Shown one piece after another: positions 1 to 64,000 of a DNA stretch of 64,000 nt. The DNA lies in the NCBI GenBank assembly GCA_029560465.1, contig JAKQKX010000062.1, forward strand, positions 3,836-67,835. The letters are read 5' to 3'. Made by a program: the position numbers and the translations under genes. The stretch comes from Candidatus Omnitrophota bacterium (GTDB lineage Bacteria > Omnitrophota > Gorgyraeia > Zapsychrales > JANLHA01). The first letter of the stretch is position 1. Every line of letters starts with the position of its first letter. The notes beneath the pieces are model-generated. The model ran no database searches and was not told the DNA's origin. It was given only the letters and a program-made list of their open reading frames with translations.

Positions 1-318
1 CGTCGGCCTGTTCGCCGGGTTGCTTTTTCTCCTTTTTTTGCTGAGTAACGCTTTCTTTTGGATTGCCGAAAGGGACACCACCTTGTCTCGTTTGATTTTG
101 CACTTTTTCCCGCTGGCGACCATTGCCATTGTTTTATCCCCGGGGCCTCAATCCGGCACGGGCAAAGCCGAGTAAAGGAGTGGGGTGCGGTGGGTGTGTT
201 GCCAAGGATAAGAATTTGTGGTATATTTATAACAACTACGGTCGTATAAGGTTTTAACCTACCTGTTTCTACCTTTATACGCATCGTCCAGTTAAAAAAA
301 CCAGTTACTCATCACGAA

Positions 319-348
319 GCCGGAGAACCCTGTTCTCCGGCTTTTTTT
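319..348 (+). terminator. Rho-independent terminator-like hairpin (gccggagaa..ttctccggc) followed by T7 run
   Basis: Perfect 9-bp inverted repeat at 319-341 followed by ttttttt; seen directly in sequence. Confidence 0.45.
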
Positions 349-514
349 GTAATCCAGTTAATCCCAGACAGTATTGTCCTTTGTTCAGAAAACAGTCCCG
401 GCATCATTGGGTGTCTCAGGGCGGGGGAGAGGACGGGAAGCGTCCGGATATTTTGGATAAATATGGGCAGGCCTGCGGAGTTGGTGTGAGGCTTGGCAGT
501 GAGGCTGATATCGC

Positions 515-543
515 TTGCAAATATCGTGGCTTAGTAGTAAAAT
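515..543 (+). promoter_or_regulatory. Candidate sigma70-type promoter (TTGCAA - 17 nt - TAAAAT)
   Basis: -35 TTGCAA 515-520, 17-nt spacer, -10 TAAAAT 538-543; would drive a ~90-nt transcript containing a 10-codon mini-ORF (576-608, MIVKLRNISK, SD aaggggg) ending at the 612-639 terminator. Confidence 0.3.
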
Positions 544-611
544 AAAAACAACTATTACAAGGGGGTAATAGCGATATGATTGTCAAGCTAAGAAATATTT
601 CGAAATAAAAA

Positions 612-639
612 GGCAACCCGGGATCGGGTTGCCTTTTTT
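612..639. terminator. Intrinsic terminator hairpin (ggcaaccc gggatc gggttgcc) flanked by A-run 5' and T-run 3' (bidirectional)
   Basis: 8-bp GC-rich inverted repeat followed by tttttt, preceded by aaaaa; lies 35 nt upstream of cheD-like start. Confidence 0.5.
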
Positions 640-674
640 CTTTTGGGGCAGTTTGTTCTTGGAACAAAGGAGGT

Positions 675-1127
675 ATGATGAAAAGAGTAATTGATGTTCA
701 TCGAGGGGAGATTATGGTCGGGCAGGGGGAAGTGGTTTTGGAGTCGGATACAAACGGGGCTTGCCTGGTGATCCTGGCTTATGACGCGAGCCACAAGATA
801 GGGGGCCTGGCGCACGCATTATATTTTTCCGGCCGTATTGATAGACAATGGCATTCTTCCACCCTGCGCAATGCGTCGGATGCGATCGAGGCGATGATAG
901 AAGATATGGTCATGATCGGAGCAGACATAGATAATATTGAGGTGGCTTTGGTGTCGGGCGAAAATGTCTTCCACGATGAAAAAGATCCTGAATATTTAAA
1001 AAACCTGAATTCAACGATCGAAATTTTGAAAGAAAAGAATATCAGGTTGCGGAAAGATTCATGCCAGGACATCGGTCCGCACCATGTTGCCCTTGATGTC
1101 GAATCAGGAGAGGTCGTCTACAAATAA
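675..1127 (+). CDS. cheD: Chemoreceptor glutamine deamidase CheD-like
   Basis: 150 aa; N-terminal pattern VIDVHRGEI..VL.SD.NGACLVILAYD..HKIGGLAHAL matches CheD family signature (GSCV...YD...KVGGMAH); strong SD aaggagg 6 nt upstream. Confidence 0.6.
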   Translation: MMKRVIDVHRGEIMVGQGEVVLESDTNGACLVILAYDASHKIGGLAHALYFSGRIDRQWHSSTLRNASDAIEAMIEDMVMIGADIDNIEVALVSGENVFHDEKDPEYLKNLNSTIEILKEKNIRLRKDSCQDIGPHHVALDVESGEVVYK

Positions 1128-1235
1128 TTCTCCATAGCTTTTTGGGCTTCGACGTCCGGACATCTTTTTGCCGTTTGCGTAAGAGAAAAGAAATTTTTTA
1201 TTCATATTTATCAATAAGAAAACAGGGAAAGCCAT

Positions 1236-3182
1236 ATGGAAGCTAAATTAAAACGCAATCTTACCTTGGTGGGGCATGCGCAAAGTGGAAAAACGACTTT
1301 AGCGGAAAGTATCCTTTTCTTTTGTAAAGCCACGACGAGAAAAGGAGATGTCATGCAGGGCAGCACGGTCAGTGATTATAACGAGGACGAACAGGACCGT
1401 AAAATTTCGATTAACGCGAGTTTCCTGAAGGCGGACCACAAAGGTCATCAGATCCAGATGATTGATACCCCGGGATATATGGATTTTGTTGGAGAAACCG
1501 TAGCGGCTTTGCGGGCTACGGATGCCGCCATATTAGTGGTGGACGCGGTTAACGGGGTTGAGGTTGGCACAGAGGATGTTTGGGACCGGCTTAATGAGAT
1601 GGGGCTCCCGAGGATTATATTTATTAATAAAATTGATAAAGGCGAAGCCAAGAGTGATACAGTGATCGCGGCGATTCAGGAGCAGTTGTCCAATAAGGCG
1701 GTGAAGGTTGACCTGGAATCATCAGATTTTATTGAGGCGATTGCGGAGAGCGACGATAAACTCCTGGAAAAGTATCTTGAGACAGGGGCGTTATCCCCTG
1801 AGGATATTAAAAGGGTTTTACGGCAGGCGGTCGTCCAAGCGAAGATTTTTCCAATCATTTGTGGCAGCGCTTTGAATGATACCGGCGTTGAGGCATTGCT
1901 GGACGCGGTTGTTGCGTATCTCCCGTCCCCGTTGGAACGGCCGGCTTTAAAAGCCAAGATGGCGGATTCTGAAGAAGAAAAAGAGCTTGTCCCCGAGGAA
2001 GAGGGCACTTTCTCCGGGTTTGTTTTCAAATCTTTGTTTGATCCGCATCTCGGGCAATTGTCGCTGATGCGGGTCGTCAGCGGAACATTGCTGGCAAACA
2101 CGGATTATTATAATAGTAACAGAAAAAGCAAGGAGCATATCAGCACGATCAGCCTTTTGCAGGGCAAGGAGCAGATTAAAATCCCTCAGGCGAATTGCGG
2201 TGATATTGTGGCTTTGCCGAAATTAAAAAACAGCCATGTCTCGGACAGCTTGAGTTCTTCGAATGCCCACGTTGTCTTCCACCCGATCACGTTTCCAGCC
2301 CCCTCATTGTCGGCGTCCATTAAGCCGAAGACGAGGGCGGACGAGGAAAAGATTTCCACGTGTTTAACCCGCATGTGCGAGGAAGATCATACGCTTCAGG
2401 TTGAGCGCGATACTGAGACAAAAGAAATGCTTATTTCCGGGATGGGCGACCTTCACCTGAAGATTATTTTGGACCGGATGAAGAGCCGGTATAATCTCGA
2501 GGTGGATTTGGGAACGCCGAAAATCCGTTATCGGGAAACCATCACTAAAACCGCCAGATACCGGTACAAATATAAAAAGCAATCCGGTGGCCGGGGGCAG
2601 TATGGAGACGTAGACCTGGAAGTGGCGCCTCTTCCCCGTGACGGGGAGGAGTATGAATTCGTCAATAAAATATTTGGCGGAGCCATACCGAAAAATTATA
2701 TCCCATCGGTTGAGAAAGGCGTCAAGCAGACCATAGAAGAAGGGGCCCTGTCTAAATCCCCGATTATCAATATCCAGGTCAGCCTGATGGACGGGTCTTT
2801 TCACGCGGTCGATTCTTCTGATATGGCTTTTCAGATTGCCGGAGCCATGGCCTTGAAGGAAGCCGTCAAACAGGCCGGGCCCATTCTGCTTGAACCTATC
2901 ATGGAAGTCACGATTGTTATTCCAAGCGATTTTATCGGCCAGATTTCTGGTGATATCAGTTCCCGGCGGGGGCGGATCCTCGGCGAAGAGCCTAAGGGGA
3001 AGCATGAGGCGATCATCGCCCATATTCCGCAATCGGAAATGTTTAAATATGCGACGGACTTGCGCTCCATGACTGGCGGCCGGGGCACGTACGCGATGAC
3101 TTTTTCGCATTATGAGCAGGCGCCGGCTAAAATTACAGACCGGGTTGTGGAGGAACGGAATAAGCAGGACGAGAAAGAATAA
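1236..3182 (+). CDS. Elongation factor G family GTPase (EF-G paralog / EF-G2-like)
   Basis: 648 aa; G1 GHAQSGKTT, G3 DTPGYMDF, G4 NKID, domain IV/V-like C-terminus; G1 diverges from canonical AHVDAGKTT. Confidence 0.8.
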   Translation: MEAKLKRNLTLVGHAQSGKTTLAESILFFCKATTRKGDVMQGSTVSDYNEDEQDRKISINASFLKADHKGHQIQMIDTPGYMDFVGETVAALRATDAAILVVDAVNGVEVGTEDVWDRLNEMGLPRIIFINKIDKGEAKSDTVIAAIQEQLSNKAVKVDLESSDFIEAIAESDDKLLEKYLETGALSPEDIKRVLRQAVVQAKIFPIICGSALNDTGVEALLDAVVAYLPSPLERPALKAKMADSEEEKELVPEEEGTFSGFVFKSLFDPHLGQLSLMRVVSGTLLANTDYYNSNRKSKEHISTISLLQGKEQIKIPQANCGDIVALPKLKNSHVSDSLSSSNAHVVFHPITFPAPSLSASIKPKTRADEEKISTCLTRMCEEDHTLQVERDTETKEMLISGMGDLHLKIILDRMKSRYNLEVDLGTPKIRYRETITKTARYRYKYKKQSGGRGQYGDVDLEVAPLPRDGEEYEFVNKIFGGAIPKNYIPSVEKGVKQTIEEGALSKSPIINIQVSLMDGSFHAVDSSDMAFQIAGAMALKEAVKQAGPILLEPIMEVTIVIPSDFIGQISGDISSRRGRILGEEPKGKHEAIIAHIPQSEMFKYATDLRSMTGGRGTYAMTFSHYEQAPAKITDRVVEERNKQDEKE

Positions 3183-3202
3183 GATGTGGTTGCTTTTTTC
3201 AG

Positions 3203-3236
3203 GAAGCAAAGAGCCCCCCGCTCTTTGCTTCTTTTT
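3203..3236 (+). terminator. Rho-independent terminator after EF-G-like gene
   Basis: gaagcaaagagc-ccccc-gctctttgcttc hairpin followed by ttttt, 20 nt after stop. Confidence 0.6.
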
Positions 3237-3337
3237 ATTGGGAATTTTTTCGTGAATACCCTTGCGTCAGGGATTCTTGGTGTTTAATATGAAGTTTATA
3301 CGATCGTTTTATGCGGATAGATGAAGGGGGGAGGGAG

Positions 3338-3691
3338 ATGGAAGAAAATATGAAGAGCCGGATCAAAACGGCGGAGATTATTTCCTTGTCTTTTTTAGCT
3401 TTTTTCATTCTACTGTGTCTTCTGGAATTGTTTGTGTACCAAGTCATGCATATCGCTTTTATTTTATGTACAGGGGTGTTGTTCTTCAGCAGTGCGGCTG
3501 TATTTGGAATCGATGAAAGAAATTTAAAATGGCAGGTCAGTGTCTGGTCCGGGACCATGAAGATTTTTATGCTGTTATTTTTTGTGTTTGTGACGATCAT
3601 TTCGGCGGACCTTTTGAATGTCGCGCAGGAAACCCAATCGGGGCGTCTGAACATAAAAGCGATTCACGCCTCTTGGAGGGCGCGCCGTTGA
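3338..3691 (+). CDS. Small hypothetical membrane protein (two to three hydrophobic helices)
   Basis: ORF with hydrophobic segments; no recognisable family; weak support. Confidence 0.3.
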   Translation: MEENMKSRIKTAEIISLSFLAFFILLCLLELFVYQVMHIAFILCTGVLFFSSAAVFGIDERNLKWQVSVWSGTMKIFMLLFFVFVTIISADLLNVAQETQSGRLNIKAIHASWRARR

Positions 3692-3701
3692 AGGCGCGGG
3701 G

Positions 3702-4658
3702 TTAGAGTTCCCGTTCCAGGAATTTGATCATGCGGTAAACGACGGCATTGACGGGAACGGGGATGTTATGCCGGCGGGCGAGCTGGATCACAATCCCGTT
3801 CAGCGCGTCGATTTCGGTCTTTTTCCCAGACTTGAGGTCCTGCCATGTGGATGAGTGGTGGCTGGCGGTGAGAGGGAGGAGCGTCGCGTAAAAGATGTCC
3901 CGGTAGTCCTCGCTTGTCCGCCAGTGGGTTTCATGTCCGGTGGCGACCATGACCTGGAACACTTCAGTGATAATGGCGTCGCATAATTCTCGGGACAGGG
4001 AGGATTGTCCCAATTCTCCGTAAGTCACATTTAGGATCGCCCCCAGGGGATTCAAGGCGCAATTATAGAGCATTTTTGCCCAGAGGTCTTTGGCTATGGC
4101 ATCGGTCGTTTGGGCCGGGATGCCTCCTTCGGAGATTTTTCGGCACAAGGGCTCGATGGATAGCGTGTCCCCTCCCGCCAGGCACCCGATATGAATAGCG
4201 TCGGCATGTACGGTGATATCCACGACGTTGGGTTGCTGCCGTACAAAACCGGTGATAACGCGTGCGTTGAAAATCCGGGCGGCGTTGAAATAGGCGGTGA
4301 AGTGTTCGGTGTTCCCCCAGCCGTTTTGAAACAGGACAATGGCCGTCCCGGGGTGAAAAAGTTCCGGATGATTATGCAAGTCCCGGGCCGCCTCGGCGGA
4401 ATCAAAGGACTTGGTCGATACTAGGATGACGTCGTAAGCTCCCGGAGGGAGGCCGTCCAGGGATGGGTACGCCCGGAACCGTTCGGGAGACCACTGGACG
4501 GAGCCCAAAATACCTTTTCTTTTTAGCCCGGCCGCTGTTAATGCTTTGACTGTTTCTGGCCGGGCCAGGATGTCGAGGTGACAGCCCGTCTTTATCAGGC
4601 AGGAATCTATCCCAAGCCCGACGGCCCCTGCGCCGTAATTCAGAATGCGCATAGTCAC
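3702..4658 (-). CDS. panE: 2-dehydropantoate 2-reductase (ketopantoate reductase, PanE/ApbA family)
   Basis: 318 aa; N-terminal Rossmann ILNYGAGAVG, central FQNGWGN motif typical of ApbA/PanE family. Confidence 0.75.
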   Translation of the reverse strand: MTMRILNYGAGAVGLGIDSCLIKTGCHLDILARPETVKALTAAGLKRKGILGSVQWSPERFRAYPSLDGLPPGAYDVILVSTKSFDSAEAARDLHNHPELFHPGTAIVLFQNGWGNTEHFTAYFNAARIFNARVITGFVRQQPNVVDITVHADAIHIGCLAGGDTLSIEPLCRKISEGGIPAQTTDAIAKDLWAKMLYNCALNPLGAILNVTYGELGQSSLSRELCDAIITEVFQVMVATGHETHWRTSEDYRDIFYATLLPLTASHHSSTWQDLKSGKKTEIDALNGIVIQLARRHNIPVPVNAVVYRMIKFLEREL

Positions 4659-4973
4659 TCCTTTGGGGTGGCTGTGTTTTTTTGTGTTTTGGAATAACAG
4701 AAATTTTATTATAACCGATGATCAGGGCTGTGGCAATGAATGGGGTGATTGCGTTGTGGCGTGAGGTGGAAGGCCGCTTCGGCCTAAACGTCATGATAAC
4801 CTTGCTGCGATAAAGGGCTTCGCCTTGGGCCCAGGGGGAACAAGAGCGCGGTGCGTTTGAAAAGGAATTACACTTTGAAGCTTGACCGCCTCTTGCTCCT
4901 ATGGAACAATAGGCCCTATAGAAGCGGAGCCGGACAATATCAATAAAAACAGCGTGTTTATTATTTCAGGGCC

Positions 4974-6341
4974 TTGAATTCAATGGAAATGGTTTGTTTT
5001 GTTTCATTATTATTTTTGTTCCTGTTGCGCGCGGTCGGGTACGGCATTAATAGGAATAAACTGTTCCGCAGGATCTTTTTGCCGTCGTCCATTACCAGCG
5101 GGTTGCTGGGGCTTGTCATTATCCAGGCGTTCGGCCGGTTTATCCCGCCGGTGTGCACTCGGGGTTGGGACATTTATCCGATGGTGCTGATCAATGTCGT
5201 TTTTGCGGCTTTGTTTATGAGTTTTACGCTGCCGTCATTGTCTCCCGGCAATATTTGGAAGTATTGCGGCCCGCAGTTGCTTTATGGACAGGTCGTGGCC
5301 TGGGGCCAATATGTTGTGGGGCTGGGGCTTTCATGGTTTGTGCTGGCCCCGGTGTTTTCGACTCCGCCTTATCTTGGCATCATCATCCCGTTGGGTTTTG
5401 AAGGGGGACACGGGACGACTGCGGCGTTGCACTCTACATTTAATGCCCTTCATTGGGAGCAGGGCGCGGATTACAGTTTCGCGGCAGCCACGGTTGGGAT
5501 TATATCAGCGCTGCTCATCGGCATGGCCCTTATCAATTGGGCGGTTGCCCATGGCCACACGAAAATATTGAAGCATAGGGAGGACGTGCTTTTCGCAAAG
5601 GATCAGTTGACGGGGGGAGACGAGGAAGGTGCGGCGGCCCAGCCGTTTTCTTTCCAGTCCGTGCGTTCTTTCGTCATGCAGCTGTTTTTAGTCGGGTTGG
5701 CGATCCTGGCGGGCTTTTTCCTGAAGAAGGGGTTCCTGTGGCTCGTGTCAGGGATCCCTTTCCCGGAGAAGAAAAGTTTCTTCCCTATCCTTCCTTTGGC
5801 GCCGTTCAGCATTCTAGGATCTATTTTATTTTCTTATGTGTTAAAATTTTATATGCCAAGTTTCCAGGTTCAGCCGCGGACCATGCAGCGTATCTCCGGG
5901 ATGGCTTTGGATTATCTCATCATTTCCGCCGTGACCATGTTGAACCTTAAGTCCCTTGTGACGGACTTTGTGCCTTTTTTCATTCTCGTGGCGGCGGTGG
6001 CGGTTTGGAATATTTTCTGCGTCGTGTGGCTGGCCCGGCGGCTTTTACCTGACGCGTGGTTTGAACGGGCCACGGTCCAGATGGGGCAGTCCATGGGTGT
6101 CACCGCGACAGGACTGCTTCTTTTAAGGGTGGTCGATCCCCGCATGGAAACCAAAGCCCTGTCCGCTTTTGGATATAAACAATTGATTCATGAACCATTG
6201 ATGGGAGGCGGCCTTTGGCCGTTTATTGCTGTGCCATTGGCGGTGGTGTACGGCCCCGCGGTCGTGTTTTTTATCAGCGTCGGTGTTATGTTGGTCTGGC
6301 TCCTGGTGTGGAGGGTCGCTTTTAGGGGCCGGGTGGTTTGA
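4974..6341 (+). CDS. gltS: Sodium/glutamate symporter GltS-like polytopic membrane transporter
   Basis: 455 aa, >10 hydrophobic helices; GFEGGHGTTAAL resembles GltS TLSGGHGTGAAW motif; second repeat with MLNLKS. Confidence 0.55.
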   Translation: MNSMEMVCFVSLLFLFLLRAVGYGINRNKLFRRIFLPSSITSGLLGLVIIQAFGRFIPPVCTRGWDIYPMVLINVVFAALFMSFTLPSLSPGNIWKYCGPQLLYGQVVAWGQYVVGLGLSWFVLAPVFSTPPYLGIIIPLGFEGGHGTTAALHSTFNALHWEQGADYSFAAATVGIISALLIGMALINWAVAHGHTKILKHREDVLFAKDQLTGGDEEGAAAQPFSFQSVRSFVMQLFLVGLAILAGFFLKKGFLWLVSGIPFPEKKSFFPILPLAPFSILGSILFSYVLKFYMPSFQVQPRTMQRISGMALDYLIISAVTMLNLKSLVTDFVPFFILVAAVAVWNIFCVVWLARRLLPDAWFERATVQMGQSMGVTATGLLLLRVVDPRMETKALSAFGYKQLIHEPLMGGGLWPFIAVPLAVVYGPAVVFFISVGVMLVWLLVWRVAFRGRVV

Positions 6342-6455
6342 TTGCTGGGATAAGGAAAATGGAAAAAAGTGTTCCATTCAATGGGAAATTATAAGACAAT
6401 ATTAAGCAAATTATAAAAATTTTTGGACACGGCTTACTGGGGGAAGGAGACGTTG

Positions 6456-6821
6456 ATGTCTAAAAAGATTTTAGTTGTCGAAGATGAAGAAGATATGCTT
6501 TCGGTCATGGACTTGCGTCTGACGTCGACGGGGTACGAAGTTATTCTGGCGGAAAACTGCCAGGAGGCCTTGGAGCGCTTCCGGGAGGCGGTCCCGGATC
6601 TGGTCATGTTGGATATCATGCTTCCGGACGGCAATGGGTTTGATTTATGCAAGAAGATGAAACAGGAAAGTTCTCAACGGGCCAAGATTATCATGTTTAC
6701 GAATAAAGTCGAAGCCATTGACGTGACCCGGGCCCGCCAGTCCGGAGCTGATGATTTCATCGTTAAGACTTCGGATTTGGTTTATATCCTGGACGCCATA
6801 AAAAAAGTTTTGAAAGATTGA
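6456..6821 (+). CDS. Stand-alone response regulator receiver (CheY-like)
   Basis: KKILVVEDEEDM...LVMLDIMLPDGNGFDLCKKMK...KIIMFT..: canonical REC acidic pocket, phospho-acceptor D and T/K positions; SD ggaaggag. Confidence 0.8.
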   Translation: MSKKILVVEDEEDMLSVMDLRLTSTGYEVILAENCQEALERFREAVPDLVMLDIMLPDGNGFDLCKKMKQESSQRAKIIMFTNKVEAIDVTRARQSGADDFIVKTSDLVYILDAIKKVLKD

Positions 6822-6925
6822 TTCTTTGATTCCCCGGCAAGTGTATGTCCGCGCGTGGTTAAAACGATGAACCGCACTGCAGGAAAGCGTTGCCATCCAA
6901 ACCCTGACGGATCATTCCCGCGAAT

Positions 6926-7816
6926 TTATTTGGCGTTAAATTGACAGTTAGCTTTTGATGCCGGATCAGCCGGTTGTTCGCAGTGCATCAGAGGTCTTGA
7001 ATACCCTTCATAATAGACGTCGGCGAGGATGACGGGGGCTTTGGTTTGCCATTCGGCTGCCAGTTTAACGAGCTGGTCCTCCGCCAGGGGCTGCACGGCT
7101 TTGATAGAGATGTTTGAAGGAACGGTAAATTTGTAAGAAACAAATTTATCTCTTTTATATTGAAGGCGCTCCGCGATCATTTTCGTCCCGGCGTCTTTTT
7201 CGTTGCCTAATGTGAAGTTGTATTCCCATTTTCCATATTTTTCCCAGTTCCAGCGCAAGGTCGCGATAGGGTTGTGTACTTCCGGGTCCTGTTTTTCAGA
7301 ATAGAAGAAGAAGCGGGCTTCTTCCAAGAAAGCGTTTGCGGCTTTTTGTTCATCATAGGCCTGCTGGGCAGCTATCTTGATGATTTTACTGGTGGATCCT
7401 TCGGGGACCTGGAGGGTAATATCTTTGCGTTTGAAGCTTTTGGGTTCAACGGATTGTACTTTTAAGATTTTATACGGGACGCGTTTCACCGGCCGGGTTG
7501 CGGAAGTTTTTATCCAGACAAAAAAAGAAACCGAAAGGATAAACAGTCCAACGATAACCCAATGCACCAATAGCCGGGTTGGGCAGGATTCCCGCTGGCG
7601 GCAGGATGATGGTTCTTCCTCGCCCCTCGCTCCGCCGGCGGGCTGCTTAAGCCCCCGAGATGCGGAGGGTTGCGGCCCCCCGGGCTTGGTCAGGGAAATG
7701 ACAACCAGCCCTCGTGATTCCAGCTCGTCCAGAGCTTTATTCTGGTTCACGGCCTCTATTTCGCCGTCTTCATATTCTCCAGAGATTTTTTTGGCATGAA
7801 ACTGGAAGCGTTCCAT
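6926..7816 (-). CDS. Hypothetical bitopic protein with GspF/PilC N-terminal-like cytoplasmic motif, one TM helix and a periplasmic domain
   Basis: N-terminus FQFHAKKISGEYEDGEIEAVNQNKALDELESRGLVVISL fits T2SS-F N-terminal signature (F.Y.A.D..G...G.IEA.S...A...L...GL.PI.V); TM HWVIVGLFILSVSFFVWI. Confidence 0.45.
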   Translation of the reverse strand: MERFQFHAKKISGEYEDGEIEAVNQNKALDELESRGLVVISLTKPGGPQPSASRGLKQPAGGARGEEEPSSCRQRESCPTRLLVHWVIVGLFILSVSFFVWIKTSATRPVKRVPYKILKVQSVEPKSFKRKDITLQVPEGSTSKIIKIAAQQAYDEQKAANAFLEEARFFFYSEKQDPEVHNPIATLRWNWEKYGKWEYNFTLGNEKDAGTKMIAERLQYKRDKFVSYKFTVPSNISIKAVQPLAEDQLVKLAAEWQTKAPVILADVYYEGYSRPLMHCEQPADPASKANCQFNAK

Positions 7817-8044
7817 AATAGACTCGATACGTTATATCCCGGCCGGTGCCTGGGAGCATGATGGCGGGGCTTTAAAGTTGTAGAATGATTTAAATATTTT
7901 TTAGCACTTTTTTCGCCTGTATGCAAACGTGTTTTAAGTTAAAATAGGGTGTTTCCCGGCACGCTGTTTCTCCCGGCGTTGAAACATTCTTGAAGTAGAA
8001 ACATGGTTGTTTAGAAAGAGCGCAGAAAGGAGCGCTGCTTGCTG

Positions 8045-8986
8045 ATGGGTAAGTCTTTCCCGCCGTTATTCGTAGACCGGCTTCGCTTGATTTTGCCTTC
8101 GGGGGAACACGCGGACGTGTTATCGCATTTTTCCTCGCCTTCCGCTTTGAGCGCGCGCATTAACACCCTGAAGATAGGCCGGGACGCGTGTTGGGCTGCC
8201 CTGAAAGAGCGCGGTATCCGTTTTCAGGAGGTCCTCTGGTGGCCATTGGCGTTGATCCTTGATCCGGCGTCCTTTGAACTTGTAAGGGCGTCAGGATATT
8301 TTGAACGCGGCTGGCTGTACAGGCAAAATTTGTCCAGCATGCTTCCCGCGCTCGCGTTAAATCCTCAATCAGGAGAGCGGATCCTGGATATGTGCGCCGC
8401 GCCGGGCAGCAAGACGACCCAGATAGCGGCTCTCATGGAGGGGCGCGGCACCATTGTTGCCGTGGAAGCGGTGCGTTCCCGGTTTTATAAATTGAAGACA
8501 GTGGCCGACGGACTTGGAGCTGGGAATATCACGTACTGCTGTTTGGATGCCAGGCGGTTTCGCAGCAAGGACGCCCTTTTTGATAAAATTTTGGTAGACG
8601 TCCCGTGCAGCTGTGAGGCCCGTTTTAGATTTTCGGATCCTAAAACGTACGCGTTCTGGAGCCCGCGTAAAATTAAAGAGATGGTTCGAAAGCAGCGCGG
8701 GATTATATTGGCGGCTAGCCGCCTTTTAACCCCGGGTGGGGTCCTTGTGTACGCCACCTGCACGTTTGCTCCGGAAGAAAACGAGGGCGTCGTGGACTGG
8801 TTTTTGCGAAAGGCTGAGGGCGGGTGGGACGTGGCCCCCTTGGAATTTCCGGGTGTTGAAACGACTCCGGCCTTGATGCGCTGGGAGGGCCGGGACTTTG
8901 ACCCCCGGGTCGCGCGTTGTTGCCGGATCCTTCCGACGCCAACGATGGAGGGGTTTTTTATGGCGAAAATAACCCGGCTCGGATAG
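8045..8986 (+). CDS. RsmB/NOP2/Sun-family RNA m5C methyltransferase
   Basis: Motifs DMCAAPGSKT (SAM binding), ILVDVPCSCEARF (catalytic Cys), YATCTFAPEENE (second catalytic Cys/ENE). Confidence 0.8.
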   Translation: MGKSFPPLFVDRLRLILPSGEHADVLSHFSSPSALSARINTLKIGRDACWAALKERGIRFQEVLWWPLALILDPASFELVRASGYFERGWLYRQNLSSMLPALALNPQSGERILDMCAAPGSKTTQIAALMEGRGTIVAVEAVRSRFYKLKTVADGLGAGNITYCCLDARRFRSKDALFDKILVDVPCSCEARFRFSDPKTYAFWSPRKIKEMVRKQRGIILAASRLLTPGGVLVYATCTFAPEENEGVVDWFLRKAEGGWDVAPLEFPGVETTPALMRWEGRDFDPRVARCCRILPTPTMEGFFMAKITRLG

Positions 8987-9155
8987 CCCGTTTGAGAGAG
9001 GAACAATGAAGAGAAACGCTGTTTGTATTTGCTGATAAAGGATTGCCGGGGTTACAATAGGGGCGTTGTCTTGAGGCGGCGGGCCTGTGGTTGTTTTTCA
9101 GCGTGGTGCTGGATTTAGAATTTTTCTTATACCGCCGGACAGGAGAAGCGGAATA

Positions 9156-10181
9156 ATGGTTATTTCTGATCAACCGCGGGGGGATGTCGTTAAGGCCGTC
9201 GGACTTGTGTCCGGTGGGCTGGACAGCGCGCTAGCGGTTAAAATTTTAACGGATATCGGGGTTGACGTCACCGTCGTGACGTTTGTCATGCCTTGGGGTG
9301 ATCGCGAGCCCCTCCAGGTCCAGGCTTTGGCCCGGCAGCTGGGGGTCCCTTTAAAAGTTTTTGCGTTGGGGGAAGATTATCTTGAGATGTTGCAGCACCC
9401 CTGTTACGGGTATGGGGCGGCGTTTAACCCTTGCATGGACTGTCATTTATTCATGATGAAAAAGGCGGCTCAGTATATGAGGGAGGTCGGAGCCGAATTC
9501 CTTTTTACGGGGGAGGTTCTCGGCCAACGGTCCATGTCGCAGAGACGGGCGTGTTTGAATGTCCTGGAAAAAGCTGCGGGGCTGGAAGGCCGTTTGTTAA
9601 GGCCCTTGTCGGCCGGCTTGTTGGCGCCCACGATCCCGGAACAGGACGGGCGTGTTGACCGCGGCCGCCTCTTGGGCCTTTCAGGGAAGGGACGGCAGGC
9701 GCAGTTCGCTTTGGCTAAACAATGGGGGATTACCGCGTTTTCTCCTCCCGGAGGGGGCTGCCTGCTGACGGAAGGCCCTTTCGGCCGGAAAATGAAAGAT
9801 TTCTTGCGATTTGGTTTCCGGGATTACCGGGAGACCGTTCTTCTAAGATGGGGGCGGTATTTCCGTTTGTCATCGGATTTCGTGGCGGTCCTGGGACGGG
9901 ATGAACATGAAAATGAGCAGCTTCTGACGTCGGGCCATCCGGATGACCTGATGATGACATTATCTGGGGACAAGCCAGGGCCTTTGCTTATCTTGAAAGG
10001 GGCTTCCCCGCCCCAGGTCATTCTTTCGATGGCGGCGGGGCTTGTTCAGCATTATTCAAAATATAAGGGGGAGGCGCCGCAACCGGTTGATTACGCGTGC
10101 TTGCGCCGCCTTTCAGACAGGTCTTCCGTGATGGCCACCCGGCTGGAGGAACAGCAAATTTGGCAATGGCGGGTTGGATAG
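9156..10181 (+). CDS. PP-loop superfamily ATPase (ThiI/MnmA-like, possible tRNA sulfurtransferase) with C-terminal extension
   Basis: SGGLDSALA PP-loop at N-terminus, conserved Cys pair CMDCH; SD aggagaagcg before ATG 9156. Confidence 0.55.
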   Translation: MVISDQPRGDVVKAVGLVSGGLDSALAVKILTDIGVDVTVVTFVMPWGDREPLQVQALARQLGVPLKVFALGEDYLEMLQHPCYGYGAAFNPCMDCHLFMMKKAAQYMREVGAEFLFTGEVLGQRSMSQRRACLNVLEKAAGLEGRLLRPLSAGLLAPTIPEQDGRVDRGRLLGLSGKGRQAQFALAKQWGITAFSPPGGGCLLTEGPFGRKMKDFLRFGFRDYRETVLLRWGRYFRLSSDFVAVLGRDEHENEQLLTSGHPDDLMMTLSGDKPGPLLILKGASPPQVILSMAAGLVQHYSKYKGEAPQPVDYACLRRLSDRSSVMATRLEEQQIWQWRVG

Positions 10182-10190
10182 GAATTTTTC

Positions 10191-11789
10191 ATGCTCAAGG
10201 GAAAAAATATTTTTGTAAGACCCGCCACACCGCTTTATCAAAAATTATTGCTGGTGACCGGCGGCGTGGTTTTGTCTTTGTCCATCGTGGAAGGGCTTTT
10301 GCGGGGAGGAGGACTGCTTTTTTCTTTCTTCCAGGATGTTTCCAACCGGGTCACGTTTGAGGGCCAGGAGTACCGGATCCTCTGTATCGGGGAGTCGACA
10401 ACCGCCTTGGGTGGGGAAAATTCTTATCCGTCCCAACTCGGGCAGATTTTAAAGCAACGGCGCCCGGATTTTTCTTTTCAGATTATCAATAAAGGTTTGG
10501 TCTCGAAAACATCAGCCGATATCCTGCTTCAGCTGCCCGGGTATCTTCAGGCGTACCGGCCGCACGCCGTTGTCGCGATGATAGGGATCAATGACGCCGG
10601 GACCTTGGGCGAAACCAGGCAAGCTGCCCAAGGGGGCCGGCCTGTTTTCGCGCGGTTGCGGCTGTACAAGCTGTTTCGTTATATCCATCTCCATGTGACC
10701 GCGAAGCTGCGGGAACGGCGGGGGAACGGCCTTCGCCCGCAAGCCACTGGCGACGGGCAGAAAGAGGCCGGGGAGGAAAGCCCTGTCACGGACGCCCGAA
10801 CTTCGGAGATCGTGCGGGACCGCGTCCGGAGGCTTGAAGAATTGAGAGCCGCGGCCGGGGCGCAGCTGGCGCGGAACCGCTCGCCGGAAGAACGGTCCGT
10901 GATTTTGCGGCGGATGAGCCAGTTGAAGGTTACGGAGAGTTACCTGCGCCTGCATCTGGGGTGGTATCACCGCATGCATCAGAATTACGGCGAGGCCGAG
11001 GAGCACCTGCGGGCGGCGGTTCAACTGGACCGAAATAATTACGGGGCTTTTGTGGAGCTGGCCCGTTGTTACTCCGAACAGGACCGGTGCGGGGACGCCC
11101 TCCCTTTGCTGCACCGGGCCGTGCTTTTGAGCGCGGATTCAGTGCTGGCGATGATGGAGTTGGCCAAATGCTATGAGGCCGTCGGCCGCAGTGACGTGGC
11201 GAAAGATTTTTACTGGAAAGTGTTTCTAAAAGATTCTCAGCTTTTTAAGCTCGATGGAACCATCGGGCGGTGGTTGATGGAACACGGGTTTTATCAGGAA
11301 GCGGAAATCGTGTTGAAGGAAACGATTGAGGAGTATCCGGAGGATTTCTTTTTTTATGAACAACTAGCGCAGCTTTATGCTGCGATCGGGGAGGAGGAAA
11401 AAGCCCGGAGCATCTTCGCGCGGGGCAATGCCGTTCGGGAGCAGCAGGAGAGGTATTTGCCCGAGACCGTGGATAATTACCGGACAATAGCGTCCCTGAT
11501 TTTAAAGCGCGGGATCCGGTTGGTTTGCATGCAGTACCCGCTTCGGGATATCGGGCCTTTAAAGGATATTTTCCCGGGGCGCCCGGAGATCCTTTTTGTG
11601 GAGAACAAAAGAAATTTTGCCGAGGCTTTACGCGAGGGGGATTATAACGAGTATTTTTCGGATTCGTTTGCCGGGAATTTCGGGCACTGCACGCCGAAAG
11701 GGAACCGTCTCATTGCGGAGCAATTGGCGGACATCATCTTATCTGAAGCCGGGCGGGGCTCAGAAAAGAAGGTCGGGGATGAACGATAA
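10191..11789 (+). CDS. SGNH/GDSL-type hydrolase split by a central TPR-repeat insertion; N-terminal TM anchor
   Basis: Block I ILCIGESTT, block III GINDAG, then ~250 aa of TPR-like repeats, then block V GHCTPKGNRLIAEQLADII (DxxH-type) at C-terminus. Confidence 0.55.
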   Translation: MLKGKNIFVRPATPLYQKLLLVTGGVVLSLSIVEGLLRGGGLLFSFFQDVSNRVTFEGQEYRILCIGESTTALGGENSYPSQLGQILKQRRPDFSFQIINKGLVSKTSADILLQLPGYLQAYRPHAVVAMIGINDAGTLGETRQAAQGGRPVFARLRLYKLFRYIHLHVTAKLRERRGNGLRPQATGDGQKEAGEESPVTDARTSEIVRDRVRRLEELRAAAGAQLARNRSPEERSVILRRMSQLKVTESYLRLHLGWYHRMHQNYGEAEEHLRAAVQLDRNNYGAFVELARCYSEQDRCGDALPLLHRAVLLSADSVLAMMELAKCYEAVGRSDVAKDFYWKVFLKDSQLFKLDGTIGRWLMEHGFYQEAEIVLKETIEEYPEDFFFYEQLAQLYAAIGEEEKARSIFARGNAVREQQERYLPETVDNYRTIASLILKRGIRLVCMQYPLRDIGPLKDIFPGRPEILFVENKRNFAEALREGDYNEYFSDSFAGNFGHCTPKGNRLIAEQLADIILSEAGRGSEKKVGDER

Positions 11790-12363
11790 GGAACGTTTGG
11801 ATAAGGAGCGGGATTTCCGGCGCCTTTACGATTTTGTCGCCCAGCAGGTTCTTGCCGGGCTGTATAAATCGGATATTATTGATAAACTTATTGATCTGGG
11901 GGTGGACAGGGTCACGGCGGCTGACCTTGTCGGGGAGATGGAGCGCCGGATGAAAAATATGATGGCGCGGACCGTGCTGTGTCTGTTGCGCCGCGATCCC
12001 TGGAGGCAGCGGTTATGCGAAGAATTAAGATATTTGGGCTTTCAGCCCTTTATAACCGAAGATGAGGAAGAGGCGGCCGTCCAGGTCCGAAAGATTGTTC
12101 CCAACCTGATTTTTTTAGACAATCAGGTCCTCGCTTCGGATGGCTTGAATTTTATAAAGGCGCTGCGCCAGTCTCCTATCGGCAGGAAAATTCCGGTTTT
12201 TCTGCTGTCGGACCGGCCTCTTCAAAAGGACACGTTCTTAGCGTTCAAATTTGTCGAGTTTATTGAGAAGCCGGTGAGCCCGTCGGATATTTGTTCCCGC
12301 ATTAAAAGGCTCTTCCTGTTCCCGGGGGAGGATCAATGCGGGGGAATTCCCGATGACAGATAA
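11779..12363 (+). CDS. Hypothetical protein with C-terminal degenerate receiver (pseudo-REC) domain
   Basis: ATG 11779 overlaps upstream stop by 11 nt; C-terminal LIFLDNQ..DGLNFIKALR...IPVFLLS resembles REC, but the N-terminal acidic pocket is replaced (LCLLRRDP). Confidence 0.45.
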   Translation: MNDKERLDKERDFRRLYDFVAQQVLAGLYKSDIIDKLIDLGVDRVTAADLVGEMERRMKNMMARTVLCLLRRDPWRQRLCEELRYLGFQPFITEDEEEAAVQVRKIVPNLIFLDNQVLASDGLNFIKALRQSPIGRKIPVFLLSDRPLQKDTFLAFKFVEFIEKPVSPSDICSRIKRLFLFPGEDQCGGIPDDR

Positions 12364-12461
12364 GCAGGCCCTGCTTTCCCCTGGGCCATTCCCTTGCCTG
12401 GCGTTGGGTTTAGGAGTAGAATAATTACTCATATTTGAAAATGGTATAAAAGGCGGGTCGC

Positions 12462-12974
12462 ATGGATTGGGTTTACCTTCAATTGTTGGGCCGGATGGTC
12501 CTCATCAATATTGTGCCGTTTTTTCTGGTCTTTCATTTGGTGATGAAAAGGCGGGATCAATTCCGGGGAAAGGGGCACAGTGAATTAAAATTGATCGCCA
12601 AGGAGATTCAGATTGTCGGCTTGCTGGGATATTACGTGATTTTATCGATTTTCTTTTTCTCGATCCCGGTGCTGCAGTATCTCAACACCAAGCCGGGGTA
12701 CAATATCGTCCTTGTTCAGCCGGATGACTATACGGTCTTCCTTATTTCATTCATTTCTTTTTCCCTTGTTGTGTGTTCCGTGTATTTGAAATGGAAACGG
12801 GTTTGGGCGTACCGGCTGTCTTTGTTTATCATAACCGGATTATTGATTTACGCTTTCTTTTCTATCCTGGAGTGGGGGTTGATTTCTTTCGTCCCGGTCA
12901 CCGTGTTCGCATATTTGACGTACCGGCTGAAGCGCCCGTCTCTCCATCGGGAACTGCGGATAAAAGAGCGGTGA
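12462..12974 (+). CDS. Hypothetical integral membrane protein (4-5 TM)
   Basis: Hydrophobic helices throughout; stop overlaps next start (TGATG). Confidence 0.45.
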   Translation: MDWVYLQLLGRMVLINIVPFFLVFHLVMKRRDQFRGKGHSELKLIAKEIQIVGLLGYYVILSIFFFSIPVLQYLNTKPGYNIVLVQPDDYTVFLISFISFSLVVCSVYLKWKRVWAYRLSLFIITGLLIYAFFSILEWGLISFVPVTVFAYLTYRLKRPSLHRELRIKER

Positions 12975-13744
12975 TGAAAAGGCGCGTTTTGGTTTTATTC
13001 CTGTGTTGTGTTTCCGGGTGGGGTTGGCCGGCGGCGCTCCCGGCGGTTGAGGAACACCCTGCGATCACCCGGCTGACAACCCGGATTCAGGATGAGTTCG
13101 GCATCAGGATCATTTACCGCGAAGTGCCGGAAGAAATTCATCCTGCCATAGTTTTTTCCCCCCCGGAGCCTCAAGATGATGGTGCCCTGGTTAAATATTT
13201 GATATTGTTGCAGGAGGAGCTTCGCCGCTATCCGGAATGTTTTTATCAAAAAATCCGGCTCGAGGCTATCGTGCTGGTGAAACGGCAATTTTACGATTCC
13301 CGGCCTTTGGAGGGGCTGTATCAGCGCAATACCCGTATTATTGTTTTTGATTTTTTGAGAAATCAGGAACATGTCATTAAGCAACGCCTTAATGTCCACC
13401 ATGAGCTTTATCACATGTTTGAAAGTCAAAACGGGCTGGCATGGCGGTTTCGTGATTGGGAAAGCATGAACGTGCCGGGCTTTGCCTATCATGTCCCGGA
13501 AACCTTGCAGCCGGGCGGGAATCCGGTGAATTATTTCGCTCCGCCGGTTCAGGGATTTGTGACGTATTATGCCATGAAGAATCAGGCCGAAGACCGGGCG
13601 GAAATATTCGCGGCCCTGATGATAGCCAGCCAGCGGCGGGTCGTGCTCCGATGGATCAAGAATGACCCGGTCCTTCGGGAAAAAGTCAACATTCTCCGGG
13701 CGGAGGTGATCGGGTTATGCCCGGACATGGAAGGAAGGCTTTGA
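12974..13744 (+). CDS. Secreted hypothetical protein with HExxH zinc-metallopeptidase-like motif
   Basis: Signal-peptide-like N-terminus MKRRVLVLFLCCVSGWGWPAALPA; HELYH motif (NVHHELYHMFE). Confidence 0.5.
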   Translation: MKRRVLVLFLCCVSGWGWPAALPAVEEHPAITRLTTRIQDEFGIRIIYREVPEEIHPAIVFSPPEPQDDGALVKYLILLQEELRRYPECFYQKIRLEAIVLVKRQFYDSRPLEGLYQRNTRIIVFDFLRNQEHVIKQRLNVHHELYHMFESQNGLAWRFRDWESMNVPGFAYHVPETLQPGGNPVNYFAPPVQGFVTYYAMKNQAEDRAEIFAALMIASQRRVVLRWIKNDPVLREKVNILRAEVIGLCPDMEGRL

Positions 13745-13808
13745 TCCCGCTTTTTCAGCCGGAGGAGCGGAAGTCAACGGAAACAGGGGAGAAGTGGAAT
13801 AAACTTAA

Positions 13809-13836
13809 TTGCTAAAAAATTTTTATCCTTTATAAT
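13809..13836 (+). promoter_or_regulatory. Near-consensus sigma70 promoter (TTGCTA - 16 nt - TATAAT) in AT-rich spacer
   Basis: -35 13809-13814, -10 TATAAT 13831-13836, 26 nt upstream of MORN gene start; RBS aaaggaaat. Confidence 0.4.
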
Positions 13837-13862
13837 AGAAATAAAGAAAGGAAATATATAAA

Positions 13863-14258
13863 ATGAAAAAGACTATAAATATTATTTTAATAATTATAAA
13901 TATTATAGGGTTCACGCCATGGGTTGCTGCTGGAGAATCCCGGGGGGATTATGTAAAAAAGGAATATTATGATAATGGGAACCTGAAGCTTTATTTGAAA
14001 TTTAAAAACGAGCGGATCGTTCGTAAAAAAGCTTTCTACCGCAACGGCCGCGTTAGGGAGGATTGGGTTTACCGTGACGGGGAGCTGCTGCGCATTGCCC
14101 ACTATTATGAGAGCGGGCGTTTATATAGTGTGTGGACGAAGAAATCGGGGGTGACGAAGTATTATGATTCGAATGGCCGGTTACGGACCGCAGTTGACCT
14201 GCGTCCTGAAAATTTGAATTCGGGTCTTCCTTCCACGTTTATTTTTTCCGGCCCTTGA
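13863..14258 (+). CDS. MORN-repeat (YwqK-like) secreted/lipoprotein
   Basis: Signal peptide, repeated YxNGxL(K/R) units (YYDNGNLKLY, FYRNGRVRED, YYESGRLYSV, YYDSNGRLRT). Confidence 0.6.
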   Translation: MKKTINIILIIINIIGFTPWVAAGESRGDYVKKEYYDNGNLKLYLKFKNERIVRKKAFYRNGRVREDWVYRDGELLRIAHYYESGRLYSVWTKKSGVTKYYDSNGRLRTAVDLRPENLNSGLPSTFIFSGP

Positions 14259-14326
14259 GGAGTGGCGTTTGCTGTCTTCCTGAGGTGAAGGTTTGATAAA
14301 TCAGGTGATTATGAAGGGATCGGGAG

Positions 14327-15670
14327 ATGTCTTTTGGGCTTCTAGGGGTGGTGTTTTCGTTTATTTTTTTTGATGCCGTTTTTATTAAGAAACAGGACCC
14401 GGTGCTTTATCAAAAATGTGTCCGGTCAGGTTTTTGGCCGGTCGCAGCCTATGGTGTCCTGGTGCTGATGCTTTTTGTGTTATCCAAGCGATGGGAGGAC
14501 CTCCCGGTTTACGGGTTTCTTTTTGTCCTTCCGGTTTACTTGTTCAAGCGTTACGGGTTTCTTAGGAGATTAAACCCGGCCCGCAGGGACCCGCAGGTCT
14601 TGGGCCTCGGGCTTTCCCTCACCCTGGATGCGTTCAACATGGCGCTGATTTGGGCTGCGGTCATGTCTCTTTTGACCATGGGATTAGAGTTTTTTTCGAG
14701 CCTTTACCCTCAAATGCAATCTGATCTCGGGGAGGTTGTATTCATTTCTGGGCTGTCGCCACTTTTTCTTTTATGGTTTATTAACAAAAGCATCCGGAAG
14801 TACCGGGATATTTCTTTTAGAGAAATCCTTGGCCTGCAGCGCCAGGGCCTTCCCTTGTGGAGGCTGATCGGCGTCCCGTTCCTGGCCGGCATCGGAATGG
14901 CGGCGGTTTCCAGTATGATGATCCATTCCCGGGAGGCTCAGCCGGCGACTCCGTTGACCCGGATGGTGGAATCGACGACATCACCGTGGATATTTTTGTC
15001 ATTACTTGTGGTTGCGGTGTTTATGGCGCCTTTTTTGGAGGAAATTATTTTCCGTGGATACCTTTATTATCTTGTCGAGAAGATAAAAGGGAAAAAAACG
15101 GCGGTCATCCTTATCGCGTTCCTTTTTGGCCTCCTGCATGTCGAACAGTACTGGGGCGATTGGACCGCGATCACGATGGTGGCTATCCTGGGCGTTTTGC
15201 TGACCTTACAACGGATGTGGACGCGTTCCTCTATCCCTGGGGTTATTACGCATTACGTTTATAATGGGGCCATGACGGTCTTGTCCGTCCTGGTTTTTAT
15301 GACCAGTTATCCGAGTTATTATGAATTCCAGACAAAGTTTCCCGAGTTGACTTTTCAGGAGAAAGAAACGCTGCTTAAAAAGAGCATGGAGCAGTCCCCG
15401 GGATTAGCCGGTCCTTATAACGATTTGGCCTGGATTTACGCCGAGCAAAATATACATCTGTCCCGGGCCTTGGAGTTGGCGGACCGGGCTTTGGCCCTGG
15501 ATCCGGATAATTACGCGTTTTTGGACACGAAAGCGGAGGTCCTGTATAGATTAGGACGGGTTGATGAAGCTGTGGCTATTGCCGAGACGCTGGTACGGGA
15601 ATATTCTGCCAATGCGTATTCTCAGCAGCAATTGGATAAATTTAAGTCGGGGTTGAAAGAAGAGGAATAA
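14327..15670 (+). CDS. CPBP-family (CAAX/Abi) intramembrane metalloprotease fused to C-terminal TPR domain
   Basis: Motif 1 EEIIFRG, motif 2 FGLLH, motif 3 HYVYNG within TM region; C-terminal TPR-like repeats (DLAWIYAEQN..., AFLDTKAEVLYRLGRVDEA). Confidence 0.7.
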   Translation: MSFGLLGVVFSFIFFDAVFIKKQDPVLYQKCVRSGFWPVAAYGVLVLMLFVLSKRWEDLPVYGFLFVLPVYLFKRYGFLRRLNPARRDPQVLGLGLSLTLDAFNMALIWAAVMSLLTMGLEFFSSLYPQMQSDLGEVVFISGLSPLFLLWFINKSIRKYRDISFREILGLQRQGLPLWRLIGVPFLAGIGMAAVSSMMIHSREAQPATPLTRMVESTTSPWIFLSLLVVAVFMAPFLEEIIFRGYLYYLVEKIKGKKTAVILIAFLFGLLHVEQYWGDWTAITMVAILGVLLTLQRMWTRSSIPGVITHYVYNGAMTVLSVLVFMTSYPSYYEFQTKFPELTFQEKETLLKKSMEQSPGLAGPYNDLAWIYAEQNIHLSRALELADRALALDPDNYAFLDTKAEVLYRLGRVDEAVAIAETLVREYSANAYSQQQLDKFKSGLKEEE

Positions 15671-15671
15671 C

Positions 15672-17246
15672 ATGCTGAAAATTTTTTTAAGGACGGGACT
15701 TATGGTATGCATTTTTGTAACGGGAGTCTGGGCGGAAGAACCTGGTGGCCCTATTGCCGGGCCTCCTTCGGAGGGGACGGCGGCCGCGGCGCTGGACGCG
15801 CGCCCGGCAGAACCCGCCGGAGAAAGAGAGCCGGGATTATCCTTAGAGTCCACGCGGGAATCCTTTGTGATTGAAATCCGAATCCCAGAAAGCCCTCTGG
15901 ACCCCGATGCTGTCCCGGTCGTTCCGAGGGTAGCCTCCCCGACCCAGAAGATCCTTCCGGAAGTGGATTTTCATCAGAGCCCTTTTCCAGACGCTTTGCG
16001 GGTTATCTCTGAAGGAAGTGGGGTGCCGATTGAGGGCGCGGACGCTTTATCGGGAACGGTCACCCTGTGTTTGCGGGAGATATCTTTTGAGCAGCTGTTA
16101 TTTTTACTTATGAAAATGAGTAAGGGGGCTTTTGTGTTTGAAGGCCAGAATGTCCGTGTTATGACTTCCGACGCGTATGAAATTAAGTACGGGCAGCCTT
16201 TTGCGCCGGAAATAGATGTTGCTGTCATGCCCTTGCGTCACCGGACGGTTAAAGACATAAAAGAGAATTTGGAGCAGTTGGAAAGCCTGAAAGGCCATTT
16301 GTTCATGGACGAGAAGAATCAACAGTTGATCGTTTTGGACCGGCAGGACCCTATGGAACAGATGATGGCGCTGCTGAGGTCTTGGGATATGCCTCCTTTG
16401 ACGACGAAAACGTTTCCTTTGCAGAACCTTAAACCGGAGACTGCGGCGGAAAGGCTGTCGGTTGTGTTAACGGAAAATGTCGGGACGGTGACTGTGAATT
16501 CGGAAACCCGGCAAGTGACCGTGAGGGATGCGACGGCGAATTTTCAGAAGATTGAGACATTCCTTCAAGCGCTGTCCCAAGCTCCCGAAATCGTGTGGCG
16601 GCTTCAGATGTCGAGGATTCAACTGAACGAAGAGCATCAAGACGGGATTGATTGGGAGGCGATTGTCTCAGAATACCAGAAGGCTGGCATTTTGGGGTAC
16701 AAAGTGGGCCTGCCTCCTGAACAGAACCATTTGAGCGTCGGGACGATCACCCAAGAAGATCTGCCGGTGCTCAAAGACGCTTTGGACGCGGCGGGACAAC
16801 TGATCGATCTTTACGACATGACAGAAGGGGCTGATTTTAACAATGAGATAACTTTTGTTTTGGATACGATGCAGAACCCGAAAAAATTCCGGGACCCTGA
16901 GGGGCTCGCCTTGACGCTCAAGGTGCGTTTGAAAAAGGCCGACAGGGAAAAGTATGTGGTCCAGGTGAACCCGGATTTGACCTGGTTAGCCGACAATGCG
17001 CCGGCAGTCCAGCCGTCCTCGGTGGAGACTTTTACCCCTCAGGATTCGATAGCGGTCCTGTTAAGAAAACATGACGTTATCGTCCTGGGTGGGCTATTGA
17101 GGGAAAAAGAATTGGAACGGACATCTAAAATTCCGTTGCTCGGGGATTTGCCTTTCCTGGGTTTCATTTTCCGTTCCGAGAACCGGCTGATTTTACGTAC
17201 GGAATACATTATTTTCTTGATCCCTGATTTTCCGGAATTGCCTTGA
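15672..17246 (+). CDS. Secretin-family outer-membrane channel protein, short paralog (GspD/PilQ-like)
   Basis: C-terminal secretin signature IPLLGDLPFLGFIFRSENRLILRTEYIIFLIP; paralogous to 28304-30079 (QMSRIQLNEEHQDGIDWEAIV vs IEAKILQVVLSDQHKFGVDWEAVV). Confidence 0.65.
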   Translation: MLKIFLRTGLMVCIFVTGVWAEEPGGPIAGPPSEGTAAAALDARPAEPAGEREPGLSLESTRESFVIEIRIPESPLDPDAVPVVPRVASPTQKILPEVDFHQSPFPDALRVISEGSGVPIEGADALSGTVTLCLREISFEQLLFLLMKMSKGAFVFEGQNVRVMTSDAYEIKYGQPFAPEIDVAVMPLRHRTVKDIKENLEQLESLKGHLFMDEKNQQLIVLDRQDPMEQMMALLRSWDMPPLTTKTFPLQNLKPETAAERLSVVLTENVGTVTVNSETRQVTVRDATANFQKIETFLQALSQAPEIVWRLQMSRIQLNEEHQDGIDWEAIVSEYQKAGILGYKVGLPPEQNHLSVGTITQEDLPVLKDALDAAGQLIDLYDMTEGADFNNEITFVLDTMQNPKKFRDPEGLALTLKVRLKKADREKYVVQVNPDLTWLADNAPAVQPSSVETFTPQDSIAVLLRKHDVIVLGGLLREKELERTSKIPLLGDLPFLGFIFRSENRLILRTEYIIFLIPDFPELP

Positions 17247-17305
17247 AGGGGCGTTACCGGCCGTATGCTTTTTCCCTGGACCTGATCCTGTCAACACGGA
17301 TAGCT

Positions 17306-19255
17306 ATGAGAAACGTTTTAGAAATTATAATACGCGTTTCCTCTCAACGGCAGGGATTCGTTCTCCTTGTCCTGGCCTTCGCGTTCACGGCGGTTATTTA
17401 CAGGCCGGTGATGCCGGGCGAGTTCGTGTGGGATGACCAGGGGCATTTTGAGTCCAATCCGTTGATCCGCCGGTTGACGGTCTCCCGGGTGGGGGAGATC
17501 CTTTCATCAACAGTTTATGATATATACATTCCGTTGACCATGCTTTCGTTCGCGCTGGAGTATCCTTTCTCTCGCGGGTCTCCGGCGGTTTCCCGCATTA
17601 ATAATTTATTCCTTCATGGGGGTGTCCTTGTCCTGGTTTATTGTTTGGCCCTTCAGGCTGGTGTTACGGAACGGGCCGCGGGCATGGCGGCGTTTATTTT
17701 TGGGATCCATCCGATGCATGTCGAAGCGGTGGCCTGGATCAGCGCCCGGAAAGATGTTTTGAGCACGTTTTTTTATTTCTGGGCGCTTCTTCAATACATG
17801 AGGTATCTCCGGACCCGTGAACGGGGCCGGTACCTTTTGACGTTGTTTTTCGGGCTGTTAAGCATGCTGGCAAAACCGATGGCGGCTAGCCTGCCGGTCG
17901 CCTTGTTCGTCTGTGACAGCTTCACTGGCCGGCGGCTGACCCGGCTGTCTGTCCTGGAGAAGCTCCCTTTGGCCTTGATGCTGTTCCCCCTGGCGTGGTT
18001 CACCCTTTCCCGAAACTTAGGGCAGGGCACGGCTCCTTTGCCGGTTTCGATTTTGACCTGGTTTTGGACGTTCATGTTTTATCTGCGGAAATTTTTTATC
18101 CCTTTTAACCTGTGCCCGCTTTATGATTGGCCGGGGCCCGTTTCTTGGCCGCAGGAGGCATACAGGAACGCCCTGTTGGCCGGCATGGCGTTAGGGGGGA
18201 GTGGGTATCTTTTAAGAAAAAGAAAGTGGTTTTATTTTCCCGTGATGTTTTACGTGGCGACGATCTTTCTCGTCCTGAGGACCAGCCCTCATGGCGTGGG
18301 GCTGACCCCTGTCGCCGACCGGTATATGTATTTACCCAGCTTGGGATTCTGTTTGGCTCTGGGCGCGGCATATGACCGCCTGTCGCGCGCCGTTGAGAAT
18401 AAAGGGCGTGGATATTTTTTGGGAACGCAGGCTGTCGTCGGCGCAATTGCGGGCCTCCTGGTGTTCTCGGCTTTTCACCAGGCCTTGATCTGGAAGGACG
18501 GCTATTCCTTGTGGGGGTATGTGCTGAGACGCGACCCAGGGAATCCCGTCGCCCATGGCAATCTGGGCTTGGCGTTTCTTCGCGATGGGGACAAAGAATC
18601 GGCCCGAAAGCATTTTTTGTCTGCCGTCCGGCTTCATTCCATGGACGCCCAGAATTATAATAATCTCGGGAACCTGTTTTATGAAGAAGGCCGGCGGCAG
18701 GAAGCCAAGCAGTGTTTTGAGATGGCGTTGCGCCTGAATCCGGCTCACGCGCAGGCACACAGTAATTACGGGGTCGTGCTCATGGAGGGAGGGGACTATG
18801 CCCGCGCGCAAAGATTTTTGGCGCGCGCTGCGGCCCTGTCCCCCGGGCAGCCGGATATATTTAAAAATTTGGGGAATGTTTATCTGCTTCAAAATAAAGA
18901 TGTTTTGGCGGAACACGCGTATTTGCAGGCGCTCGCTTTAAACCCGTCTCTTTTGTATGTGCACAGTGTTTTGGCGGACATGTACCTAAAGAAAGGGGAT
19001 TTGGATAAAGCCGCCGTTCATTTTTCTGAAATTCTGATCTATGAGCCGGACAATGCCCGCGTGCATAATAGCCTCGGCGCTATTTATATAAAGAAATTTG
19101 ATCCCCGGCGAGCGGTGTACCATTTCCGTGAGGCTTTGCGGATCGACCCGCATTACGGGAACGCCCGGAACAATTTGAATATCCTCCTCGCGCAGACCGC
19201 CCTTCCCCCAGAAGAGGGGAACGCGGGCTGGACGATGGGGAAGCCCTGGGAATAA
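17306..19255 (+). CDS. GT-C fold membrane glycosyltransferase-like protein (TMTC/PMT-like) with C-terminal TPR repeats
   Basis: >10 TM helices; acidic DD motif in first loop (FVWDDQGHF); 7+ TPR units at C-terminus (NLGLAFLRDGD, NLGNLFYEEGR, NYGVVLMEGGD, NLGNVYLLQNK...); alternative TTG start at 17243 overlaps secretin stop. Confidence 0.55.
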   Translation: MRNVLEIIIRVSSQRQGFVLLVLAFAFTAVIYRPVMPGEFVWDDQGHFESNPLIRRLTVSRVGEILSSTVYDIYIPLTMLSFALEYPFSRGSPAVSRINNLFLHGGVLVLVYCLALQAGVTERAAGMAAFIFGIHPMHVEAVAWISARKDVLSTFFYFWALLQYMRYLRTRERGRYLLTLFFGLLSMLAKPMAASLPVALFVCDSFTGRRLTRLSVLEKLPLALMLFPLAWFTLSRNLGQGTAPLPVSILTWFWTFMFYLRKFFIPFNLCPLYDWPGPVSWPQEAYRNALLAGMALGGSGYLLRKRKWFYFPVMFYVATIFLVLRTSPHGVGLTPVADRYMYLPSLGFCLALGAAYDRLSRAVENKGRGYFLGTQAVVGAIAGLLVFSAFHQALIWKDGYSLWGYVLRRDPGNPVAHGNLGLAFLRDGDKESARKHFLSAVRLHSMDAQNYNNLGNLFYEEGRRQEAKQCFEMALRLNPAHAQAHSNYGVVLMEGGDYARAQRFLARAAALSPGQPDIFKNLGNVYLLQNKDVLAEHAYLQALALNPSLLYVHSVLADMYLKKGDLDKAAVHFSEILIYEPDNARVHNSLGAIYIKKFDPRRAVYHFREALRIDPHYGNARNNLNILLAQTALPPEEGNAGWTMGKPWE

Positions 19256-19287
19256 CGCCGGGGTTGTTTATAAGGACAGGAACGCAC

Positions 19288-20997
19288 ATGAATGGGAGTT
19301 ATCGGAAATCATTTGGCCAGCTGTTAGTCGAGAAGGGCGTGATCAGCCAGGCCCAGTTACAGGAAGCCCTGGACAAGCAGATCCCACGGGAAGAATTGTT
19401 CCTCGGGACGTTGTTGCGCCTTGGGTTTATCTCCGATGAAAGGAGGGTTTATCCTCTTTTGGCGGACCATCTGAAGGTGGAATACCTGGACTTGAAATCC
19501 TCGCCGATTGACCGGGACGTCCTTCCTCGGGTTCCGGTCATGATGGCCACCCATTATAAGGTGTTCCCGGTCCGTTACGACGCGGGGGCGGGCGTGTTAA
19601 CGGTCGCGACGGCTTATCCGCAAAATATTTTTATCCTGGACGGGCTGCAGATGGCCCATCCGGGGAGGATCAAGGCGGTCCTTTCCCGGGAGGCGGATAT
19701 CCTGGAGGCGATACGGGAATACTACGGAGTCGGGGCTGAGACGATCGCCCAGATGAAGGGCGTGTTGCCCGGCGAAGGGACTCCGGAGGGGAACGTTGAA
19801 GACATCGAGCAGATCGATTCCGATGCTTCGATCGGGAAGTTTATCAATCAGATCCTTTTGGAAGCGTATCGGACCCGGGCCACGGATATTCATATTGAGC
19901 CGTATGAGCGGGATTTAAAAATCCGTTGCCGTATCGATGGCGTCCTTTATGATACCAAAGTCCCGATGAATATTTGGAATTTTAAGGAAGCGATTAATTC
20001 CCGGATTAAGATCATGTCCAACCTCAATATCGCGGAAAAACGTCTTCCTCAGGACGGGCGATTCAAGGTGAAAGTGGGGGGCGTGAGCCTGGATTTGAGG
20101 GTGTCTTTCCTGCCGACGCAGTATGGCGAAAGCGTGGTCATCCGGATTTTGAGCTCCAACCGGCTATATAATATGGATGAACTCGGGCTGAACGCCCGGG
20201 AACAGGAACTCCTGGAGCGGCTTATCCGCAAACCCCACGGCATCGTATTTGTGACCGGCCCGACGGGCAGCGGGAAGACGACGACGCTGTATTCTTGCCT
20301 GGCCCATGTCAACACGGCGGACAAGAAAATCATCACCATCGAAGACCCAGTGGAGTACCAGCTCAACGGCATCACTCAAATTCAAATTAACCCGGCGATC
20401 CACTTGACGTTCAGCCAGGGGTTAAGGTCGATGCTGCGCCATGATCCTGACATCATGATGGTGGGAGAAGTCCGCGACCGGGAGACCGCGGAGATCGCGA
20501 TTCAAATCGCCTTAACCGGGCATTTGGTTTTTTCAACCCTGCACACCAATGACGCCGCCAGCGGCATCACCCGGCTTGTTGATATGGGCGTGGAGCCGTA
20601 TTTGATTTGCAGTTCGGTGGAATGCTTTATCGCGCAAAGGCTGGTGCGGCTTTTGTGCCCTTTGTGTAAAAAGGCTATCCCGGTCACGGAAGATATCCTT
20701 CGGGTTTTGAGGGAGGATGTTCCGGAGGCGCGGCCGCAGACGTTGTTCGAAGCCCAAGGCTGCGAGGCCTGTCATGGGACCGGGTACCACGGCCGGGAAG
20801 GGATTTACGAATTTTTGTCACTCAACGACGCAATCCGGGAGATGGTCCTGGCCCGGGCGACGTCCGCTCAAATAACCAGAAAGGCCGTTGAGCAGGGGAT
20901 GAAGACGCTCCTCAAACACGGATGGGAAAAGGTTTTAGCCGGGAAAACCACTCCAAGCGAGATTATGCGGGTCACGAAGGATGATATGAACTCCTGA
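19288..20997 (+). CDS. gspE: Type II secretion/type IV pilus assembly ATPase GspE/PilB family
   Basis: N-terminal GSPII_E N domain, Walker A GPTGSGKTTTLY, Asp box, His box, tetracysteine motif CPLC...CEAC. Confidence 0.9.
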   Translation: MNGSYRKSFGQLLVEKGVISQAQLQEALDKQIPREELFLGTLLRLGFISDERRVYPLLADHLKVEYLDLKSSPIDRDVLPRVPVMMATHYKVFPVRYDAGAGVLTVATAYPQNIFILDGLQMAHPGRIKAVLSREADILEAIREYYGVGAETIAQMKGVLPGEGTPEGNVEDIEQIDSDASIGKFINQILLEAYRTRATDIHIEPYERDLKIRCRIDGVLYDTKVPMNIWNFKEAINSRIKIMSNLNIAEKRLPQDGRFKVKVGGVSLDLRVSFLPTQYGESVVIRILSSNRLYNMDELGLNAREQELLERLIRKPHGIVFVTGPTGSGKTTTLYSCLAHVNTADKKIITIEDPVEYQLNGITQIQINPAIHLTFSQGLRSMLRHDPDIMMVGEVRDRETAEIAIQIALTGHLVFSTLHTNDAASGITRLVDMGVEPYLICSSVECFIAQRLVRLLCPLCKKAIPVTEDILRVLREDVPEARPQTLFEAQGCEACHGTGYHGREGIYEFLSLNDAIREMVLARATSAQITRKAVEQGMKTLLKHGWEKVLAGKTTPSEIMRVTKDDMNS

Positions 20998-21022
20998 CGG
21001 CCAGGCCGGCTTGAGATACGGT

Positions 21023-22246
21023 ATGGGACAATTTTTTTATAAAGCCAAGCAGGGCCCTTCCAAAATCATTGAAGGGGTCATTGAAGCGGATCATGAAGCG
21101 ATGGCGGTCAGCCGCATCCTTCGGATGGGGTACACGCCTTTGAATGTGCGGGCGGCGCCAGCGGCGGGCAAGAAAATCAAGGGCGCTGGCCTGCCGATGT
21201 CGGCGGGCATCAGGGGTCGGCCCCAGGATGTCATGATCTTCACCCGGCAGATGAGCGACCTTGTGAGCGCCGGGGTGCCGGTTTTAAGGGCGTTATCTCT
21301 TGTGGATAAGCAGCTTAAGAACAAAAGGCTCAAAGATGCCGTCGGGCAAATGATCGCCGTGGTTGAAGACGGGGGCCCGTTATCCTCGGCCTTGGCCAAG
21401 TTCCCGGGGATTTTTTCCCCGTTATATATCAATATCGTCCGTTCGGGCGAAGTCGGCGGCAACCTGGAGGTTGTCCTGGCCAGGTTATCGGATTTTATAG
21501 AAAAGGATTATGATATCCAGGCGCAGGTCAAGACCAGTTTGATGTATCCGGGGCTGATCCTTTTTGTCGGAGGGGCCACAATATTTGTCATTTTGACGTG
21601 GGTCATCCCGAAGATCTCAACGATCTTCATTGACATGAACGAATCCCTGCCTCTGGTCACAACGGCGCTTTTGGCGGTCAGCCGTTTCCTGGCCCGGTTC
21701 TGGTGGGCGCTGGGGGCTGTCTTCCTTCTGGCCGTGGTTCAGTTGAGGAGGGCCTACGCGACCCCTGAAGGGAAACTGTGGCTCGACAGCTTGAAGCTGA
21801 AGATCCCGGTCGTCGGGCCGTTTATCCAGGACGTGGAAGTCGGACGCTTCGCCCGGACGCTTGGCACGTTGCTCGCCAACGGTGTCACGGTTGTCACGGC
21901 TATTGACACGGTTTGCCAGGCCGTTGATAATGAAATTTTTAAACAGGACGTCCTTCGGATGAATCGTCTGCTGACCGGGGGGGGGAGTTTAACGCAGGTG
22001 ATGCAGTCTTGCGCGTTCTTCCCGGAAACGGCTGTGAATATGGTCGCCATCGGGGAAGAAACCGGTCAGCTGCATCAGGGGTTGCTGAAACTGGCGGCTT
22101 ATTATGAACACCAGTCAGAGCGGACCATGAAACGGGTGACCAGCCTTATAGAGCCCGTGCTGATTCTGGTGATGGGGGTTTTTATCGGGTTTATAGTCTT
22201 GGGGATGCTGATGCCGATTTTTAGAATGAATCTTATAATCCGATAA
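21023..22246 (+). CDS. gspF: Type II secretion system inner-membrane platform protein GspF/PilC
   Basis: Two GspF repeats, N-terminal FFYKAKQG..IEGVIEA signature, three TM segments. Confidence 0.85.
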   Translation: MGQFFYKAKQGPSKIIEGVIEADHEAMAVSRILRMGYTPLNVRAAPAAGKKIKGAGLPMSAGIRGRPQDVMIFTRQMSDLVSAGVPVLRALSLVDKQLKNKRLKDAVGQMIAVVEDGGPLSSALAKFPGIFSPLYINIVRSGEVGGNLEVVLARLSDFIEKDYDIQAQVKTSLMYPGLILFVGGATIFVILTWVIPKISTIFIDMNESLPLVTTALLAVSRFLARFWWALGAVFLLAVVQLRRAYATPEGKLWLDSLKLKIPVVGPFIQDVEVGRFARTLGTLLANGVTVVTAIDTVCQAVDNEIFKQDVLRMNRLLTGGGSLTQVMQSCAFFPETAVNMVAIGEETGQLHQGLLKLAAYYEHQSERTMKRVTSLIEPVLILVMGVFIGFIVLGMLMPIFRMNLIIR

Positions 22247-22282
22247 GACACACGGGATTGCCCAGAAGAGGGGGATGGAGTC

Positions 22283-22723
22283 ATGACGCAGAAAAGATGT
22301 GGCGGGGCCAGGGGGTTTACCCTTGTGGAGATTCTCCTGGTGGTTGTTATCATCGGGGTTTTGGCGGCCATGGTGGTGCCGAATTTTTCCGGGAAAAAAT
22401 CAAAGGCCCAGCAGGCCGCGGCGGTGGCGGACATCGAGGCCAATCTGGCCGTCGCGCTGGACATGTATGAGCTGGATGTCGGGCGGTTCCCCACCACGGA
22501 ACAGGGCCTGAAAGCTTTAATTGAAACCCCGTCTACGCCTCCGGTCCCGGAGACCTGGGGCGGCCCGTATCTTAAGAAGAAAACGATTCCGCTCGACCCT
22601 TGGGGGCAGGAATATAATTACAGGTCCCCGGGGACGCAGAATCAGGAAAGTTATGACCTCTTTTCTTACGGCGCCGACGGTGTGGAAAGCAATGATGATA
22701 TTGCCAATTGGCAAAAGGAATAG
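22283..22723 (+). CDS. gspG: Type II secretion major pseudopilin GspG
   Basis: Prepilin leader + GFTLVEILLVVVIIGVLAAMVVPNF; C-terminal DPWGQEYNYRSPG...YDLFSYGADG...ANW is diagnostic of GspG. Confidence 0.9.
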   Translation: MTQKRCGGARGFTLVEILLVVVIIGVLAAMVVPNFSGKKSKAQQAAAVADIEANLAVALDMYELDVGRFPTTEQGLKALIETPSTPPVPETWGGPYLKKKTIPLDPWGQEYNYRSPGTQNQESYDLFSYGADGVESNDDIANWQKE

Positions 22724-23243
22724 GGGCGGGCCTTGTCTGGGGCATGGGAATGGCCGTGCTTTCACGCTGATCGAGATGGTGTTGGCCGTTTCCATTATTG
22801 CGGTTCTGGCCGGCGTGGCGCTTCCTCATTTCGGCCGGTCTTGGTCGCGGATTAAACTTCGGAATGCCGCTGATGAGTTATCGTATATGATGCGTTTCGC
22901 TCAGAGCCAGGCCATCCGTAAGGGGGCGCATGTCAGGTTGACGTTTGCGCGGGACGCGCATACCTATTATTTGCAACAGGGGGCCCTGGAGACCGGAGAA
23001 ATCGTGTCCTACGAGTCTTTGTCGGGGCGGTGGGGCCGGAATGTTCCCGTTCCACAGGATATCGAGGTGGCGGTGAGCGCCGATGGAGTGGTTTTCGCGC
23101 CGGATGGCCGTATTGCCCCTTTCCAATGCCAGTTTTGCCGGCGGGTGGATTGTTATCTTGTGTCAACGGCGGGCTCCCGGGGGATGGTTGATGTCTGGTT
23201 TTTTCAGCGGTCCCTTGGCCCAGCGGGGCAGGAGTATCGATGA
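22692..23243 (+). CDS. gspH: Minor pseudopilin GspH-like
   Basis: AFTLIEMVLAVSIIAVLAGVALP prepilin-type N-terminus; start overlaps gspG by ~32 nt; leader unusually long (~22 aa). Confidence 0.55.
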   Translation: MMILPIGKRNRGGPCLGHGNGRAFTLIEMVLAVSIIAVLAGVALPHFGRSWSRIKLRNAADELSYMMRFAQSQAIRKGAHVRLTFARDAHTYYLQQGALETGEIVSYESLSGRWGRNVPVPQDIEVAVSADGVVFAPDGRIAPFQCQFCRRVDCYLVSTAGSRGMVDVWFFQRSLGPAGQEYR

Positions 23244-23665
23244 AGGACAAAAGAGTTATGACGCGCGCTTCTGGTCGCCGAGGAGTGTTGTCTCCATCGG
23301 GGGTCGTCCTCCTGGAGGTGCTGTTGGCCATGGCGGTCTTTTCCATAAGCATTGTGTTCCTGATCAATTCCCTGGCACAGAGTTTCCGGGCCACGGTCTA
23401 CAGCCGGGATTACACAGAGGCCCTTTTTGAGGCGGATAACCTTATGGCCCATATCTGGGCCAGGGGCATGATGGAGCGACAGAATCAGGAAGAAGGTGCG
23501 CTCCCGGCGAGGCCGGGGGACTTTAAGTACCGGATTCGGGCGTCCCAGAGCGCGGATAAGAATGTGGGTGAATGGTTGAATGAATTTTTTGTGGAAGTGT
23601 CGTGGATATTGGGAGGCAAGAAACGTGCGTTTTCTTGGCGCGGCTTTATTTTTGACGCGTCATAA
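23240..23665 (+). CDS. gspI: Minor pseudopilin GspI-like
   Basis: GVVLLEVLLAMAVFSISIVFL prepilin-like N-terminal helix; ATGA overlap with upstream stop. Confidence 0.5.
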   Translation: MKDKRVMTRASGRRGVLSPSGVVLLEVLLAMAVFSISIVFLINSLAQSFRATVYSRDYTEALFEADNLMAHIWARGMMERQNQEEGALPARPGDFKYRIRASQSADKNVGEWLNEFFVEVSWILGGKKRAFSWRGFIFDAS

Positions 23666-23678
23666 AGACGTTTTTATT

Positions 23679-24431
23679 ATGGTAGCGGGTTCCGCGCTCC
23701 CGGCCCGGGAGGGCCGGTTCCCGCGGGCGCGAGGCTTTACGTTCATTGAAATACTCTTGGCTTTAATGCTGGTGTCTGTTTTAGCCGGGAGCCTGTATGC
23801 CACATACGCCGCGGGGATACAGATTCATAAACGCGCTCAGAAACTAGAACAGTGGTCCCGTTCGGCGTCCTGGTCTTTTGACGCGATGGCCTTAGATTTG
23901 GAAAATATGTTGCCGTATCACACTCCGGAGGGATCGGCCGCGGCCCCTGATGATTTTTTTGAAGGGACGTCAACCGGGTTGAAACTGCTGTGTGCCGGGG
24001 AAGGGGGGTTAAAAGAGGTCAGGTATTTTCTGAAAGACGCCGATTACGGGACCGTGCACACCGTGATCGTGGGGGCCCGGTCCCGCGCGGTTAATGGGCC
24101 TGTCACGGTCGAGACGAGCGAACAGGGCCGGGTACAATTTCTTGTCCGGGAAGAAAGGGTGTTTCCGTCCGTGGAAGGGGCGGCCGAAATGCCTCCGGGG
24201 GGGGAAGCGGAAATCCTTAACCGCTATGTTTTGAAAGACAGCCTGAAATTTTTCTTCGCGGGAACCTCCCGGGCCGCGGCCCGGGAGGATATCCCGTGGG
24301 AAACAACGTGGAAAAAGCCGGCTTTCCCGTCTTTGGTGCGCGTTGAGATGACGCTGGTCAACCCCCAAGAGCCGGAAGAAACGGTTCGCCTGCAAAAGGA
24401 TGTTTTTGTCCCTTCCGGCGCGTGGAAATAA
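23679..24431 (+). CDS. gspJ: Minor pseudopilin GspJ-like
   Basis: GFTFIEILLALMLVSVLAGSLY prepilin-like N-terminus, ~250 aa. Confidence 0.5.
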   Translation: MVAGSALPAREGRFPRARGFTFIEILLALMLVSVLAGSLYATYAAGIQIHKRAQKLEQWSRSASWSFDAMALDLENMLPYHTPEGSAAAPDDFFEGTSTGLKLLCAGEGGLKEVRYFLKDADYGTVHTVIVGARSRAVNGPVTVETSEQGRVQFLVREERVFPSVEGAAEMPPGGEAEILNRYVLKDSLKFFFAGTSRAAAREDIPWETTWKKPAFPSLVRVEMTLVNPQEPEETVRLQKDVFVPSGAWK

Positions 24432-24477
24432 TCCGGCGTGGCCGGGGGTGTTTTTGGGAAGGGCAAGGGGGATTGTT

Positions 24478-25647
24478 ATGAAAGAAAAAGGCGTCCGCCC
24501 GCATATTAAGGAATGGGAGAAGGGGCGCCCCTGGAAAAATCTGCAGGGGCCGGGGGCGGGATTTTTGAAGGATCAGTCCGGCGTTATATTGATTGTCGTC
24601 CTTTGGATCGTCGCGATCCTTTCTGTTTTTATCCTGGGATTGGGCCGCCGGGCCAGTGTTGACCTGGCGCTGACCCAATATCAGAGGGAAAAGTTTAAAG
24701 CCGGGCACACGGCCATCGCCGGGATTGTTTATGCCATGGCGTGTATCCGGAAAGACAGCCTTGCCCCGGAAACCCGCATCTTTGATACGCTTTATCAGCG
24801 GGGCGTGAAATTGGATGAAAATCAGGCCGTGGAAGACCTTTTCAGCCAGGTCTCTTCCGGCGACGGATATTTTGAAATCCGGCATTGGGAAGGGGGCGAG
24901 GACGGGGCCGCAGAGAGGGTGTTCGGGTTTGAAGACGAAGAGAGCAAAATTAACGTGAACTTGCTTTCTCCTCAGAATTATAAAGTGCTCAGCGCGTTGA
25001 TCACTTATTTCGGTTTTGAGGAGGATGCCGCCGACGTCATCGCGTCCGCGGTTATAGACTGGAAAGACAGTGACGACAACACCTTTAACGCGCCATACGG
25101 GGCGGAGAGGGATTTTTACCAGCATCTGGGGCCTCCCAGGGACTGCAAGAATTATCCTTTTGAAAGCGTCGAGGAAATGCGTTTGGTGCGGGGGATGACG
25201 GACGAGATTTTTAAGAAGATCAAGCCTTATATCACGGTTTATCCGTCATCCGGCCGTTTCCAGGTGAACCTGGAGACAGCGCCCCGTCCGGTCCTGACCG
25301 CTTTGGCCCGGGCCGTGGCCGGCAACCAGACCAACACGGAAAAGGAGGATGCCGACGGGGTGGTGGAGAAGATCCTGCAAAACCGGCTGGGAGAGGACGG
25401 GCGCGCTGCGACGGCGGATGACAGGATTTTTGATATCAATCAGCTTTCCCTTAACACCGAAGAACGGATTGTCGCTTTGATGATGTATCAGAACATGGCC
25501 AGGACCTCTGATTATTTTCGTGTTTCGGTGAACGGGTTCTCCGGCCCTGGCGGGGCGCTGTCCAAGATTGAAGCGGTGGTTTCCAGGTCCAACCTGTCGA
25601 TCCTGTACTGGAAAAGGCACGAACCTTTTGCACGAGCGGAAGAATGA
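24478..25647 (+). CDS. gspK: Minor pseudopilin GspK-like
   Basis: SGVILIVVLWIVAILSVFILG N-terminal helix, ~390 aa with HhH-like central region, position after GspJ. Confidence 0.6.
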   Translation: MKEKGVRPHIKEWEKGRPWKNLQGPGAGFLKDQSGVILIVVLWIVAILSVFILGLGRRASVDLALTQYQREKFKAGHTAIAGIVYAMACIRKDSLAPETRIFDTLYQRGVKLDENQAVEDLFSQVSSGDGYFEIRHWEGGEDGAAERVFGFEDEESKINVNLLSPQNYKVLSALITYFGFEEDAADVIASAVIDWKDSDDNTFNAPYGAERDFYQHLGPPRDCKNYPFESVEEMRLVRGMTDEIFKKIKPYITVYPSSGRFQVNLETAPRPVLTALARAVAGNQTNTEKEDADGVVEKILQNRLGEDGRAATADDRIFDINQLSLNTEERIVALMMYQNMARTSDYFRVSVNGFSGPGGALSKIEAVVSRSNLSILYWKRHEPFARAEE

Positions 25648-27095
25648 GTAATAAATATAAGACTGTTTTATTGATAACGGATACAGACATAAAAATTCTG
25701 CAGGCCAAAGCGCAGCGGGGGGGCGCGGAGCCTTTTTATTCTTTTGTTAAAGCGCGGGCGCACCCGTCGCCCGAGTTTTTACAATCAGCCCTTCGTGAAG
25801 GGCTCCCCGCTTCTTTAAAGCGGATAGGGCAGGTTGTGTTGCTTATTTCCCGGCGGCAGGTTTTGATGTTGCCGGCACGCTTCCCTTCCCATTCCGGGGC
25901 GGAAATCCAGCGCATGGTCGATTTGCAGGTCAGCCATCTGACTCCCTTTGCCCGGGAGGAGATCGTAATCTGTCACTCGGTGGTTGACCGGGAACCCGAT
26001 GGATATGCGCGGGTGCTGATCCAGGCGGCCCCTCAAGATCTTGTTTTGAGCTATCTTCGCCTCCTTGCCGGCAGGAACGTGCCGTGTCATCAAGTGATCC
26101 TGAGCTCGGTCGGGGTTGGGGCATGGTACAGGAAAAATGTGTTGGCCCCGGGAGAGGACGCCGGCCGGGTCGTGGCGATCTTGGATGTGGACCGCCGGGG
26201 ATCAGAGCTTTGTTTCCTGCGGGACGACACGCTTTTGTTTTCCAGGTATTTGCCGTTCGGGCATGAGGAAGAAAGCCCGGAGGCGATGTCCTCCTTGGCG
26301 GAGCAGGTCCTTTTAACAGTCGAAGCCTATCGTCGCGAATGTATGGGCGGCCCGATATCCCGCTGCATTATCATGTCAGATGCGGATTTGAGCCGGGTGA
26401 AAGATCTTATCAACGGCCTTGATATCGCGCCGGCGGTAGACCTTGTGTCTGTGCGCCAGCGGACTTTGGGCAAGATGCGGAAGCCCCCGGCCGGCCTTCT
26501 TGCTGAGCCCGTGTCCTGGACCGCCCTCCTGGGAGCGCTTTCCGACGGGCTACCTAAAGAGGCGAACCTGCTCCCGGGGGAGATCATCCGGATTAAGTCG
26601 TCGACGCTTAAACGCCGGGCAAGGATCCGCTTTGTTGCCGTTCTGCTGGGCACGTTGGGGGTGCTGTGGGGAGCCCTCAATCTGGATAATTTCCAGAAAG
26701 AGCGGAAGCTGGCCCATCTGAAAGATGCCCTTCAGGCGCAACAGGTGAGCGTCAGGAAAGCGCAGGAGAATATCGAGGCGATCGAAGCGTTACAGGTTAA
26801 GTTGCGCAGCCGGGTTGTTTTGGTAGACATCCTCCGGGGGCTTTACGAAAAAGTGCCGGAACCTATTTCTTTGCGTTCGTTGCAGCTTGACCATAAAGGG
26901 ACGGTCATCCTGCAGGGGTTTGGGGAATCACGAAGCGCGGTGAACCAATTTCACAATAATTTGGTCAGCTCCGCGATGTTTCAGAATGTCGCTTTGGAAT
27001 ATGCCACGGAACGGAAACAATATAAAGAAGAATATGTCGAATTCAAGATTTTATGCCAGTTATCCCGGGACGAGAAGAAGAGGGCCGAGCCATGA
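25644..27095 (+). CDS. gspL: GspL-like (PilM-like cytoplasmic domain + TM + PilN-like periplasmic coiled coil)
   Basis: N-terminal actin-like/PilM-like region, single TM RIRFVAVLLGTLGVLWGALNL, coiled-coil C-terminus; gene order. Confidence 0.5.
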   Translation: MSNKYKTVLLITDTDIKILQAKAQRGGAEPFYSFVKARAHPSPEFLQSALREGLPASLKRIGQVVLLISRRQVLMLPARFPSHSGAEIQRMVDLQVSHLTPFAREEIVICHSVVDREPDGYARVLIQAAPQDLVLSYLRLLAGRNVPCHQVILSSVGVGAWYRKNVLAPGEDAGRVVAILDVDRRGSELCFLRDDTLLFSRYLPFGHEEESPEAMSSLAEQVLLTVEAYRRECMGGPISRCIIMSDADLSRVKDLINGLDIAPAVDLVSVRQRTLGKMRKPPAGLLAEPVSWTALLGALSDGLPKEANLLPGEIIRIKSSTLKRRARIRFVAVLLGTLGVLWGALNLDNFQKERKLAHLKDALQAQQVSVRKAQENIEAIEALQVKLRSRVVLVDILRGLYEKVPEPISLRSLQLDHKGTVILQGFGESRSAVNQFHNNLVSSAMFQNVALEYATERKQYKEEYVEFKILCQLSRDEKKRAEP

Positions 27096-27625
27096 TGCAT
27101 TTTCAGTTTAGCGCGAGGGAAAAGAAAGTCCTTATCGTTTCTCTGGCGTTGCTCTCAGTCTATTTGGTTAAAACATGGGTTGTGGAGCCCGTTCAAACCC
27201 GGGCTGAGTGGCTTGACCGGCAAATCCGGAATACGGAACAGAAACTGTTAACCGCGTCCCGCACGATCCGCAAGAGCCAGGTTGTCCAGCGCCGGTATAA
27301 GGTCTTGCTGGACAATTACCGGCAGAATCGGTCCAACGAAGAGGTGATGTCTGGAATTTTGACTGAAATTGAAGCCATCGCCGCGGGTAACAGTTTAAGC
27401 ATTTCTGATCTTAAGCCGAATAAACCCAAAATAATTAATTATTATAAAGAGTTTTCTGTGAGCCTGGTTCTGGAGGGGGACTTCACCCAGGTGATGGAAT
27501 TTATTTTTAAATTGCAAAAAGAGCCCTATGATTATTTTGTGGATGAAGCCGAAATCAGTAAACATTCTCCGCGGACCAGCGGGCTGCGGTGCCGTTTTGT
27601 CTTAAGCAAAGTCTTAATTCCTTGA
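27092..27625 (+). CDS. gspM: GspM/PilO-like bitopic protein
   Basis: Short cytoplasmic N-terminus, TM VLIVSLALLSVYLV, coiled coil then ferredoxin-like region; ATGATG overlap with gspL stop. Confidence 0.45.
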   Translation: MMHFQFSAREKKVLIVSLALLSVYLVKTWVVEPVQTRAEWLDRQIRNTEQKLLTASRTIRKSQVVQRRYKVLLDNYRQNRSNEEVMSGILTEIEAIAAGNSLSISDLKPNKPKIINYYKEFSVSLVLEGDFTQVMEFIFKLQKEPYDYFVDEAEISKHSPRTSGLRCRFVLSKVLIP

Positions 27626-27769
27626 CATAATTTCATATATGCTTGACACCTTGTGACACTTATGACAGAGTACTCATAGAATTGGCCGGAGGAGCAAAAA
27701 AGATAAAAATGGCTGAAATTGTTAATTCCGGGTGCGACGCTGGCGGCGCAGGGGAAGTGCAGGGGCGGG

Positions 27770-28255
27770 ATGCTTAAGAAGATAACACAGGTTCTGCAGG
27801 TTGTGGCTATCATGGTGCTCGCGTACTGTGCCGCGCGCTGGTATGCGTTTACAGAACCGGAGCCCCTTCCGGTTTTGGACGGCGGTCGTTTTGAGCAGAA
27901 AACAGGTGTCCGGGACGACGTTGCCCTGAACTCCCGGGCGTCCTTCGCAGAGTACCGCCAGGTTTTTTCTCAAAGAGAGATTTTTGTGATGCCTTACGCG
28001 AAAGAGGCTCCGGCCCCGAAGGCCCAAGCCGTTGAATCCCCGGTCGCGCAAAAAGCCCATTTGGTCGATTTCCGGCTGCGGGGGGTTGTGCTGGATCAGC
28101 AGCCGCAGGCTATTGTAGAAGACTTGAGCAACAAACAGACATTGTTCCTGTCCCCGGGAGATTTGCTCGGGCAGGGCACTTTAAAGGAAGTCCGGGAAGA
28201 CCGTATTATTGTGGTGGTTCATGATGCGTCGTTGGAACTGCTTATGGAAGATTGA
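27770..28255 (+). CDS. GspC/PilP-like periplasmic T2SS component (putative)
   Basis: N-terminal TM VVAIMVLAYCAARWY, C-terminal beta-rich region; located immediately upstream of the secretin. Confidence 0.4.
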   Translation: MLKKITQVLQVVAIMVLAYCAARWYAFTEPEPLPVLDGGRFEQKTGVRDDVALNSRASFAEYRQVFSQREIFVMPYAKEAPAPKAQAVESPVAQKAHLVDFRLRGVVLDQQPQAIVEDLSNKQTLFLSPGDLLGQGTLKEVREDRIIVVVHDASLELLMED

Positions 28256-28303
28256 GGGGGCTGGCCGGCGCGCCGACAAGAACTGAGGGGAGCCTGAAGG
28301 GTT

Positions 28304-30079
28304 ATGATAAATCTTGATGGATATAAGCATATCGCGTTGATGGGCGGGGTTTTTTTCTGCTTGCTCATTCCCGCCGGGATAGCGGCCGAACGCCAGGACA
28401 TTGTTCATCAAGCGTTGAATGATTATGAATCTCTCCCTGTTGCCCCCGGACCTGTGACGGCGGGCTTAAATTCGGGTCCCCATGCCTCGGGGCAACCGGA
28501 CCGTTCTGGGCCCATGAAGAACGACGTGCTCCGCCGGCAGCTGGTCAAGATAGTCCATGGCCTGAACCCCCAGGATTTTTCAGAAGACGAAACGTACGCC
28601 GAGGTGATCGAAATCCGGCGTCCTGGGAACGAGGCCGTCCCGGAGCCTCCGGAGGAGGATGTTCCGGACGGGGGCAGGATTGATGTCCTCCAGATGAAAA
28701 ATGTCGACATTATGGATATTTTGAAGCTGATCTCCCAGAAGAGCGGGGTGAACATCATCACCGGCAAGGGCGTCAGCGGGAATGTTTCGATTTATCTGAA
28801 AGATGTGCGCTGGAAGGATGCCTTGCGGATTATCCTCGATTCGAACGGGCTTGCCTATAAAGACGAGGCAGGGATTTTGCATGTGATGCCGGCCGCTGAA
28901 TTCGAAAAACGTTACGGATACCGCTTCGGCGGGGATTTGAAAACCAGAATTATTCATCTGGATTATGCGGATGTCCAGGATATGGTGACGTTGTTAACGC
29001 AGATGAAGAGTTATCTGGGCAAGATCATCGCTGACGCGAAGTCTAATACCCTTGTTTTGACGGACTCGGGGGATGTTATTGCCGAGATGGAGCGGTTGAT
29101 TAAGCAGATTGATGTGCCGGTTATGACAAAAGTCTATGAGCTGAATTATGCCCAGGCGGAGGACCTGTCTCAGAAAGTCGCGGAGGTCTTGACGAAGAAT
29201 GTCGGCCGCGTGAAGCACGACGTGCGGTCCAACAAACTTATTGTCCGGGACACCCCCGTGTCTTTGGCGGAGATAGACAAACTTGTCCATTCATTTGACG
29301 TGCGGGAACAGCAGGTCCTGATAGAAGCCAAAATTTTGCAGGTCGTTTTGAGCGACCAGCATAAATTCGGGGTGGACTGGGAAGCGGTGGTCACGAAATA
29401 TCACAATCTTAATTTTAAGAATGATTTCAGTATTTTAAGCAGCAATGAAAAAAGCGGCACGGTGACGATTGGGACGCTGGCGAGCGATGATTACACGGCG
29501 CTGTTGGAGGCGCTGAAAACTGCCGGGGAGACTAATATCCTTTCTTCGCCCCGGATCACGGCCTTGAACAAGCAGGAGGCCAGGATTTTGGTTGGCTCCC
29601 AGGAACCTTACGTGACAACGACAACAACGACCCCGGCCAGCGGGCCGACGACAACGGCGGAAAGCATCAGTTTTATTGACGTGGGGATTAAGCTGTATGT
29701 GACCCCAACGATCCACCGGGATGATTTTATCACGATGAAGATCCGGCCGGAAGTCAGTTCCGTGACCCGGACGCTTACGACCAGTAATAATAACACCATT
29801 CCGGTCGTTGAAACTTCGGAAGCGGAAACCACGGTGATGATTAAAGATGGGGTGACGGTCATTATCGGGGGGCTTATCAAAGAGGAGACCATCAATTCCG
29901 AGAATAAAGTTCCGCTTCTGGGAGACATCCCCTTCCTGGGGCTTGCTTTTCGCAACGAAGACCATTTGACTCGAAAAACAGAAATCGTAATTTTCTTGAC
30001 CCCCCGGATTATGAGTGGGGATGTGTCCACGGCTCTGTCCCCGGAAGATTTTTCTTCCAGAGCGCCGGCGTCTTTTTAA
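28304..30079 (+). CDS. gspD: Type II secretion secretin GspD-like
   Basis: Secretin N domains + secretin domain with VPLLGDIPFLGLAFRNEDHLTRKTEIVIFLTPRI; contains poly-Thr tract VTTTTTTPASGPTTTAES. Confidence 0.85.
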   Translation: MINLDGYKHIALMGGVFFCLLIPAGIAAERQDIVHQALNDYESLPVAPGPVTAGLNSGPHASGQPDRSGPMKNDVLRRQLVKIVHGLNPQDFSEDETYAEVIEIRRPGNEAVPEPPEEDVPDGGRIDVLQMKNVDIMDILKLISQKSGVNIITGKGVSGNVSIYLKDVRWKDALRIILDSNGLAYKDEAGILHVMPAAEFEKRYGYRFGGDLKTRIIHLDYADVQDMVTLLTQMKSYLGKIIADAKSNTLVLTDSGDVIAEMERLIKQIDVPVMTKVYELNYAQAEDLSQKVAEVLTKNVGRVKHDVRSNKLIVRDTPVSLAEIDKLVHSFDVREQQVLIEAKILQVVLSDQHKFGVDWEAVVTKYHNLNFKNDFSILSSNEKSGTVTIGTLASDDYTALLEALKTAGETNILSSPRITALNKQEARILVGSQEPYVTTTTTTPASGPTTTAESISFIDVGIKLYVTPTIHRDDFITMKIRPEVSSVTRTLTTSNNNTIPVVETSEAETTVMIKDGVTVIIGGLIKEETINSENKVPLLGDIPFLGLAFRNEDHLTRKTEIVIFLTPRIMSGDVSTALSPEDFSSRAPASF

Positions 30080-30146
30080 TCCCTCATTTTTAAGAGGTGT
30101 GTCGGGCCCGGGAAAGCGGGTTTTCTCCCCTTTTCGCTGATTTTTC

Positions 30147-31244
30147 TTGTTTGTCTTTATGTGCAAACGTATAATGGATGCAATCATGACCAGACGCATG
30201 GATCAGATCACCGCCTTAATACCTTTGAAACGCCCGTTAACTCTGCTGTGTCTTGCGGCTGCGCTTTTTTCCCTGTCCGGGTGCGTGACCGTTAGGACGC
30301 GGCCGGAACAGGCCGCATCCCTTCAGACCGTCTGTGAACAGAACGGAGTGAACTGGTATTGGGACAGCGTGTCCCAAGCGGTCACGATGAGCCGAGGGGC
30401 GTTGTCAGCCAGGGGGATGGTCGGCAGCGAAATCGTCGTTATTGACCAGCAGAAGATTTTCTTGAGTGAGCCCCTCAAGCGGCAGCGAGGGAGAATCCAA
30501 GTCCCTGCGGATTTTTACCGTAAAGTTATTTTGAACCTGTTAGGATCGGAAGGGACCGTATCCCTGCGGCCTTGCCGCATTATTCTTGACCCCGGGCACG
30601 GGGGCAAAGATCCCGGGGCTATTGGATCGGCGGGGACTTATGAAAAGGATATCGTTTTGGATATCGCCAAGCGGTTAAAGACGATTTTGGAGGGTTACCA
30701 GTACGACGTGAAGATGACGCGGGCTGATGACACGTTCATCCCGCTGGAGCAGCGCACCGAGATCGCCAGCCAGTTTGTCGCTGATCTTTTTATCAGCATT
30801 CACGCCAACGCGAGCACGACCAACAGGGCGTCCGGATTGGAAGTGTACGCGCTTAAGCAGCTGGATCGGCAGGAGCAGAAAGACCCGCAGCGGATTAAAA
30901 ACCTGGACATCCTTTTCCGTAAACTAGCCATGCAGAGGCAGGATAAGTCCGTGGAGAATATTGTCACAGACATGCTGTACAGTTATAAATCTTCGGAATC
31001 CTTTGCGTTGGCGCAGGCGATATCGGAAGAGGTGGAGCAGGACACGCGCGCCCGCAATCGGGGCGTGTACAAGGCCGGTTTTTTTGTGTTAAGGAACACA
31101 TTGATGCCCGCTGTTCTGGTTGAAGTGGGATTCCTTTCCAACGCCCGGGAAGAACGCCAGCTGAATTCTAACCAGTATCGGCAAAAGATCGCGGAAGGCA
31201 TTGCCCGAAGTTTAAGGGAATACATCACCCGCTTGAGTTATTAA
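30147..31244 (+). CDS. N-acetylmuramoyl-L-alanine amidase (Amidase_3, AmiC-like) lipoprotein
   Basis: ILDPGHGGKDPGA...ISIHANAS...GLEVY zinc-amidase motifs; lipobox LSGC. Confidence 0.8.
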   Translation: MFVFMCKRIMDAIMTRRMDQITALIPLKRPLTLLCLAAALFSLSGCVTVRTRPEQAASLQTVCEQNGVNWYWDSVSQAVTMSRGALSARGMVGSEIVVIDQQKIFLSEPLKRQRGRIQVPADFYRKVILNLLGSEGTVSLRPCRIILDPGHGGKDPGAIGSAGTYEKDIVLDIAKRLKTILEGYQYDVKMTRADDTFIPLEQRTEIASQFVADLFISIHANASTTNRASGLEVYALKQLDRQEQKDPQRIKNLDILFRKLAMQRQDKSVENIVTDMLYSYKSSESFALAQAISEEVEQDTRARNRGVYKAGFFVLRNTLMPAVLVEVGFLSNAREERQLNSNQYRQKIAEGIARSLREYITRLSY

Positions 31245-31285
31245 AAAGTATAGCCCCCTGGGCCCCTGAAACAAAGCGAGAAGCC

Positions 31286-32089
31286 ATGAAAAGAGACAAA
31301 CCCATAGGAGTGTTCGATTCCGGGCTGGGCGGCCTGACGGTCATGAAAGCCGTGATACGCCAGCTGCCTTTTGAGGATATTGTGTATTTAGGAGACACGG
31401 CCCGGGTGCCCTATGGGACCAAGTCTAAAGAAGCGATCATAAGGTTCTCGCTTGAGAATGCGTCTGTGTTGATGAAGCATCATGTTAAAATGATCGTGGT
31501 CGCCTGCAATTCTTCTTCGAGCTATGCTTTGGAGTCGCTCCGGGAAAAGTTTCCGGTTCCGGTGGTCGGCGTCATTGAATCGGGGGTGACCCGGGCCGTG
31601 GGCATGACCCGGAATAATCGGATCGGGGTTATCGCGACCCAGGCCACCATCAGCAGCGGCTCTTACGCGCGGCTCATTTCCCGGGTGAGCCCCGGCGTGA
31701 AAGTGGTTAGTCAGGCGTGCCCGCTTTTCGTCCCGCTGGTGGAAGAAGGGTGGGTTAAGAGGGCGGTGACCCGTCAGGTGGCGCAGGAATATTTGAAAAA
31801 GATAAAATGCGGCCGGGTGGACACGCTTATTCTGGGATGCACGCATTATCCTTTGCTGAAGGCTGTTATTACGGGCATCCTGGGGCGGGGGGTTTCCATC
31901 GTGGATTCTGCTTTGGAAGTCAGCAAGCTGGTTAAGGCGCTTTTGGATGAGCGGAGCGCGGGCCGGGATACCCGGCGGGCACCGCGATATCAATTCCTGG
32001 TCAGCGATCAGCCGGAGCATTTTCAGAAGCTGGCAAGAAGGTTTTTGGGGTACGATATTCAAGAGGTGAGAAGAATTGAATTATCATAA
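31286..32089 (+). CDS. murI: Glutamate racemase
   Basis: IGVFDSGLGGLTV, DTARVPYG, VVACNSSS, GCTHYP motifs. Confidence 0.85.
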   Translation: MKRDKPIGVFDSGLGGLTVMKAVIRQLPFEDIVYLGDTARVPYGTKSKEAIIRFSLENASVLMKHHVKMIVVACNSSSSYALESLREKFPVPVVGVIESGVTRAVGMTRNNRIGVIATQATISSGSYARLISRVSPGVKVVSQACPLFVPLVEEGWVKRAVTRQVAQEYLKKIKCGRVDTLILGCTHYPLLKAVITGILGRGVSIVDSALEVSKLVKALLDERSAGRDTRRAPRYQFLVSDQPEHFQKLARRFLGYDIQEVRRIELS

Positions 32090-32095
32090 TGAGGT

Positions 32096-32464
32096 GTGGG
32101 CATGTACGAATTAACCATTGGCGGTGATTTTGCTGCGGCGCATTTCTTAGCGGGGTATGACGGCTCCTGCAAAGAGCTGCACGGTCATACTTGGAAATTA
32201 GAAGTGACGATTCAGGCTGAAGACCTGAACAGCATCGGGTTGGTTATGGATTTTCAGGATTTGAAAAAGAGACTCAATGCTTTTTTAAAGCAGCTGGATC
32301 ACGGCTGCCTCAATCATCTGCCGGCTTTTCAGGAACAAAATCCAACGACGGAAAATTTGGCCCGGTTTGTTTATCAGGGTTTTGCCCGGGAATGCGCGCC
32401 TTTTCGGATCAAGCATGTCCGGATATGGGAGTCGGAGAAAGCCAGTGTCACGTATTATGAATAG
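32096..32464 (+). CDS. queD: 6-carboxy-5,6,7,8-tetrahydropterin synthase QueD
   Basis: 122 aa, CxxxHGH-type motif (CKELHGHTWKLEV), PTPS fold signatures. Confidence 0.8.
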   Translation: MGMYELTIGGDFAAAHFLAGYDGSCKELHGHTWKLEVTIQAEDLNSIGLVMDFQDLKKRLNAFLKQLDHGCLNHLPAFQEQNPTTENLARFVYQGFARECAPFRIKHVRIWESEKASVTYYE

Positions 32465-33191
32465 GAAACCCTGTCTTTCCCCGCTGGTGGCAAAATCGCG
32501 GCAACGCCCGGCCTCGGAAAAACGGGCCGTCGTCTTGCTGTCGGGAGGGCTGGATTCCGCGACCACACTTTTTTATGCTTTAAAACAAGGATACCGTCCG
32601 CGGTGCCTCATTTTTGATTATGGGCAGATTCACCGCAAAGAAATCCGGCAGGCAGCGAAAATCGCCCGGTACGCGAGGTGCCCTTGTGAAACGGTCCGCA
32701 TCTCCTTGCCCTGGGGCGGTTCCGCCCTTTTGGACAAAAGCATCCCGGTCCCGCATCATCGTTCCGGGGGATCAGCCCGCATTCCCGTCACGTATGTCCC
32801 GGCCCGGAATATTATTTTTTTAAGTTTTGCCGTTTCTTTCGCGGAAGCGATTGGTGCCCAGACTGTTTTTATCGGGGCCAACGCGGTCGACTATTCCGGG
32901 TATCCCGACTGCCGGCCGGAATTTTATGAGGCTTTCGGCCGGGTTTTGGAATGCGGGTTAAAATCAGGCGTTGAAAATAAACCGGTCAAGGTTGAAACCC
33001 CGCTGTTGAATATGAGTAAAGCCCAAATTATTCAAATGGGCCTGCAATGGCACGTTCCTTATCATTTGACGTGGTCCTGTTACAAGGGGGGGGCAACCCC
33101 CTGCGGGACGTGTGACAGCTGCTTTTTGCGCGCGAAAGGGTTTCAGGCTTCGGGTATCCCCGATCCCCTCTTGAAATCTAAAAGACCATGA
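32457..33191 (+). CDS. queC: 7-cyano-7-deazaguanine synthase QueC
   Basis: AVVLLSGGLDSAT PP-loop, C-terminal zinc Cys cluster CGTCDSCFLR; start overlaps queD stop (ATGAATAG). Confidence 0.85.
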   Translation: MNRKPCLSPLVAKSRQRPASEKRAVVLLSGGLDSATTLFYALKQGYRPRCLIFDYGQIHRKEIRQAAKIARYARCPCETVRISLPWGGSALLDKSIPVPHHRSGGSARIPVTYVPARNIIFLSFAVSFAEAIGAQTVFIGANAVDYSGYPDCRPEFYEAFGRVLECGLKSGVENKPVKVETPLLNMSKAQIIQMGLQWHVPYHLTWSCYKGGATPCGTCDSCFLRAKGFQASGIPDPLLKSKRP

Positions 33192-33895
33192 TGAAGAACA
33201 GGACCGCCCCGGTCACCGAGATATTTTCTTCTCTGCAAGGGGAAGGCCCTTACGCGGGGGTCAAACAAGTTTTTGTGAGGTTTTATGACTGCAATATGCG
33301 TTGCCGGTGGTGCGACACGCCGCAGTCTCTCCCGGAACACGCGGCGCGGCCCCCGGAACAGGACACACAACAGGTTTTTCAGCAAGTAGTGTCTTTATGG
33401 GGGCATTGTCATTCAGTGAGCCTGACCGGAGGGGAGCCCCTTTTACAGGCGCCGTTTCTTCAAAATCTGTTGCCCCGATTCAGAAAATCCGGCATGCCGG
33501 TTTATCTTGACACGAACGGGATTTTATTTGCCGAGCTTGAAGCCGTTATCCCGGATGTGGATATTATTGCTATGGATATTAAACTGCCCAGTTCAACCGG
33601 CGAGCGGGAGTATTGGAGGGAGCACGAACAGTTTCTACACATCGCCCAAAACAGGCCGGTTCAGGTTTTTATCAAGACCGTTGTTTCACGGACAACGGAC
33701 AAAGCCGATATGATTAAAGCTGCGGAACTGATCGCGCGCCAGGATGCGGGCCTTTTGATGGTCATTCAGCCGTGTTCTCAAGACCGGGAGGCGGGTGCCT
33801 TGGAGCGATGCCTGGAGTATCAGGATTGTTGTCTGGAAATTATTTCTAACGTCAGGGTCCTGCCGCAATGGCACACGTTGATGAATTTGCGGTAA
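33188..33895 (+). CDS. queE: 7-carboxy-7-deazaguanine synthase QueE (radical SAM)
   Basis: CNMRCRWC Cx3Cx2C cluster in a ~230-aa protein directly after queC. Confidence 0.8.
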   Translation: MMKNRTAPVTEIFSSLQGEGPYAGVKQVFVRFYDCNMRCRWCDTPQSLPEHAARPPEQDTQQVFQQVVSLWGHCHSVSLTGGEPLLQAPFLQNLLPRFRKSGMPVYLDTNGILFAELEAVIPDVDIIAMDIKLPSSTGEREYWREHEQFLHIAQNRPVQVFIKTVVSRTTDKADMIKAAELIARQDAGLLMVIQPCSQDREAGALERCLEYQDCCLEIISNVRVLPQWHTLMNLR

Positions 33896-33922
33896 AGATC
33901 ATCGGGAAGGAGGGGCGGAAGG

Positions 33923-34342
33923 ATGAAGAGAAAAAGCGCATACGAAGGGCTGCAGGCCGGTGTTCGGACCATACCGTTACCTGACATTGACGTGTGGGAG
34001 AACCAGTACGCGGACCGGACGTATCTGGTTGACCTTGAAATACCCGAATTCACGTGTATCTGCCCTAAGACCGGGTTGCCGGATTTTGCCTCGGTGCGGG
34101 TGTCTTATGAGCCGCGGCAGTGGTGTCTGGAACTCAAATCGTTTAAAATGTATATCGTCGCTTATCGGAATTTGGGCATTTTTCATGAACATTTGGTGAA
34201 CAGGATTTTGGATGATATTGTGAAAGCGTGCCATCCCCGGCGGGCCAAAGTGGCGGCGGTGATGAACCCGCGCGGAGGGATTACCACCACGGTGACGGCT
34301 GAATATCAAGGCCGGGCGACGAGAGGCGCGGGTAAGAAATAA
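33923..34342 (+). CDS. queF: NADPH-dependent 7-cyano-7-deazaguanine reductase QueF (short YkvM type)
   Basis: [17 protein letters not shown] catalytic Cys motif, ~140 aa. Confidence 0.8.
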
Positions 34343-34373
34343 TTTAAGCGGCGTTTTGATGAAAGGGGGTTGC

Positions 34374-35087
34374 ATGAGATCTGACGGGCGTTCCCGGACA
34401 CAGTTGCGGAAGATTAGAGTCGTAAAAAATTACACCAAATACGCGGAAGGGTGCTGCCTTATTGAATCCGGCCAGACGCGGGTTCTTTGCGCAGCCACGG
34501 TCGAGGAGGGAGTGCCGCCGTTTCTGAAAAATACCGGGAACGGATGGGTGACAGCGGAGTATGGGATGCTGCCGCGGTCCTGTTCAAGCCGGATTAAGCG
34601 CAACGACACCGGTGGCCGCGTGCATGAGATTCAGCGGCTGATCGGCCGGTCGCTGCGGTCGGTGGTTGACCGGGGCCAGTTGGGCGAACGCACGGTTAAA
34701 GTGGATTGTGATGTCATCCAGGCTGACGGCGGGACCCGGACGGCCGCGATCACCGGCGGGTTCATCGCGCTTGCGTTAGCTTTGAAGCGTTTGAAAAAAC
34801 AAAAGGTCCTCAAAAACATCCCGCTGAAAGATTACGTCGCTGCGGTCAGCGTCGGGATCGTGGAGGGGGAGCTGCTTTTAGACCTGAATTATGAAGAGGA
34901 TTCCAGGGCGGATGTGGATATGAATGTCGTTATGCTGGGCCGGGGTGATTTTGTGGAGGTGCAAGGAACAGCGGAGCGGGAACCTTTTTCAAAAGCGCAA
35001 GCCGGCCAGATGTTAACCCTGGCTCAGGAGGGGATTCAAGACCTGATACGGATTCAAAAACGTCACTTGGGGGCGCTTTTGCCTTAG
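34374..35087 (+). CDS. rph: Ribonuclease PH
   Basis: RSDGR...[16 protein letters not shown]...TRVLCAA N-terminal RNase PH signature, ~237 aa. Confidence 0.85.
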
Positions 35088-35147
35088 GGGCGATCGCGCG
35101 CGCCGCTTCGGTCCTTTGGCAGATGAGCGGCAGACTGGCACATATCC

Positions 35148-35744
35148 ATGAGAGAATTACTTATTGCGACGACGAACAAAGGAAAGATGAGGGAAATTAA
35201 AGCCCTTTTGGCCGGGATGCCTTTTAAGATCACGTCGTTGGCGGATTATCCGGACATCCCGGCGGTTGTGGAAGACGGCGCCACTTTTAAGAGCAATGCG
35301 TTAAAAAAGGCGCTGACGGTCGCCCGGGTGACCGGGACGTTGACCATGGGGGAGGACTCCGGCTTGGAGATCCGCGCTTTGGATAACCGTCCGGGGGTTT
35401 ATTCCGCCCGGTTTTCCGGGCTGCTGGCAGATGACAGGAAAAACAATTTAAAAGTCCTGCGGTTATTACGGGGCGTCCCCGCTGACCAACGGCAGGCGCG
35501 TTACCGTTGCTGCATCGCCCTCGCCGACGGCCAAGGGGTTGTGGCGGTGGTGAGCGGGTCTTGCGCCGGTTCTATTGCGGCCCGCGCCCGGGGCACGAAC
35601 GGATTTGGATATGACCCCCTTTTTCTTGTTCCCCGTTATCAGAAAACTTTCGGTGAACTGGATCCGGCCGTTAAATCCCGGTTGAGCCACCGGGCCAAAG
35701 CTTTAAAAAAGTTGAAAATTCTGCTTGAACGCTATATTAATTAG
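35148..35744 (+). CDS. rdgB: dITP/XTP pyrophosphatase (RdgB/Ham1 family)
   Basis: LLIATTNKGKMREIKALL, GFGYDPLF motifs. Confidence 0.85.
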   Translation: MRELLIATTNKGKMREIKALLAGMPFKITSLADYPDIPAVVEDGATFKSNALKKALTVARVTGTLTMGEDSGLEIRALDNRPGVYSARFSGLLADDRKNNLKVLRLLRGVPADQRQARYRCCIALADGQGVVAVVSGSCAGSIAARARGTNGFGYDPLFLVPRYQKTFGELDPAVKSRLSHRAKALKKLKILLERYIN

Positions 35745-35768
35745 AAACCTTGTTGTGTGAGAGGGGAA

Positions 35769-38700
35769 TCACTGCAGGATTTCTTCAAAGATTCCCTGCA
35801 CGCCTTCCAGAATCCCTTCCGCTGTTTTCTTGAGGAGTCTGGTTGGAAAATTTTCAACAGTGCGGACCGGGTTATCCATTGTGCCTCTAATTTTAATGTT
35901 GATATACCCGTCCGTCTGGGAGATGAGGGCCGTTGGAATTTTTTTAAGCGAATCCGACCGCAGGATTTCTGTTTCGTAGAGTCTCGGTACGATATCCCAT
36001 GAAATATTTTTATTCCTGTCAATCCATCCTTTGCCCCGCAGTTCCATCTGTTTACTCTGCAGGAGCAGGTTCTCTGTCGATATCCGGTTGTTTTTAATGG
36101 TGACGTCCGCGCGCCCCTCCGTGAACACAACGTTTTCCAGCTCGGGGATGAACAAGAGTTTGCCCAGCCCTTTTAGAAAACTTAGCGTCCACAGATGGCC
36201 ATTGAGAATGGCCAGGGACCCCTGTCCGGTAATTCCTTCTGACTTGAGCAGGGGGCCTTCCGCCTGCAGACGGGAAGACAGTGTCCCGGCCAGGTTCAAT
36301 TTTCCCCACCGGGGATTTTGGCACACCTGTGCCAGGTCGACCTGATTCATGGTGATAGAAAATTTTCCGGGGAAGGTTGGCTCCGAGATGTCAAGCAGGG
36401 AGTTTATGGTCAGGTCCCCGCCGTAGAGTGTGCCGGAAAAATTGATTTTGCTTTGCGTGGAGCGGGTGCGTTGAACGATAAGATTGCCACGGTTGAACGC
36501 TATGCCGGCCACCGAGCAATTTGTCCCGGAAACGTTGAGATCCGTTACGCCGGCCATCCAGTCTCTGATGTCGCCGTCAAAGAGGGCCTTCCCGGAAACA
36601 GTCCCCTGGAGCGCCAGCGGCGCGACTTTTTCCCGTAACGCCGGGTTGTTGATGCGTTCCAAATCTTCCAAATTGATGGAGAAAGCCGTCTTGAGGTTTA
36701 AATGGACCGGAGCAGACGACTTCAGGAAGGCCTGGCCGTTGATGTTGAATTTTGATTGATAATAAATTCCAGCAAAAGTGTCGATTCCGATGGTGTCTTT
36801 ATTGACGTTCAGTTTGACAGACGCCTGCAAATCGGGGGCTAAGACCGTGGTCGCGATGAGGGGGCGGTCGAACTGGCTGATCTCCCCGTTGAGGGTGAAC
36901 GGCGTCTTGAAATACGTTACAGATAGGTCGGTCCAGTGCAGCGTGCCGTCTTTATACCGGAGAAATCCGGAAATTCCGGTTGCGGGTTCTGGCCACCGGG
37001 GAGACTGGACTTGCACGCCATTAAGATGGGCGTTGATTTCGAGCTGGGCTTCTTCCGGGAAGGCGGTGGGGCCGGTAAAGCTGACCTCAACCGCGGCTTT
37101 CCCTTCCGGAGAGACATTGAAATCTTCTAATTGTTTCTTAAAAAAAGTTTTCAGCAGAGCCAAGTCGAAATCCTTCGCGCTGACGACCACGCCGATAAAC
37201 GGGCTATCGAAATTGCTGAGGGAGCCGCTTAGGAACAAAGGAGTCCCGTGAGCTTCGAAGGACAGGTTGGACGTCTTCATCCGGTTGCGCGTGAATTCAA
37301 CGACCCCGTTGATGTCGGTCAGGGGGCCGGCTTGAGGCAAGCCGGAAAGAGAAGCCTTATTCAGGCGCGCTTTCCCGACACAGACCCAGGGTTGCGGGTC
37401 GTCCGGGAAGTATTGGACCGTGAGTTCGACCTGTGGGTTGCCGGAAAGCAGAAAATTATCATCTTCATCAACAAAGCCCGCATTTAATTGTGTGCTTTCA
37501 ATTGTCGTGCTTAAACTGAAATTCCTGTCAACGATTTGGAGCACGGACAATTTGCACTGCAAAGCCTCTGCCGAAATTTCTTTTTGTTTCATTTGGGCCG
37601 AAACGGAGCGCCATGAAGGGGAAAACGTCACGTCCACGTTTTGTCCTTTCCGGCTGAAAACGATGGGGGAGGACAGGGCTTCGGTGTTGACCGCCAGGCC
37701 CGGCGCCAGAATTTTAACGTTTGAGGCCGACACCTCCCCGTTCAGGATATTGGTGTACAGTTCCTGATGATAATGGAAACCATTCAGCCGGGCGGTGCTG
37801 AAAGACAAGGAGGTCTGGGCGGAAGGATTCAGGTAGCCCGGAGTGAGCTGGAGGTCCCCTTGGATAACGAGGCTGTCTTCCGTCATGGAATAGACCAGCG
37901 GTTTGGCGTTCAGGGAGATATTCCCCTGCACGATTTTTTGATTGTCATGGGAAATTTCCGCTTTGTCAAGAACGATGCCGCCGCGATAATTTAATGTTTG
38001 GCCGGCATATTTAAAGTCCGCGTTTTGCAAGGCCAGCGTCCCTTTAATGACGTGGGTGTGGACGCCGATGTCCAAGTCCCCGGACAGAGATCCGGTAACC
38101 TGCCAGGCTTTTCCCAGGGCTCCGGACACATTAAGATCCGCTGCCGCTATGGCCACCCGGACCGGGCGGAATTTTTCTGTGTGGATGAACATTTTCAGCA
38201 CAGGGAGGGTGTCAACGTTGGATGTCGTAACATTCCCCTGCCAGGATTTTTGCGCGGGATTAAAACGGCCCCGCAGGGAGACCATCGCCGTTGGCCCGCC
38301 TAATTGGGCTTTGAGCTGGAATTCAATCCCTTTGCTCAAAGATAACCGGCAATCGGCACTGACGTTATCCGCCAGAATTTTAAGGTTCGGGTCTGTTTTC
38401 AAGTCATTGATTTCAGCCTGGCCGCCGCTGATCTGGATCCTGCCGAGCAGCACAGGAAAAGGGCTCTTGGCGGAACTGATTCTCGTTTGGAGCAGATCGG
38501 AAAGATTCCACAGCCCATTCGGATAGCGGATAATATGGACAAAAGGCTGCTTAACCGTCACGGTAGGGATTATAATTTGTTGGCGCTGAAGAAGCGGGGC
38601 AAAAAGGATTTTAAAGCGCGCTTCTTTAATGTGCATAAGCGGAAGGTTCGGGTCGTCTTTCCGGAAGATTACAAAATCTTTGACAATGAAGCCTTTGAAG

Positions 38701-38870
38701 GGGTGATAATAAATATGGGCGAATTTGACGTCTTGGTTGAAAGTTTTTTGGGCCGTTTCGTAAACAATTTCTTTAAATTGGACCGGCAGAAAAATATTGT
38801 TAATATAATAAAATCCGGAAAAAGCGATCAGGATGATAATAACGATGATGAGGATAGGTTTTTTAATCAT
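35769..38870 (-). CDS. Large AsmA/TamB-like envelope protein (N-terminal TM anchor + ~1000-aa beta-rich periplasmic region)
   Basis: 1033 aa from ATG at 38870 (MIKKPILIIVIIILIAFSGFYYI TM), long repetitive beta-strand-like sequence; family call by architecture only. Confidence 0.45.
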   Translation of the reverse strand: MIKKPILIIVIIILIAFSGFYYINNIFLPVQFKEIVYETAQKTFNQDVKFAHIYYHPFKGFIVKDFVIFRKDDPNLPLMHIKEARFKILFAPLLQRQQIIIPTVTVKQPFVHIIRYPNGLWNLSDLLQTRISSAKSPFPVLLGRIQISGGQAEINDLKTDPNLKILADNVSADCRLSLSKGIEFQLKAQLGGPTAMVSLRGRFNPAQKSWQGNVTTSNVDTLPVLKMFIHTEKFRPVRVAIAAADLNVSGALGKAWQVTGSLSGDLDIGVHTHVIKGTLALQNADFKYAGQTLNYRGGIVLDKAEISHDNQKIVQGNISLNAKPLVYSMTEDSLVIQGDLQLTPGYLNPSAQTSLSFSTARLNGFHYHQELYTNILNGEVSASNVKILAPGLAVNTEALSSPIVFSRKGQNVDVTFSPSWRSVSAQMKQKEISAEALQCKLSVLQIVDRNFSLSTTIESTQLNAGFVDEDDNFLLSGNPQVELTVQYFPDDPQPWVCVGKARLNKASLSGLPQAGPLTDINGVVEFTRNRMKTSNLSFEAHGTPLFLSGSLSNFDSPFIGVVVSAKDFDLALLKTFFKKQLEDFNVSPEGKAAVEVSFTGPTAFPEEAQLEINAHLNGVQVQSPRWPEPATGISGFLRYKDGTLHWTDLSVTYFKTPFTLNGEISQFDRPLIATTVLAPDLQASVKLNVNKDTIGIDTFAGIYYQSKFNINGQAFLKSSAPVHLNLKTAFSINLEDLERINNPALREKVAPLALQGTVSGKALFDGDIRDWMAGVTDLNVSGTNCSVAGIAFNRGNLIVQRTRSTQSKINFSGTLYGGDLTINSLLDISEPTFPGKFSITMNQVDLAQVCQNPRWGKLNLAGTLSSRLQAEGPLLKSEGITGQGSLAILNGHLWTLSFLKGLGKLLFIPELENVVFTEGRADVTIKNNRISTENLLLQSKQMELRGKGWIDRNKNISWDIVPRLYETEILRSDSLKKIPTALISQTDGYINIKIRGTMDNPVRTVENFPTRLLKKTAEGILEGVQGIFEEILQ

Positions 38871-39030
38871 AGCCCATATTATAACATAACTGGGCTTTTG
38901 CACAAATTTATCCCGTAGGCTTGGGCCGATGGGGGGCGGCTGGCGCGGAAGTTTTAACTGTGGACAGAGGCGGGGAGCCATATTATTATGGAGGTTGAAA
39001 AACCTCTAGGCACTCGGGAAAAGGGGAGAA

Positions 39031-39359
39031 TGACCATGAAACAAAATGACCGGAGACGGGAGGGGCGTGTCGCCCTGAACCTCCCGGCGCGGATCAGTGT
39101 CGGGTCGCAGCTTTCGTTACAGGGGAAATTGAAAGACCTTTCGTTCAAAAGCGCGTTTATCGCGATGAAGAATAGTGTTTACCTGGACATGAATGATGAA
39201 GTCGGCTTTTCCATCCAGCGATTCCCGGGGGATGGCTCCCGGCTTATTCAAGGGTTGGCGCGCGTGTCACGGGTCGTGGCGGGGGAAGGGCTGGCGATTT
39301 ATTTTACCAGAGTGGACGAAGCCTCTAGCAGCCTTTTGAGGGAACTGCTGCATCTTTAA
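39031..39359 (+). CDS. PilZ-domain protein (c-di-GMP binding, putative)
   Basis: RRREGRV (RxxxR) and DLSFKSA (D/NxSxxG-like) PilZ motifs in ~110-aa protein. Confidence 0.5.
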
Positions 39360-39413
39360 AACGGGACAGGCGGCCATGATTCAATCCGGGCGCAGAAAAG
39401 GGGGGATGTCGTC

Positions 39414-40019
39414 TTGGCAAAAGCGGGCCGGGTTAGCGGGTGTGTCATTATTTTTTGCCTGGGTTTTTTGTTATGCGCAGAAGGGCCGGCTTCTTCCGGG
39501 CGGATCCTGTTCCCGCCCCGGGAGCGGGAGGTCCGGTCTTATTTAAGAAATAATTTTGAAAAAGCTTTGGAGAACGAGCGTTCCGTGGACGAATTGCTGG
39601 CCTATATGCGCCAGAAAATTCCCGGTGAGCCTGAATATTTCCCTCCCGCTCTTATGGCTTATTACGGGGCTCTTCAGGGCCTTAAAGCGAAATTTTCTGC
39701 CTTGCCCACCCGAAAACTGCAGTACCTTAAGGCCTGTTTGAAATATCTCGATAAGTCTGTGCAAGCGGAAGGCGCCGACCTGGAAACCTATTTTTTAAGG
39801 TTTTCCTCTTTGCACCATCTACCCCCGTTTTTTGGTATACCGAAAAAACGTTATGAAGACGTCAAAATAATTTTCCGTCTTTTGGAAGAAAGGGATTACA
39901 CTGACCTGGACCGGGAGTTTCAATCAAGGGTAGTTGATTTTATGCTCCAAAGCCGACGCCTTAACGCGCAGCAGGTCAAAGATTTTAATGTCTTTAAGTC
40001 AGAATTAGCCGTATTTTAA
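39414..40019 (+). CDS. Hypothetical secreted protein
   Basis: Signal-peptide-like N-terminus; no recognisable family. Confidence 0.4.
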   Translation: MAKAGRVSGCVIIFCLGFLLCAEGPASSGRILFPPREREVRSYLRNNFEKALENERSVDELLAYMRQKIPGEPEYFPPALMAYYGALQGLKAKFSALPTRKLQYLKACLKYLDKSVQAEGADLETYFLRFSSLHHLPPFFGIPKKRYEDVKIIFRLLEERDYTDLDREFQSRVVDFMLQSRRLNAQQVKDFNVFKSELAVF

Positions 40020-40117
40020 AAGTCACTTTTATGAACCGCGCCATGGCTTTTTTTCAAGTTAAGGGTTTGCGTGAAGCCGGGGCCCGTCTTTTGAGCCCGT
40101 TATAAAGGTCTGCTGTT

Positions 40118-40426
40118 ATGTCAAAATATTTTATGATTCTTTTTTTATCAGGGATAGGCCCCCTTATCTTGAGCTTTTATCCTCCCTTGAGATTTTATCA
40201 ACATAAAAGGGCGTTGATGCTGACCCTCGGGCTTATCGTGCTGATATTCGGGGCCTGGGATGTGTTGGCCACCCGCCGGGGGCACTGGTATTTTAACCCG
40301 GAAGGGATTGCCGGGGCCTGGTTTTTGAACCTTCCGGTCGAAGAGTGGCTGTTTTTTATCGTTATCCCTTTTTGTTGCCTTTTTACTTGGGAAGTGGTTA
40401 ATTTTTATAAAAATAAACTCAAATGA
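40118..40426 (+). CDS. crtYc: Lycopene cyclase domain protein (heterodimeric CrtYc-like)
   Basis: ~100-aa 3-TM protein with PxEE motif (LPVEEWLFF); adjacent second copy and crtB/crtI. Confidence 0.55.
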   Translation: MSKYFMILFLSGIGPLILSFYPPLRFYQHKRALMLTLGLIVLIFGAWDVLATRRGHWYFNPEGIAGAWFLNLPVEEWLFFIVIPFCCLFTWEVVNFYKNKLK

Positions 40427-40716
40427 AAGAATACACCATTTTAGCCGCCGCCTCTGTCTTGATGACGTGTCTGTGGGACCGCATCAGCGGGGTGAGGGTC
40501 TTGCGGCGAAATGAATTTTATGTGTTTTTATCTTTTATCTTTTTACTGAAGCTGCTGGTGAACGGGTATCTGACAGGGGCTGGGATTGTTTTATACGAGC
40601 CGCGTTTTTTCCTGGGCTACCGCCTGGGAAGCATCCCCTTCGAGGATTTATGTTTTGGATTCAGCCTGGTCACGGTAACGATCGTTTCCTGGGAATATTT
40701 TAAGACGCGGGGTTAA
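40423..40716 (+). CDS. crtYd: Lycopene cyclase domain protein (heterodimeric CrtYd-like)
   Basis: ~97-aa 3-TM protein with PFED motif; 4-nt overlap with crtYc. Confidence 0.55.
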   Translation: MKEYTILAAASVLMTCLWDRISGVRVLRRNEFYVFLSFIFLLKLLVNGYLTGAGIVLYEPRFFLGYRLGSIPFEDLCFGFSLVTVTIVSWEYFKTRG

Positions 40717-41611
40717 CGCGGTGAAGATGGCCGGTCCGGCGTCCCCCCTGAAGCCCCCGTTTCTTTAAACGGAAGCCCCCCCAGAGGATGTGGACTATAA
40801 AATAGCCCTTGAGCAGGAGCAGCAATTTGTGAAAATCAGAGATCCGGATCCTTGCCCTGAGCAGGGTGGCGACCGGGAGTTTCCTGATTCTTTTAAAAAG
40901 GGCGACATAATACAGGTATACAGAGTACACAGCGAGTCTGTAATCCTTGGGCATCCGTTTAATGCCCGGGAGGGCTTCTTTAAATTCTTCTGCGATCTCC
41001 GCCTCCATTCTTTTCTTGGCCTCTTCGTCGATGCTTGGCCTGTCTTTGATCCCGGGCAAATAAATCCGCCCGCGCTCCTCCAGATCGTTTTTGATATCCC
41101 GAAGGAAATTTGTTTTCTGGAGAGCGGCCCCCAACTTTTTAGCCGGTACCTCCAAGTCCCGGAATAACGCATCATCCCCGCTGCAGAAGATTTCCAGGCA
41201 CATCAGCCCGATGACTTCGGCGGACCCGTAGACGTAGCGCTCGTAGGATTCCTGGCTGTGCGTCTTATAGGTGATATCCATGTCCATGCTGGTCAAGAAG
41301 GCCTGGACATAGCTTTGGTCAATTTTGTATTTATGAACGACATCCTGGAAGGATTCCAGGATGGGGTTCGTGGAAACGCCCGAGCGGATGGCTTCGGCGG
41401 TGTCCTCTTTGAATTTTTCTAACAGCCTTTTTTTGTCATAATCATGGAAAGTGTCCACGATCTCGTCGGCTACGCGCACGAATCCGTATAGGCCATAGAT
41501 CGCCTGTTGCGTTTCCTGCGGGAAAACTTTGATCCCGGAGCTAAAAGAGGTGCTGTAGCGGTTGGTCAGGAGGCGGCTGATCCGGTGGCAGGTCTTAAGA
41601 TAAAGGTCCAT
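40700..41611 (-). CDS. crtB: Phytoene (or dehydrosqualene) synthase, squalene/phytoene synthase family
   Basis: YGFVRVADEIVD first Asp-rich motif, second motif region FLRDIKND, ~300 aa. Confidence 0.75.
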   Translation of the reverse strand: MDLYLKTCHRISRLLTNRYSTSFSSGIKVFPQETQQAIYGLYGFVRVADEIVDTFHDYDKKRLLEKFKEDTAEAIRSGVSTNPILESFQDVVHKYKIDQSYVQAFLTSMDMDITYKTHSQESYERYVYGSAEVIGLMCLEIFCSGDDALFRDLEVPAKKLGAALQKTNFLRDIKNDLEERGRIYLPGIKDRPSIDEEAKKRMEAEIAEEFKEALPGIKRMPKDYRLAVYSVYLYYVALFKRIRKLPVATLLRARIRISDFHKLLLLLKGYFIVHILWGGFRLKKRGLQGGRRTGHLHRVNPAS

Positions 41612-43076
41612 GGTCCTGGATGATCCTCTCGAACGTGAGCTTTGACCCGACGATCACCATCGGCAGGCCCGTGCCGGGTACGGTCGAAGCTCCGACATAG
41701 TAAAAGTTGCCCAGTTTTTCGTCTTTGTTTTTCGGCCGGAAGTATCCGATCTGGAATAGCCCGTGGCACAGCCCTAATCCCGAGCCGCGGTAAAGATTAA
41801 ACATCGATTCCCAGTCTTCAGGGGTGAGGATTTTCCGGGTTAGCGTGTTTTTCATGACATTGAAATGGACCCTTTTTGAAAAATCGTTGATGATATTATC
41901 CGCGAAATTGTCCTTGTCTGTCCAGTTCTTTTTGAAGCGCAGGTCCGGGACGGGGCAGAGGATTAAAATGCTTTCGCAGCCGGGAGGGGCATAACCGGGG
42001 CAGGCCTTTGAGGCGACGTTGACATAATAATACGGCCTTTCTGGGCTTGCCGATGAGGACAGGAATTTCCTTGCGTACCCTTTAAAATTATTGCCGAGGA
42101 AATAGTTATGCTGCATCGCGTTTTCGATCTTCCCTTGAACGCCTAAATAAATCGTGAAGGGCGCGAAACCCCAGTGCATTTTGTCCAGGCGGCACGGGCT
42201 GTATTGCGGCCTTTTTAGAATCAGGCCGCGGAAAGAGGCCGCATCGGCGTTGCAGACAAAGACATCGGCTTCCCACCTGCGGCCGTTTTGGTCCTTAACC
42301 CCGGTGGCCCTATTATTTTCCTCCAAGACTTCTTTGACTTCTGTTTCGAATATAAAATTTGCCCCCTTGTCCCTGAGGATTTTTTCCAGTTCTTCGATGA
42401 TGCGGTACATCCCGTCCTGAACGCCCCAGTACCCGTTATGGCGGAATTCAACGTAATTCAAGAGGGAATAGATCGCGGGTGTCTCAAAGGGTGTCGCGCC
42501 GAGGAAGAAGGAAACCAGGGAGAATATGACTTTCGCTTCCCGGGAGGAGAAGTTTCTCTCCACTTCCTGCCACATGTTCCTGAAAAGATAGGGGAGGAGG
42601 GTGATGTCCCGGCGGGCTATTTTGCCCAAGAAATCCGTAAGGCCGTAAACATTGCTTTTTATGAGGGGGGCTTCGGTGTTGTTGAATATTTTCCGGCCTT
42701 GGGCGAGGTAGCGTTCGACTTTTGTTTTGAGATGCGGTTCGATGCCGGCGAATTCCTCTTCCAGGATGGAAAGGTCCTTCCATATTCTGTAAGGATGCGG
42801 TTGATGTTCAAAAAACACCTGGTACAGGGGGTCGAGTTCCTTTAGCTCCAGGGAGAGGGGGATGCCGCAGCTTCGGAAGAGTTCCTCGGTTTCATAGGTC
42901 ATGCTCATGAAAGACGGCCCGATGTCGAACTTGAATCCGTCAAGCTTAAGCTGATTCAGCCGGCCTCCCGGGGTTTTATTTTTTTCCAGGATCGTGACGC
43001 TATACCCCGCGGTGATAAGCCTTAAGGCTGTGGCTAAGCCGCCTAAACCCGAACCGATAATCACGGCTTTTTTCAT
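41595..43076 (-). CDS. crtI: Phytoene desaturase family FAD oxidoreductase (CrtI/CrtN-like)
   Basis: N-terminal GSGLGGLATALRL dinucleotide-binding motif, ~490 aa; overlaps crtB start. Confidence 0.75.
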   Translation of the reverse strand: MKKAVIIGSGLGGLATALRLITAGYSVTILEKNKTPGGRLNQLKLDGFKFDIGPSFMSMTYETEELFRSCGIPLSLELKELDPLYQVFFEHQPHPYRIWKDLSILEEEFAGIEPHLKTKVERYLAQGRKIFNNTEAPLIKSNVYGLTDFLGKIARRDITLLPYLFRNMWQEVERNFSSREAKVIFSLVSFFLGATPFETPAIYSLLNYVEFRHNGYWGVQDGMYRIIEELEKILRDKGANFIFETEVKEVLEENNRATGVKDQNGRRWEADVFVCNADAASFRGLILKRPQYSPCRLDKMHWGFAPFTIYLGVQGKIENAMQHNYFLGNNFKGYARKFLSSSASPERPYYYVNVASKACPGYAPPGCESILILCPVPDLRFKKNWTDKDNFADNIINDFSKRVHFNVMKNTLTRKILTPEDWESMFNLYRGSGLGLCHGLFQIGYFRPKNKDEKLGNFYYVGASTVPGTGLPMVIVGSKLTFERIIQDHGPLS

Positions 43077-43157
43077 GGCGCCCGTTCCTTGCGATTCCTG
43101 ACCGGCGGTGTCCAAGAGATCGCTGAGAGGCTCCCCTGATAAAAAGATCCCAAGCTT

Positions 43158-45098
43158 TCAGGTTTTCGTCGGGATGGCAGAGGAAAGCCAGTTCAATATT
43201 TTCCCGCTTTTAGAGGTTTTAACAAATTCTCTGATTGTTGTTGTTATTCCTGCGGCGTCCACGCCGTAATGCTTTAAAAGCAGCGACCGGGCGCCGTGCT
43301 TGAGGAACTCAGAGGGGAGATGAATCACTTTGATTTCAATGGCGTTTTTGTACTCAGGATGGGTGTGCAGTAATTCCAGGATGGCGCTGCCAAATCCGCC
43401 TTCCCTGACCCCTTCTTCCAGAGTGACGATTTTTTTAAATTTGGAGATTTCTTTTATAAATATCTCAGGGTTCAATGGTTTGGCAAACCGGGCATTCACG
43501 ACTTCCGCGGAAATGCCTTCTTTCTCTAACTCTTGAGCCGCTTGCAGCGCAGGCATGACCATGCTCCCTAAGGCCAAGAGAAGGATATCGTTGCCGTTTT
43601 TGATCACTTGAGGATTTCCTAAAACCAGCTTTTCCTGGGGCAGGCCGTTTTCCACGAGGACGTCTTCTTTGGGATAACGGATCGCCACGGCTTGGTTTAA
43701 AGAAACGGCGAAAGCGAGCATGTCTTTTAATTCGGCAATATCTTTGGGCGCCATCACGACCATGTCCGGGACATGACGCAGGTACGCGATGTCAAAGAGC
43801 CCTTGGTGGGACATGCCGTCCGCCCCGACGATCCCCGCCCGGTCGAGGGCAAAAATGACCGGCAGCTTTTGCATGGACACGTCGGCGAGGATTTGGTCGT
43901 AAGCCCGTTGCAGAAAAGTCGAGTAGATGGCCACAACGGGTTTAAAGCCTTTGTGCGCCAGCCCGCTGGCGAAGCACACCGCGTGCGCTTCGGCAATCCC
44001 AACATCAAAGAATTTTTTGGGCAATTGTTTCCGGAACTCTTGCAGACCGGTCCCTTCGCACATGGCGGCGGTGATGGCGACGATTTTGTCGTCTTGCCGG
44101 GCTAATTCCAAAAGTTTTCCGGCGAAGGCCTCGGTGTAGCTCATCTTCGCGGGGTCTTCCGCCTTTTTGAACGTGCCTGTCTTGGGGTCAAAACGGGATG
44201 CGCCGTGGTAAGCGACAGGGTTGTTTTCGGAAGGGGGGTAGCCATGGCCTTTCTGGGTGATCACGTGAATGAAGATCGGTTCTTTCAGTTTCAGGGAGGC
44301 GATATTTTTAAATGTCTCCGTGAGGGACAGCACGTTGTGCCCATCCAGGGGGCCGAAATATCGGAACCCCAGTTCTTCAAAGAAAATTCCGGGGACAATA
44401 AGGCCTTTGAGGAATTCTTCGAACCGCTCCGTGACTTTCATCATCCGCGGCCCCATGCGCTGCAGCCGGGTTTCGACAAAACGATGCGCCGCGTCCTTGA
44501 CCCGATTATAAATCGGCTGGGAGATAAGTTTATTCAAATATTTACTGAGGCTCCCCACGTTGGGGGAGATGCTCATGTCATTTGAATTTAAGATAACAAT
44601 CAGGTCTTTTTGAGACTGTCCGACATTGTTGAGCCCTTCAAAGGCGAGCCCTCCGGTCAGGGAACCGTCCCCCAGAATGGCGATCACTTTCTCATTCCCG
44701 CCCAACAGATCCCGGGCCGCCGCGACCCCGGCCGCCAGGGATATCGTGTTAGAGGCGTGGCCGGTCGTGAACGGGTCGTAAGGCGATTCATCCCTGTTGG
44801 GGTAGCCGCTGATCCCGCCGAATTGTCGTATGGTGTTGATTTTGTCTTTTCTTCCGGTCAGGATTTTATGGGCGTAGGCCTGATGCCCCACATCAAAGAG
44901 GATGCTGTCCCTGGGCGCGTTGAAGACATAGTGCAAAGCGATAATCAGCTCGACCGTGCCTAGGTTCGAGGCCAAATGCCCGCCGTTTTCAGACACAACC
45001 TCTATGATCTTTTGGCGGATCTCCTGGGCGAGAACAGGCAGTTGAGAGATATCCAGTTTTTTGAGGTCTTGGGGGCTGTTGACTTTTTCCAAATACAT
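43158..45098 (-). CDS. dxs: 1-deoxy-D-xylulose-5-phosphate synthase
   Basis: 646 aa; N-terminal INSPQDLKKL...GGHLASNLGTVEL, TPP-binding GDG motif, transketolase-like C-terminus. Confidence 0.9.
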   Translation of the reverse strand: MYLEKVNSPQDLKKLDISQLPVLAQEIRQKIIEVVSENGGHLASNLGTVELIIALHYVFNAPRDSILFDVGHQAYAHKILTGRKDKINTIRQFGGISGYPNRDESPYDPFTTGHASNTISLAAGVAAARDLLGGNEKVIAILGDGSLTGGLAFEGLNNVGQSQKDLIVILNSNDMSISPNVGSLSKYLNKLISQPIYNRVKDAAHRFVETRLQRMGPRMMKVTERFEEFLKGLIVPGIFFEELGFRYFGPLDGHNVLSLTETFKNIASLKLKEPIFIHVITQKGHGYPPSENNPVAYHGASRFDPKTGTFKKAEDPAKMSYTEAFAGKLLELARQDDKIVAITAAMCEGTGLQEFRKQLPKKFFDVGIAEAHAVCFASGLAHKGFKPVVAIYSTFLQRAYDQILADVSMQKLPVIFALDRAGIVGADGMSHQGLFDIAYLRHVPDMVVMAPKDIAELKDMLAFAVSLNQAVAIRYPKEDVLVENGLPQEKLVLGNPQVIKNGNDILLLALGSMVMPALQAAQELEKEGISAEVVNARFAKPLNPEIFIKEISKFKKIVTLEEGVREGGFGSAILELLHTHPEYKNAIEIKVIHLPSEFLKHGARSLLLKHYGVDAAGITTTIREFVKTSKSGKILNWLSSAIPTKT

Positions 45099-45452
45099 GA
45101 TTAGTGATTCTCCGGTATTAAAGGATGACTCATTTCTTGGTTGTGAATCGCCACCCTTGAAATGTGTTGTTCAAAGGGCTGATAAACAATAATAGAGTAC
45201 AGGCGTCAGGTGATATGCTAGGGGTCTGAACAATCTTCACAGGGCTTCCAATTTGCAGTTATTATATTATGAAACGCTGTCATCATCTAGCATTTTCTGT
45301 TGAAAGGGATGTCAGGAAATCCTTCTGGACGCCATTGCAAAAATCTGCTATAAAAGACTTTGTTTTACCCGCCGCGTGTTTATCTTTCGGCTGTTTGTAG
45401 CCACAGGCCAGGGGAGACTTCGGGCAGAGATAAATGACATGTTTGCCAATAC

Positions 45453-45529
45453 CGGGGAGTAGCGCAGCTGGCTAGCGCACATGCTTTGGGAGCATGGAGT
45501 CGAGGGTTCGAATCCCTCCTCCCCGACCA
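45453..45529 (+). tRNA. tRNA-Pro (anticodon TGG)
   Basis: 77-nt cloverleaf read by hand: acceptor cggggag/ctccccg, D-arm gcgc-agctggcta-gcgc, anticodon stem catgc/gcatg with loop tttggga, T-arm gaggg-ttcgaat-ccctc, encoded CCA. Confidence 0.8.
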
Positions 45530-45679
45530 AATATTCCTTAATATAATATCATCATTGCGAAACGCTGGAAGCATCGTGCCGGATAGCTTACCCAGAAGGG
45601 CGGGGTGTATCCTGTGTAAATCCCGTTGCGTCTGGGCATAAGATGTGCTACAAATAGGGGTGGTTTTTAAGAGGAGATC

Positions 45680-46606
45680 ATGATGGGGAACAAGGCTTTC
45701 ATAAAAGCGATCAAGTGGGGGGGGGTTGTTGGGTTAGGGCTGGTGCATATCGCCTGCGGTGCCCCGGATTGTAACAAGTTTCCTTTAGAGAAACAGAAAA
45801 CTTTAAAAAAGTGTGTCTATAAATCATTGGATCGGGACGGGCGGCTCAGGCAACAAGGGATAAAACGCTTTGGGAAACTAAGCGGGAAAGCCAAAACGTT
45901 TTACGAAGACGGGAAACTTAAAGCTGTCAATGAATATACGGAAGGCCGGTTGCATGGCTTATCGATTAGTTATTACCCGAATGGCAAGGTGGAAAGTAAA
46001 GTGGAATATAAGAACGGCCGGCCGGATGGGCTTAATCAGACTTTCTTTGAGGTCGGAACGGTAAGCAAAGAATATGTTTATAAGGACGGGTTACCGCAGG
46101 GGCGTTTTAAAAAGTTGAACCCGAAAGGGGAGCTCTTGGAAGAGGGCGAATATGTAGAAGGTGATTTGAATGGCCTCATGAAAACATATGATAATGGGGT
46201 GCTTTTTTATGAGCAGGAATACAAGAAAGGGAAGAAGGACGGCGTTTACCGGGAGTACTATCCAACAGGAGAGGTCGTTAAAGTCGCTTCCTGGGTCGAC
46301 GGGAAGTTGACCGGGACGGTGCAGGAATTTTATAAAAGCGGTAAATTGAAGTTGACATATACCTTGGACAACGGCCTGCTGACCGGAACCAAGAGCGCTT
46401 ATGAGCCTGATGGAAAAATCCTTTCTGAACAGAGCTATATGCACAACCGGCTGAACGGGGAAAGTAAATACTATAAGCAGGGATCTTTGCGCCAGGTAGA
46501 TTTTTACCAGGAAGGCTTTATGTATAAGAGGCAAATTTATGCGGGGGAGGGTAGATTAGAAATTGAATATGATTATTCGGGACAGGGCCAAGGTGCCCGC
46601 CCCTGA
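45680..46606 (+). CDS. MORN-repeat (YwqK-like) protein with signal peptide
   Basis: ~10 tandem units of Y(Y/E)xNG(K/Q)L..E..Y..G...G (e.g. FYEDGKLKAVNEYTEGRLHG, YYPNGKVESKVEYKNGRPDG). Confidence 0.6.
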   Translation: MMGNKAFIKAIKWGGVVGLGLVHIACGAPDCNKFPLEKQKTLKKCVYKSLDRDGRLRQQGIKRFGKLSGKAKTFYEDGKLKAVNEYTEGRLHGLSISYYPNGKVESKVEYKNGRPDGLNQTFFEVGTVSKEYVYKDGLPQGRFKKLNPKGELLEEGEYVEGDLNGLMKTYDNGVLFYEQEYKKGKKDGVYREYYPTGEVVKVASWVDGKLTGTVQEFYKSGKLKLTYTLDNGLLTGTKSAYEPDGKILSEQSYMHNRLNGESKYYKQGSLRQVDFYQEGFMYKRQIYAGEGRLEIEYDYSGQGQGARP

Positions 46607-46646
46607 AGCAGGCTGGGGGGCGACGCGGTTATGATAAGAGGGGCTG

Positions 46647-47024
46647 ATGTTGAAGAAAAAGATCCTTGTGGTTGACGATGAACCCGATATCGTTGAGTTG
46701 ATTCAGGCGAGGCTCACCCGGCAGGGGTATGACGTGATATGCGCCTGTAACGGGATGGAGGCCTTGCGGTTAGCTAAAATGTGCACGCCTCATTGCATTA
46801 TCCTGGATATGATGCTGCCGGATATCCAGGGTTCAAGCGTGTGCGCGCAGTTAAAAACGGATGAGAAATATCGCATGATTCCCATTATTTTATTGACAGC
46901 CCGGAGCCGGGACTACGATAAGGATATCGGCCGGGCAGTTAAAGCGGACGTTTATATGACCAAACCGTTTGACCAGAACGAGCTGTTAGATAAAATTCAG
47001 GAGCTCCTCACAGGAAAGTCTTAG
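46647..47024 (+). CDS. Stand-alone response regulator receiver (CheY-like)
   Basis: KKILVVDDEPDIV...CIILDMMLPDIQG...IILLTA...K motifs. Confidence 0.8.
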   Translation: MLKKKILVVDDEPDIVELIQARLTRQGYDVICACNGMEALRLAKMCTPHCIILDMMLPDIQGSSVCAQLKTDEKYRMIPIILLTARSRDYDKDIGRAVKADVYMTKPFDQNELLDKIQELLTGKS

Positions 47025-47097
47025 CGGTTTAAAAAGAATTGAGGGAGATGCCCGATGGCTTTCGCCGGGGACTTCAATTCGGGTGAAAAACTGATTG

Positions 47098-49041
47098 ATG
47101 AAAAAAGGCCGTCTTTCATTGACCTCTGCGCTTCAGTTGCTGCATACGTATCTTTCTCCAGTTTTCCTTTTATTTTTTTTTGATGAGACTGTTGTCACAA
47201 CATACGTCCCGCCTGCTTTCGTGGCATCCCAGAAGCTTTTATTGGCGGGGTTATGTTATATCGGCAAGCTGGTTATCGGCAGCGGGATGTGCGGGACCAT
47301 GGCGGAATTGTTGTCCGGGGAGAAAGACAGCGTCACAATCCATGATTTCTGGGGGAATGTCCGGGATTTCTGGGCCCTGACGATGCTGATGCACGTCCTG
47401 AAGGTCGCCTTTCTTTTCCTCGTGTATTTTTGGGATCAGGCCGCGCAGCTGACTTTGTTGGGGGCGTGTCTGGATTTGCCCTTGCTTTTTCTGTTGAGTG
47501 CGGCGGTCCTGCATAAGAAATACCACGCTAAAACAGGGTTCCATTGGCGTGCCGGATCGTTCCCGGTCAGGGCGATGGGCCCTATTGTGATGATTTTTAT
47601 GTTTCAGGTGGCCGTTTTTTTCCCTCAGACGTATCTGCCGGACCTCCCGGATCAAGGGCACCTGTTTTTAATCCTTATATCTAAATATTTATATGTGCTG
47701 CTGTTTATCCTCATTACAAAATTTATTTTAGACGGCCTGCCGGCTGTCGCCAGTTTTTATTCTTCCCATCGAGAACTGCTTCTGATTAATCCCCTGGGAG
47801 GCGGGACGATATGGGAGGGGCTGGCGTCACTTGTTTTAAGGTCTGACCCGCCGGTTTTCACCGTTATCAAGGCGCTGACGCCCTCGCCATACACGATCAG
47901 GATGTTCTCCCGGGTTTTTTGGCGCAAGCGGTATTATAAGCCGGGAGTCTTGGTGGCGATAACGTGTTATTCCTGCAATAGTTTTGAGGCCTATAAAATC
48001 GCCAAGGAATTCCGGAAACGCGGAGCCCGGGTTGTGATGGGGGGGCCGCATGTCACCAGCTTGCCCGATGAGGCTCTGGCGTTTTGCGACAGCGTGGTGG
48101 TGGGAGAGGCGGAAGGTGTGTGGGCGTCGGTATTAGCGGATTATGAGAAGGGCGCGCTTAAGCCCGTCTATCATGCCCCTCCCTCTGAAACCCAGTTTAA
48201 TCAGGTGCATCAATATCTTTTACAGGCGCCCGCACAAGAAGTCATGGCTTATATGGAGACCAGCCGCGGGTGCAAATTCCATTGTTATTTTTGTGCCGTC
48301 TATAATATTTATGAAGGCCGGAGGAGGCAGAAGCCGGTATCAGAAGTCGTCGAACAGATCAGAAGGCTCCGCTCCAAGCACTGGTGTTTTCGTTTTATTG
48401 ACAGTAATATTTTTACGGACCCGGCGTATGCCAAAGAATTGTTTGAGGCGTTAATTCCATTGAAGATTATCTGGACCGGGAGCAGCAGCATTGACATCGC
48501 CGCGCACGAGGACTGTTTGCGGTTGGCGAGAGCCAGCGGCTGCATTGGCCTTTTGGTCGGCTACGAAATCTCCCAAACTTCTCCGGAGAAAAAACAGGGC
48601 GGCAAACTGAAGATGGCGGATAAATATCTTGAATACACGCGGAAAATAAAAAAGGCGGGTATCAACGTGAAAGGGCATTTTATGTTTGGCTTTGATTCCG
48701 ACCGTTTTAAGGATCTTCCGGCGTTGTGGCGGTTTTGCCTGTCTGTTTTTCCGTCGTGGACGGTCCTCAGCATCCTCACCCCGATTCCGGGAACTCAGCT
48801 TTTTCAGGATATGCTCACCGAGGGCCGGGTGATGAACGCGAACTGGAAGCGGTACACGACCTTTGAGCTGCTTTTACGGCCGCGTCAAATGGACTACGCC
48901 ATCCTGAAGGCGCTGTATCCATTCGCGAAGATGTTTTTTTTCTTCACGACGTCTCAAAACGGCTGGCTTTTGATCATAGCCGTCCTGTTAATCTTGAAAA
49001 TTTTTTGGACTATGTTAAGTCCGGGGTTTTTATCACCCTGA
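47098..49041 (+). CDS. Membrane-anchored B12-binding radical SAM enzyme (paralog 1)
   Basis: ~270-aa N-terminal polytopic membrane domain; B12-binding Rossmann VLVAITCYSCNSFEAYKIAKEFRKRGARVVMGGPHVTSLP; radical SAM cluster CKFHCYFC; C-terminal TM helix. Confidence 0.7.
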   Translation: MKKGRLSLTSALQLLHTYLSPVFLLFFFDETVVTTYVPPAFVASQKLLLAGLCYIGKLVIGSGMCGTMAELLSGEKDSVTIHDFWGNVRDFWALTMLMHVLKVAFLFLVYFWDQAAQLTLLGACLDLPLLFLLSAAVLHKKYHAKTGFHWRAGSFPVRAMGPIVMIFMFQVAVFFPQTYLPDLPDQGHLFLILISKYLYVLLFILITKFILDGLPAVASFYSSHRELLLINPLGGGTIWEGLASLVLRSDPPVFTVIKALTPSPYTIRMFSRVFWRKRYYKPGVLVAITCYSCNSFEAYKIAKEFRKRGARVVMGGPHVTSLPDEALAFCDSVVVGEAEGVWASVLADYEKGALKPVYHAPPSETQFNQVHQYLLQAPAQEVMAYMETSRGCKFHCYFCAVYNIYEGRRRQKPVSEVVEQIRRLRSKHWCFRFIDSNIFTDPAYAKELFEALIPLKIIWTGSSSIDIAAHEDCLRLARASGCIGLLVGYEISQTSPEKKQGGKLKMADKYLEYTRKIKKAGINVKGHFMFGFDSDRFKDLPALWRFCLSVFPSWTVLSILTPIPGTQLFQDMLTEGRVMNANWKRYTTFELLLRPRQMDYAILKALYPFAKMFFFFTTSQNGWLLIIAVLLILKIFWTMLSPGFLSP

Positions 49042-49147
49042 TCATTCCGGCTGGCCGGCAAAAACGGGATAGGAATGCCAGGCATCCCTGTCCCGTATGG
49101 CTGGGCGCGCGATGTTGGTCTGGGTACGGCGTTGGAAGGACACGGTC

Positions 49148-51091
49148 ATGAAAGAACTGCTGAAATGTTTCCGGGAGTCGTATCAAATCCTGCACTCGTA
49201 TCTTTTTTCGGTGCTCATAGTATTTTTTTGTGAAGGGGCCGTTATAAATCATTATTTCAGCGGGGCCTTTATCACGAGGCATGTTCAGGCTTTCTTGATC
49301 GCCGGAGGCCTGGTCAGGACTTTTTTTTACAGCGGGATTTTCGGGGCGCTGGTTGATTTATGCACGGGAGAAGAATACCGCATCACGATGGGGTCTTTTT
49401 GGCGGAACGTCAAGGAGGTTTGCCCTGTTTACCTGTTAGCCCAGGCCGTAAAATTGGCCGCCCTTTTCCTGCTTTTTTCCAGCGGACTTGATTTAGAAAA
49501 CGGGCTGGTCGGATTCGGGGTTGATCTGCCTGTCTTATGCTTGCTGGCTTTCGGAATCCTGTGGCGGAAAGCCGCCGCTCGTGGAATTAAGACGAAGGTG
49601 CTTCCGGCGATAAAATTATTCGATGCCGCCTTCATTATTTTTATATGGGCCCTTCAACTGGCGGCCCGCGTGTCCGCCCCGGTCTTGGGATTAGAGAACC
49701 ACTACATTGCGGGCGGGATTCTTGGGGCGGAGAAATATCTGAGTTTGTTGTTGTTTGTATTCATTGTGAAAATTTATATCAAAAGGGACCTTTCATTCGG
49801 GGAAATATGGAAGCCCAGGCAAGAGATTTTTTTTATTAATCCTCTCGGGGGAGGCTCTTTCCGCGAAGATTTGTCTTCGCTTCTGATCCTTTATTATCCC
49901 TATAATTTCCTTGTTTTAGAGGCGTTGACCCCGAAAAAGTACCAGATCCGGAAATTCTGTCGGGTCTTTTGGCGTAAACGGTATTATAAAAGCAATGTCC
50001 TGGTCGCGATCACCAGCCATACCTGCAATATTTCAGCGGCGTATAAAATCGCGAAAGAATTCAGGAAAAGAGGCGCTAAAGTCGTGATGGGGGGCTCCCA
50101 TGTGTCCTGCCTTCCGGAGGAGGCTTTGGCGTTTTGTGACAGCGTGGTGGTGGGAGAGGCCGAGGGCGTGTGGGAGGCGCTTTTAGCGGATTATGAAAAT
50201 AATGACCTCAAGCGGGTGTACCATGGGGCCGCGTCCGAGGCCCAATATAACAAGGTCCATCAATTCTTTTTGCAGGCGCCGGCCGAGGAGGTCGTGGACA
50301 ATTTGGTGACCACCCATGGCTGTAAGTTCAATTGCAGTTTTTGTGCCGTCCGCACCATCAATGAAGGCCGGACGAGATGTAAACCCGTGTCCCAGGTCAT
50401 TGAACTGATTCAAAGGTTTCGCCCAAAGCGCACGTACTTTCATTTTCTCGACAGTAATATGTTCACGGATCCGGCGTATGCCAAGGAATTGTTCCAGGCG
50501 CTCATCCCTTTAAAAATCAAATGGCGGGGGTGCAGCAGCCTTGATATCGCCGCGGATGAGGATTGCCTGCGGCTGGCCAAAGCCAGCGGGTGTGTCGGCC
50601 TTTTGATCGGATATGAAATCAATCAGGCGTCCCCGGAGAAAAAACAGGGCGGCAAACTGAAGTTGGCGGACCAATATCTGGAATATACGAGGCGGATTAA
50701 GAAGGCGGGCATTGATGTCAAAGGGCACTTTATTTTTGGGTATGATTCCGACCGTTGGAAGGATTTATTCGATTATTGGAAATTCTGTTTTAATATTTTT
50801 CCAAGCCACACGGGGTTTTCCATATTAACCCCCTTGCCGGGAACGCGGCTTTTTGCCGGCCTGTTGGCAGAGGGGCGTATTATGAATGCGAATTGGCAGC
50901 AATATACGACTTTACAAATAGTTTTCAAAACAAGGCAGGTGGATTTTAAAAAGGTCGGAATCTTTTTCCCGTTTATTATGATTTTATTTTACCTCACCAC
51001 ATCGAAAAACGGGTGGTTCTTGTTAGTGTCGTTAATATGCCTTGGCAGCATTGTCCTTAAAATAATGACAATGAACACCATGATGTTTTAA
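49148..51091 (+). CDS. Membrane-anchored B12-binding radical SAM enzyme (paralog 2)
   Basis: Same architecture as 47098-49041; CKFNCSFC cluster; N-termini align (YQILHSYLFSVLIVFF vs LQLLHTYLSPVFLLFF). Confidence 0.7.
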   Translation: MKELLKCFRESYQILHSYLFSVLIVFFCEGAVINHYFSGAFITRHVQAFLIAGGLVRTFFYSGIFGALVDLCTGEEYRITMGSFWRNVKEVCPVYLLAQAVKLAALFLLFSSGLDLENGLVGFGVDLPVLCLLAFGILWRKAAARGIKTKVLPAIKLFDAAFIIFIWALQLAARVSAPVLGLENHYIAGGILGAEKYLSLLLFVFIVKIYIKRDLSFGEIWKPRQEIFFINPLGGGSFREDLSSLLILYYPYNFLVLEALTPKKYQIRKFCRVFWRKRYYKSNVLVAITSHTCNISAAYKIAKEFRKRGAKVVMGGSHVSCLPEEALAFCDSVVVGEAEGVWEALLADYENNDLKRVYHGAASEAQYNKVHQFFLQAPAEEVVDNLVTTHGCKFNCSFCAVRTINEGRTRCKPVSQVIELIQRFRPKRTYFHFLDSNMFTDPAYAKELFQALIPLKIKWRGCSSLDIAADEDCLRLAKASGCVGLLIGYEINQASPEKKQGGKLKLADQYLEYTRRIKKAGIDVKGHFIFGYDSDRWKDLFDYWKFCFNIFPSHTGFSILTPLPGTRLFAGLLAEGRIMNANWQQYTTLQIVFKTRQVDFKKVGIFFPFIMILFYLTTSKNGWFLLVSLICLGSIVLKIMTMNTMMF

Positions 51092-51696
51092 ATAGCCTGG
51101 AGGATTTTGGAGAAGTGATAAATGTGGTGGCTCGAAAGGGTCCAGCTGCATAAAAGGAAGAGCAGCCCGAACAGGAACACCCCGTCTAAGATGTTGTTCG
51201 GGAAAAACGGCGAAATAAACAATAAAAACAGGCCTATTAATGCGGCCCTGAAAACATTTTCCGTGAAATAAATACAGTCGAGCAGGGAATGCGTGTTGTA
51301 TTTTTTGCTTAAAAGTTCCGTAAGGTAATACAAGGTTTTTTCCTCAAAGAAAAGCTCATCGAATTCCTCTTTAAGTAAAGTGCCTGCGATTTTTACGACG
51401 ATCTTTTTTTTAGCCCGTTGGTTCATGGTCAGAAGGCCGCTGAGTGGTAATATGGCCAGGAGAATCATCACCAGGTGATTCGCGATAAATGCTCCCAAGG
51501 AAAGCAGGATTAATATTTTATAGATGATTTCCAGCGCCTCTGTCATTTTTAAGGGATGCGCCAAGGCATGGAGGGAAGGGTGGCGTTCCCACGCGAGTTT
51601 AACCTGCGGTTGCCAGAGGAAGTAGTTGAGCCACTCAAATGTGGCAGAGTCATTTTCTATAGTATTAATAATAGTTGTATATGTAGAAACTTTCAT
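51088..51696 (-). CDS. Hypothetical integral membrane protein
   Basis: 202 aa with 4-5 hydrophobic helices; convergent with and 4-nt overlapping paralog 2 stop. Confidence 0.4.
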   Translation of the reverse strand: MKVSTYTTIINTIENDSATFEWLNYFLWQPQVKLAWERHPSLHALAHPLKMTEALEIIYKILILLSLGAFIANHLVMILLAILPLSGLLTMNQRAKKKIVVKIAGTLLKEEFDELFFEEKTLYYLTELLSKKYNTHSLLDCIYFTENVFRAALIGLFLLFISPFFPNNILDGVFLFGLLFLLCSWTLSSHHIYHFSKILQAI

Positions 51697-51852
51697 TATT
51701 ATTTTTATCTGTAATGATGAATTTTCTGCTTATATTGATATATATTATGGGCTTGTTCTTTATTTTGTAAAGAAAATAATTATTTTTGGGTGTTAAAAAC
51801 CCTGAATTGAATAGGTTCCATTGCTTGTCCTAGGTCGTCCGGGTATGTCCTC

Positions 51853-51881
51853 TTGACAAAACCCCTTATTTTATTGAATAT
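51853..51881 (+). promoter_or_regulatory. Candidate sigma70 promoter (TTGACA - 17 nt - GAATAT) in AT-rich region
   Basis: Consensus -35 TTGACA 51853-51858; plausible -10 17 nt downstream; ~40 nt upstream of coiled-coil gene start with SD gaggag. Confidence 0.35.
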
Positions 51882-51918
51882 TAGTATTATATTTAATAAT
51901 TTAATTGAGGAGAAATAC

Positions 51919-53871
51919 ATGCAAAAATTCATAATATGGCAGAGGAGAAGGTTAACCATCCTGGCGGTCATCTTGGTGTTGTCGTTCGGGGGATGGCATG
52001 GTGTTTTCGGGCAGGAGAAAGGGGAGGAAGGGCTGTACGAATGGCAGCTGCGGCCGTATAGTCATGTCCATCAGGAATATAATGAAAAAAGAAGTGAAGA
52101 GAACAAGAAGCAGGCTGAGGAAAATCTGAAGTTAAAAAAGAGCAAGCGGATGCTGAAGGAAGAATACGAGGTCTTGCAGGACAAGTTAAAAAGCCAGGAG
52201 CAGGTGAATGACGAGTTAAAACAAAAGATCGTAGAATTAAAACAGTTGAATAAACAGATCCTGGTTGATTTTAGAAAACGCCAGGACGAATATGATGAGT
52301 TGCAGGACATGTTTGTCCAGCAGCAACAGGAAAACGATTTGCTGCGGGACCGTATCGTTCGCCAGGAAGAGGATAACCGGCTTCAGGAGGAAAAGAACAC
52401 GCAGTTAGAGGAGACGAATCTGGAGCTGGTTAAGCAGTATGACCAGGCGGAGAAAGACTATAAAGAACTTGAATCTCTTTACCAGAGCCAGCAGACCGAG
52501 AATGAGGACCTCCGGCAAAAGACGGAAGAAATGGACGCGGAGAAAACCAAAACCCAGGCGCGGGTGAATGAATTGACGGCGGTGAATAAGCAGCTCAAGG
52601 AACAGTATGAGAGCCTGCAGAGCGAGAATATTGAAATAGAGACTTTGGCGAAAAATAAAGAAGACGAAAAGCAGCGCTATGAGCGGTTGATCGCTGAATT
52701 TGAAAAAGTTCAGGCGGATTATAATGAGATGGAAGCCCTTTTCCAGGAACAGCAGAAGGAGACGGAGGCTTTGGCCGAGAAACTCGGGGTCTTGGAAATG
52801 GACAGGAATGAAAAACAGAAACGGGCGGAAGAGCTGACGGAAAGCAATGCCATGCTGAAAAAAGAATATGATTCTTTAACGCAGGAAAATGTTGAGCTGG
52901 AATCTGTGACCAAAGCCCAGGAAGAAGAAAGCAAGAAATTAAAGAAACTGATAAAGGAATTTGAGAACGCCAAGGAAGAATATGACGAGATGGAAGTCCT
53001 GTTTGAACAGCAGCAGGCCGATAATAAGCGTTTGAAACAGCAGCTGGCAGAACTTGAGAAAGAGAAGAATGAAAAAGAAGGGCGCATGGGAGAGCTGAAA
53101 GCGCTGAATAAAATGTTAAAGGAAGAATATGATTCTCTTCACAAAGAGCAGGGAGAACTGGAATCTTTAGCAAAGGTCCAGGAAGAGGAAAATAAGAAAC
53201 TTCAGAAGATGATCAAGGAATTTGATAAAGTCAAAAAGGAATATGACGGGTTGGAAAAATTATTTATTCAACAACAGGCTGAAAATAAGAGGGTTAAAGA
53301 GGAATTGGGGTCCCTGGAAAAAGATAAGAATGAAAAGCAGGCCCGGATGGATGAGCTTAAGAATTTGAATAAAATGCTCAAAGGGGAGTATTCGTATCTT
53401 CAGCAGGAGAAAGTGGAGCTGGAAAGTTTAGCGAAAGCCCAGGAAGAAGAAAACAAGAAATTGCAGGGGCTGATCAAGGAATTTGATCAAGCCAAAGCTG
53501 ATTATGACGATTTGGAAACTCTGTTCAAACAGCAACAGAATGAGAACCGGCGCTTAACCGAGCAGCTGGCAGCTATGGAACAGGAAAAAGATGCGAAACA
53601 GGACCGTATGGGTGAATTAAAAAAGTTAAACGATAATCTTAAAGAAGATTTTCTGAAGATGCAGAAAGAGCAGACGGCCCTGGAATCTTTGGCTAATGAG
53701 CAGGAGCGGGAAAACAGGAAGTTGAAAGAACAGCTGGAAAAAGAAAAAGAGGATTTCGGTAAAAGGCTCCTGGATTTCTACAAGCAGGAAGAAGAGATAT
53801 TGAATCAGCGTATTGATGAATACCAGAAGCGCCAGCAGGAATTGAAAACGTTGATTAAGCAGCGGCAGTAA
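51919..53871 (+). CDS. Large coiled-coil repeat protein with N-terminal signal/TM anchor
   Basis: N-terminal RRRLTILAVILVLSFGGW hydrophobic segment, then ~600 aa of E/K/Q-rich heptad sequence in ~87-aa tandem repeats (ELESLAKAQEEENKKL...LIKEF..AK.EYD.LE.LF.QQQ.ENKRL). Confidence 0.6.
   Translation: MQKFIIWQRRRLTILAVILVLSFGGWHGVFGQEKGEEGLYEWQLRPYSHVHQEYNEKRSEENKKQAEENLKLKKSKRMLKEEYEVLQDKLKSQEQVNDELKQKIVELKQLNKQILVDFRKRQDEYDELQDMFVQQQQENDLLRDRIVRQEEDNRLQEEKNTQLEETNLELVKQYDQAEKDYKELESLYQSQQTENEDLRQKTEEMDAEKTKTQARVNELTAVNKQLKEQYESLQSENIEIETLAKNKEDEKQRYERLIAEFEKVQADYNEMEALFQEQQKETEALAEKLGVLEMDRNEKQKRAEELTESNAMLKKEYDSLTQENVELESVTKAQEEESKKLKKLIKEFENAKEEYDEMEVLFEQQQADNKRLKQQLAELEKEKNEKEGRMGELKALNKMLKEEYDSLHKEQGELESLAKVQEEENKKLQKMIKEFDKVKKEYDGLEKLFIQQQAENKRVKEELGSLEKDKNEKQARMDELKNLNKMLKGEYSYLQQEKVELESLAKAQEEENKKLQGLIKEFDQAKADYDDLETLFKQQQNENRRLTEQLAAMEQEKDAKQDRMGELKKLNDNLKEDFLKMQKEQTALESLANEQERENRKLKEQLEKEKEDFGKRLLDFYKQEEEILNQRIDEYQKRQQELKTLIKQRQ
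52380..53760 (+). repeat. Intragenic tandem coding repeats, period ~261 nt (87 aa), ~5 copies
   Basis: Repeat starts recognisable at ~52900, ~53161, ~53422, ~53683 (g/tggagctggaa..ttagc.aaag.ccaggaagaggaaaa). Confidence 0.5.
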
Positions 53872-54152
53872 GGAAGAGCGAGTTTTTTTGTTAAGACGGC
53901 CGGGGACTTTGTCCCCGGCCGTTTCTTTATTTGCACGAAAAAACCACTGGCGTGAGCCTGTGGATGGAGTGCGTCCGATGTCGCGGTCGCGTATGATAGA
54001 GGCGACGTCCTGACGGCCGCGCCTGCGCAAGGTCGCTGAATTTGGTCCGTTATCTTTAAATGATGCCGGGAATACCCGTTTCCTTTATTGCTTTGGGAGT
54101 TGTTCTTCTATATAATAATTCCTACCTAATTCACCCATGACAAAAATTTTTT

Positions 54153-55082
54153 ATGGCCGATACCTCCAGAAAACAGATGTTTTCTCGCGGATGTGTTGTT
54201 TTTCCGCTTTTATTGACGGTGCTTGTTTTATTCACCGACGCGAAGACCGCTTATATCAGCCGCCTTAATTATCTGAAGAGCAGGGTTGAATATTATTTGC
54301 TGAATTTCCAGGCCGGGAAGGCCCTTTATGATCGACAGAATTTTGTCCAGGCGGCCCGGTATTATGAATTGCTGATCGCTAAATCAAAAGAATCTGATCT
54401 CTTTTATGCTAGCCTTGGGTTTTGCCGGTACCATTTGGGAGATTTTGACCGTGCGTTTCAGGCCTATGAGTTCGCTTTTTCCAGGCAGCCGCATATCTAT
54501 ACCTACGCCTGGGATCTGGGCATGATGTCCTATGCCCTCGGGAATTATTCAAACGCTGTGAAGTATTTGAATCAGAGCCTGGAGGAAGTTCCTTGGACGG
54601 CCAGATTGGTGGTAGGGCTTGCCGAACAGAAGAACACCCGGCAGGGGCAACCCGGTGGCGTCTCCGGCATCTTGTCCCGTTTTCGCGAAAGAGCGGCACA
54701 GGACGAGATTCACGCGATTCATATTCTAGCCCAGAGTTATGACCGGTTGGAAAATTATGGCAAGATGCTTCAGGTGGCCACGCTTGGTTTACGCCGACAC
54801 GGGCCGCAACCGCTTTTGCTTTTCGATCAAGCGCTCGCCTTGTTGCGGATGGGCCAGTATAAAGCCGCAGAGAGCATCTTTTCTGCGGCCATCGCTAAGG
54901 ATCCTTTGGGAGGCCGGGTGTATCATTACCGGTCTTTGGCCCGGAATCATTTGGCGGACACCGCCGCAGCAGAAGAAGATGAAGCCCTGGCTGTGCGGCT
55001 GGGGATGAAGGACCCGGACGAGAGGGAACGGTTCCCTTTACATATAAACTTTGATTTGATTTATCTCCTTTATCAATCTTGA
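54153..55082 (+). CDS. TPR-repeat protein with N-terminal TM anchor
   Basis: VVFPLLLTVLVLF TM, followed by multiple TPR-like units (AARYYELLIAKSKE, YASLGFCRYHLGDFDRAFQAYEFAFS...). Confidence 0.6.
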   Translation: MADTSRKQMFSRGCVVFPLLLTVLVLFTDAKTAYISRLNYLKSRVEYYLLNFQAGKALYDRQNFVQAARYYELLIAKSKESDLFYASLGFCRYHLGDFDRAFQAYEFAFSRQPHIYTYAWDLGMMSYALGNYSNAVKYLNQSLEEVPWTARLVVGLAEQKNTRQGQPGGVSGILSRFRERAAQDEIHAIHILAQSYDRLENYGKMLQVATLGLRRHGPQPLLLFDQALALLRMGQYKAAESIFSAAIAKDPLGGRVYHYRSLARNHLADTAAAEEDEALAVRLGMKDPDERERFPLHINFDLIYLLYQS

Positions 55083-55087
55083 GCCCC

Positions 55088-57418
55088 ATGTCACCTATCC
55101 TACATCGCGTTGCCCGGCCTTTAAACCGGATGTTTGCCGGATTATCTTTTATCCTGCTGGCGTTGCAGTTGCCTTTTTTAGCATCCGTTGTGCTCCCCGT
55201 CCATGACACCATGCATATCTTCGGTATATTTCACGCTTTTTATAATGAATTTTTTTTCCGCGGTAAAATTATGCAGTGGTTCCCGGAGGTCTCTTACGGG
55301 TTGCCCACCCATATGAATCAATTGATGAACCTTTCTCCCTTGAGTTATTTCGCCATGCTGGCCGGCAGCCTGTTGCGGATCAAGGATGTTTTGTTTTTAT
55401 ATAAATTGTCTTTATGCTTGGAAGCTTTTGTTTTTTTAGCCGGAGTTTATAAGTTAGCCGGCCTCTTGTTTCGGCGCAAAGATACGGTTTTCTTTGTCTG
55501 CCTTAGTTCTTTGGGCTCTGTTTTTCTATATGCTCAGATTTTTCTGAATTTCCGGATTGTTTATTTGTTCCCGTGGGCCTTGTTTTATTTTGTCCGATTC
55601 TCCCGTGAACGTTCTGGAGCCTGGCTGTGGAGCGGGGGGAGTTGCCTTTTGATCTCCCTCTGGGGCAGTTTACCGTATTACGCCGTGTTGTGGTTGATGG
55701 TGCTTTTTTTCCTGGGCCTGCCGTTCATCACCCGGCTTCCCGGTCTGGCGACGCGGGCCTTTTCTCCCCGGGGAAAATCCATTTTGATGCTGGCCCTTTT
55801 GCTTGCTTTGCTGGCGATTTATTTTTTTGATGCCCGTCACTTGACTTACGGGGTGACCCTTGTTTCTCCGGGGCGGGACAGCCAAAGCGGGCAGATCGCG
55901 GTTACGGAATTCATGGATTATGGCGGCAGGGGATCGTTGGGGGAGATCATGAGCAGCCTCTTGTTCGCCCGGCCGTTTTTTCTTTCTAACGGATCGGGGA
56001 TGGACAACACGGTTTATGTCGGCCTTATTCCGCTTTTTTTTGTTTTATGGGCGGGGGTGTTTGTCCGGGAACGGGGATTTTATGCGTTCTTTTTGGTTTA
56101 CGTCGTTTTGTTGCTGCTCGCTGTTAGTCCGTTGATGGCCCGGTTGCTTTACGCCTTTCCGGGTATGGCATATTTCCGGCATACCGGACTCGTGATGGGG
56201 TTTGCCAGATTATTCCTGATTGTCTCGGCTGGTTACGGCTGGGAACATTTCTGGAAGAGCGAAGGCTGGAACAACAGATTTAACCTGGCCGTTGTTTTTT
56301 GTTTTATTTTTCTGTGGGGGGGGGCGTTCTTTTTCTTGCTGTGGAAAAACGGCCGCTTTGAGCCTTTGCCGCTGTTTTCCCAAATAAGGATTGTCTTGCC
56401 GGGGGTGGTCTTTTTTTTATCTTTATTGGCCCTGGCTTGGGGGAAGACGGCGGTCCGTGGCCGGGGCGCGGGCCGGTTCCCGGAAGCGTTTATTGTTTTT
56501 TGCCTGGTGGATATGGTTTTGTTTCAGGTGGCGGCGTATCATCATCTGCCGCATTTGCGGACCCCGGAAGAGCGGGGTGTGCTTTCCAGCCGTTTTGTCA
56601 GCAAACGGCTGTTTCAGGCGGAACGGGTCCCACGTCCGCAGACCGACCGTTCCAAAAAGGCTTATCAGTTGATGGAAGAATTCGGGAAGGCCCCCCAATA
56701 CACATATAATGACTCCTTCTATCAGTTTGATCCCTGTTTTATCCCGGTCCGGGTGGACATGATCTGTCCCGGGATTGAGTATCTTTACCGGTTCAACCCG
56801 GTCCTTCCCACGGTCCTGTCCGGCTGTCATGAACCCAAACTGCGATTGATCAGCCGGGCCACGTGGATGGCCCCGGAGCAGCGGGACCGGGCGTTTCGTA
56901 ACCTTGTCGTGGCGCTTGAGCGTCTGTCCGTGATGCTGCCAGGCGGGCCTCAGAACGCTATCGCCGTCTTGACGGCCAGAACGCGGGGGCAGTTGATCCT
57001 CCCGGCGGAAGAGGCGAAGATGGGGCCGTCGGGGGCCGGGGGGGCGCCCATTGAACTAAGCCTGGAACAACAGCGGGATATCCGGGTGGAAGAGTATACC
57101 AGCGAACGTTTGCTATGCCGGGCCCGCGTGCCGGTTTCTCCCGGGGCTTGGATGCTTTATTCCCAGGCGTATCACCCGGGCTGGCGGGCCAGCATAGACG
57201 GGACAAGGGTTGGGATCAGCCAGGCCTTTGGCGCTTTTATGGCCGTCTTTGTCCCCGAGGGGGAGCACCATATCCTTTTTGAATTTAATAATGGGGCCGG
57301 GACGGTGTTAAGTTATCTGGTGGCTGTCGTTGGATTTTTGGCCGGGGGAATCTTGGTGTTGCTGTCATTCCGAGTTTTATTGAGTCGTGAACAGGACGGA
57401 GGACCCGGTGGCTGTTAA
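55088..57418 (+). CDS. YfhO-like GT-C polytopic membrane protein (paralog 1, intact)
   Basis: ~776 aa, >12 TM; N-terminal region FRGKIMQWFPEVSYGLPTHMNQL (YfhO-like PLWNP-type loop); C-terminal YHPGWRASIDGTRVGISQAFGAFMAVFVPEGEHHILFEF typical of YfhO C-terminus. Confidence 0.55.
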   Translation: MSPILHRVARPLNRMFAGLSFILLALQLPFLASVVLPVHDTMHIFGIFHAFYNEFFFRGKIMQWFPEVSYGLPTHMNQLMNLSPLSYFAMLAGSLLRIKDVLFLYKLSLCLEAFVFLAGVYKLAGLLFRRKDTVFFVCLSSLGSVFLYAQIFLNFRIVYLFPWALFYFVRFSRERSGAWLWSGGSCLLISLWGSLPYYAVLWLMVLFFLGLPFITRLPGLATRAFSPRGKSILMLALLLALLAIYFFDARHLTYGVTLVSPGRDSQSGQIAVTEFMDYGGRGSLGEIMSSLLFARPFFLSNGSGMDNTVYVGLIPLFFVLWAGVFVRERGFYAFFLVYVVLLLLAVSPLMARLLYAFPGMAYFRHTGLVMGFARLFLIVSAGYGWEHFWKSEGWNNRFNLAVVFCFIFLWGGAFFFLLWKNGRFEPLPLFSQIRIVLPGVVFFLSLLALAWGKTAVRGRGAGRFPEAFIVFCLVDMVLFQVAAYHHLPHLRTPEERGVLSSRFVSKRLFQAERVPRPQTDRSKKAYQLMEEFGKAPQYTYNDSFYQFDPCFIPVRVDMICPGIEYLYRFNPVLPTVLSGCHEPKLRLISRATWMAPEQRDRAFRNLVVALERLSVMLPGGPQNAIAVLTARTRGQLILPAEEAKMGPSGAGGAPIELSLEQQRDIRVEEYTSERLLCRARVPVSPGAWMLYSQAYHPGWRASIDGTRVGISQAFGAFMAVFVPEGEHHILFEFNNGAGTVLSYLVAVVGFLAGGILVLLSFRVLLSREQDGGPGGC

Positions 57419-58547
57419 TCTTTTTAAAGGGAAGAGAATCTGGAACGGTTTAAAATTCGTCTGGCCTTTGCTGTTATGGGCGTTCCTATACCGGAATATC
57501 CTCCTGGCTCGAGCCCCTGTTTTTCCGGAAACTTTTTATATTTATTCCATCGTAAGGTTTGTTCTAGACAATCTCTGTTCCGGAGTTTTCCCTCTCTGGA
57601 ATCCTTACCTTCTTTGGGGAGTCCCGATTCAGATTTTTCTGACGTATATCGGGATTTTTAATCCGGCCTGGGGGGCGATGCTCCTCCTGAAGCTGGGGGG
57701 AGTGGATTCTTATCAGGCCTTTATGTGCGCGGCTTTTGGATATTTCCTGCTCGGGCAGTTTGGGGTCTATTTCCTGGCCCGGGCGCTGCTGAAGGACGGG
57801 CGGGCGGCCTATGTGGCTTTTCTGCTTTCCCTGTTTTCTTCCGCGGGCATGACAGTGGGCATTCAGTATCACATGGTTCTTCTTTTTGTGCCGGTGGTCT
57901 GGCTGGCGTTCTTTTTATGCCGGTTTTATCAAAAGGGTTCCGCGCGGTACGTTTTGGGCGCGGTTTTTTGTTCCGTATTGATTTTAACAACATATCTGCC
58001 GTTGTACGCGGCTGTAGTTTTTTCGTGGGCCGCCCTGGCGTTGTTATTGACCTGCCCGTCGGTGCTGATCATTTTCTGGAGAGGGTGCCGTTCTTTCGCT
58101 CTGCGCAACCGCCTGTTAACTGCGGGCGTGACCGCCGCGGTCATCTTTTCCGCCTTGCCTGGCCTGCTGGCTTACCGCAGTGTCCATCGCAAAGAGGTGG
58201 TCGTCCCCTTCCGGCACCAGGGAAGCCGGGTGTTTGACCAGGGGCTGGCTTACCCGGATTATGCCGCTTTTACCGACGGGGCGTTGGCGGCGCGCATGTC
58301 GTTGCGCGATTTTTATGCTGACTTGAATGAATTGAATTATGGCAACGAAGGCATCCTTTATCTTGGCGGTTGGGCCTTTCTGGTGTTGCTTTTGTCCTTG
58401 CCCAACCGGGTGACTCGCCGGGGCCTGTTTCTTGCTGTCTTTAGCGTTTTGATTGCTTTCTTGGCGCTCGAAAAGGCCACCCCGGTCCATAAATTTTTGT
58501 TTCAGCATATTTTCGTGTTCCGGCTGACGCAACATGCATTTTTTTAA
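57408..58547 (+). CDS. YfhO-like GT-C membrane protein paralog 2, N-terminal part (terminates in a T7 run)
   Basis: GTG 57408 after SD ggacggagga; FPLWNPYLLWGVP motif; ends ...LTQHAFF* in tttttttaa. Confidence 0.5.
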   Translation: MAVNLFKGKRIWNGLKFVWPLLLWAFLYRNILLARAPVFPETFYIYSIVRFVLDNLCSGVFPLWNPYLLWGVPIQIFLTYIGIFNPAWGAMLLLKLGGVDSYQAFMCAAFGYFLLGQFGVYFLARALLKDGRAAYVAFLLSLFSSAGMTVGIQYHMVLLFVPVVWLAFFLCRFYQKGSARYVLGAVFCSVLILTTYLPLYAAVVFSWAALALLLTCPSVLIIFWRGCRSFALRNRLLTAGVTAAVIFSALPGLLAYRSVHRKEVVVPFRHQGSRVFDQGLAYPDYAAFTDGALAARMSLRDFYADLNELNYGNEGILYLGGWAFLVLLLSLPNRVTRRGLFLAVFSVLIAFLALEKATPVHKFLFQHIFVFRLTQHAFF

Positions 58548-59706
58548 TCCATTTTTATTAACCGCGTTTATCCTGCTGGCGGCGGAACAGTTTAGGGTGC
58601 TGTTGCATGAAGGGCTGGACCTGCCTCGCCGGAGCTGGCAGGCCGCCTACGCCTTCGTGGTTCATTCCCTGGTTTTGTTTTTTCTCTTTCGGCAAGAGGT
58701 GATCCATACGACAACCCTGTTTGTGCCCGTTTTGAGCTTGGTTTTCTGGGGCAGGCAAATTTTTGGAAAAAGAGGGGAGGTGTCTCCCTTGGGGTGGGTT
58801 TTGCTTGTTGGCGGCCTGCTTTTACAACCCATGGAGGTTATCGGGCAGTATCAGCTTAACGCGGATTCGGCCTGGCCGTTAATCCGGGAGCATGCCCGAA
58901 TTCCAGCGCGTAAACCCGCTTTTTCTTTTATCCGGCCGCTTAGGCCGTTGTTTACCGGCACGCCGGAAGAAGAGCATGTCCTCACGGCTATCTATCGTAT
59001 CCGCCTGGAAGATTCGCCGGGATTCTTTATGCGGAGGCAGAACGCCTTTCCCTGCGTCTGGTCCTATTTTCTGGCCACGCATATCCCCGAGGCCGATTTC
59101 CGTCCATTGACCACCTATAAGTTTATTCTTTATGACCGGGTGAGAATTGTCGAGGAGGCTTCGCCCTTTGTGACGAGAAGCCCTGGAGACACAAGCGTGG
59201 CCGAGCCTTCCGGGATGAATCCTGGCCTTGAGATGTCATCCCTTTTGGCGGAAATGCGCGAGGCTTTTAGCCGGAAGCAAGATGTGGCGTTTGTTCATGT
59301 GCCGTTAAAATATATATCTCCTCCGTTGCACGCCCTGGCTGTCCGGGGCGAACGGGGGGGGCCACCCCTGTTCGTAGAAGCTGCCAGCCCGCAGGTCAGG
59401 CTGAAAAAATATTCCGTCAACGGCTTGACGCTCGAAACAGACCTGCCTCAAGATAAATTTTTGGTCTATACAGACAGTTATTCCCCTGGATGGCGGGTCA
59501 CGCTGGATGGCCGGCCCGTTCCATTATACCGGGCTAATTTGGCTTTTAAGGGGCTTCTGGTCCCGTCCGGCCGGCATAAAATCCGATTTTTTTTTGACCC
59601 GCCGTTGGTCAGTGTAGTCTTTTTTTTGCAGGAAATGATTGTCGTTGGGGTTTTTATCGCCGGTGTGGCGGCTTTTTCGCGCCGAAAGGGAAACGGCGCG
59701 GTTTAA
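58534..59706 (+). CDS. YfhO-like paralog 2, C-terminal part (+1 frame relative to upstream ORF)
   Basis: Contains YSPGWRVTLDGRPVPLYRANLAFKGLLVPSGRHKIRFFF C-terminal YfhO motif and terminal TM; ATG lies inside the upstream ORF just before the T7 run. Confidence 0.5.
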   Translation: MHFFNPFLLTAFILLAAEQFRVLLHEGLDLPRRSWQAAYAFVVHSLVLFFLFRQEVIHTTTLFVPVLSLVFWGRQIFGKRGEVSPLGWVLLVGGLLLQPMEVIGQYQLNADSAWPLIREHARIPARKPAFSFIRPLRPLFTGTPEEEHVLTAIYRIRLEDSPGFFMRRQNAFPCVWSYFLATHIPEADFRPLTTYKFILYDRVRIVEEASPFVTRSPGDTSVAEPSGMNPGLEMSSLLAEMREAFSRKQDVAFVHVPLKYISPPLHALAVRGERGGPPLFVEAASPQVRLKKYSVNGLTLETDLPQDKFLVYTDSYSPGWRVTLDGRPVPLYRANLAFKGLLVPSGRHKIRFFFDPPLVSVVFFLQEMIVVGVFIAGVAAFSRRKGNGAV

Positions 59707-59961
59707 GCCGAATCATGCCGGAGCCGGGTGCCGTTGATTTAATAGGTGGGAGAGTCCTGCCGGATATTATATTGATGTGTTTTGATTTTTCTTATTATTA
59801 TGCTGTATAATGGGATTAATTTTGCCCGGCTGAAGCGCGCCCGCTTTATCCATCCGTTACGGGAGGACGAGGAAGGTTTGTCGCTCGCGGTTGATACCGG
59901 GGGAACGGCCTGTTAGGCATGCGGGCCATTTCAGGGCAGGCTCAAATTAAAGGAGAGGACA

Positions 59962-60780
59962 ATGGCCCCAGCGCACAACCAAAACTGGAAGGAATGGTAT
60001 CAGGGCAAAACAGTGCTTTTGACCGGCGCGACATCGGGGATCGGCCGGGAGATGGCCCGTATTTTAGCGGGGTGCGGGAGCCGGCTGATTCTTTGCGGCC
60101 GCAACCCGGAGGCGTTAGCGGCCCTGAAGAACGAATTGGGCCCGCAGGGGAACCAGGCGGCCCTGGAGACATATTGCCTGGATTTGGAAAACGGGGAAGA
60201 GGTCCGGGAGCTGTGCCGTTCTCTGCAGGTCCGTGACCCGGTGGATGTCCTGATCAACAACGCGGGGTTTGGATACATGGGAGATTTTGTCTCCATGCCG
60301 GAAGAGACGGGCCTGGCCATGCTGAAAGTCAATATGGACGCCGTGGTCCTTTTGTGCCGGAGCTTTTTGCCGTTGATGAAAGATCGTCCCGGGACTGGGG
60401 TTTTGAATGTCGGGTCGGTCGTTTCGTTCTACACGATTCCCGGGTCGGCCGTGTACGCGGCGACGAAACATTTTATCATCGGGCTGACCGACGCCTTGCA
60501 CCAGGAAATGCTGCCGTACGGCGTCCACGTCACCGGGCTCTATCCCGGCCGGACACATAGCCGGTTTTTGTCCCGGGCGACCAACGGGGCGTTGCAGCAA
60601 TGGCATAGAGCGGCCGACCCTGAGGATGTCGCCTGGATAGGTTTAAAAGGTTTAACGGAAAACAAGGTCCGGGTCCTGACCGACTGGCCCAATGCCGCCA
60701 AAGCGTTTGTGGCCCGGCTGGTCCCGATCCGGTTTTTTTTAAAGACCGCGGCTTACCGGGCGGTCCCGAAGGAGAAATAG
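59962..60780 (+). CDS. Short-chain dehydrogenase/reductase (SDR) family oxidoreductase
   Basis: TGATSGIGREMA cofactor motif, NNAG, catalytic S...YxxxK (YAATK). Confidence 0.8.
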   Translation: MAPAHNQNWKEWYQGKTVLLTGATSGIGREMARILAGCGSRLILCGRNPEALAALKNELGPQGNQAALETYCLDLENGEEVRELCRSLQVRDPVDVLINNAGFGYMGDFVSMPEETGLAMLKVNMDAVVLLCRSFLPLMKDRPGTGVLNVGSVVSFYTIPGSAVYAATKHFIIGLTDALHQEMLPYGVHVTGLYPGRTHSRFLSRATNGALQQWHRAADPEDVAWIGLKGLTENKVRVLTDWPNAAKAFVARLVPIRFFLKTAAYRAVPKEK

Positions 60781-60781
60781 T

Positions 60782-61864
60782 GTGCCGCGTCTTCTGACCC
60801 GCCTTTTAAAAACCGGCCGATGGCCTTCCTATGTGATATTTTTTGTCACGGCTCGCTGCAACGCGTCATGCAAGATGTGTTTCTACAAGGAGAACATGGA
60901 CAGCAACGCCGCCAAGGACGAGCTGACCCTTGACGAATATGAAAAGATTTCCCGCCAGATCCCTTTGATAAACGTGCTGGGCATTTCAGGAGGAGAACCT
61001 TTCCTCCGGCAAGACCTGCATCAAATCGTGGAAATTTTGTACCGTCATTGCTCTCCCGCCGTTGTCGACCTGCCCACCAACGGCTTTTTCCCGGACAAGG
61101 TGGCGCCCCAAGTGGAGAAGATCGCCCGTGCGTGCCCGGACATGGTCGTTGATATCCAGCTTTCTCTTGATGGCCCTCCGGAGGTGCACGACCATATCCG
61201 CGGCCTTAAAGACGGGTTTAAGAGGGTGCGGGAGACCTACCGGGCTTTGGTGCCTTTAAAAAACAGGTACCGGAATTTCCGCTTGAAGGCCTGCGTGGTC
61301 TATTCCGCCTATAACCAGGACTATATGGAGCCGCTGTTTGACATCCTTGAGAACGAGTTTCCCGCATTCGACCGGATCGTGTTTTCTGTCGCCCACGGGA
61401 GCGTTTGTAACGCGGAGGCGATGCGTTTTGACTGGGGGAAATATTTCCGGTTGTGTGACCGGATGCGCTCTATAGCCAGGGCCCGGCGCATAACCGATGT
61501 CCATTCGATCTTCACGATGGCTTTGCGGGTCGCCAAGAATGATTTGCTCAAGGATATTTTGGAACGCAAAGACATGCATAAAATCTGCCGGGCCGGGCAG
61601 GCGGTCATTGTCATCAACGAAACCGGGGCGGTGTTCCCGTGCGAGCCTTTGTGGCAGCCGGTCGGCCAGTTGAGGGCCAACGGTTATGACCTGAAACAGG
61701 TCCTTTTTTCGGAGGAAATGAAGCGGTTCCGTCGGCAGATCAAGCAAGAGGCGTGCACCTGCCACTGGGGGTTGCCGATGTCCAACACGATTATGCTTTC
61801 GCCTCGGTATTACCCGAAGATCCTGGCGGAGATGGCGCGGATTGCCTGGCGCAGCCGTAAGTGA
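60782..61864 (+). CDS. Radical SAM protein with C-terminal Cys-containing (SPASM/twitch-like) extension
   Basis: CNASCKMC Cx3Cx2C cluster near N-terminus; C-terminal cysteines (CRAGQ..., FPCEP, CTCHWG); GTG start 2 nt after SDR stop with SD aaggagaaa. Confidence 0.65.
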   Translation: MPRLLTRLLKTGRWPSYVIFFVTARCNASCKMCFYKENMDSNAAKDELTLDEYEKISRQIPLINVLGISGGEPFLRQDLHQIVEILYRHCSPAVVDLPTNGFFPDKVAPQVEKIARACPDMVVDIQLSLDGPPEVHDHIRGLKDGFKRVRETYRALVPLKNRYRNFRLKACVVYSAYNQDYMEPLFDILENEFPAFDRIVFSVAHGSVCNAEAMRFDWGKYFRLCDRMRSIARARRITDVHSIFTMALRVAKNDLLKDILERKDMHKICRAGQAVIVINETGAVFPCEPLWQPVGQLRANGYDLKQVLFSEEMKRFRRQIKQEACTCHWGLPMSNTIMLSPRYYPKILAEMARIAWRSRK

Positions 61865-61885
61865 GCCCCTTGAGGAAAAAGACGG

Positions 61886-62773
61886 ATGTCTTTTAAATTG
61901 GATTTGCATATTCACACCCAATCGTTCGGCCGGACGTTTATGAACGAGTATCAGCTCAAAGAGAGCCTGCGGCGGCGCGGCATGGACGGGATCGCGGTCA
62001 CAAATTTTTTTAACATCACCCACGCGCTTTGGCTGAAGGAAAAGCTGCCGGAGTTTGTTATCGTTGTCGGGCAGGAAATTTGGACGGCCGCCGGCCATGT
62101 CATCGCCCTGGGGATCAAAGAAAAGATCGGGGATTTCTTAAGCGCGGAAGAAACCCTTCGTCGGATTCATGATCAGGGCGGGATTGCGGTCGCGGTGCAT
62201 CCCTATTTACACCTGGGGCTGGGGGGCCGTATCCGCCGGCTGCCTTTTGACGCCGTGGAGGTCTATAACGCGTCCCTCGGTTCAGTCGGGATTTATAATA
62301 TCCTCGCCCGGCGCCTGGCGCGGGGCCTGCCGCTGGGTCATGTCGCGGGAACGGACACGACGGACACAGCGTTCATCGGGCAGGGGTGCACGGAGGTTTT
62401 AGCCGACCGCCCGGAGGACATCCTGGACGCGATCCGGAGGGGCCGGACCAGGGTTTCCGGGAAGCCGCTGCCTTTGCCGCTGAAGTTTATCATTAAAAAT
62501 TTTTTGAAATACCGCGACCTGGAACCCTGCTCCCTTCACGCCACGCTGTGTCTTATTTGCGGCAAGTCGATGCGGGTCCGGGTTTTTAAGAAGAAATTCC
62601 GTTGCGAAGAGTGCGGCAAGATCGAAGCGGCGCGCGTGGCCTGCTGCAACGGCCACTATCTTTGTTGGGACTGCGCGACGCGGCGACTGCACGCGCGGGA
62701 TGACACGCGCCGTTATGAAGAGGAAAACAAGATTTTCAGGGAGAGATGCGGGCGAGCACATTTTCAACTATAA
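61886..62773 (+). CDS. PHP-domain metal-dependent phosphoesterase fused to C-terminal Cys-rich zinc ribbon
   Basis: DLHIHT, GIAVTNF, VGQEI, AVHP, VEVYNA PHP motifs; C-terminal CLICG...CEECG...CCNGHYLCWDC. Confidence 0.6.
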   Translation: MSFKLDLHIHTQSFGRTFMNEYQLKESLRRRGMDGIAVTNFFNITHALWLKEKLPEFVIVVGQEIWTAAGHVIALGIKEKIGDFLSAEETLRRIHDQGGIAVAVHPYLHLGLGGRIRRLPFDAVEVYNASLGSVGIYNILARRLARGLPLGHVAGTDTTDTAFIGQGCTEVLADRPEDILDAIRRGRTRVSGKPLPLPLKFIIKNFLKYRDLEPCSLHATLCLICGKSMRVRVFKKKFRCEECGKIEAARVACCNGHYLCWDCATRRLHARDDTRRYEEENKIFRERCGRAHFQL

Positions 62774-62944
62774 GGATTGTATATTTGAAGGAATTGTATA
62801 AGATGGGGAAAGGCAGATCCATAAGGGGATCCAAGGGGCTGCCATCGTTCAGGCGAGTCCTGTGTCGGGCTCTAATTCACTCTGGCAACCCCTTGGATTT
62901 CGTATATATCGTTGAATCAACATCGTTATCATGAGGGACTCAAC

Positions 62945-63982
62945 ATGAACAGTTTGTGGAAAGATTTTAAACGTTTCCTCGGGATGATGCGGCTCTACGC
63001 CCGGGTGGGGTTGCGCCGCATGACGCCCCGGAAAGCGTACGTGATGTCCAGGTACTGGGTTTTAACGCAAATATTCCGCCGGAAAATCCCGTGGCTCATC
63101 GAACTTTCCGTGACGTACCGTTGTAATTGCCGCTGCAAGCACTGTTCGGTGTCCAATTATTTCAGCGATGCCGATTTGAGCCGGGAATTAAAAACGGAAG
63201 AGGTTAAAAAAACTCTGGATGAGGCCGTCGCCATGGGGATCCCCAAGGTGGATTATTTCGGCGGGGAGCCTCTTTTGCGGACGGACATTGTTGAGCTGGT
63301 CCGCTACGGGGAAAGCCTGGGGCTGTACATTTCTTTGACGACCAACGCCTGGTTTTTGACCCGGCCGATGATCAAGGACCTCAAAAACGCGGGGATCAGC
63401 TGCATCAATGTCAGCCTGGACAGCGTGGAGGAAGAAGAGCATGACCGTTTGCGCGGCCTCTCCGGCGTGTACCGACGGGCCGTGGAGGCGGTGAAAGGGT
63501 GCCATGAAGAGAGCATCCCCTGCATTGTCTCCACGTATGCCACCCGGCGAAGGATTCAGAATTTCGCGACCTCCCGGGATGACAGCGCTTTGACCGCGCT
63601 GATCCAATTTTCAAAATCACTTCAGGCCTCCGGCATCAGGATCCTGTTCCCTATTATTTCCGGAGAATGGGTCAAAAAGAAAGAAATAGAACTTTCCGAG
63701 ACGGAGAAGAGGCTGGTGATTGAAAACATGGACCCGTCCTTCGCGTTTATCGAGGGGGCGTATTCCGTGAAGGGCAAAACCAAAGTGTGCCAGGCGTTGC
63801 GGGGGCGGATGCTTAATATTTCCCCCTACGGCGATATTCAGCTTTGCGTCACGTTCCCGCATTCGTTCGGAAACGTGAAAGATAAAGGCTTGCGACATCT
63901 TGTTTCCAGCATGTGGGCCCATCCGATTTATAAAAAGAATAAAGGAACCAGCTGTTGCAGCACGGAAGATTTAAAAGTGTGA
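62945..63982 (+). CDS. Radical SAM protein (MoaA/SPASM-like fold)
   Basis: CNCRCKHC Cx3Cx2C cluster, GGEPLL glycine-rich SAM motif, C-terminal Cys residues (CQAL..., LCVTF, SCCS); SD gaggga before ATG 62945 (alternative TTG 62912). Confidence 0.65.
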   Translation: MNSLWKDFKRFLGMMRLYARVGLRRMTPRKAYVMSRYWVLTQIFRRKIPWLIELSVTYRCNCRCKHCSVSNYFSDADLSRELKTEEVKKTLDEAVAMGIPKVDYFGGEPLLRTDIVELVRYGESLGLYISLTTNAWFLTRPMIKDLKNAGISCINVSLDSVEEEEHDRLRGLSGVYRRAVEAVKGCHEESIPCIVSTYATRRRIQNFATSRDDSALTALIQFSKSLQASGIRILFPIISGEWVKKKEIELSETEKRLVIENMDPSFAFIEGAYSVKGKTKVCQALRGRMLNISPYGDIQLCVTFPHSFGNVKDKGLRHLVSSMWAHPIYKKNKGTSCCSTEDLKV

Positions 63983-64000
63983 CGTCATTATGAAAGTAAC

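Follow-up and report, generated by a model that had tools for sequence, protein, structure and literature searches.

Multiple secretin paralogs can serve T2SS-type machines within one organism, as do XcpQ, HxcQ, and XqhA in P. aeruginosa and GspD-alpha and GspD-beta in E. coli. These paralogs keep canonical gates, and each is encoded in its own operon or as an orphan. To our knowledge, none of them combines a degenerate gate with a conserved position at the head of one shared operon and a CPBP protease as its partner. Enzymes of the GT-C fold are known both with TPR tails, as in the eukaryotic TMTC O-mannosyltransferases, and from filament-system operons, where P. aeruginosa tfpW encodes the pilin-modifying TfpW. 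A CPBP protease is also linked to type II secretion in Myxococcus, in which myxosortase trims C-terminal sorting tags and the T2SS then moves the cargo to the surface (PMC11980579). Here, we describe a locus from an uncultured Omnitrophota bacterium in which a T2SS-like (Gsp-type) operon, two secretins, a CPBP protease, and a GT-C-like protein are encoded together. Its top homologs belong to MAGs labelled Candidatus Omnitrophota.

Gene content and limits of the operon

The operon occupies one co-directional, plus-strand block of the 64,000-nucleotide stretch analysed (the window; Table 1). The gene content and order in the original prediction were borne out, with every listed gene present on the plus strand at its predicted coordinates. 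From gspE onward, the genes run through F, G, H, I, J, and K to those for a PilM-PilN fusion, a PilO/GspM-like protein, and a GspC/PilP-like protein, and end with that for a 591-aa secretin (lSec); gspE itself is preceded by genes for a 524-aa secretin paralog (sSec) and then a TM plus TPR protein. The block had been taken to start at sSec, but the co-directional unit begins upstream of position 15672, with the gene for a CPBP (Rce1-like)-TPR protease. Spacing across this region is operon-style: the CPBP gene stop lies 1 nt before the sSec start, the sSec gene shares its last 4 nt with the GT-C/TPR gene, and a gap of 8 nt separates the latter from gspE.

Table 1. Features of the locus, with the evidence for each assignment
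Feature	Position	Strand	Evidence
Secreted Zn-metallopeptidase-like protein (Peptidase_Mx1-like)	12974..13744	+	Pfam Peptidase_Mx1 28 bits
Small secreted MORN_2-repeat protein	13863..14258	+	Weak Pfam MORN_2 match; signal peptide
CPBP (Rce1-like) glutamic intramembrane protease with C-terminal TPR	14327..15670	+	Pfam Rce1-like 67 bits (cutoff 22.4) and TPR
Short atypical secretin sSec, 524 aa	15672..17246	+	Pfam Secretin 52 bits (cutoff 27.5); Secretin_N x2 46 bits
GT-C-fold glycosyltransferase-like domain (~1-434) with TPR (~436-656)	17243..19255	+	TPR Pfam matches
GspE/PilB-type assembly ATPase, N-terminal MshEN	19264..20997	+	Pfam T2SSE 449 bits, MshEN 56 bits; TIGR02533 GspE 575 (cutoff 630); PilB 549 (cutoff 675)
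GspF/PilC-type inner-membrane platform protein	21011..22246	+	Pfam T2SSF 212 bits; TIGR02120 356 (cutoff 424)
Major pseudopilin GspG, 146 aa, prepilin site G/FTLVE	22283..22723	+	TIGR01710 157 bits (cutoff 88.85); Pfam T2SSG 113 bits
Minor pseudopilin, GspH-like (start inferred; mechanical ORF from 22521)	22692..23243	+	Pfam GspH 26.2 bits (cutoff 21) and N_methyl
Minor pseudopilin, GspI-like, prepilin-like site G/VVLLEV	23240..23665	+	TIGR01707 38.9 bits (below cutoff 44.35), E = 9e-10
Minor pseudopilin, GspJ-like by position (start inferred)	23679..24431	+	N_methyl 25 bits; G/FTFIE site; GspJ similarity only weak
Minor pseudopilin GspK without Glu5 (start inferred)	24478..25647	+	Pfam T2SSK_1st 78.7 bits (cutoff 26.2); NF037980 121 (cutoff 130)
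PilM-like cytoplasmic and PilN-like TM/periplasmic fusion	25644..27095	+	Pfam PilN 41 bits (cutoff 22.8), PilM_2 25 bits
PilO/GspM-like bitopic protein (start inferred at ATGA overlap with preceding gene)	27092..27625 (ORF 27053-27625)	+	Pfam PilO 26.7 bits (cutoff 22); T2SSM weak; GspM NF040576 E = 8e-4
GspC/PilP-like protein, one TM helix and HR domain	27770..28255 (also listed 27719-28255)	+	Pfam T2SSC 24.3 bits (below cutoff 27)
Canonical secretin lSec, 591 aa	28304..30079	+	Pfam Secretin 172 bits, model positions 1-168; Secretin_N x2; weak STN/N0
N-acetylmuramoyl-L-alanine amidase (Amidase_3)	30147..31244	+	Pfam Amidase_3 198 bits

Several neighboring genes recur in related loci (L numbers). 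The Peptidase_Mx1-like protein has a signal peptide and an HELYH motif visible in its translation, and its gene is kept as an upstream neighbor in L001-L004, L056, and L062; it is a possible cargo, and its place in the unit is uncertain. The MORN_2 gene precedes the CPBP gene in L001-L004, L056, and L061. On the 3' side, nearly every related locus has the amidase gene adjoining its final secretin gene, which is probably housekeeping synteny, and the amidase is not claimed for the machine.

Two paralogous secretins, one with a degenerate gate

The 3' secretin, lSec, is the canonical one: it consists of N0, two N-domains, and a full secretin core, spans the Pfam Secretin model from end to end, and retains both the gate-1 and the gate-2 consensus. 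The first secretin, sSec, is laid out as a signal peptide, a disordered linker (residues 20-72), an N0-like domain (94-165), two N-domains (182-302), and a core (307-519). An alignment of the two proteins spans 484 residues with 26% identity (E = 4e-49), and thus their paralogy is not due to chance, in keeping with the predicted bracketing of the operon by two secretins. An abbreviated N-domain region had also been proposed for sSec, but N0 and two Secretin_N domains are found in both proteins (residues 94-304 in sSec and 129-335 in lSec), with the 67-aa length gap lying instead in the N-terminal linker (∼35 aa), the gate region (∼15 aa), and the C-tail (∼21 aa). Both share the C-terminal motif KIPLLGDLPFLGFxFR, and neither has an S-domain or an AMIN domain. 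The AlphaFold2 model of sSec (mean pLDDT 82) contains N0, two N-domains, and a 10-strand core, and its 50 best PDB matches by Foldseek are all secretins, with InvG (E = 1e-17), PulD, GspD, XcpQ, and PilQ at the top; canonical secretins were part of the input alignment and may have pulled the modelled core toward their own fold. By this model, sSec has a genuine secretin fold. sSec also has a signal peptide and the full size of a secretin, so that a pilotin-like role, which had been entertained for it, does not fit; it is not a small lipoprotein.

The two secretins also diverge in the gate. An alignment revealed that the lSec clade and outgroup GspD and PilQ sequences retain the motif ILSSPRITALNxQEAxILVGSxEPYVT...DVGxxLxVTP, which every CPBP-adjacent secretin has lost, and ∼22 residues of the gate-1 loop are deleted in the subclade of the window's sSec. 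Coverage of the Pfam Secretin model is reduced to positions 70-165 in sSec, 108-168 in L012, and 55-168 in L006. Rather than being an oddity of one operon, as the original prediction had treated it, sSec belongs to a large Omnitrophota-specific clade of ∼500-aa proteins that comprises at least 104 clusters at 50% identity, and the canonical gate-1 regular expression matched none of 104 clade-type representatives. Conservation in the sSec family extends to the signal peptide, the N0 domain, and the C-terminal motif, and 40 columns are invariant in its near family. In neighbor-joining trees (481-491 columns, 200 bootstraps), a method that can misplace long branches on deep, rate-heterogeneous sequences, Omnitrophota secretins are monophyletic (bootstrap 100), and the CPBP-adjacent secretins form a clade (bootstrap 99) whose sister is that of the canonical T2SS secretins and within which those that open bracketed operons group together (bootstrap 77). 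Branches are short for lSec-type and long for sSec-type sequences. The atypical clade appears to have arisen by duplication of the phylum's T2SS secretin followed by fast evolution. The sSec clade is a large, previously undescribed secretin family specific to Omnitrophota.

A proposed accessory module and competing explanations

The steadiest neighbor of the atypical-secretin clade is the CPBP protease, usually with a TPR tail; of the 28 loci that have upstream sequence, about 22 encode it immediately 5' of the atypical secretin. The GT-C/TPR gene is a later insertion restricted to the window's subclade. Its 670-aa, multi-TM product is one of many Omnitrophota paralogs (459 matches). While the TM domain gave no significant HMM match, the AlphaFold2 model (pLDDT 90.6, pTM 0.89) has STT3, PglB, Pmt4, AglB, ArnT, and EmbB as its top Foldseek matches, which supports the GT-C assignment made beforehand, and D64-D65 in the first loop are invariant in 57 homologs. 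The TPR part has sub-threshold NCBIfam matches to PilW (102, cutoff 154) and Tgl.

With roughly even confidence, we favor a reading in which lSec is the T2SS channel, with the CPBP protease and the atypical secretin as an accessory module of the envelope. In this view, folded cargo would leave via the lSec channel, driven by the pseudopilus machine (E, F, G-K, and the L/M/C analogues), and CPBP-TPR and sSec would be transcribed together with it. The protease may cut membrane-anchored cargo or a machine component at the periplasmic face, as myxosortase, another CPBP protease, does for T2SS cargo in Myxococcus. sSec would form its own homo-oligomeric outer-membrane ring with a shorter, differently gated inner barrel, and this ring could be a second port or a docking ring accessed by the same N0/HR-domain interface. 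The GT-C/TPR enzyme, in turn, may glycosylate a periplasmic target, with its TPR binding the substrate or a partner.

The CPBP-sSec-(GT-C/TPR)-gspE...lSec bracket recurs in L055, L056, L003/L004, L057, and L061, and it persists in lineages with GspF only 43-49% identical. Most clade members, however, lie between CPBP and amidase genes with T2SS genes absent in between (L006, L007, L012, L014, L015, L017-L020, L045, and several metagenome loci), L002 carries sSec, GT-C/TPR, and then the amidase directly, and the T2SS operons of L058 and L059 are without a first secretin nearby. Because the atypical secretin occurs mostly without adjacent T2SS genes, a cis-encoded T2SS is not needed, and it may serve another machine. 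sSec would then work with CPBP as the outer-membrane channel of a different type IV filament machine whose genes lie elsewhere in the genome (T4aP, Tad, or a competence pilus), with its adjacency to gspE being inherited synteny. Several pilus and secretion loci exist in Omnitrophota, and a type IV pilin-like gene lies just 5' of CPBP in L012, L045, and L068. We nevertheless regard this explanation as doubtful, since neutral synteny is usually shorter-lived than a same-strand, short-gap bracket kept down to 43% GspF identity, the clade derives from a T2SS-operon secretin and not from a PilQ or RcpA type, and the window is without other filament genes.

It is unlikely that sSec and lSec co-assemble as one hetero-oligomeric channel in which mixed subunits tune gate size or pilotin-independent assembly. 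The common N0, two N-domains, core, and C-terminal motif would allow it, as would the co-transcription implied by operon layout in several lineages, but the inner-barrel and gate segments are unequal in length and sequence and would disturb a regular mixed barrel, and many genomes have an atypical-secretin locus without lSec nearby. A literature search on mixed secretin rings found none, and we know of no such ring.

Less likely still is that the locus encodes a type IVa pilus (or generic T4F) system instead of a T2SS that secretes proteins, with both secretins serving a surface pilus. lSec passes the PilQ cutoff (TIGR02515, 292 vs 284) and fails that of GspD (TIGR02517, 281 vs 351), GspE, GspF, GspI, and GspK are under their equivalog cutoffs, and the platform proteins give better matches to the models of PilM, PilN, and PilO than to those of GspL and GspM, with GspL TIGR01709 reaching just E = 7e-4 on the PilM-PilN fusion. 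Some non-proteobacterial 'T2SS' are also known to cluster with T4aP (Denise et al.). Against this, the major subunit is a GspG equivalog that contains the predicted diagnostic motif DPWGQEYNYRSPG...YDLFSYGADG, a GspH/I/J/K set with a Glu5-less GspK is encoded, and PilM is fused to PilN in the architecture of GspL, a fusion common to all related operons. A profile of eight GspC-like orthologs matches the GspC HR domain (3oss_C, E = 3e-5) ahead of PilP (3jc8, E = 0.078), and the window holds no pilT, PilA-type pilin, PilY1, or AMIN domain. The initial assignment as T2SS rather than T4aP was thus upheld.

That sSec is a functionless, decaying duplicate, the decoy of the original prediction or a pseudogene, is highly improbable and already close to refuted by its conservation, as intact full-length ORFs across the clade, the invariant columns, the retained signal peptide, N0, and C-terminal motif, and a confident predicted fold outweigh its lost gate consensus, its long branches, and a frameshifted secretin in the related L059 operon, which is of the lSec type.

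Comparison with known systems

The locus resembles the Gsp T2SS of Proteobacteria in encoding GspE, GspF, an equivalog-level GspG, H/I/J/K, and an N0-bearing secretin in one operon, along with a GspL-like PilM+PilN fusion, a GspM/PilO-like protein, and a GspC-like HR-domain protein, and in lacking a retraction ATPase. It differs in that most components in the window are under NCBIfam equivalog cutoffs, the secretin has N0 and two N-domains instead of four, lacks an S-domain, and has a slightly higher score as PilQ, the GspC is without a PDZ domain, and gspO and gspN are absent from the window. A further difference is that its transcription-style unit also includes a CPBP-TPR protease, a GT-C/TPR protein, and a second secretin whose gate is degenerate.

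As compared to MrtX, MrtJ, and MrtS, the CPBP/Rce1-like protease of the window has the same intact EExxxR, FxxxH, and HxxxN motifs (EEIIFRG, FGLLH, and HYVYN), but it is distinguished by its TPR tail and its secretin linkage, the window yielded no cargo bearing a C-terminal sorting tag, and it scores far under the family cutoffs of MrtJ (35, cutoff 75) and MrtS (28, cutoff 130). TPR domains encoded beside a secretin recall the TPR pilotins and assembly factors PilF/PilW/Tgl and TadD, although those of the window are tails of polytopic inner-membrane enzymes and not small outer-membrane lipoproteins. Like the TMTC enzymes, the GT-C/TPR protein joins a GT-C fold, which takes up its N-terminal 434 aa and has an invariant DD in the first loop, to a TPR array at the C terminus, and its gene, like tfpW, lies in a filament-system operon; it differs in having no significant match to any Pfam GT-C family (best PMT_2, E = 0.93).

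The gene block and its machine

The original prediction of a co-directional Gsp block lying between two secretins was confirmed by open reading frame (ORF) listing and HMM scans of the window, which place all of its genes in one block on the + strand (see table). The junctions are operon-like, with a 1-nt gap between the CPBP protease gene (CPBP-TPR) and the short secretin (sSec), a 4-nt overlap between sSec and the 670-aa protein (TM-TPR), an 8-nt gap between TM-TPR and gspE, and further overlaps between genes downstream of gspE. A scan for consensus promoters and terminators across 12000-31500 gave no usable boundary; its matches were scattered within genes.

Features of the window discussed in the text
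Feature	Position	Strand	Basis
Polytopic transporter-like membrane protein	4974-6341		
CPBP/Rce1-like protease with TPR tail (CPBP-TPR)	14327-15670	+	ORF listing, HMM
Secretin sSec, 524 aa	15672-17246	+	ORF listing, HMM
Multi-TM and TPR protein, 670 aa (TM-TPR)	17243-19255	+	ORF listing, HMM
GspE-type ATPase, MshEN domain	19264-20997	+	ORF listing, HMM
GspF	21011-22246	+	ORF listing, HMM
GspG	22283-22723	+	TIGR01710, 157 bits (cutoff 88.85)
Four prepilin-type genes, GspH/I/J/K-like	after gspG	+	Prepilin sites
PilM_2+PilN fusion (GspL-like)	25644-27095	+	HMM
PilO/GspM-like protein	3' of PilM_2+PilN fusion	+	HMM
Small TM and HR-domain protein, GspC-like	27770-28255	+	Ortholog profile
Secretin lSec, 591 aa	28304-30079	+	ORF listing, HMM
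Secretin-Amidase_3-glutamate racemase-queD-queC-queE-queF string	30147-34342		
B12-binding radical SAM protein, 648 aa	47095-49041	+	
B12-binding radical SAM protein, 664 aa	49097-51091	+	
Repeat-rich protein, 672 aa	51853-53871	+	

GspG passes its equivalog model, scores 113 bits with Pfam T2SSG, has the prepilin site G/FTLVE and contains the C-terminal motif quoted in the original prediction. It is accompanied by a GspH/I/J/K minor pseudopilin set, comprising GspH (A/FTLIE; Pfam GspH 26.2, cutoff 21), GspI (G/VVLLEV; 38.9, below the equivalog cutoff of 44.35), GspJ (G/FTFIE; assigned by position and prepilin motif only) and a GspK that lacks Glu5 (G/VILIVV; Pfam T2SSK_1st 78.7, cutoff 26.2; NF037980 121, below the equivalog cutoff of 130). 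Clear Pfam T2SSE and T2SSF domains are present in GspE (TIGR02533, 575 versus 630) and GspF (TIGR02120, 356 versus 424), with the PilB and PilC models scoring slightly lower in each case. The GspL-like protein carries PilM_2 and PilN in a single chain, which is the GspL architecture, while the GspL model itself reaches only E = 7e-4; the GspM-like protein matches Pfam PilO (26.7, cutoff 22) and, weakly, GspM. The GspC-like protein has no PDZ domain and scores 24.3 versus 27 with Pfam T2SSC, and a profile of its orthologs matches the GspC HR domain 3oss_C at E = 3e-5, as compared to only E = 0.078 for PilP. The long secretin (lSec) is a full secretin with an N0 and two N-domains, short of the N0-N3 plus S-domain layout of GspD.

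These scores bear on whether the operon could instead encode a type IVa pilus (T4aP) system, which is quite improbable. While lSec passes the PilQ subfamily cutoff (TIGR02515, 292 versus 284) and fails that of GspD (TIGR02517, 281 versus 351), and GspE, GspF, GspI, GspK, GspL and GspM all miss their equivalog cutoffs, a pilus locus would be expected to contain PilT, PilA, separate PilM/N/O/P proteins and a PilQ with an AMIN domain. HMM scans of the 64-kb window, the part of the genome in view, found no pilT, PilA-type pilin or PilY1, and neither secretin has an AMIN domain. A Gsp-type system is indicated by the GspG equivalog, the Glu5-less GspK within an H/I/J/K set, the PilM-PilN fusion and the HR-domain protein. 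On its sequence, the operon is classed here as a divergent T2SS-like system of Gsp type within the type IV filament superfamily, with a putative role in secretion. The N-terminus of GspE (residues 17-59) narrowly passes NF053729, a model of the MshEN-type c-di-GMP-binding motif (38.2 bits, cutoff 38), and c-di-GMP may play a part in regulating the machine.

Elsewhere, GC skew is above zero in every 2-kb bin of the window (1-64000) and most long ORFs lie on the + strand, so the entire window is probably on a leading strand. A local composition anomaly (GC 0.44, GC skew 0.31, AT skew 0.34) is explained by the repeat-rich 672-aa protein encoded there, which has no Pfam match and consists of an N-terminal hydrophobic segment followed by Glu/Lys/Gln-rich coiled-coil-like repeats. 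The two radical SAM proteins are tandem paralogs.

The short secretin: fold, gate and descent

Domain annotation and structure prediction bear out the identification of the 524-aa protein as a secretin. Its alignment with lSec spans 484 residues, 26% of them identical (E = 4e-49), and it contains two copies of Secretin_N (46.1, cutoff 28.2) and a Pfam Secretin domain (52.1, cutoff 27.5) that covers only model positions 70-165, as compared to positions 1-168 in lSec. The AlphaFold2 (AF2) model, whose input alignment contained canonical secretins, has a mean pLDDT of 82. After a signal helix come a disordered linker at 20-72 and an N0-like domain at 94-165, followed by a pair of ring domains (182-302) and a core of ten strands (307-519). 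All 50 of the 50 best Foldseek matches in the PDB are secretins, InvG, PulD, GspD, XcpQ, PilQ, BfpB, pIV and RcpA among them, with E values down to 1e-17, and the absence of a secretin barrel, which would have undone the identification, can thus be set aside. The "abbreviated N-domain region" originally ascribed to sSec did not hold up. An N0 and two N-domains are present in both proteins (94-304 in sSec, 129-335 in lSec), ruling out short N-domains as the cause of its length, and both lack the S-domain. The 67-residue difference is instead distributed over the N-terminal linker (~35), the gate region (~15) and the C-tail (~21).

The gate is where the two secretins diverge. In an alignment that took in relatives and outgroup GspD/PilQ proteins, the consensus ILSSPRITALNxQEAxILVGSxEPYVT ... 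DVGxxLxVTP is kept in lSec and its orthologs and lost in sSec and all its relatives. The gate-1 pattern VGxxxP[YF] and the following DVG...L.V.P are absent from sSec and every sampled member of its clade, and present in lSec and the outgroup secretins; in the subclade of the window's sSec, ~22 residues of the gate-1 loop are deleted as well. The C-terminal motif KIPLLGDLPFLGFxFR is kept in all aligned secretins. A conserved threonine run (PYVTTTTTTPASGPTTT) occupies the gate-1 loop of the canonical clade (residues about 440-460 of lSec, and its orthologs), and is also found in operons without the GT-C/TPR gene.

The best homologs come from Candidatus Omnitrophota MAGs. In distance-based neighbor-joining trees (481-491 columns, 200 bootstraps), the secretins of the related loci form one Omnitrophota clade (bootstrap 100), within which every CPBP-adjacent secretin, sSec included, falls into an inner clade (bootstrap 99). 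The first secretins of operons bracketed by two secretins make up a subclade (bootstrap 77), and the long secretins that close the operons lie next to the CPBP-adjacent clade, with short branches. On these trees, sSec is the product of an old duplication of the T2SS secretin within the phylum, followed by accelerated change.

The clade is large. A word-indexed search had returned ~10 relatives, suggesting a tiny family, a view rejected when an exhaustive profile search yielded hundreds (1667 representatives at E <= 1e-30). Among the 146 best representatives after clustering at 50% identity, 104 are atypical secretins (median 501 aa), all lacking the canonical gate-1 pattern, and the other 42 belong to the long type (median 590 aa), giving at least 104 clusters for the atypical clade. 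Secretins of other phyla reach at most 134 bits with this profile, as compared to 280-850 bits for those of Omnitrophota. No NCBIfam model was passed by the atypical clade, and its Pfam match is partial only. Single-locus secretins were also considered as chimeras formed by recombination between the two paralogs; this reading was set aside, their gate region being atypical throughout and the divergence too deep for a test.

Genomic settings of the protease-secretin pair

The gene directly 5' of sSec encodes a CPBP protease with a Pfam Rce1-like score of 67 (cutoff 22.4) and intact EEIIFRG, FGLLH and HYVYN motifs, matching EExxxR, FxxxH and HxxxN. A CPBP gene occupies this position in ~22 of the 28 loci having upstream sequence and is missing in 6. 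The protein falls below the models of known sorting proteases (MrtJ, 35 versus 75; MrtS, 27.7 versus 130) and is thus outside the myxosortase-type equivalogs. No cargo with a C-terminal sorting tag was found among the window ORFs, the sole candidate (4974-6341) being rejected as a polytopic transporter-like membrane protein. The genes upstream of CPBP, syntenic in close relatives, encode a small secreted MORN_2 protein and a Zn-metallopeptidase-like protein with a signal peptide and the motif HELYH. In three loci with the atypical secretin only, a type IV pilin-like gene with an N_methyl motif lies directly 5' of CPBP (L012 8031-8573, L045 7231-7707 and L068 3016-3495), a hint that CPBP and the secretin are linked to a filament system of some kind even without adjacent T2SS genes.

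Related loci were taken from metagenomes, from the genomes of species representatives and through look-ups of exact proteins, and were annotated by BLASTP against the window's proteins; some of the metagenome contigs counted in the layouts are redundant. Their phylum-wide neighborhood consists of a secretin, Amidase_3, glutamate racemase, PTPS/queD, queC, queE and queF. This string is conserved in very divergent Omnitrophota (the window, L002-L023, L045, L055-L058, L061 and L064-L078), whichever secretin type adjoins Amidase_3. It may reflect plain housekeeping synteny, or secretin insertion linked to peptidoglycan remodelling.

Three layouts are found upstream of the amidase. In the first, CPBP and a ~500-aa secretin are followed by the amidase, without intervening T2SS genes (L006, L007, L012, L014, L015, L017-L020, L045, L066, L068, L072, L074 and L075, for example); in L002, sSec and TM-TPR directly precede the amidase. 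In the second, the bracket, CPBP, the first secretin and an optional TM-TPR are followed by the genes from gspE to the GspC-like gene, the long secretin and the amidase. This arrangement occurs in the window, in L055 and L056 (genomes of 3.36 and 3.35 Mb), in L003/L004/L062/L063, and without TM-TPR in L057 and L061, whose GspF proteins are 49% and 43% identical to that of the window. In the third, T2SS genes and a long secretin occur, but a first secretin is missing from the vicinity (L058, L059). L009 and L010 end at gspF and so cover only the downstream part.

Several of these loci have features of their own. The L058 operon, which lacks gspE, carries a MerR-family gene and an AAA_22/ATPase_2 gene, the latter reminiscent of GspA/ExeA-type ATPases, between its GspM-like and GspC-like genes (16580-17655). 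In L059, glycoside-hydrolase genes (two apiosidase-like, one CBM96+GH26) precede the operon running from gspE to the secretin (57-8123) and may encode cargo; a frameshift or assembly error divides the secretin of this operon between two ORFs (17460-19269). L060 (1-19732) has two tandem filament-system operons on one contig, each with a secretin of its own (587 and 614 aa); the tree places the first of these two secretins outside the Omnitrophota secretin clade.

The TM domain of TM-TPR has no significant HMM or PDB-sequence match, its sole Pfam match being PMT_2 at E = 0.93, and the protein lies outside the curated GT-C sequence families (PMT_2, TMTC/DUF1736 and others). The GT-C assignment of the original prediction is supported by the AF2 model (pLDDT 90.6, pTM 0.89), whose top PDB fold matches are all GT-C enzymes (STT3, PglB, Pmt4, AglB, ArnT and EmbB; E from 1e-5, TM about 0.5), and thus rests on predicted fold, not family membership. 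D64 and D65, acidic residues of the first periplasmic loop, are invariant in 57 homologs. The GT-C+TPR family has at least 459 members at E <= 1e-5, paralogs within the same genomes included, and the secretin-adjacent copy is restricted to the window's subclade. The architecture is heavily expanded in Omnitrophota, with homologs (P0196-P0315) typically ~40% identical and a TM domain without a Pfam model; a second copy (P0234) occurs in the same 3.36-Mb genome as L055.

Candidate roles for the second secretin

Secretins are commonly regarded as gated pores, one per machine. Omnitrophota are widespread and often host-dependent or predatory-like, with cell-cell interactions that have been attributed to their secretion and pilus loci. 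In the mechanism proposed here, lSec, with its intact gates and N0 domain, would form the channel of the pseudopilus machine, while CPBP-TPR and the atypical secretin would constitute an accessory envelope module that, in bracketed lineages, would be transcribed together with the T2SS. The reading adopted here, given about as much credence as doubt, is that sSec would assemble on its own into a second ring or port with a different gate, which would work with the T2SS where both are present.

The main evidence for taking sSec as the secretin of another filament system is that the module persists without adjacent T2SS genes in most loci, which makes it independent of a cis-encoded machine; this other-machine reading is a serious, distinctly less probable alternative. 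It is unlikely that sSec and lSec, one without and one with the gate consensus, join in one mixed ring. That sSec is a decaying gene is highly improbable.

Beyond the second port, and more speculatively, the ~500-aa CPBP-adjacent secretins of Omnitrophota might represent a new functional class. They would form rings in the outer membrane whose canonical gate is reduced or missing and, paired with the inner-membrane CPBP-TPR protease, would be dedicated to exporting or sorting surface proteins that have been processed and perhaps carry lipids or glycans. Such a route could operate by itself or in connection with a Gsp-type T2SS. The atypical secretins make up a large uncurated clade that has kept the secretin fold, lost the gate consensus and gained linkage to an intramembrane protease, and it would serve as a natural experiment on the purpose of the secretin gate. 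A second, differently gated outer-membrane port beside a T2SS would alter the reading of export capacity in Omnitrophota. The clade can be annotated now, by a length of ~500 aa, an upstream CPBP gene and a Pfam Secretin match confined to the model's C-terminal portion.

No paper on paired secretins in Omnitrophota was found, and the preprints found mention T2SS/Tad-like loci only beside giant genes; duplicated secretins within one T2SS are not described in the type IV filament survey. A precedent for a CPBP protease upstream of a T2SS is provided by the myxosortase MrtX, which trims MYXO-CTERM cargo that the T2SS then carries to the cell surface (PMC11980579).

Follow-up and report, generated by a model that had tools for sequence, protein, structure and literature searches.

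Within a type II secretion system (T2SS) operon of an uncultured Omnitrophota bacterium, one gene encodes a genuine bacterial relative of human TMTC protein O-mannosyltransferases, and our results suggest that a glycosylation step may thereby be tied to secretion. The best overall explanation is that the product is an inner-membrane TMTC-type GT-C enzyme whose probable acceptor is a component or cargo of this T2SS, and we give this reading about an even chance of being correct. The gene lies within the window, i.e., the whole stretch of 64,000 nucleotides that was analysed, and the relevant features are collected in Table 1. Residue numbers of the GT-C/TPR protein follow the mechanical ORF of 670 aa from TTG 17243, and the ORF starts given for the genes within 22521..28255 are also mechanical.

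Table 1. Coordinates of the features discussed, in window positions, and the evidence for each.
Feature	Coordinates	Strand	Evidence
CPBP/Rce1-like intramembrane protease fused to TPRs	14327..15670	+	Pfam Rce1-like E 1.8e-18, plus TPRs
sec1, divergent secretin paralogue directly 5' of the GT-C/TPR gene	15672..17246	+	Pfam Secretin and Secretin_N
GT-C/TPR gene	17306..19255	+	Homologue N-termini, orthologous intergenic gaps, AF2 model
Membrane GT-C domain (residues 22-432), 11 TM helices and juxtamembrane helix 266-285	17306..18538	+	Foldseek, BLASTP, hhalign, topology
D64-D65 of WDD motif, first periplasmic loop, putative catalytic acid/base	17432..17437	+	Conservation, TMTC1 alignment
HPMHVEAVAWISARKD, TM3-TM4 loop with RxD motif	17708..17755	+	Conservation, TMTC alignment
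DRYMYLP, loop before TM10, Arg equivalent to phosphate-binding Arg of GT-C enzymes	18317..18337	+	Conservation, TMTC1 alignment
Periplasmic TPR domain (residues 435-653), six repeats and capping helix	18545..19201	+	Pfam TPR_2 E 2e-35, AF2 helix pairs, Foldseek
gspE, gspF, gspG	19264..22723	+	Pfam T2SSE E 1e-134, T2SSF E 2e-63, T2SSG E 9e-33
Minor pseudopilins H, I, J, K, PilM-PilN-type GspL, PilO/GspM-like and GspC-like	22521..28255	+	Pfam GspH, N_methyl, T2SSK_1st, PilM_2 and PilN, PilO, T2SSC
Canonical secretin (GspD/PilQ type)	28304..30079	+	Pfam Secretin E 1e-50
Central gate of canonical secretin (G431 to G461), includes poly-Thr tract	29594..29686	+	Alignment to GspD/XcpD, conservation

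The membrane domain has the GT-C fold. In the AF2 model (pLDDT 88.5 for the full-length protein and 83.9 for the membrane domain), all eight Foldseek PDB matches at E <= 1e-3 are GT-C enzymes, namely STT3, PglB and Pmt4, with query TM-scores of 0.47-0.58, and further fold matches include AglB, ArnT, ALG3, Emb and Pmt1/2. The domain thus groups with glycosyltransferases, and not with unrelated membrane protein families. At sequence level, BLASTP against residues 1-456 of human TMTC1 aligned the whole membrane domain (E 7e-13, 27% identity over 421 columns), and hhalign of the family profile against TMTC3 gave a probability of 99.3% (E 7.5e-21); the TMTC sequences came from the PMC7801869 supplements. 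Some JGI records also call homologues 'protein O-mannosyl-transferase'. An earlier note on this DNA had proposed a TMTC/PMT-like GT-C glycosyltransferase with TPRs, to be checked by remote homology, and the direct homology to TMTC1 and TMTC3 bears this out. The link to the PMT/ArnT clan is only transitive, since the window protein itself scores below the cut-off of Pfam PMT_2 (PF13231; 10.1 bits, E 0.9, cut-off 26.1) while distant relatives match the same region at 28.6 bits (L079, above the cut-off) and 25.5 bits (L017).

Combined with the positive-inside rule, the AF2 helices amount to 11 TM helices and one hydrophobic juxtamembrane helix, in line with the more than 10 TM helices noted earlier. 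The alternation of K/R-rich loops fits this count and would place the first extracytoplasmic loop (EL1) and the TPRs in the periplasm.

Several TMTC motifs are conserved in whole or in part. The DD loop motif FVWDDQGHF, already pointed out in the earlier note, is present in the membrane domain, and among 40 homologues D64 is invariant and D65 at least 90% conserved. This segment aligns with GEFVHDD of TMTC1 and is the counterpart of TMTC motif M1 (PMC7801869). In the HPMHVEAVAWISARKD loop, which aligns with HPIHTEAVAGIVGRAD of TMTC1 and TMTC3, residues H156, P157, E161, W165, R169 and K170 are invariant. The DRYMYLP segment, in which M362, Y363, L364 and P365 are invariant and D359 and R360 at least 90% conserved, aligns with VAERVLYMPS of TMTC1 and corresponds to motif M7 (PMC7801869). 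The comparison with motifs M1-M7 of Eisenhaber et al. 2021 (PMC7801869) covered M1-M5 and M7; the family keeps the DD of M1, the YxPL part of M2, the RxD of M3, the Lys of M4 and the (D/E)RxxY of M7, but not the His-Lys of M2, the Glu of M4 or the Asp of M5. The two residues that act as metal ligands in TMTC models thus lack conserved equivalents; the Glu of KE(T/Q) is Pro here, and the Asp of DW is N or L in orthologues.

The protein shares with TMTC1-4 (CAZy GT105) the 11 TM helices, the DD in the first extracytoplasmic loop and the C-terminal TPRs on the non-cytoplasmic side. However, TMTC1-4 are eukaryotic with the active side in the ER lumen, whereas the active side of this bacterial protein would be periplasmic, its donor would be a bacterial polyprenyl-phosphate sugar, and cadherins are absent. 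TMTC1-4 also carry DUF1736 in the TM7-TM8 loop. This loop is much shorter in the window protein, where BLASTP aligns LCPLYDW with LCYDW. With E cut-offs between 1 and 10, Pfam DUF1736 (PF08409) gave no match in the window protein, in 18 alignment-A2 members or in 10 distant members.

Among other GT-C enzymes, STT3, PglB and AglB are the best structural matches (query TM-scores 0.5-0.58) and share the loop Arg before TM10 with the window protein (PMC7801869). No sequence-level similarity to them was detected, and the window protein has TPRs in place of their C-terminal mixed alpha/beta WWDYG domain. PMT (GT39) and ArnT (GT83) share the GT-C-A fold, the acidic EL1 motif and, judged by homology, a polyprenyl-phosphate monosaccharide donor; the fold matches include Pmt4 and ArnT, and distant family members reach the PMT_2 threshold. 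Yet the window protein has no MIR domain, and TMTC is a far closer relative than PMT or ArnT.

TfpW, a GT-C-class enzyme whose gene lies beside pilA, the pilin gene that it serves, sets a precedent in that a glycosyltransferase is an integral part of a type IV filament gene cluster. Like the window protein, TfpW is a polytopic membrane glycosyltransferase whose first loop and C-terminal domain both lie in the periplasm, but the C-terminal domain of TfpW is not known to consist of TPRs, and TfpW polymerises D-Araf. It acts as a pilin arabinosyltransferase in a type IV pilus locus, whereas the window gene lies in a T2SS operon. In Pseudomonas aeruginosa, TfpW is both the membrane glycosyltransferase and the oligosaccharyltransferase that glycosylates type IV pilins (bioRxiv 10.1101/2020.04.19.049825).

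The ORF at 17243..19255 on the forward strand is real, but its start is likely ATG 17306 and not TTG 17243, giving a product of 649 aa. TTG 17243 is simply the earliest in-frame start codon that follows a stop, almost all homologues begin at the position of M22 (ATG 17306), and residues 1-21 are unconserved with pLDDT values of 42-51. In orthologous loci, gaps of about 50-85 nt separate the called sec1 and GT-C genes. The earlier note had an alternative start overlapping the secretin stop and read this as co-translation. TTG 17243 does physically overlap TGA 17244-17246, but given the homologue starts and the orthologous gaps, the co-translation argument is unsupported. The count of seven or more TPRs in the same note was too high, as the AF2 model has six helix pairs (residues 435-634) followed by a capping helix, and Pfam TPR_2 detects five stretches. 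Foldseek matches of the TPR domain are consensus TPR proteins, the TPR domain of OGT, and PilF.

The gene is wedged between the first secretin gene and gspE, as described earlier. gspE (19264-20997) starts 8 nt beyond the GT-C stop codon, and no intergenic terminator-like site was found. Upstream, only 1 nt separates sec1 from the gene of the CPBP-TPR protease, whose Mrt-type CPBP matches fall below the NCBIfam cut-offs. sec1 matches the Pfam Secretin model at profile positions 70-165 only. Its alignment with PDB secretins is confined to part of the N-domains and to the region beyond about residue 402, and a central gate can therefore not be aligned. Downstream, Pfam identifies a T2SS core set of GspD, E, F and G, minor pseudopilins including GspK, and L/M/C-like proteins. 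Because the canonical secretin scores slightly better as PilQ (NCBIfam, 292 bits, above the cut-off of 284) than as GspD (281 bits, below the cut-off of 351), the T2SS label rests on the GspG and GspK matches.

This gene order is shared with the loci of three relatives, L001, L002 and L006 (66, 74 and 50% identity), in which both the CPBP-TPR protease and sec1 are kept at equivalent positions. Based on these three loci and the window, the placement between a divergent secretin and gspE occurs only in a narrow Omnitrophota clade with 50-99% identity. Conservation of the placement in this small clade supports some link to the T2SS. The earlier proposal that an operon-encoded enzyme O-glycosylates a secretion component or its cargo thus retains support from operon placement, while its argument from a secretin Thr tract has no specific support and that from co-translation does not hold.

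Taken together, these results make protein glycosylation linked to the T2SS plausible. Residues D64/D65, Y95-x-P-L, H156-P-x-H-x-E, R169-x-D171, K211 and D359-R360-x-x-Y363, all conserved, sit in loops predicted to be exposed to the periplasm. By homology, the sugar donor would be a polyprenyl-phosphate-sugar located in the outer leaflet of the inner membrane, and the TPR domain would recruit a periplasmic protein whose Ser/Thr receives the sugar from the enzyme. In one Omnitrophota lineage, a paralogue has become fixed at the T2SS operon head in the order CPBP-TPR protease, divergent secretin, GT-C-TPR and gspE, and the acceptor would therefore most likely be a periplasm-exposed component or cargo of that system. 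Candidate acceptors are the pseudopilins, both secretins prior to assembly, and exported proteins. No gene for a polyprenyl-phosphate-sugar synthase or flippase was found among the window ORFs scanned, in which a few ORFs at about 32-40 kb were identified by synteny alone. A more far-reaching and tentative idea, which we consider possible but doubtful, is that the enzyme, the CPBP-TPR protease and the gate-less secretin paralogue form a periplasmic module that O-glycosylates pseudopilins, secretin subunits or cargo before export, as a first glycosylation step built into a T2SS.

TMTC enzymes, known from animals, O-mannosylate cadherins there, and how they recognise their substrates is poorly understood; no solved TMTC structure was found among the PDB matches. 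Bacteria hold an enormous TMTC-homologous family, of which we know no characterised member. As one member is locked into a T2SS operon, the acceptor list narrows to a few proteins, which makes this uncharacterised family testable. A true link would add a post-translational step to the T2SS, and to our knowledge no such step has been described for this system. If the processing module is real, it would offer a tractable bacterial model for how TMTCs choose substrates via their TPRs.

The enzyme might instead be a general periplasmic glycosyltransferase with an incidental operon location, acting on unrelated envelope proteins. The family comprises more than 110,000 sequence clusters, labelled in public records only as "TPR protein" or "TPR repeat protein", and occurs in groups that include Bacteroidota, Chlorobiota and Deltaproteobacteria. 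Among the 80 best family loci from reference genomes, 79 lack a T2SS gene cluster in flanks of up to 6 kb (two of the 79 have an isolated distant GspE-like ATPase only, and the others no T2SS homologue). Several paralogues can occur per genome, such as L003 and L006 on one chromosome. Moreover, the secretin paralogue is joined directly to gspE in the related operon L088, and the related operon L089 likewise has no GT-C gene. The L088 arrangement indicates that the gene is dispensable for this type of T2SS. On the other hand, the position between sec1 and gspE is kept down to 50% protein identity (L006), and the tight spacing without a terminator-like site also speaks against an incidental location. 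We therefore hold a general role to be improbable, though it deserves serious consideration. An ArnT-like enzyme that modifies a lipid or glycan, e.g., lipid A, peptidoglycan or exopolysaccharide, is unlikely. It would fit the ArnT, Emb and ALG fold matches and the weak PMT_2 matches, which point to the clan to which ArnT belongs. However, the closest sequence relatives are the protein-modifying TMTCs, the best fold matches (STT3, PglB and Pmt4) also modify proteins, and TPR domains of TMTC, OGT and SPY recruit protein substrates. It is very unlikely that the protein is an assembly factor, in which a PilF/PilW/Tgl-like TPR domain helps one secretin and the membrane domain is mainly an anchor. 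These pilotins also have a periplasmic domain of six TPRs and are genetically associated with secretins, the gene is directly 3' of a secretin gene, Foldseek matches PilF 2ho1 with a target TM-score of 0.78-0.81, and the NCBIfam PilW model reaches 102 bits. That score is nevertheless under the cut-off of 154, the Tgl model gives 61 bits against a cut-off of 225, and the TPR likeness is generic, as consensus TPR and OGT score higher. Known pilotins are outer-membrane lipoproteins without an enzymatic domain, whereas this TPR domain follows 11 TM helices and has no lipobox, and invariant catalytic-type residues across a huge family are unexpected for a mere anchor.

An acceptor suggested in the earlier note was the poly-Thr tract of the downstream canonical secretin, placed there at 29614-29660. 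The tract (VTTTTTTPASGPTTT, residues 437-451) is indeed present at 29612-29656, i.e., 2-4 nt off, and has nine Thr within 15 residues. The enzyme and this secretin share one operon, and TMTCs modify Ser/Thr on beta-strands of folded domains. However, the tract aligns with the segment that the pivot glycines delimit in V. cholerae GspD and P. aeruginosa XcpD. As two such glycines bound the central gate of secretins (PMC10550240), the tract is the gate itself, where a fifteen-fold glycan load would probably need to be compatible with opening. The tract had been called unusual; it differs from proteobacterial PDB secretins, but its T/S-rich form is the norm in Omnitrophota, being nearly invariant in 118 of 119 informative homologues (one additional truncated sequence was set aside). 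It is fixed position by position, with synonymous codon changes, across homologues of 52-99% identity, and the gate ranks 7th in conservation of 571 20-aa windows in the secretin. The tract is held by selection on its amino acids, whereas mucin-like acceptor regions usually conserve composition and not individual positions. It is also retained in L088 and L089, which have no GT-C gene at that position. The tract as a glycosylation acceptor hence finds no specific support, and we regard this model as highly improbable. Ser/Thr runs of at least 4 were found in the operon proteins nowhere outside the secretin gate. The near-invariant Thr gate is a phylum-specific structural feature of its own, with a bearing on how secretin gates are sealed and opened.

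Searches with the full GT-C/TPR protein returned nothing in Pfam and NCBIfam besides TPR matches (residues ~437-655 in Pfam), and the N-terminal 411 residues alone matched only PMT_2 in Pfam (E 0.9). An alignment profile of the membrane domain had no meaningful match among PDB sequences. Foldseek with the full-length AlphaFold2 model (pLDDT 88.5, pTM 0.84) gave TPR proteins only, and the membrane domain was therefore modelled separately (pLDDT 83.9). With this domain alone, all matches at E ≤ 1e-3 were GT-C glycosyltransferases (yeast and human STT3, PglB, Pmt4), and further matches were AglB, ArnT, ALG3, Emb, Pmt1/2 and DPY19. The human TMTC1 and TMTC3 membrane-domain sequences used for comparison were those published with Eisenhaber et al. 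(2021; PMC7801869). BLASTP aligned the window domain to TMTC1 over 421 columns, i.e., the whole domain (E 7e-13, 27% identity), and the family profile matched TMTC3 in hhalign with 99.3% probability (E 7.5e-21). By structure and by direct comparison, the protein is thus truly homologous to the TMTC O-mannosyltransferases, in a bacterium, and the kinship goes beyond a likeness in architecture. Aligned motifs of the window protein and TMTC1 include GEFVWDD/GEFVHDD, YIPLT/YRPLC, HPMHVEAVAWISARKDVL/HPIHTEAVAGIVGRADVL, MLAKPMA/MLVKETG, LCPLYDW/LCYDW and VADRYMYLPSLGFC/VAERVLYMPSMGYC. The earlier note had proposed a TMTC/PMT-like GT-C enzyme with TPRs, to be checked by remote homology; this assignment is right and now well founded, and the activity itself is predicted.

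The helices seen in the model and the alternating pattern of loops rich in K/R (RTRERGR, GRRLTR, LRKRK and ENKGRG) are consistent with 11 TM helices and a hydrophobic juxtamembrane helix at residues 266-285. On this pattern the TPR domain and the conserved loops, including the DD loop, are predicted to face the periplasm, which is the same topology as that derived for TMTCs (PMC7801869). The model contains six TPRs and a capping helix, fewer than the seven or more repeats counted earlier. Residues that are invariant or near-invariant in 40 homologues fall in TMTC motifs (Table), among them the M7 arginine, whose counterpart in GT-C enzymes of known structure is in contact with the phosphate of the donor (PMC7801869). 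The family also differs from TMTCs: the M4 glutamate is replaced by proline across the whole bacterial family, the M5 (DW) aspartate is unconserved even in orthologues of the window protein, and the TM7-TM8 loop of the window protein is short and lacks a DUF1736 match. Pfam gave no DUF1736 match in the window protein, 18 family members or 10 distant members, and no consistent PMT_2 match across the 18; two of the 10 distant members were at or near the PMT_2 threshold over the same region.

The membrane-domain profile matched 110,783 clusters (50% identity) at E ≤ 1e-3 and 34,330 at E ≤ 1e-30. Both signature peptides occur together at no fewer than 590 loci of reference genomes, spread over Omnitrophota, Bacteroidota, Chlorobiota, Deltaproteobacteria, Elusimicrobia, Nitrospinota and further groups. 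TMTC homologues have been said to exist "even among prokaryotes", with nothing further noted on them (PMC7801869), and we found no characterised example in the literature on bacterial TMTC-like or T2SS-linked glycosyltransferases. The window enzyme opens a large unstudied bacterial family to experiment. Its nearest database relatives are from Candidatus Omnitrophota and carry only the public label "tetratricopeptide repeat protein".

Table. Positions of features in the window and of conserved residues in the GT-C/TPR protein (numbering of the mechanical ORF).
Feature	Position	Strand	Remark
GDSL-type lipase/acylhydrolase fused to TPRs	10191-11789	+	
CPBP/Rce1-type intramembrane protease fused to TPRs	14327-15670	+	upstream of sec1
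sec1, secretin-like gene	15672-17246	+	upstream neighbour of GT-C/TPR ORF
GT-C/TPR mechanical ORF	17243-19255	+	670 aa; between secretin-like gene and gspE
TMTC motif M1	D64, D65		
part of TMTC motif M2	Y95, P97, L98		
TMTC M3 region	H156, P157, E161, W165, R169, K170, D171		
Lys of TMTC motif M4	K211		
TMTC motif M7	D359, R360, M362, Y363, L364, P365		
gspE	19264-20997	+	downstream neighbour of GT-C/TPR ORF
gspF, gspG, minor pseudopilins incl. GspK, PilM-PilN-type GspL, PilO/GspM-like, GspC-like			downstream of gspE
GspL position (PilM_2 + PilN)	25644-27095	+	PilM-PilN fusion
full (canonical) secretin	28304-30079	+	after pseudopilin/GspL/GspM-like/GspC-like genes
Thr-lined central gate TTTTTTPASGPTTT	29594-29686	+	canonical secretin; also L005, L086-L089 (related loci)
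poly-Thr tract VTTTTTTPASGPTTT	29612-29656 (residues 437-451)	+	canonical secretin
two tandem paralogous B12-binding radical SAM proteins	47095-51091	+	~650 aa each
ORF in low-GC, purine-skewed stretch	51853-53871	+	672 aa
second TPR/GT-C cluster	54153-59706	+	
stand-alone TPR protein	54153-55082	+	second cluster
ORFs with C-terminal parts matching YfhO	55079-57418 and 58534-59706	+	second cluster; an unassigned ORF between

The start of the GT-C/TPR gene is taken as ATG 17306 (M22), because this is the aligned N-terminus of nearly all homologues in the 40-sequence alignment, residues 1-21 lack conservation and have a pLDDT of 42-51, and a gap of ~50-85 nt lies between the called genes at two orthologous loci. 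TTG 17243, although it overlaps the upstream stop codon (TGA), is merely the first in-frame start past a stop. The case for co-translation that had been read from this overlap was therefore rejected. Downstream, the gene is likely co-transcribed with gspE, since the gap is 8 nt and no terminator-like site was found in it.

The order CPBP-TPR protease, sec1, GT-C-TPR, gspE, gspF, gspG is kept at L001, L002 and L006 (chromosome OY759724.1), where the GT-C domain is 66%, 74% and 50% identical to that of the window, respectively. Among the best 80 family loci of the reference genomes, with flanks of up to 6 kb covered, L006 is the single one with a T2SS gene cluster around the GT-C gene; of the others, L044 has only an isolated distant GspE-like ATPase. 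Two relatives at 40% identity lie on their own contigs outside such operons, both with isolated T2SSE-family ATPase genes within ~6 kb. In the related operon L088, whose secretin is 67% identical to that of the window, gspE comes just 57 nt after a sec1-like gene with no GT-C gene between, and the L089 operon likewise lacks one at that position. Taken together, these loci make the operon-embedded form a narrow orthologous clade and the GT-C gene accessory, not core, to this T2SS type. The window protein is a bacterial enzyme of the TMTC type that has become fixed within a T2SS operon, with synteny as the evidence for the T2SS tie. A distant TPR-GT-C paralogue with 27% identity to the domain in the window is encoded at 20353-21800 of L088, past a DUF748 gene and ~8.5 kb from the secretin on its downstream side; given how common the family is in Omnitrophota, this nearness may be due to chance.

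The poly-Thr tract of the canonical secretin had been called unusual and proposed as an O-glycosylation acceptor of the operon enzyme. When solved secretins are aligned with it, the tract is flanked by two glycines, those of "LVG" and "DVG" (gate peptide PYVTTTTTTPASGPTTTAES). The central gate of XcpD, residues 466-496, is bounded by two pivot glycines (PMC10550240); the "LVG" and "DVG" glycines match these, which identifies the tract, by alignment, as the central gate. The pattern PY[VI]T[TS]TTTT[PT]xxG[PA]xTT is kept by 118 of 119 informative Omnitrophota homologues (52-99% identity), so the stretch is the norm in the phylum, and a 20-residue window over it ranks 7th of 571 in conservation. 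Because its Thr codons differ synonymously between genomes, this indicates selection on amino acids and not a DNA repeat. The earlier note had suggested checking this conservation; it holds, but also where the operon has no GT-C gene (L088, L089). The tract looks as would be expected of a structural gate hairpin of beta-branched residues, and its role as acceptor of the GT-C enzyme has no specific support, although paralogous enzymes elsewhere in the genome may modify it. No other Ser/Thr run of ≥ 4 that could serve as an acceptor tract was found in the operon proteins. The Thr-lined gate is near-invariant across Omnitrophota secretins, in contrast to the S/N/G-rich gates of proteobacterial secretins in the PDB, and its chemistry is phylum-specific.

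Homology suggests that the reaction would depend on D64/D65 in the first periplasmic loop (EL1), that K211 and R360 would hold the phosphate of a polyprenyl-phosphate sugar, and that the sugar would be passed to Ser/Thr residues of a periplasmic protein which the TPRs bind; the activity, like its donor and acceptor, is a prediction. No donor pathway (GtrB/DPM1-like GT2 or flippase) was found among the window ORFs scanned. TfpW is of the GT-C class and is encoded beside a pilin gene. As the pilin glycosyltransferase of P. aeruginosa, it provides a precedent (bioRxiv 10.1101/2020.04.19.049825).

Because the synteny is conserved, a T2SS component or cargo is our best guess for the candidate acceptor. 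The strongest competitor is a glycosyltransferase of general function, placed in the operon with no role tied to the T2SS, as could be argued from the single T2SS-linked locus among the best 80 and from the L088 and L089 operons; however, the sec1/GT-C/gspE order persists down to 50% identity, and we consider this reading unlikely, if worth keeping in mind. A non-protein acceptor is clearly less probable. Slightly below it we place a pilotin-like role of the TPRs in assembly; the PilW model score falls below its cut-off. Glycosylation of the gate itself ranks last and is very improbable, as the tract is a structural element conserved residue by residue and retained without an in-operon enzyme.

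With a PilM-PilN fusion in the GspL position and a secretin whose PilQ score slightly exceeds its GspD score, the system falls between a T2SS and the machinery of type IV pili, though GspG- and GspK-type pseudopilins are present. At the operon head, sec1 is a second, divergent secretin paralogue. Its alignment to solved secretins covers just part of the N-domains and the region from ~residue 402 onwards, and therefore no central gate can be aligned; L001, L002 and L006 have the gene at the same place, and in L088 the gene before gspE is a counterpart with 30% identity. The CPBP/Rce1-like protease is of the glutamic intramembrane type and ends 1 nt before sec1. Its weak NCBIfam matches are to Mrt-type sorting proteases of C-terminal-anchor systems, and it may belong to a processing module together with the GT-C-TPR gene.

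Within 10 kb of this genome, three envelope enzymes carry fused TPRs: the lipase (syntenic in L001 and L002), the protease and the glycosyltransferase. In a second cluster, a TPR protein is accompanied by likely GT-C membrane proteins that match YfhO; YfhO proteins are GT-C enzymes. The 672-aa ORF lies in a strongly purine-skewed stretch (GC skew 0.31, AT skew 0.34) and has no Pfam match; a hydrophobic N-terminal segment is followed by a long E/K/Q-rich, coiled-coil-looking sequence with an ~80-residue repeat. Both radical SAM proteins have long N-terminal regions without a Pfam assignment.
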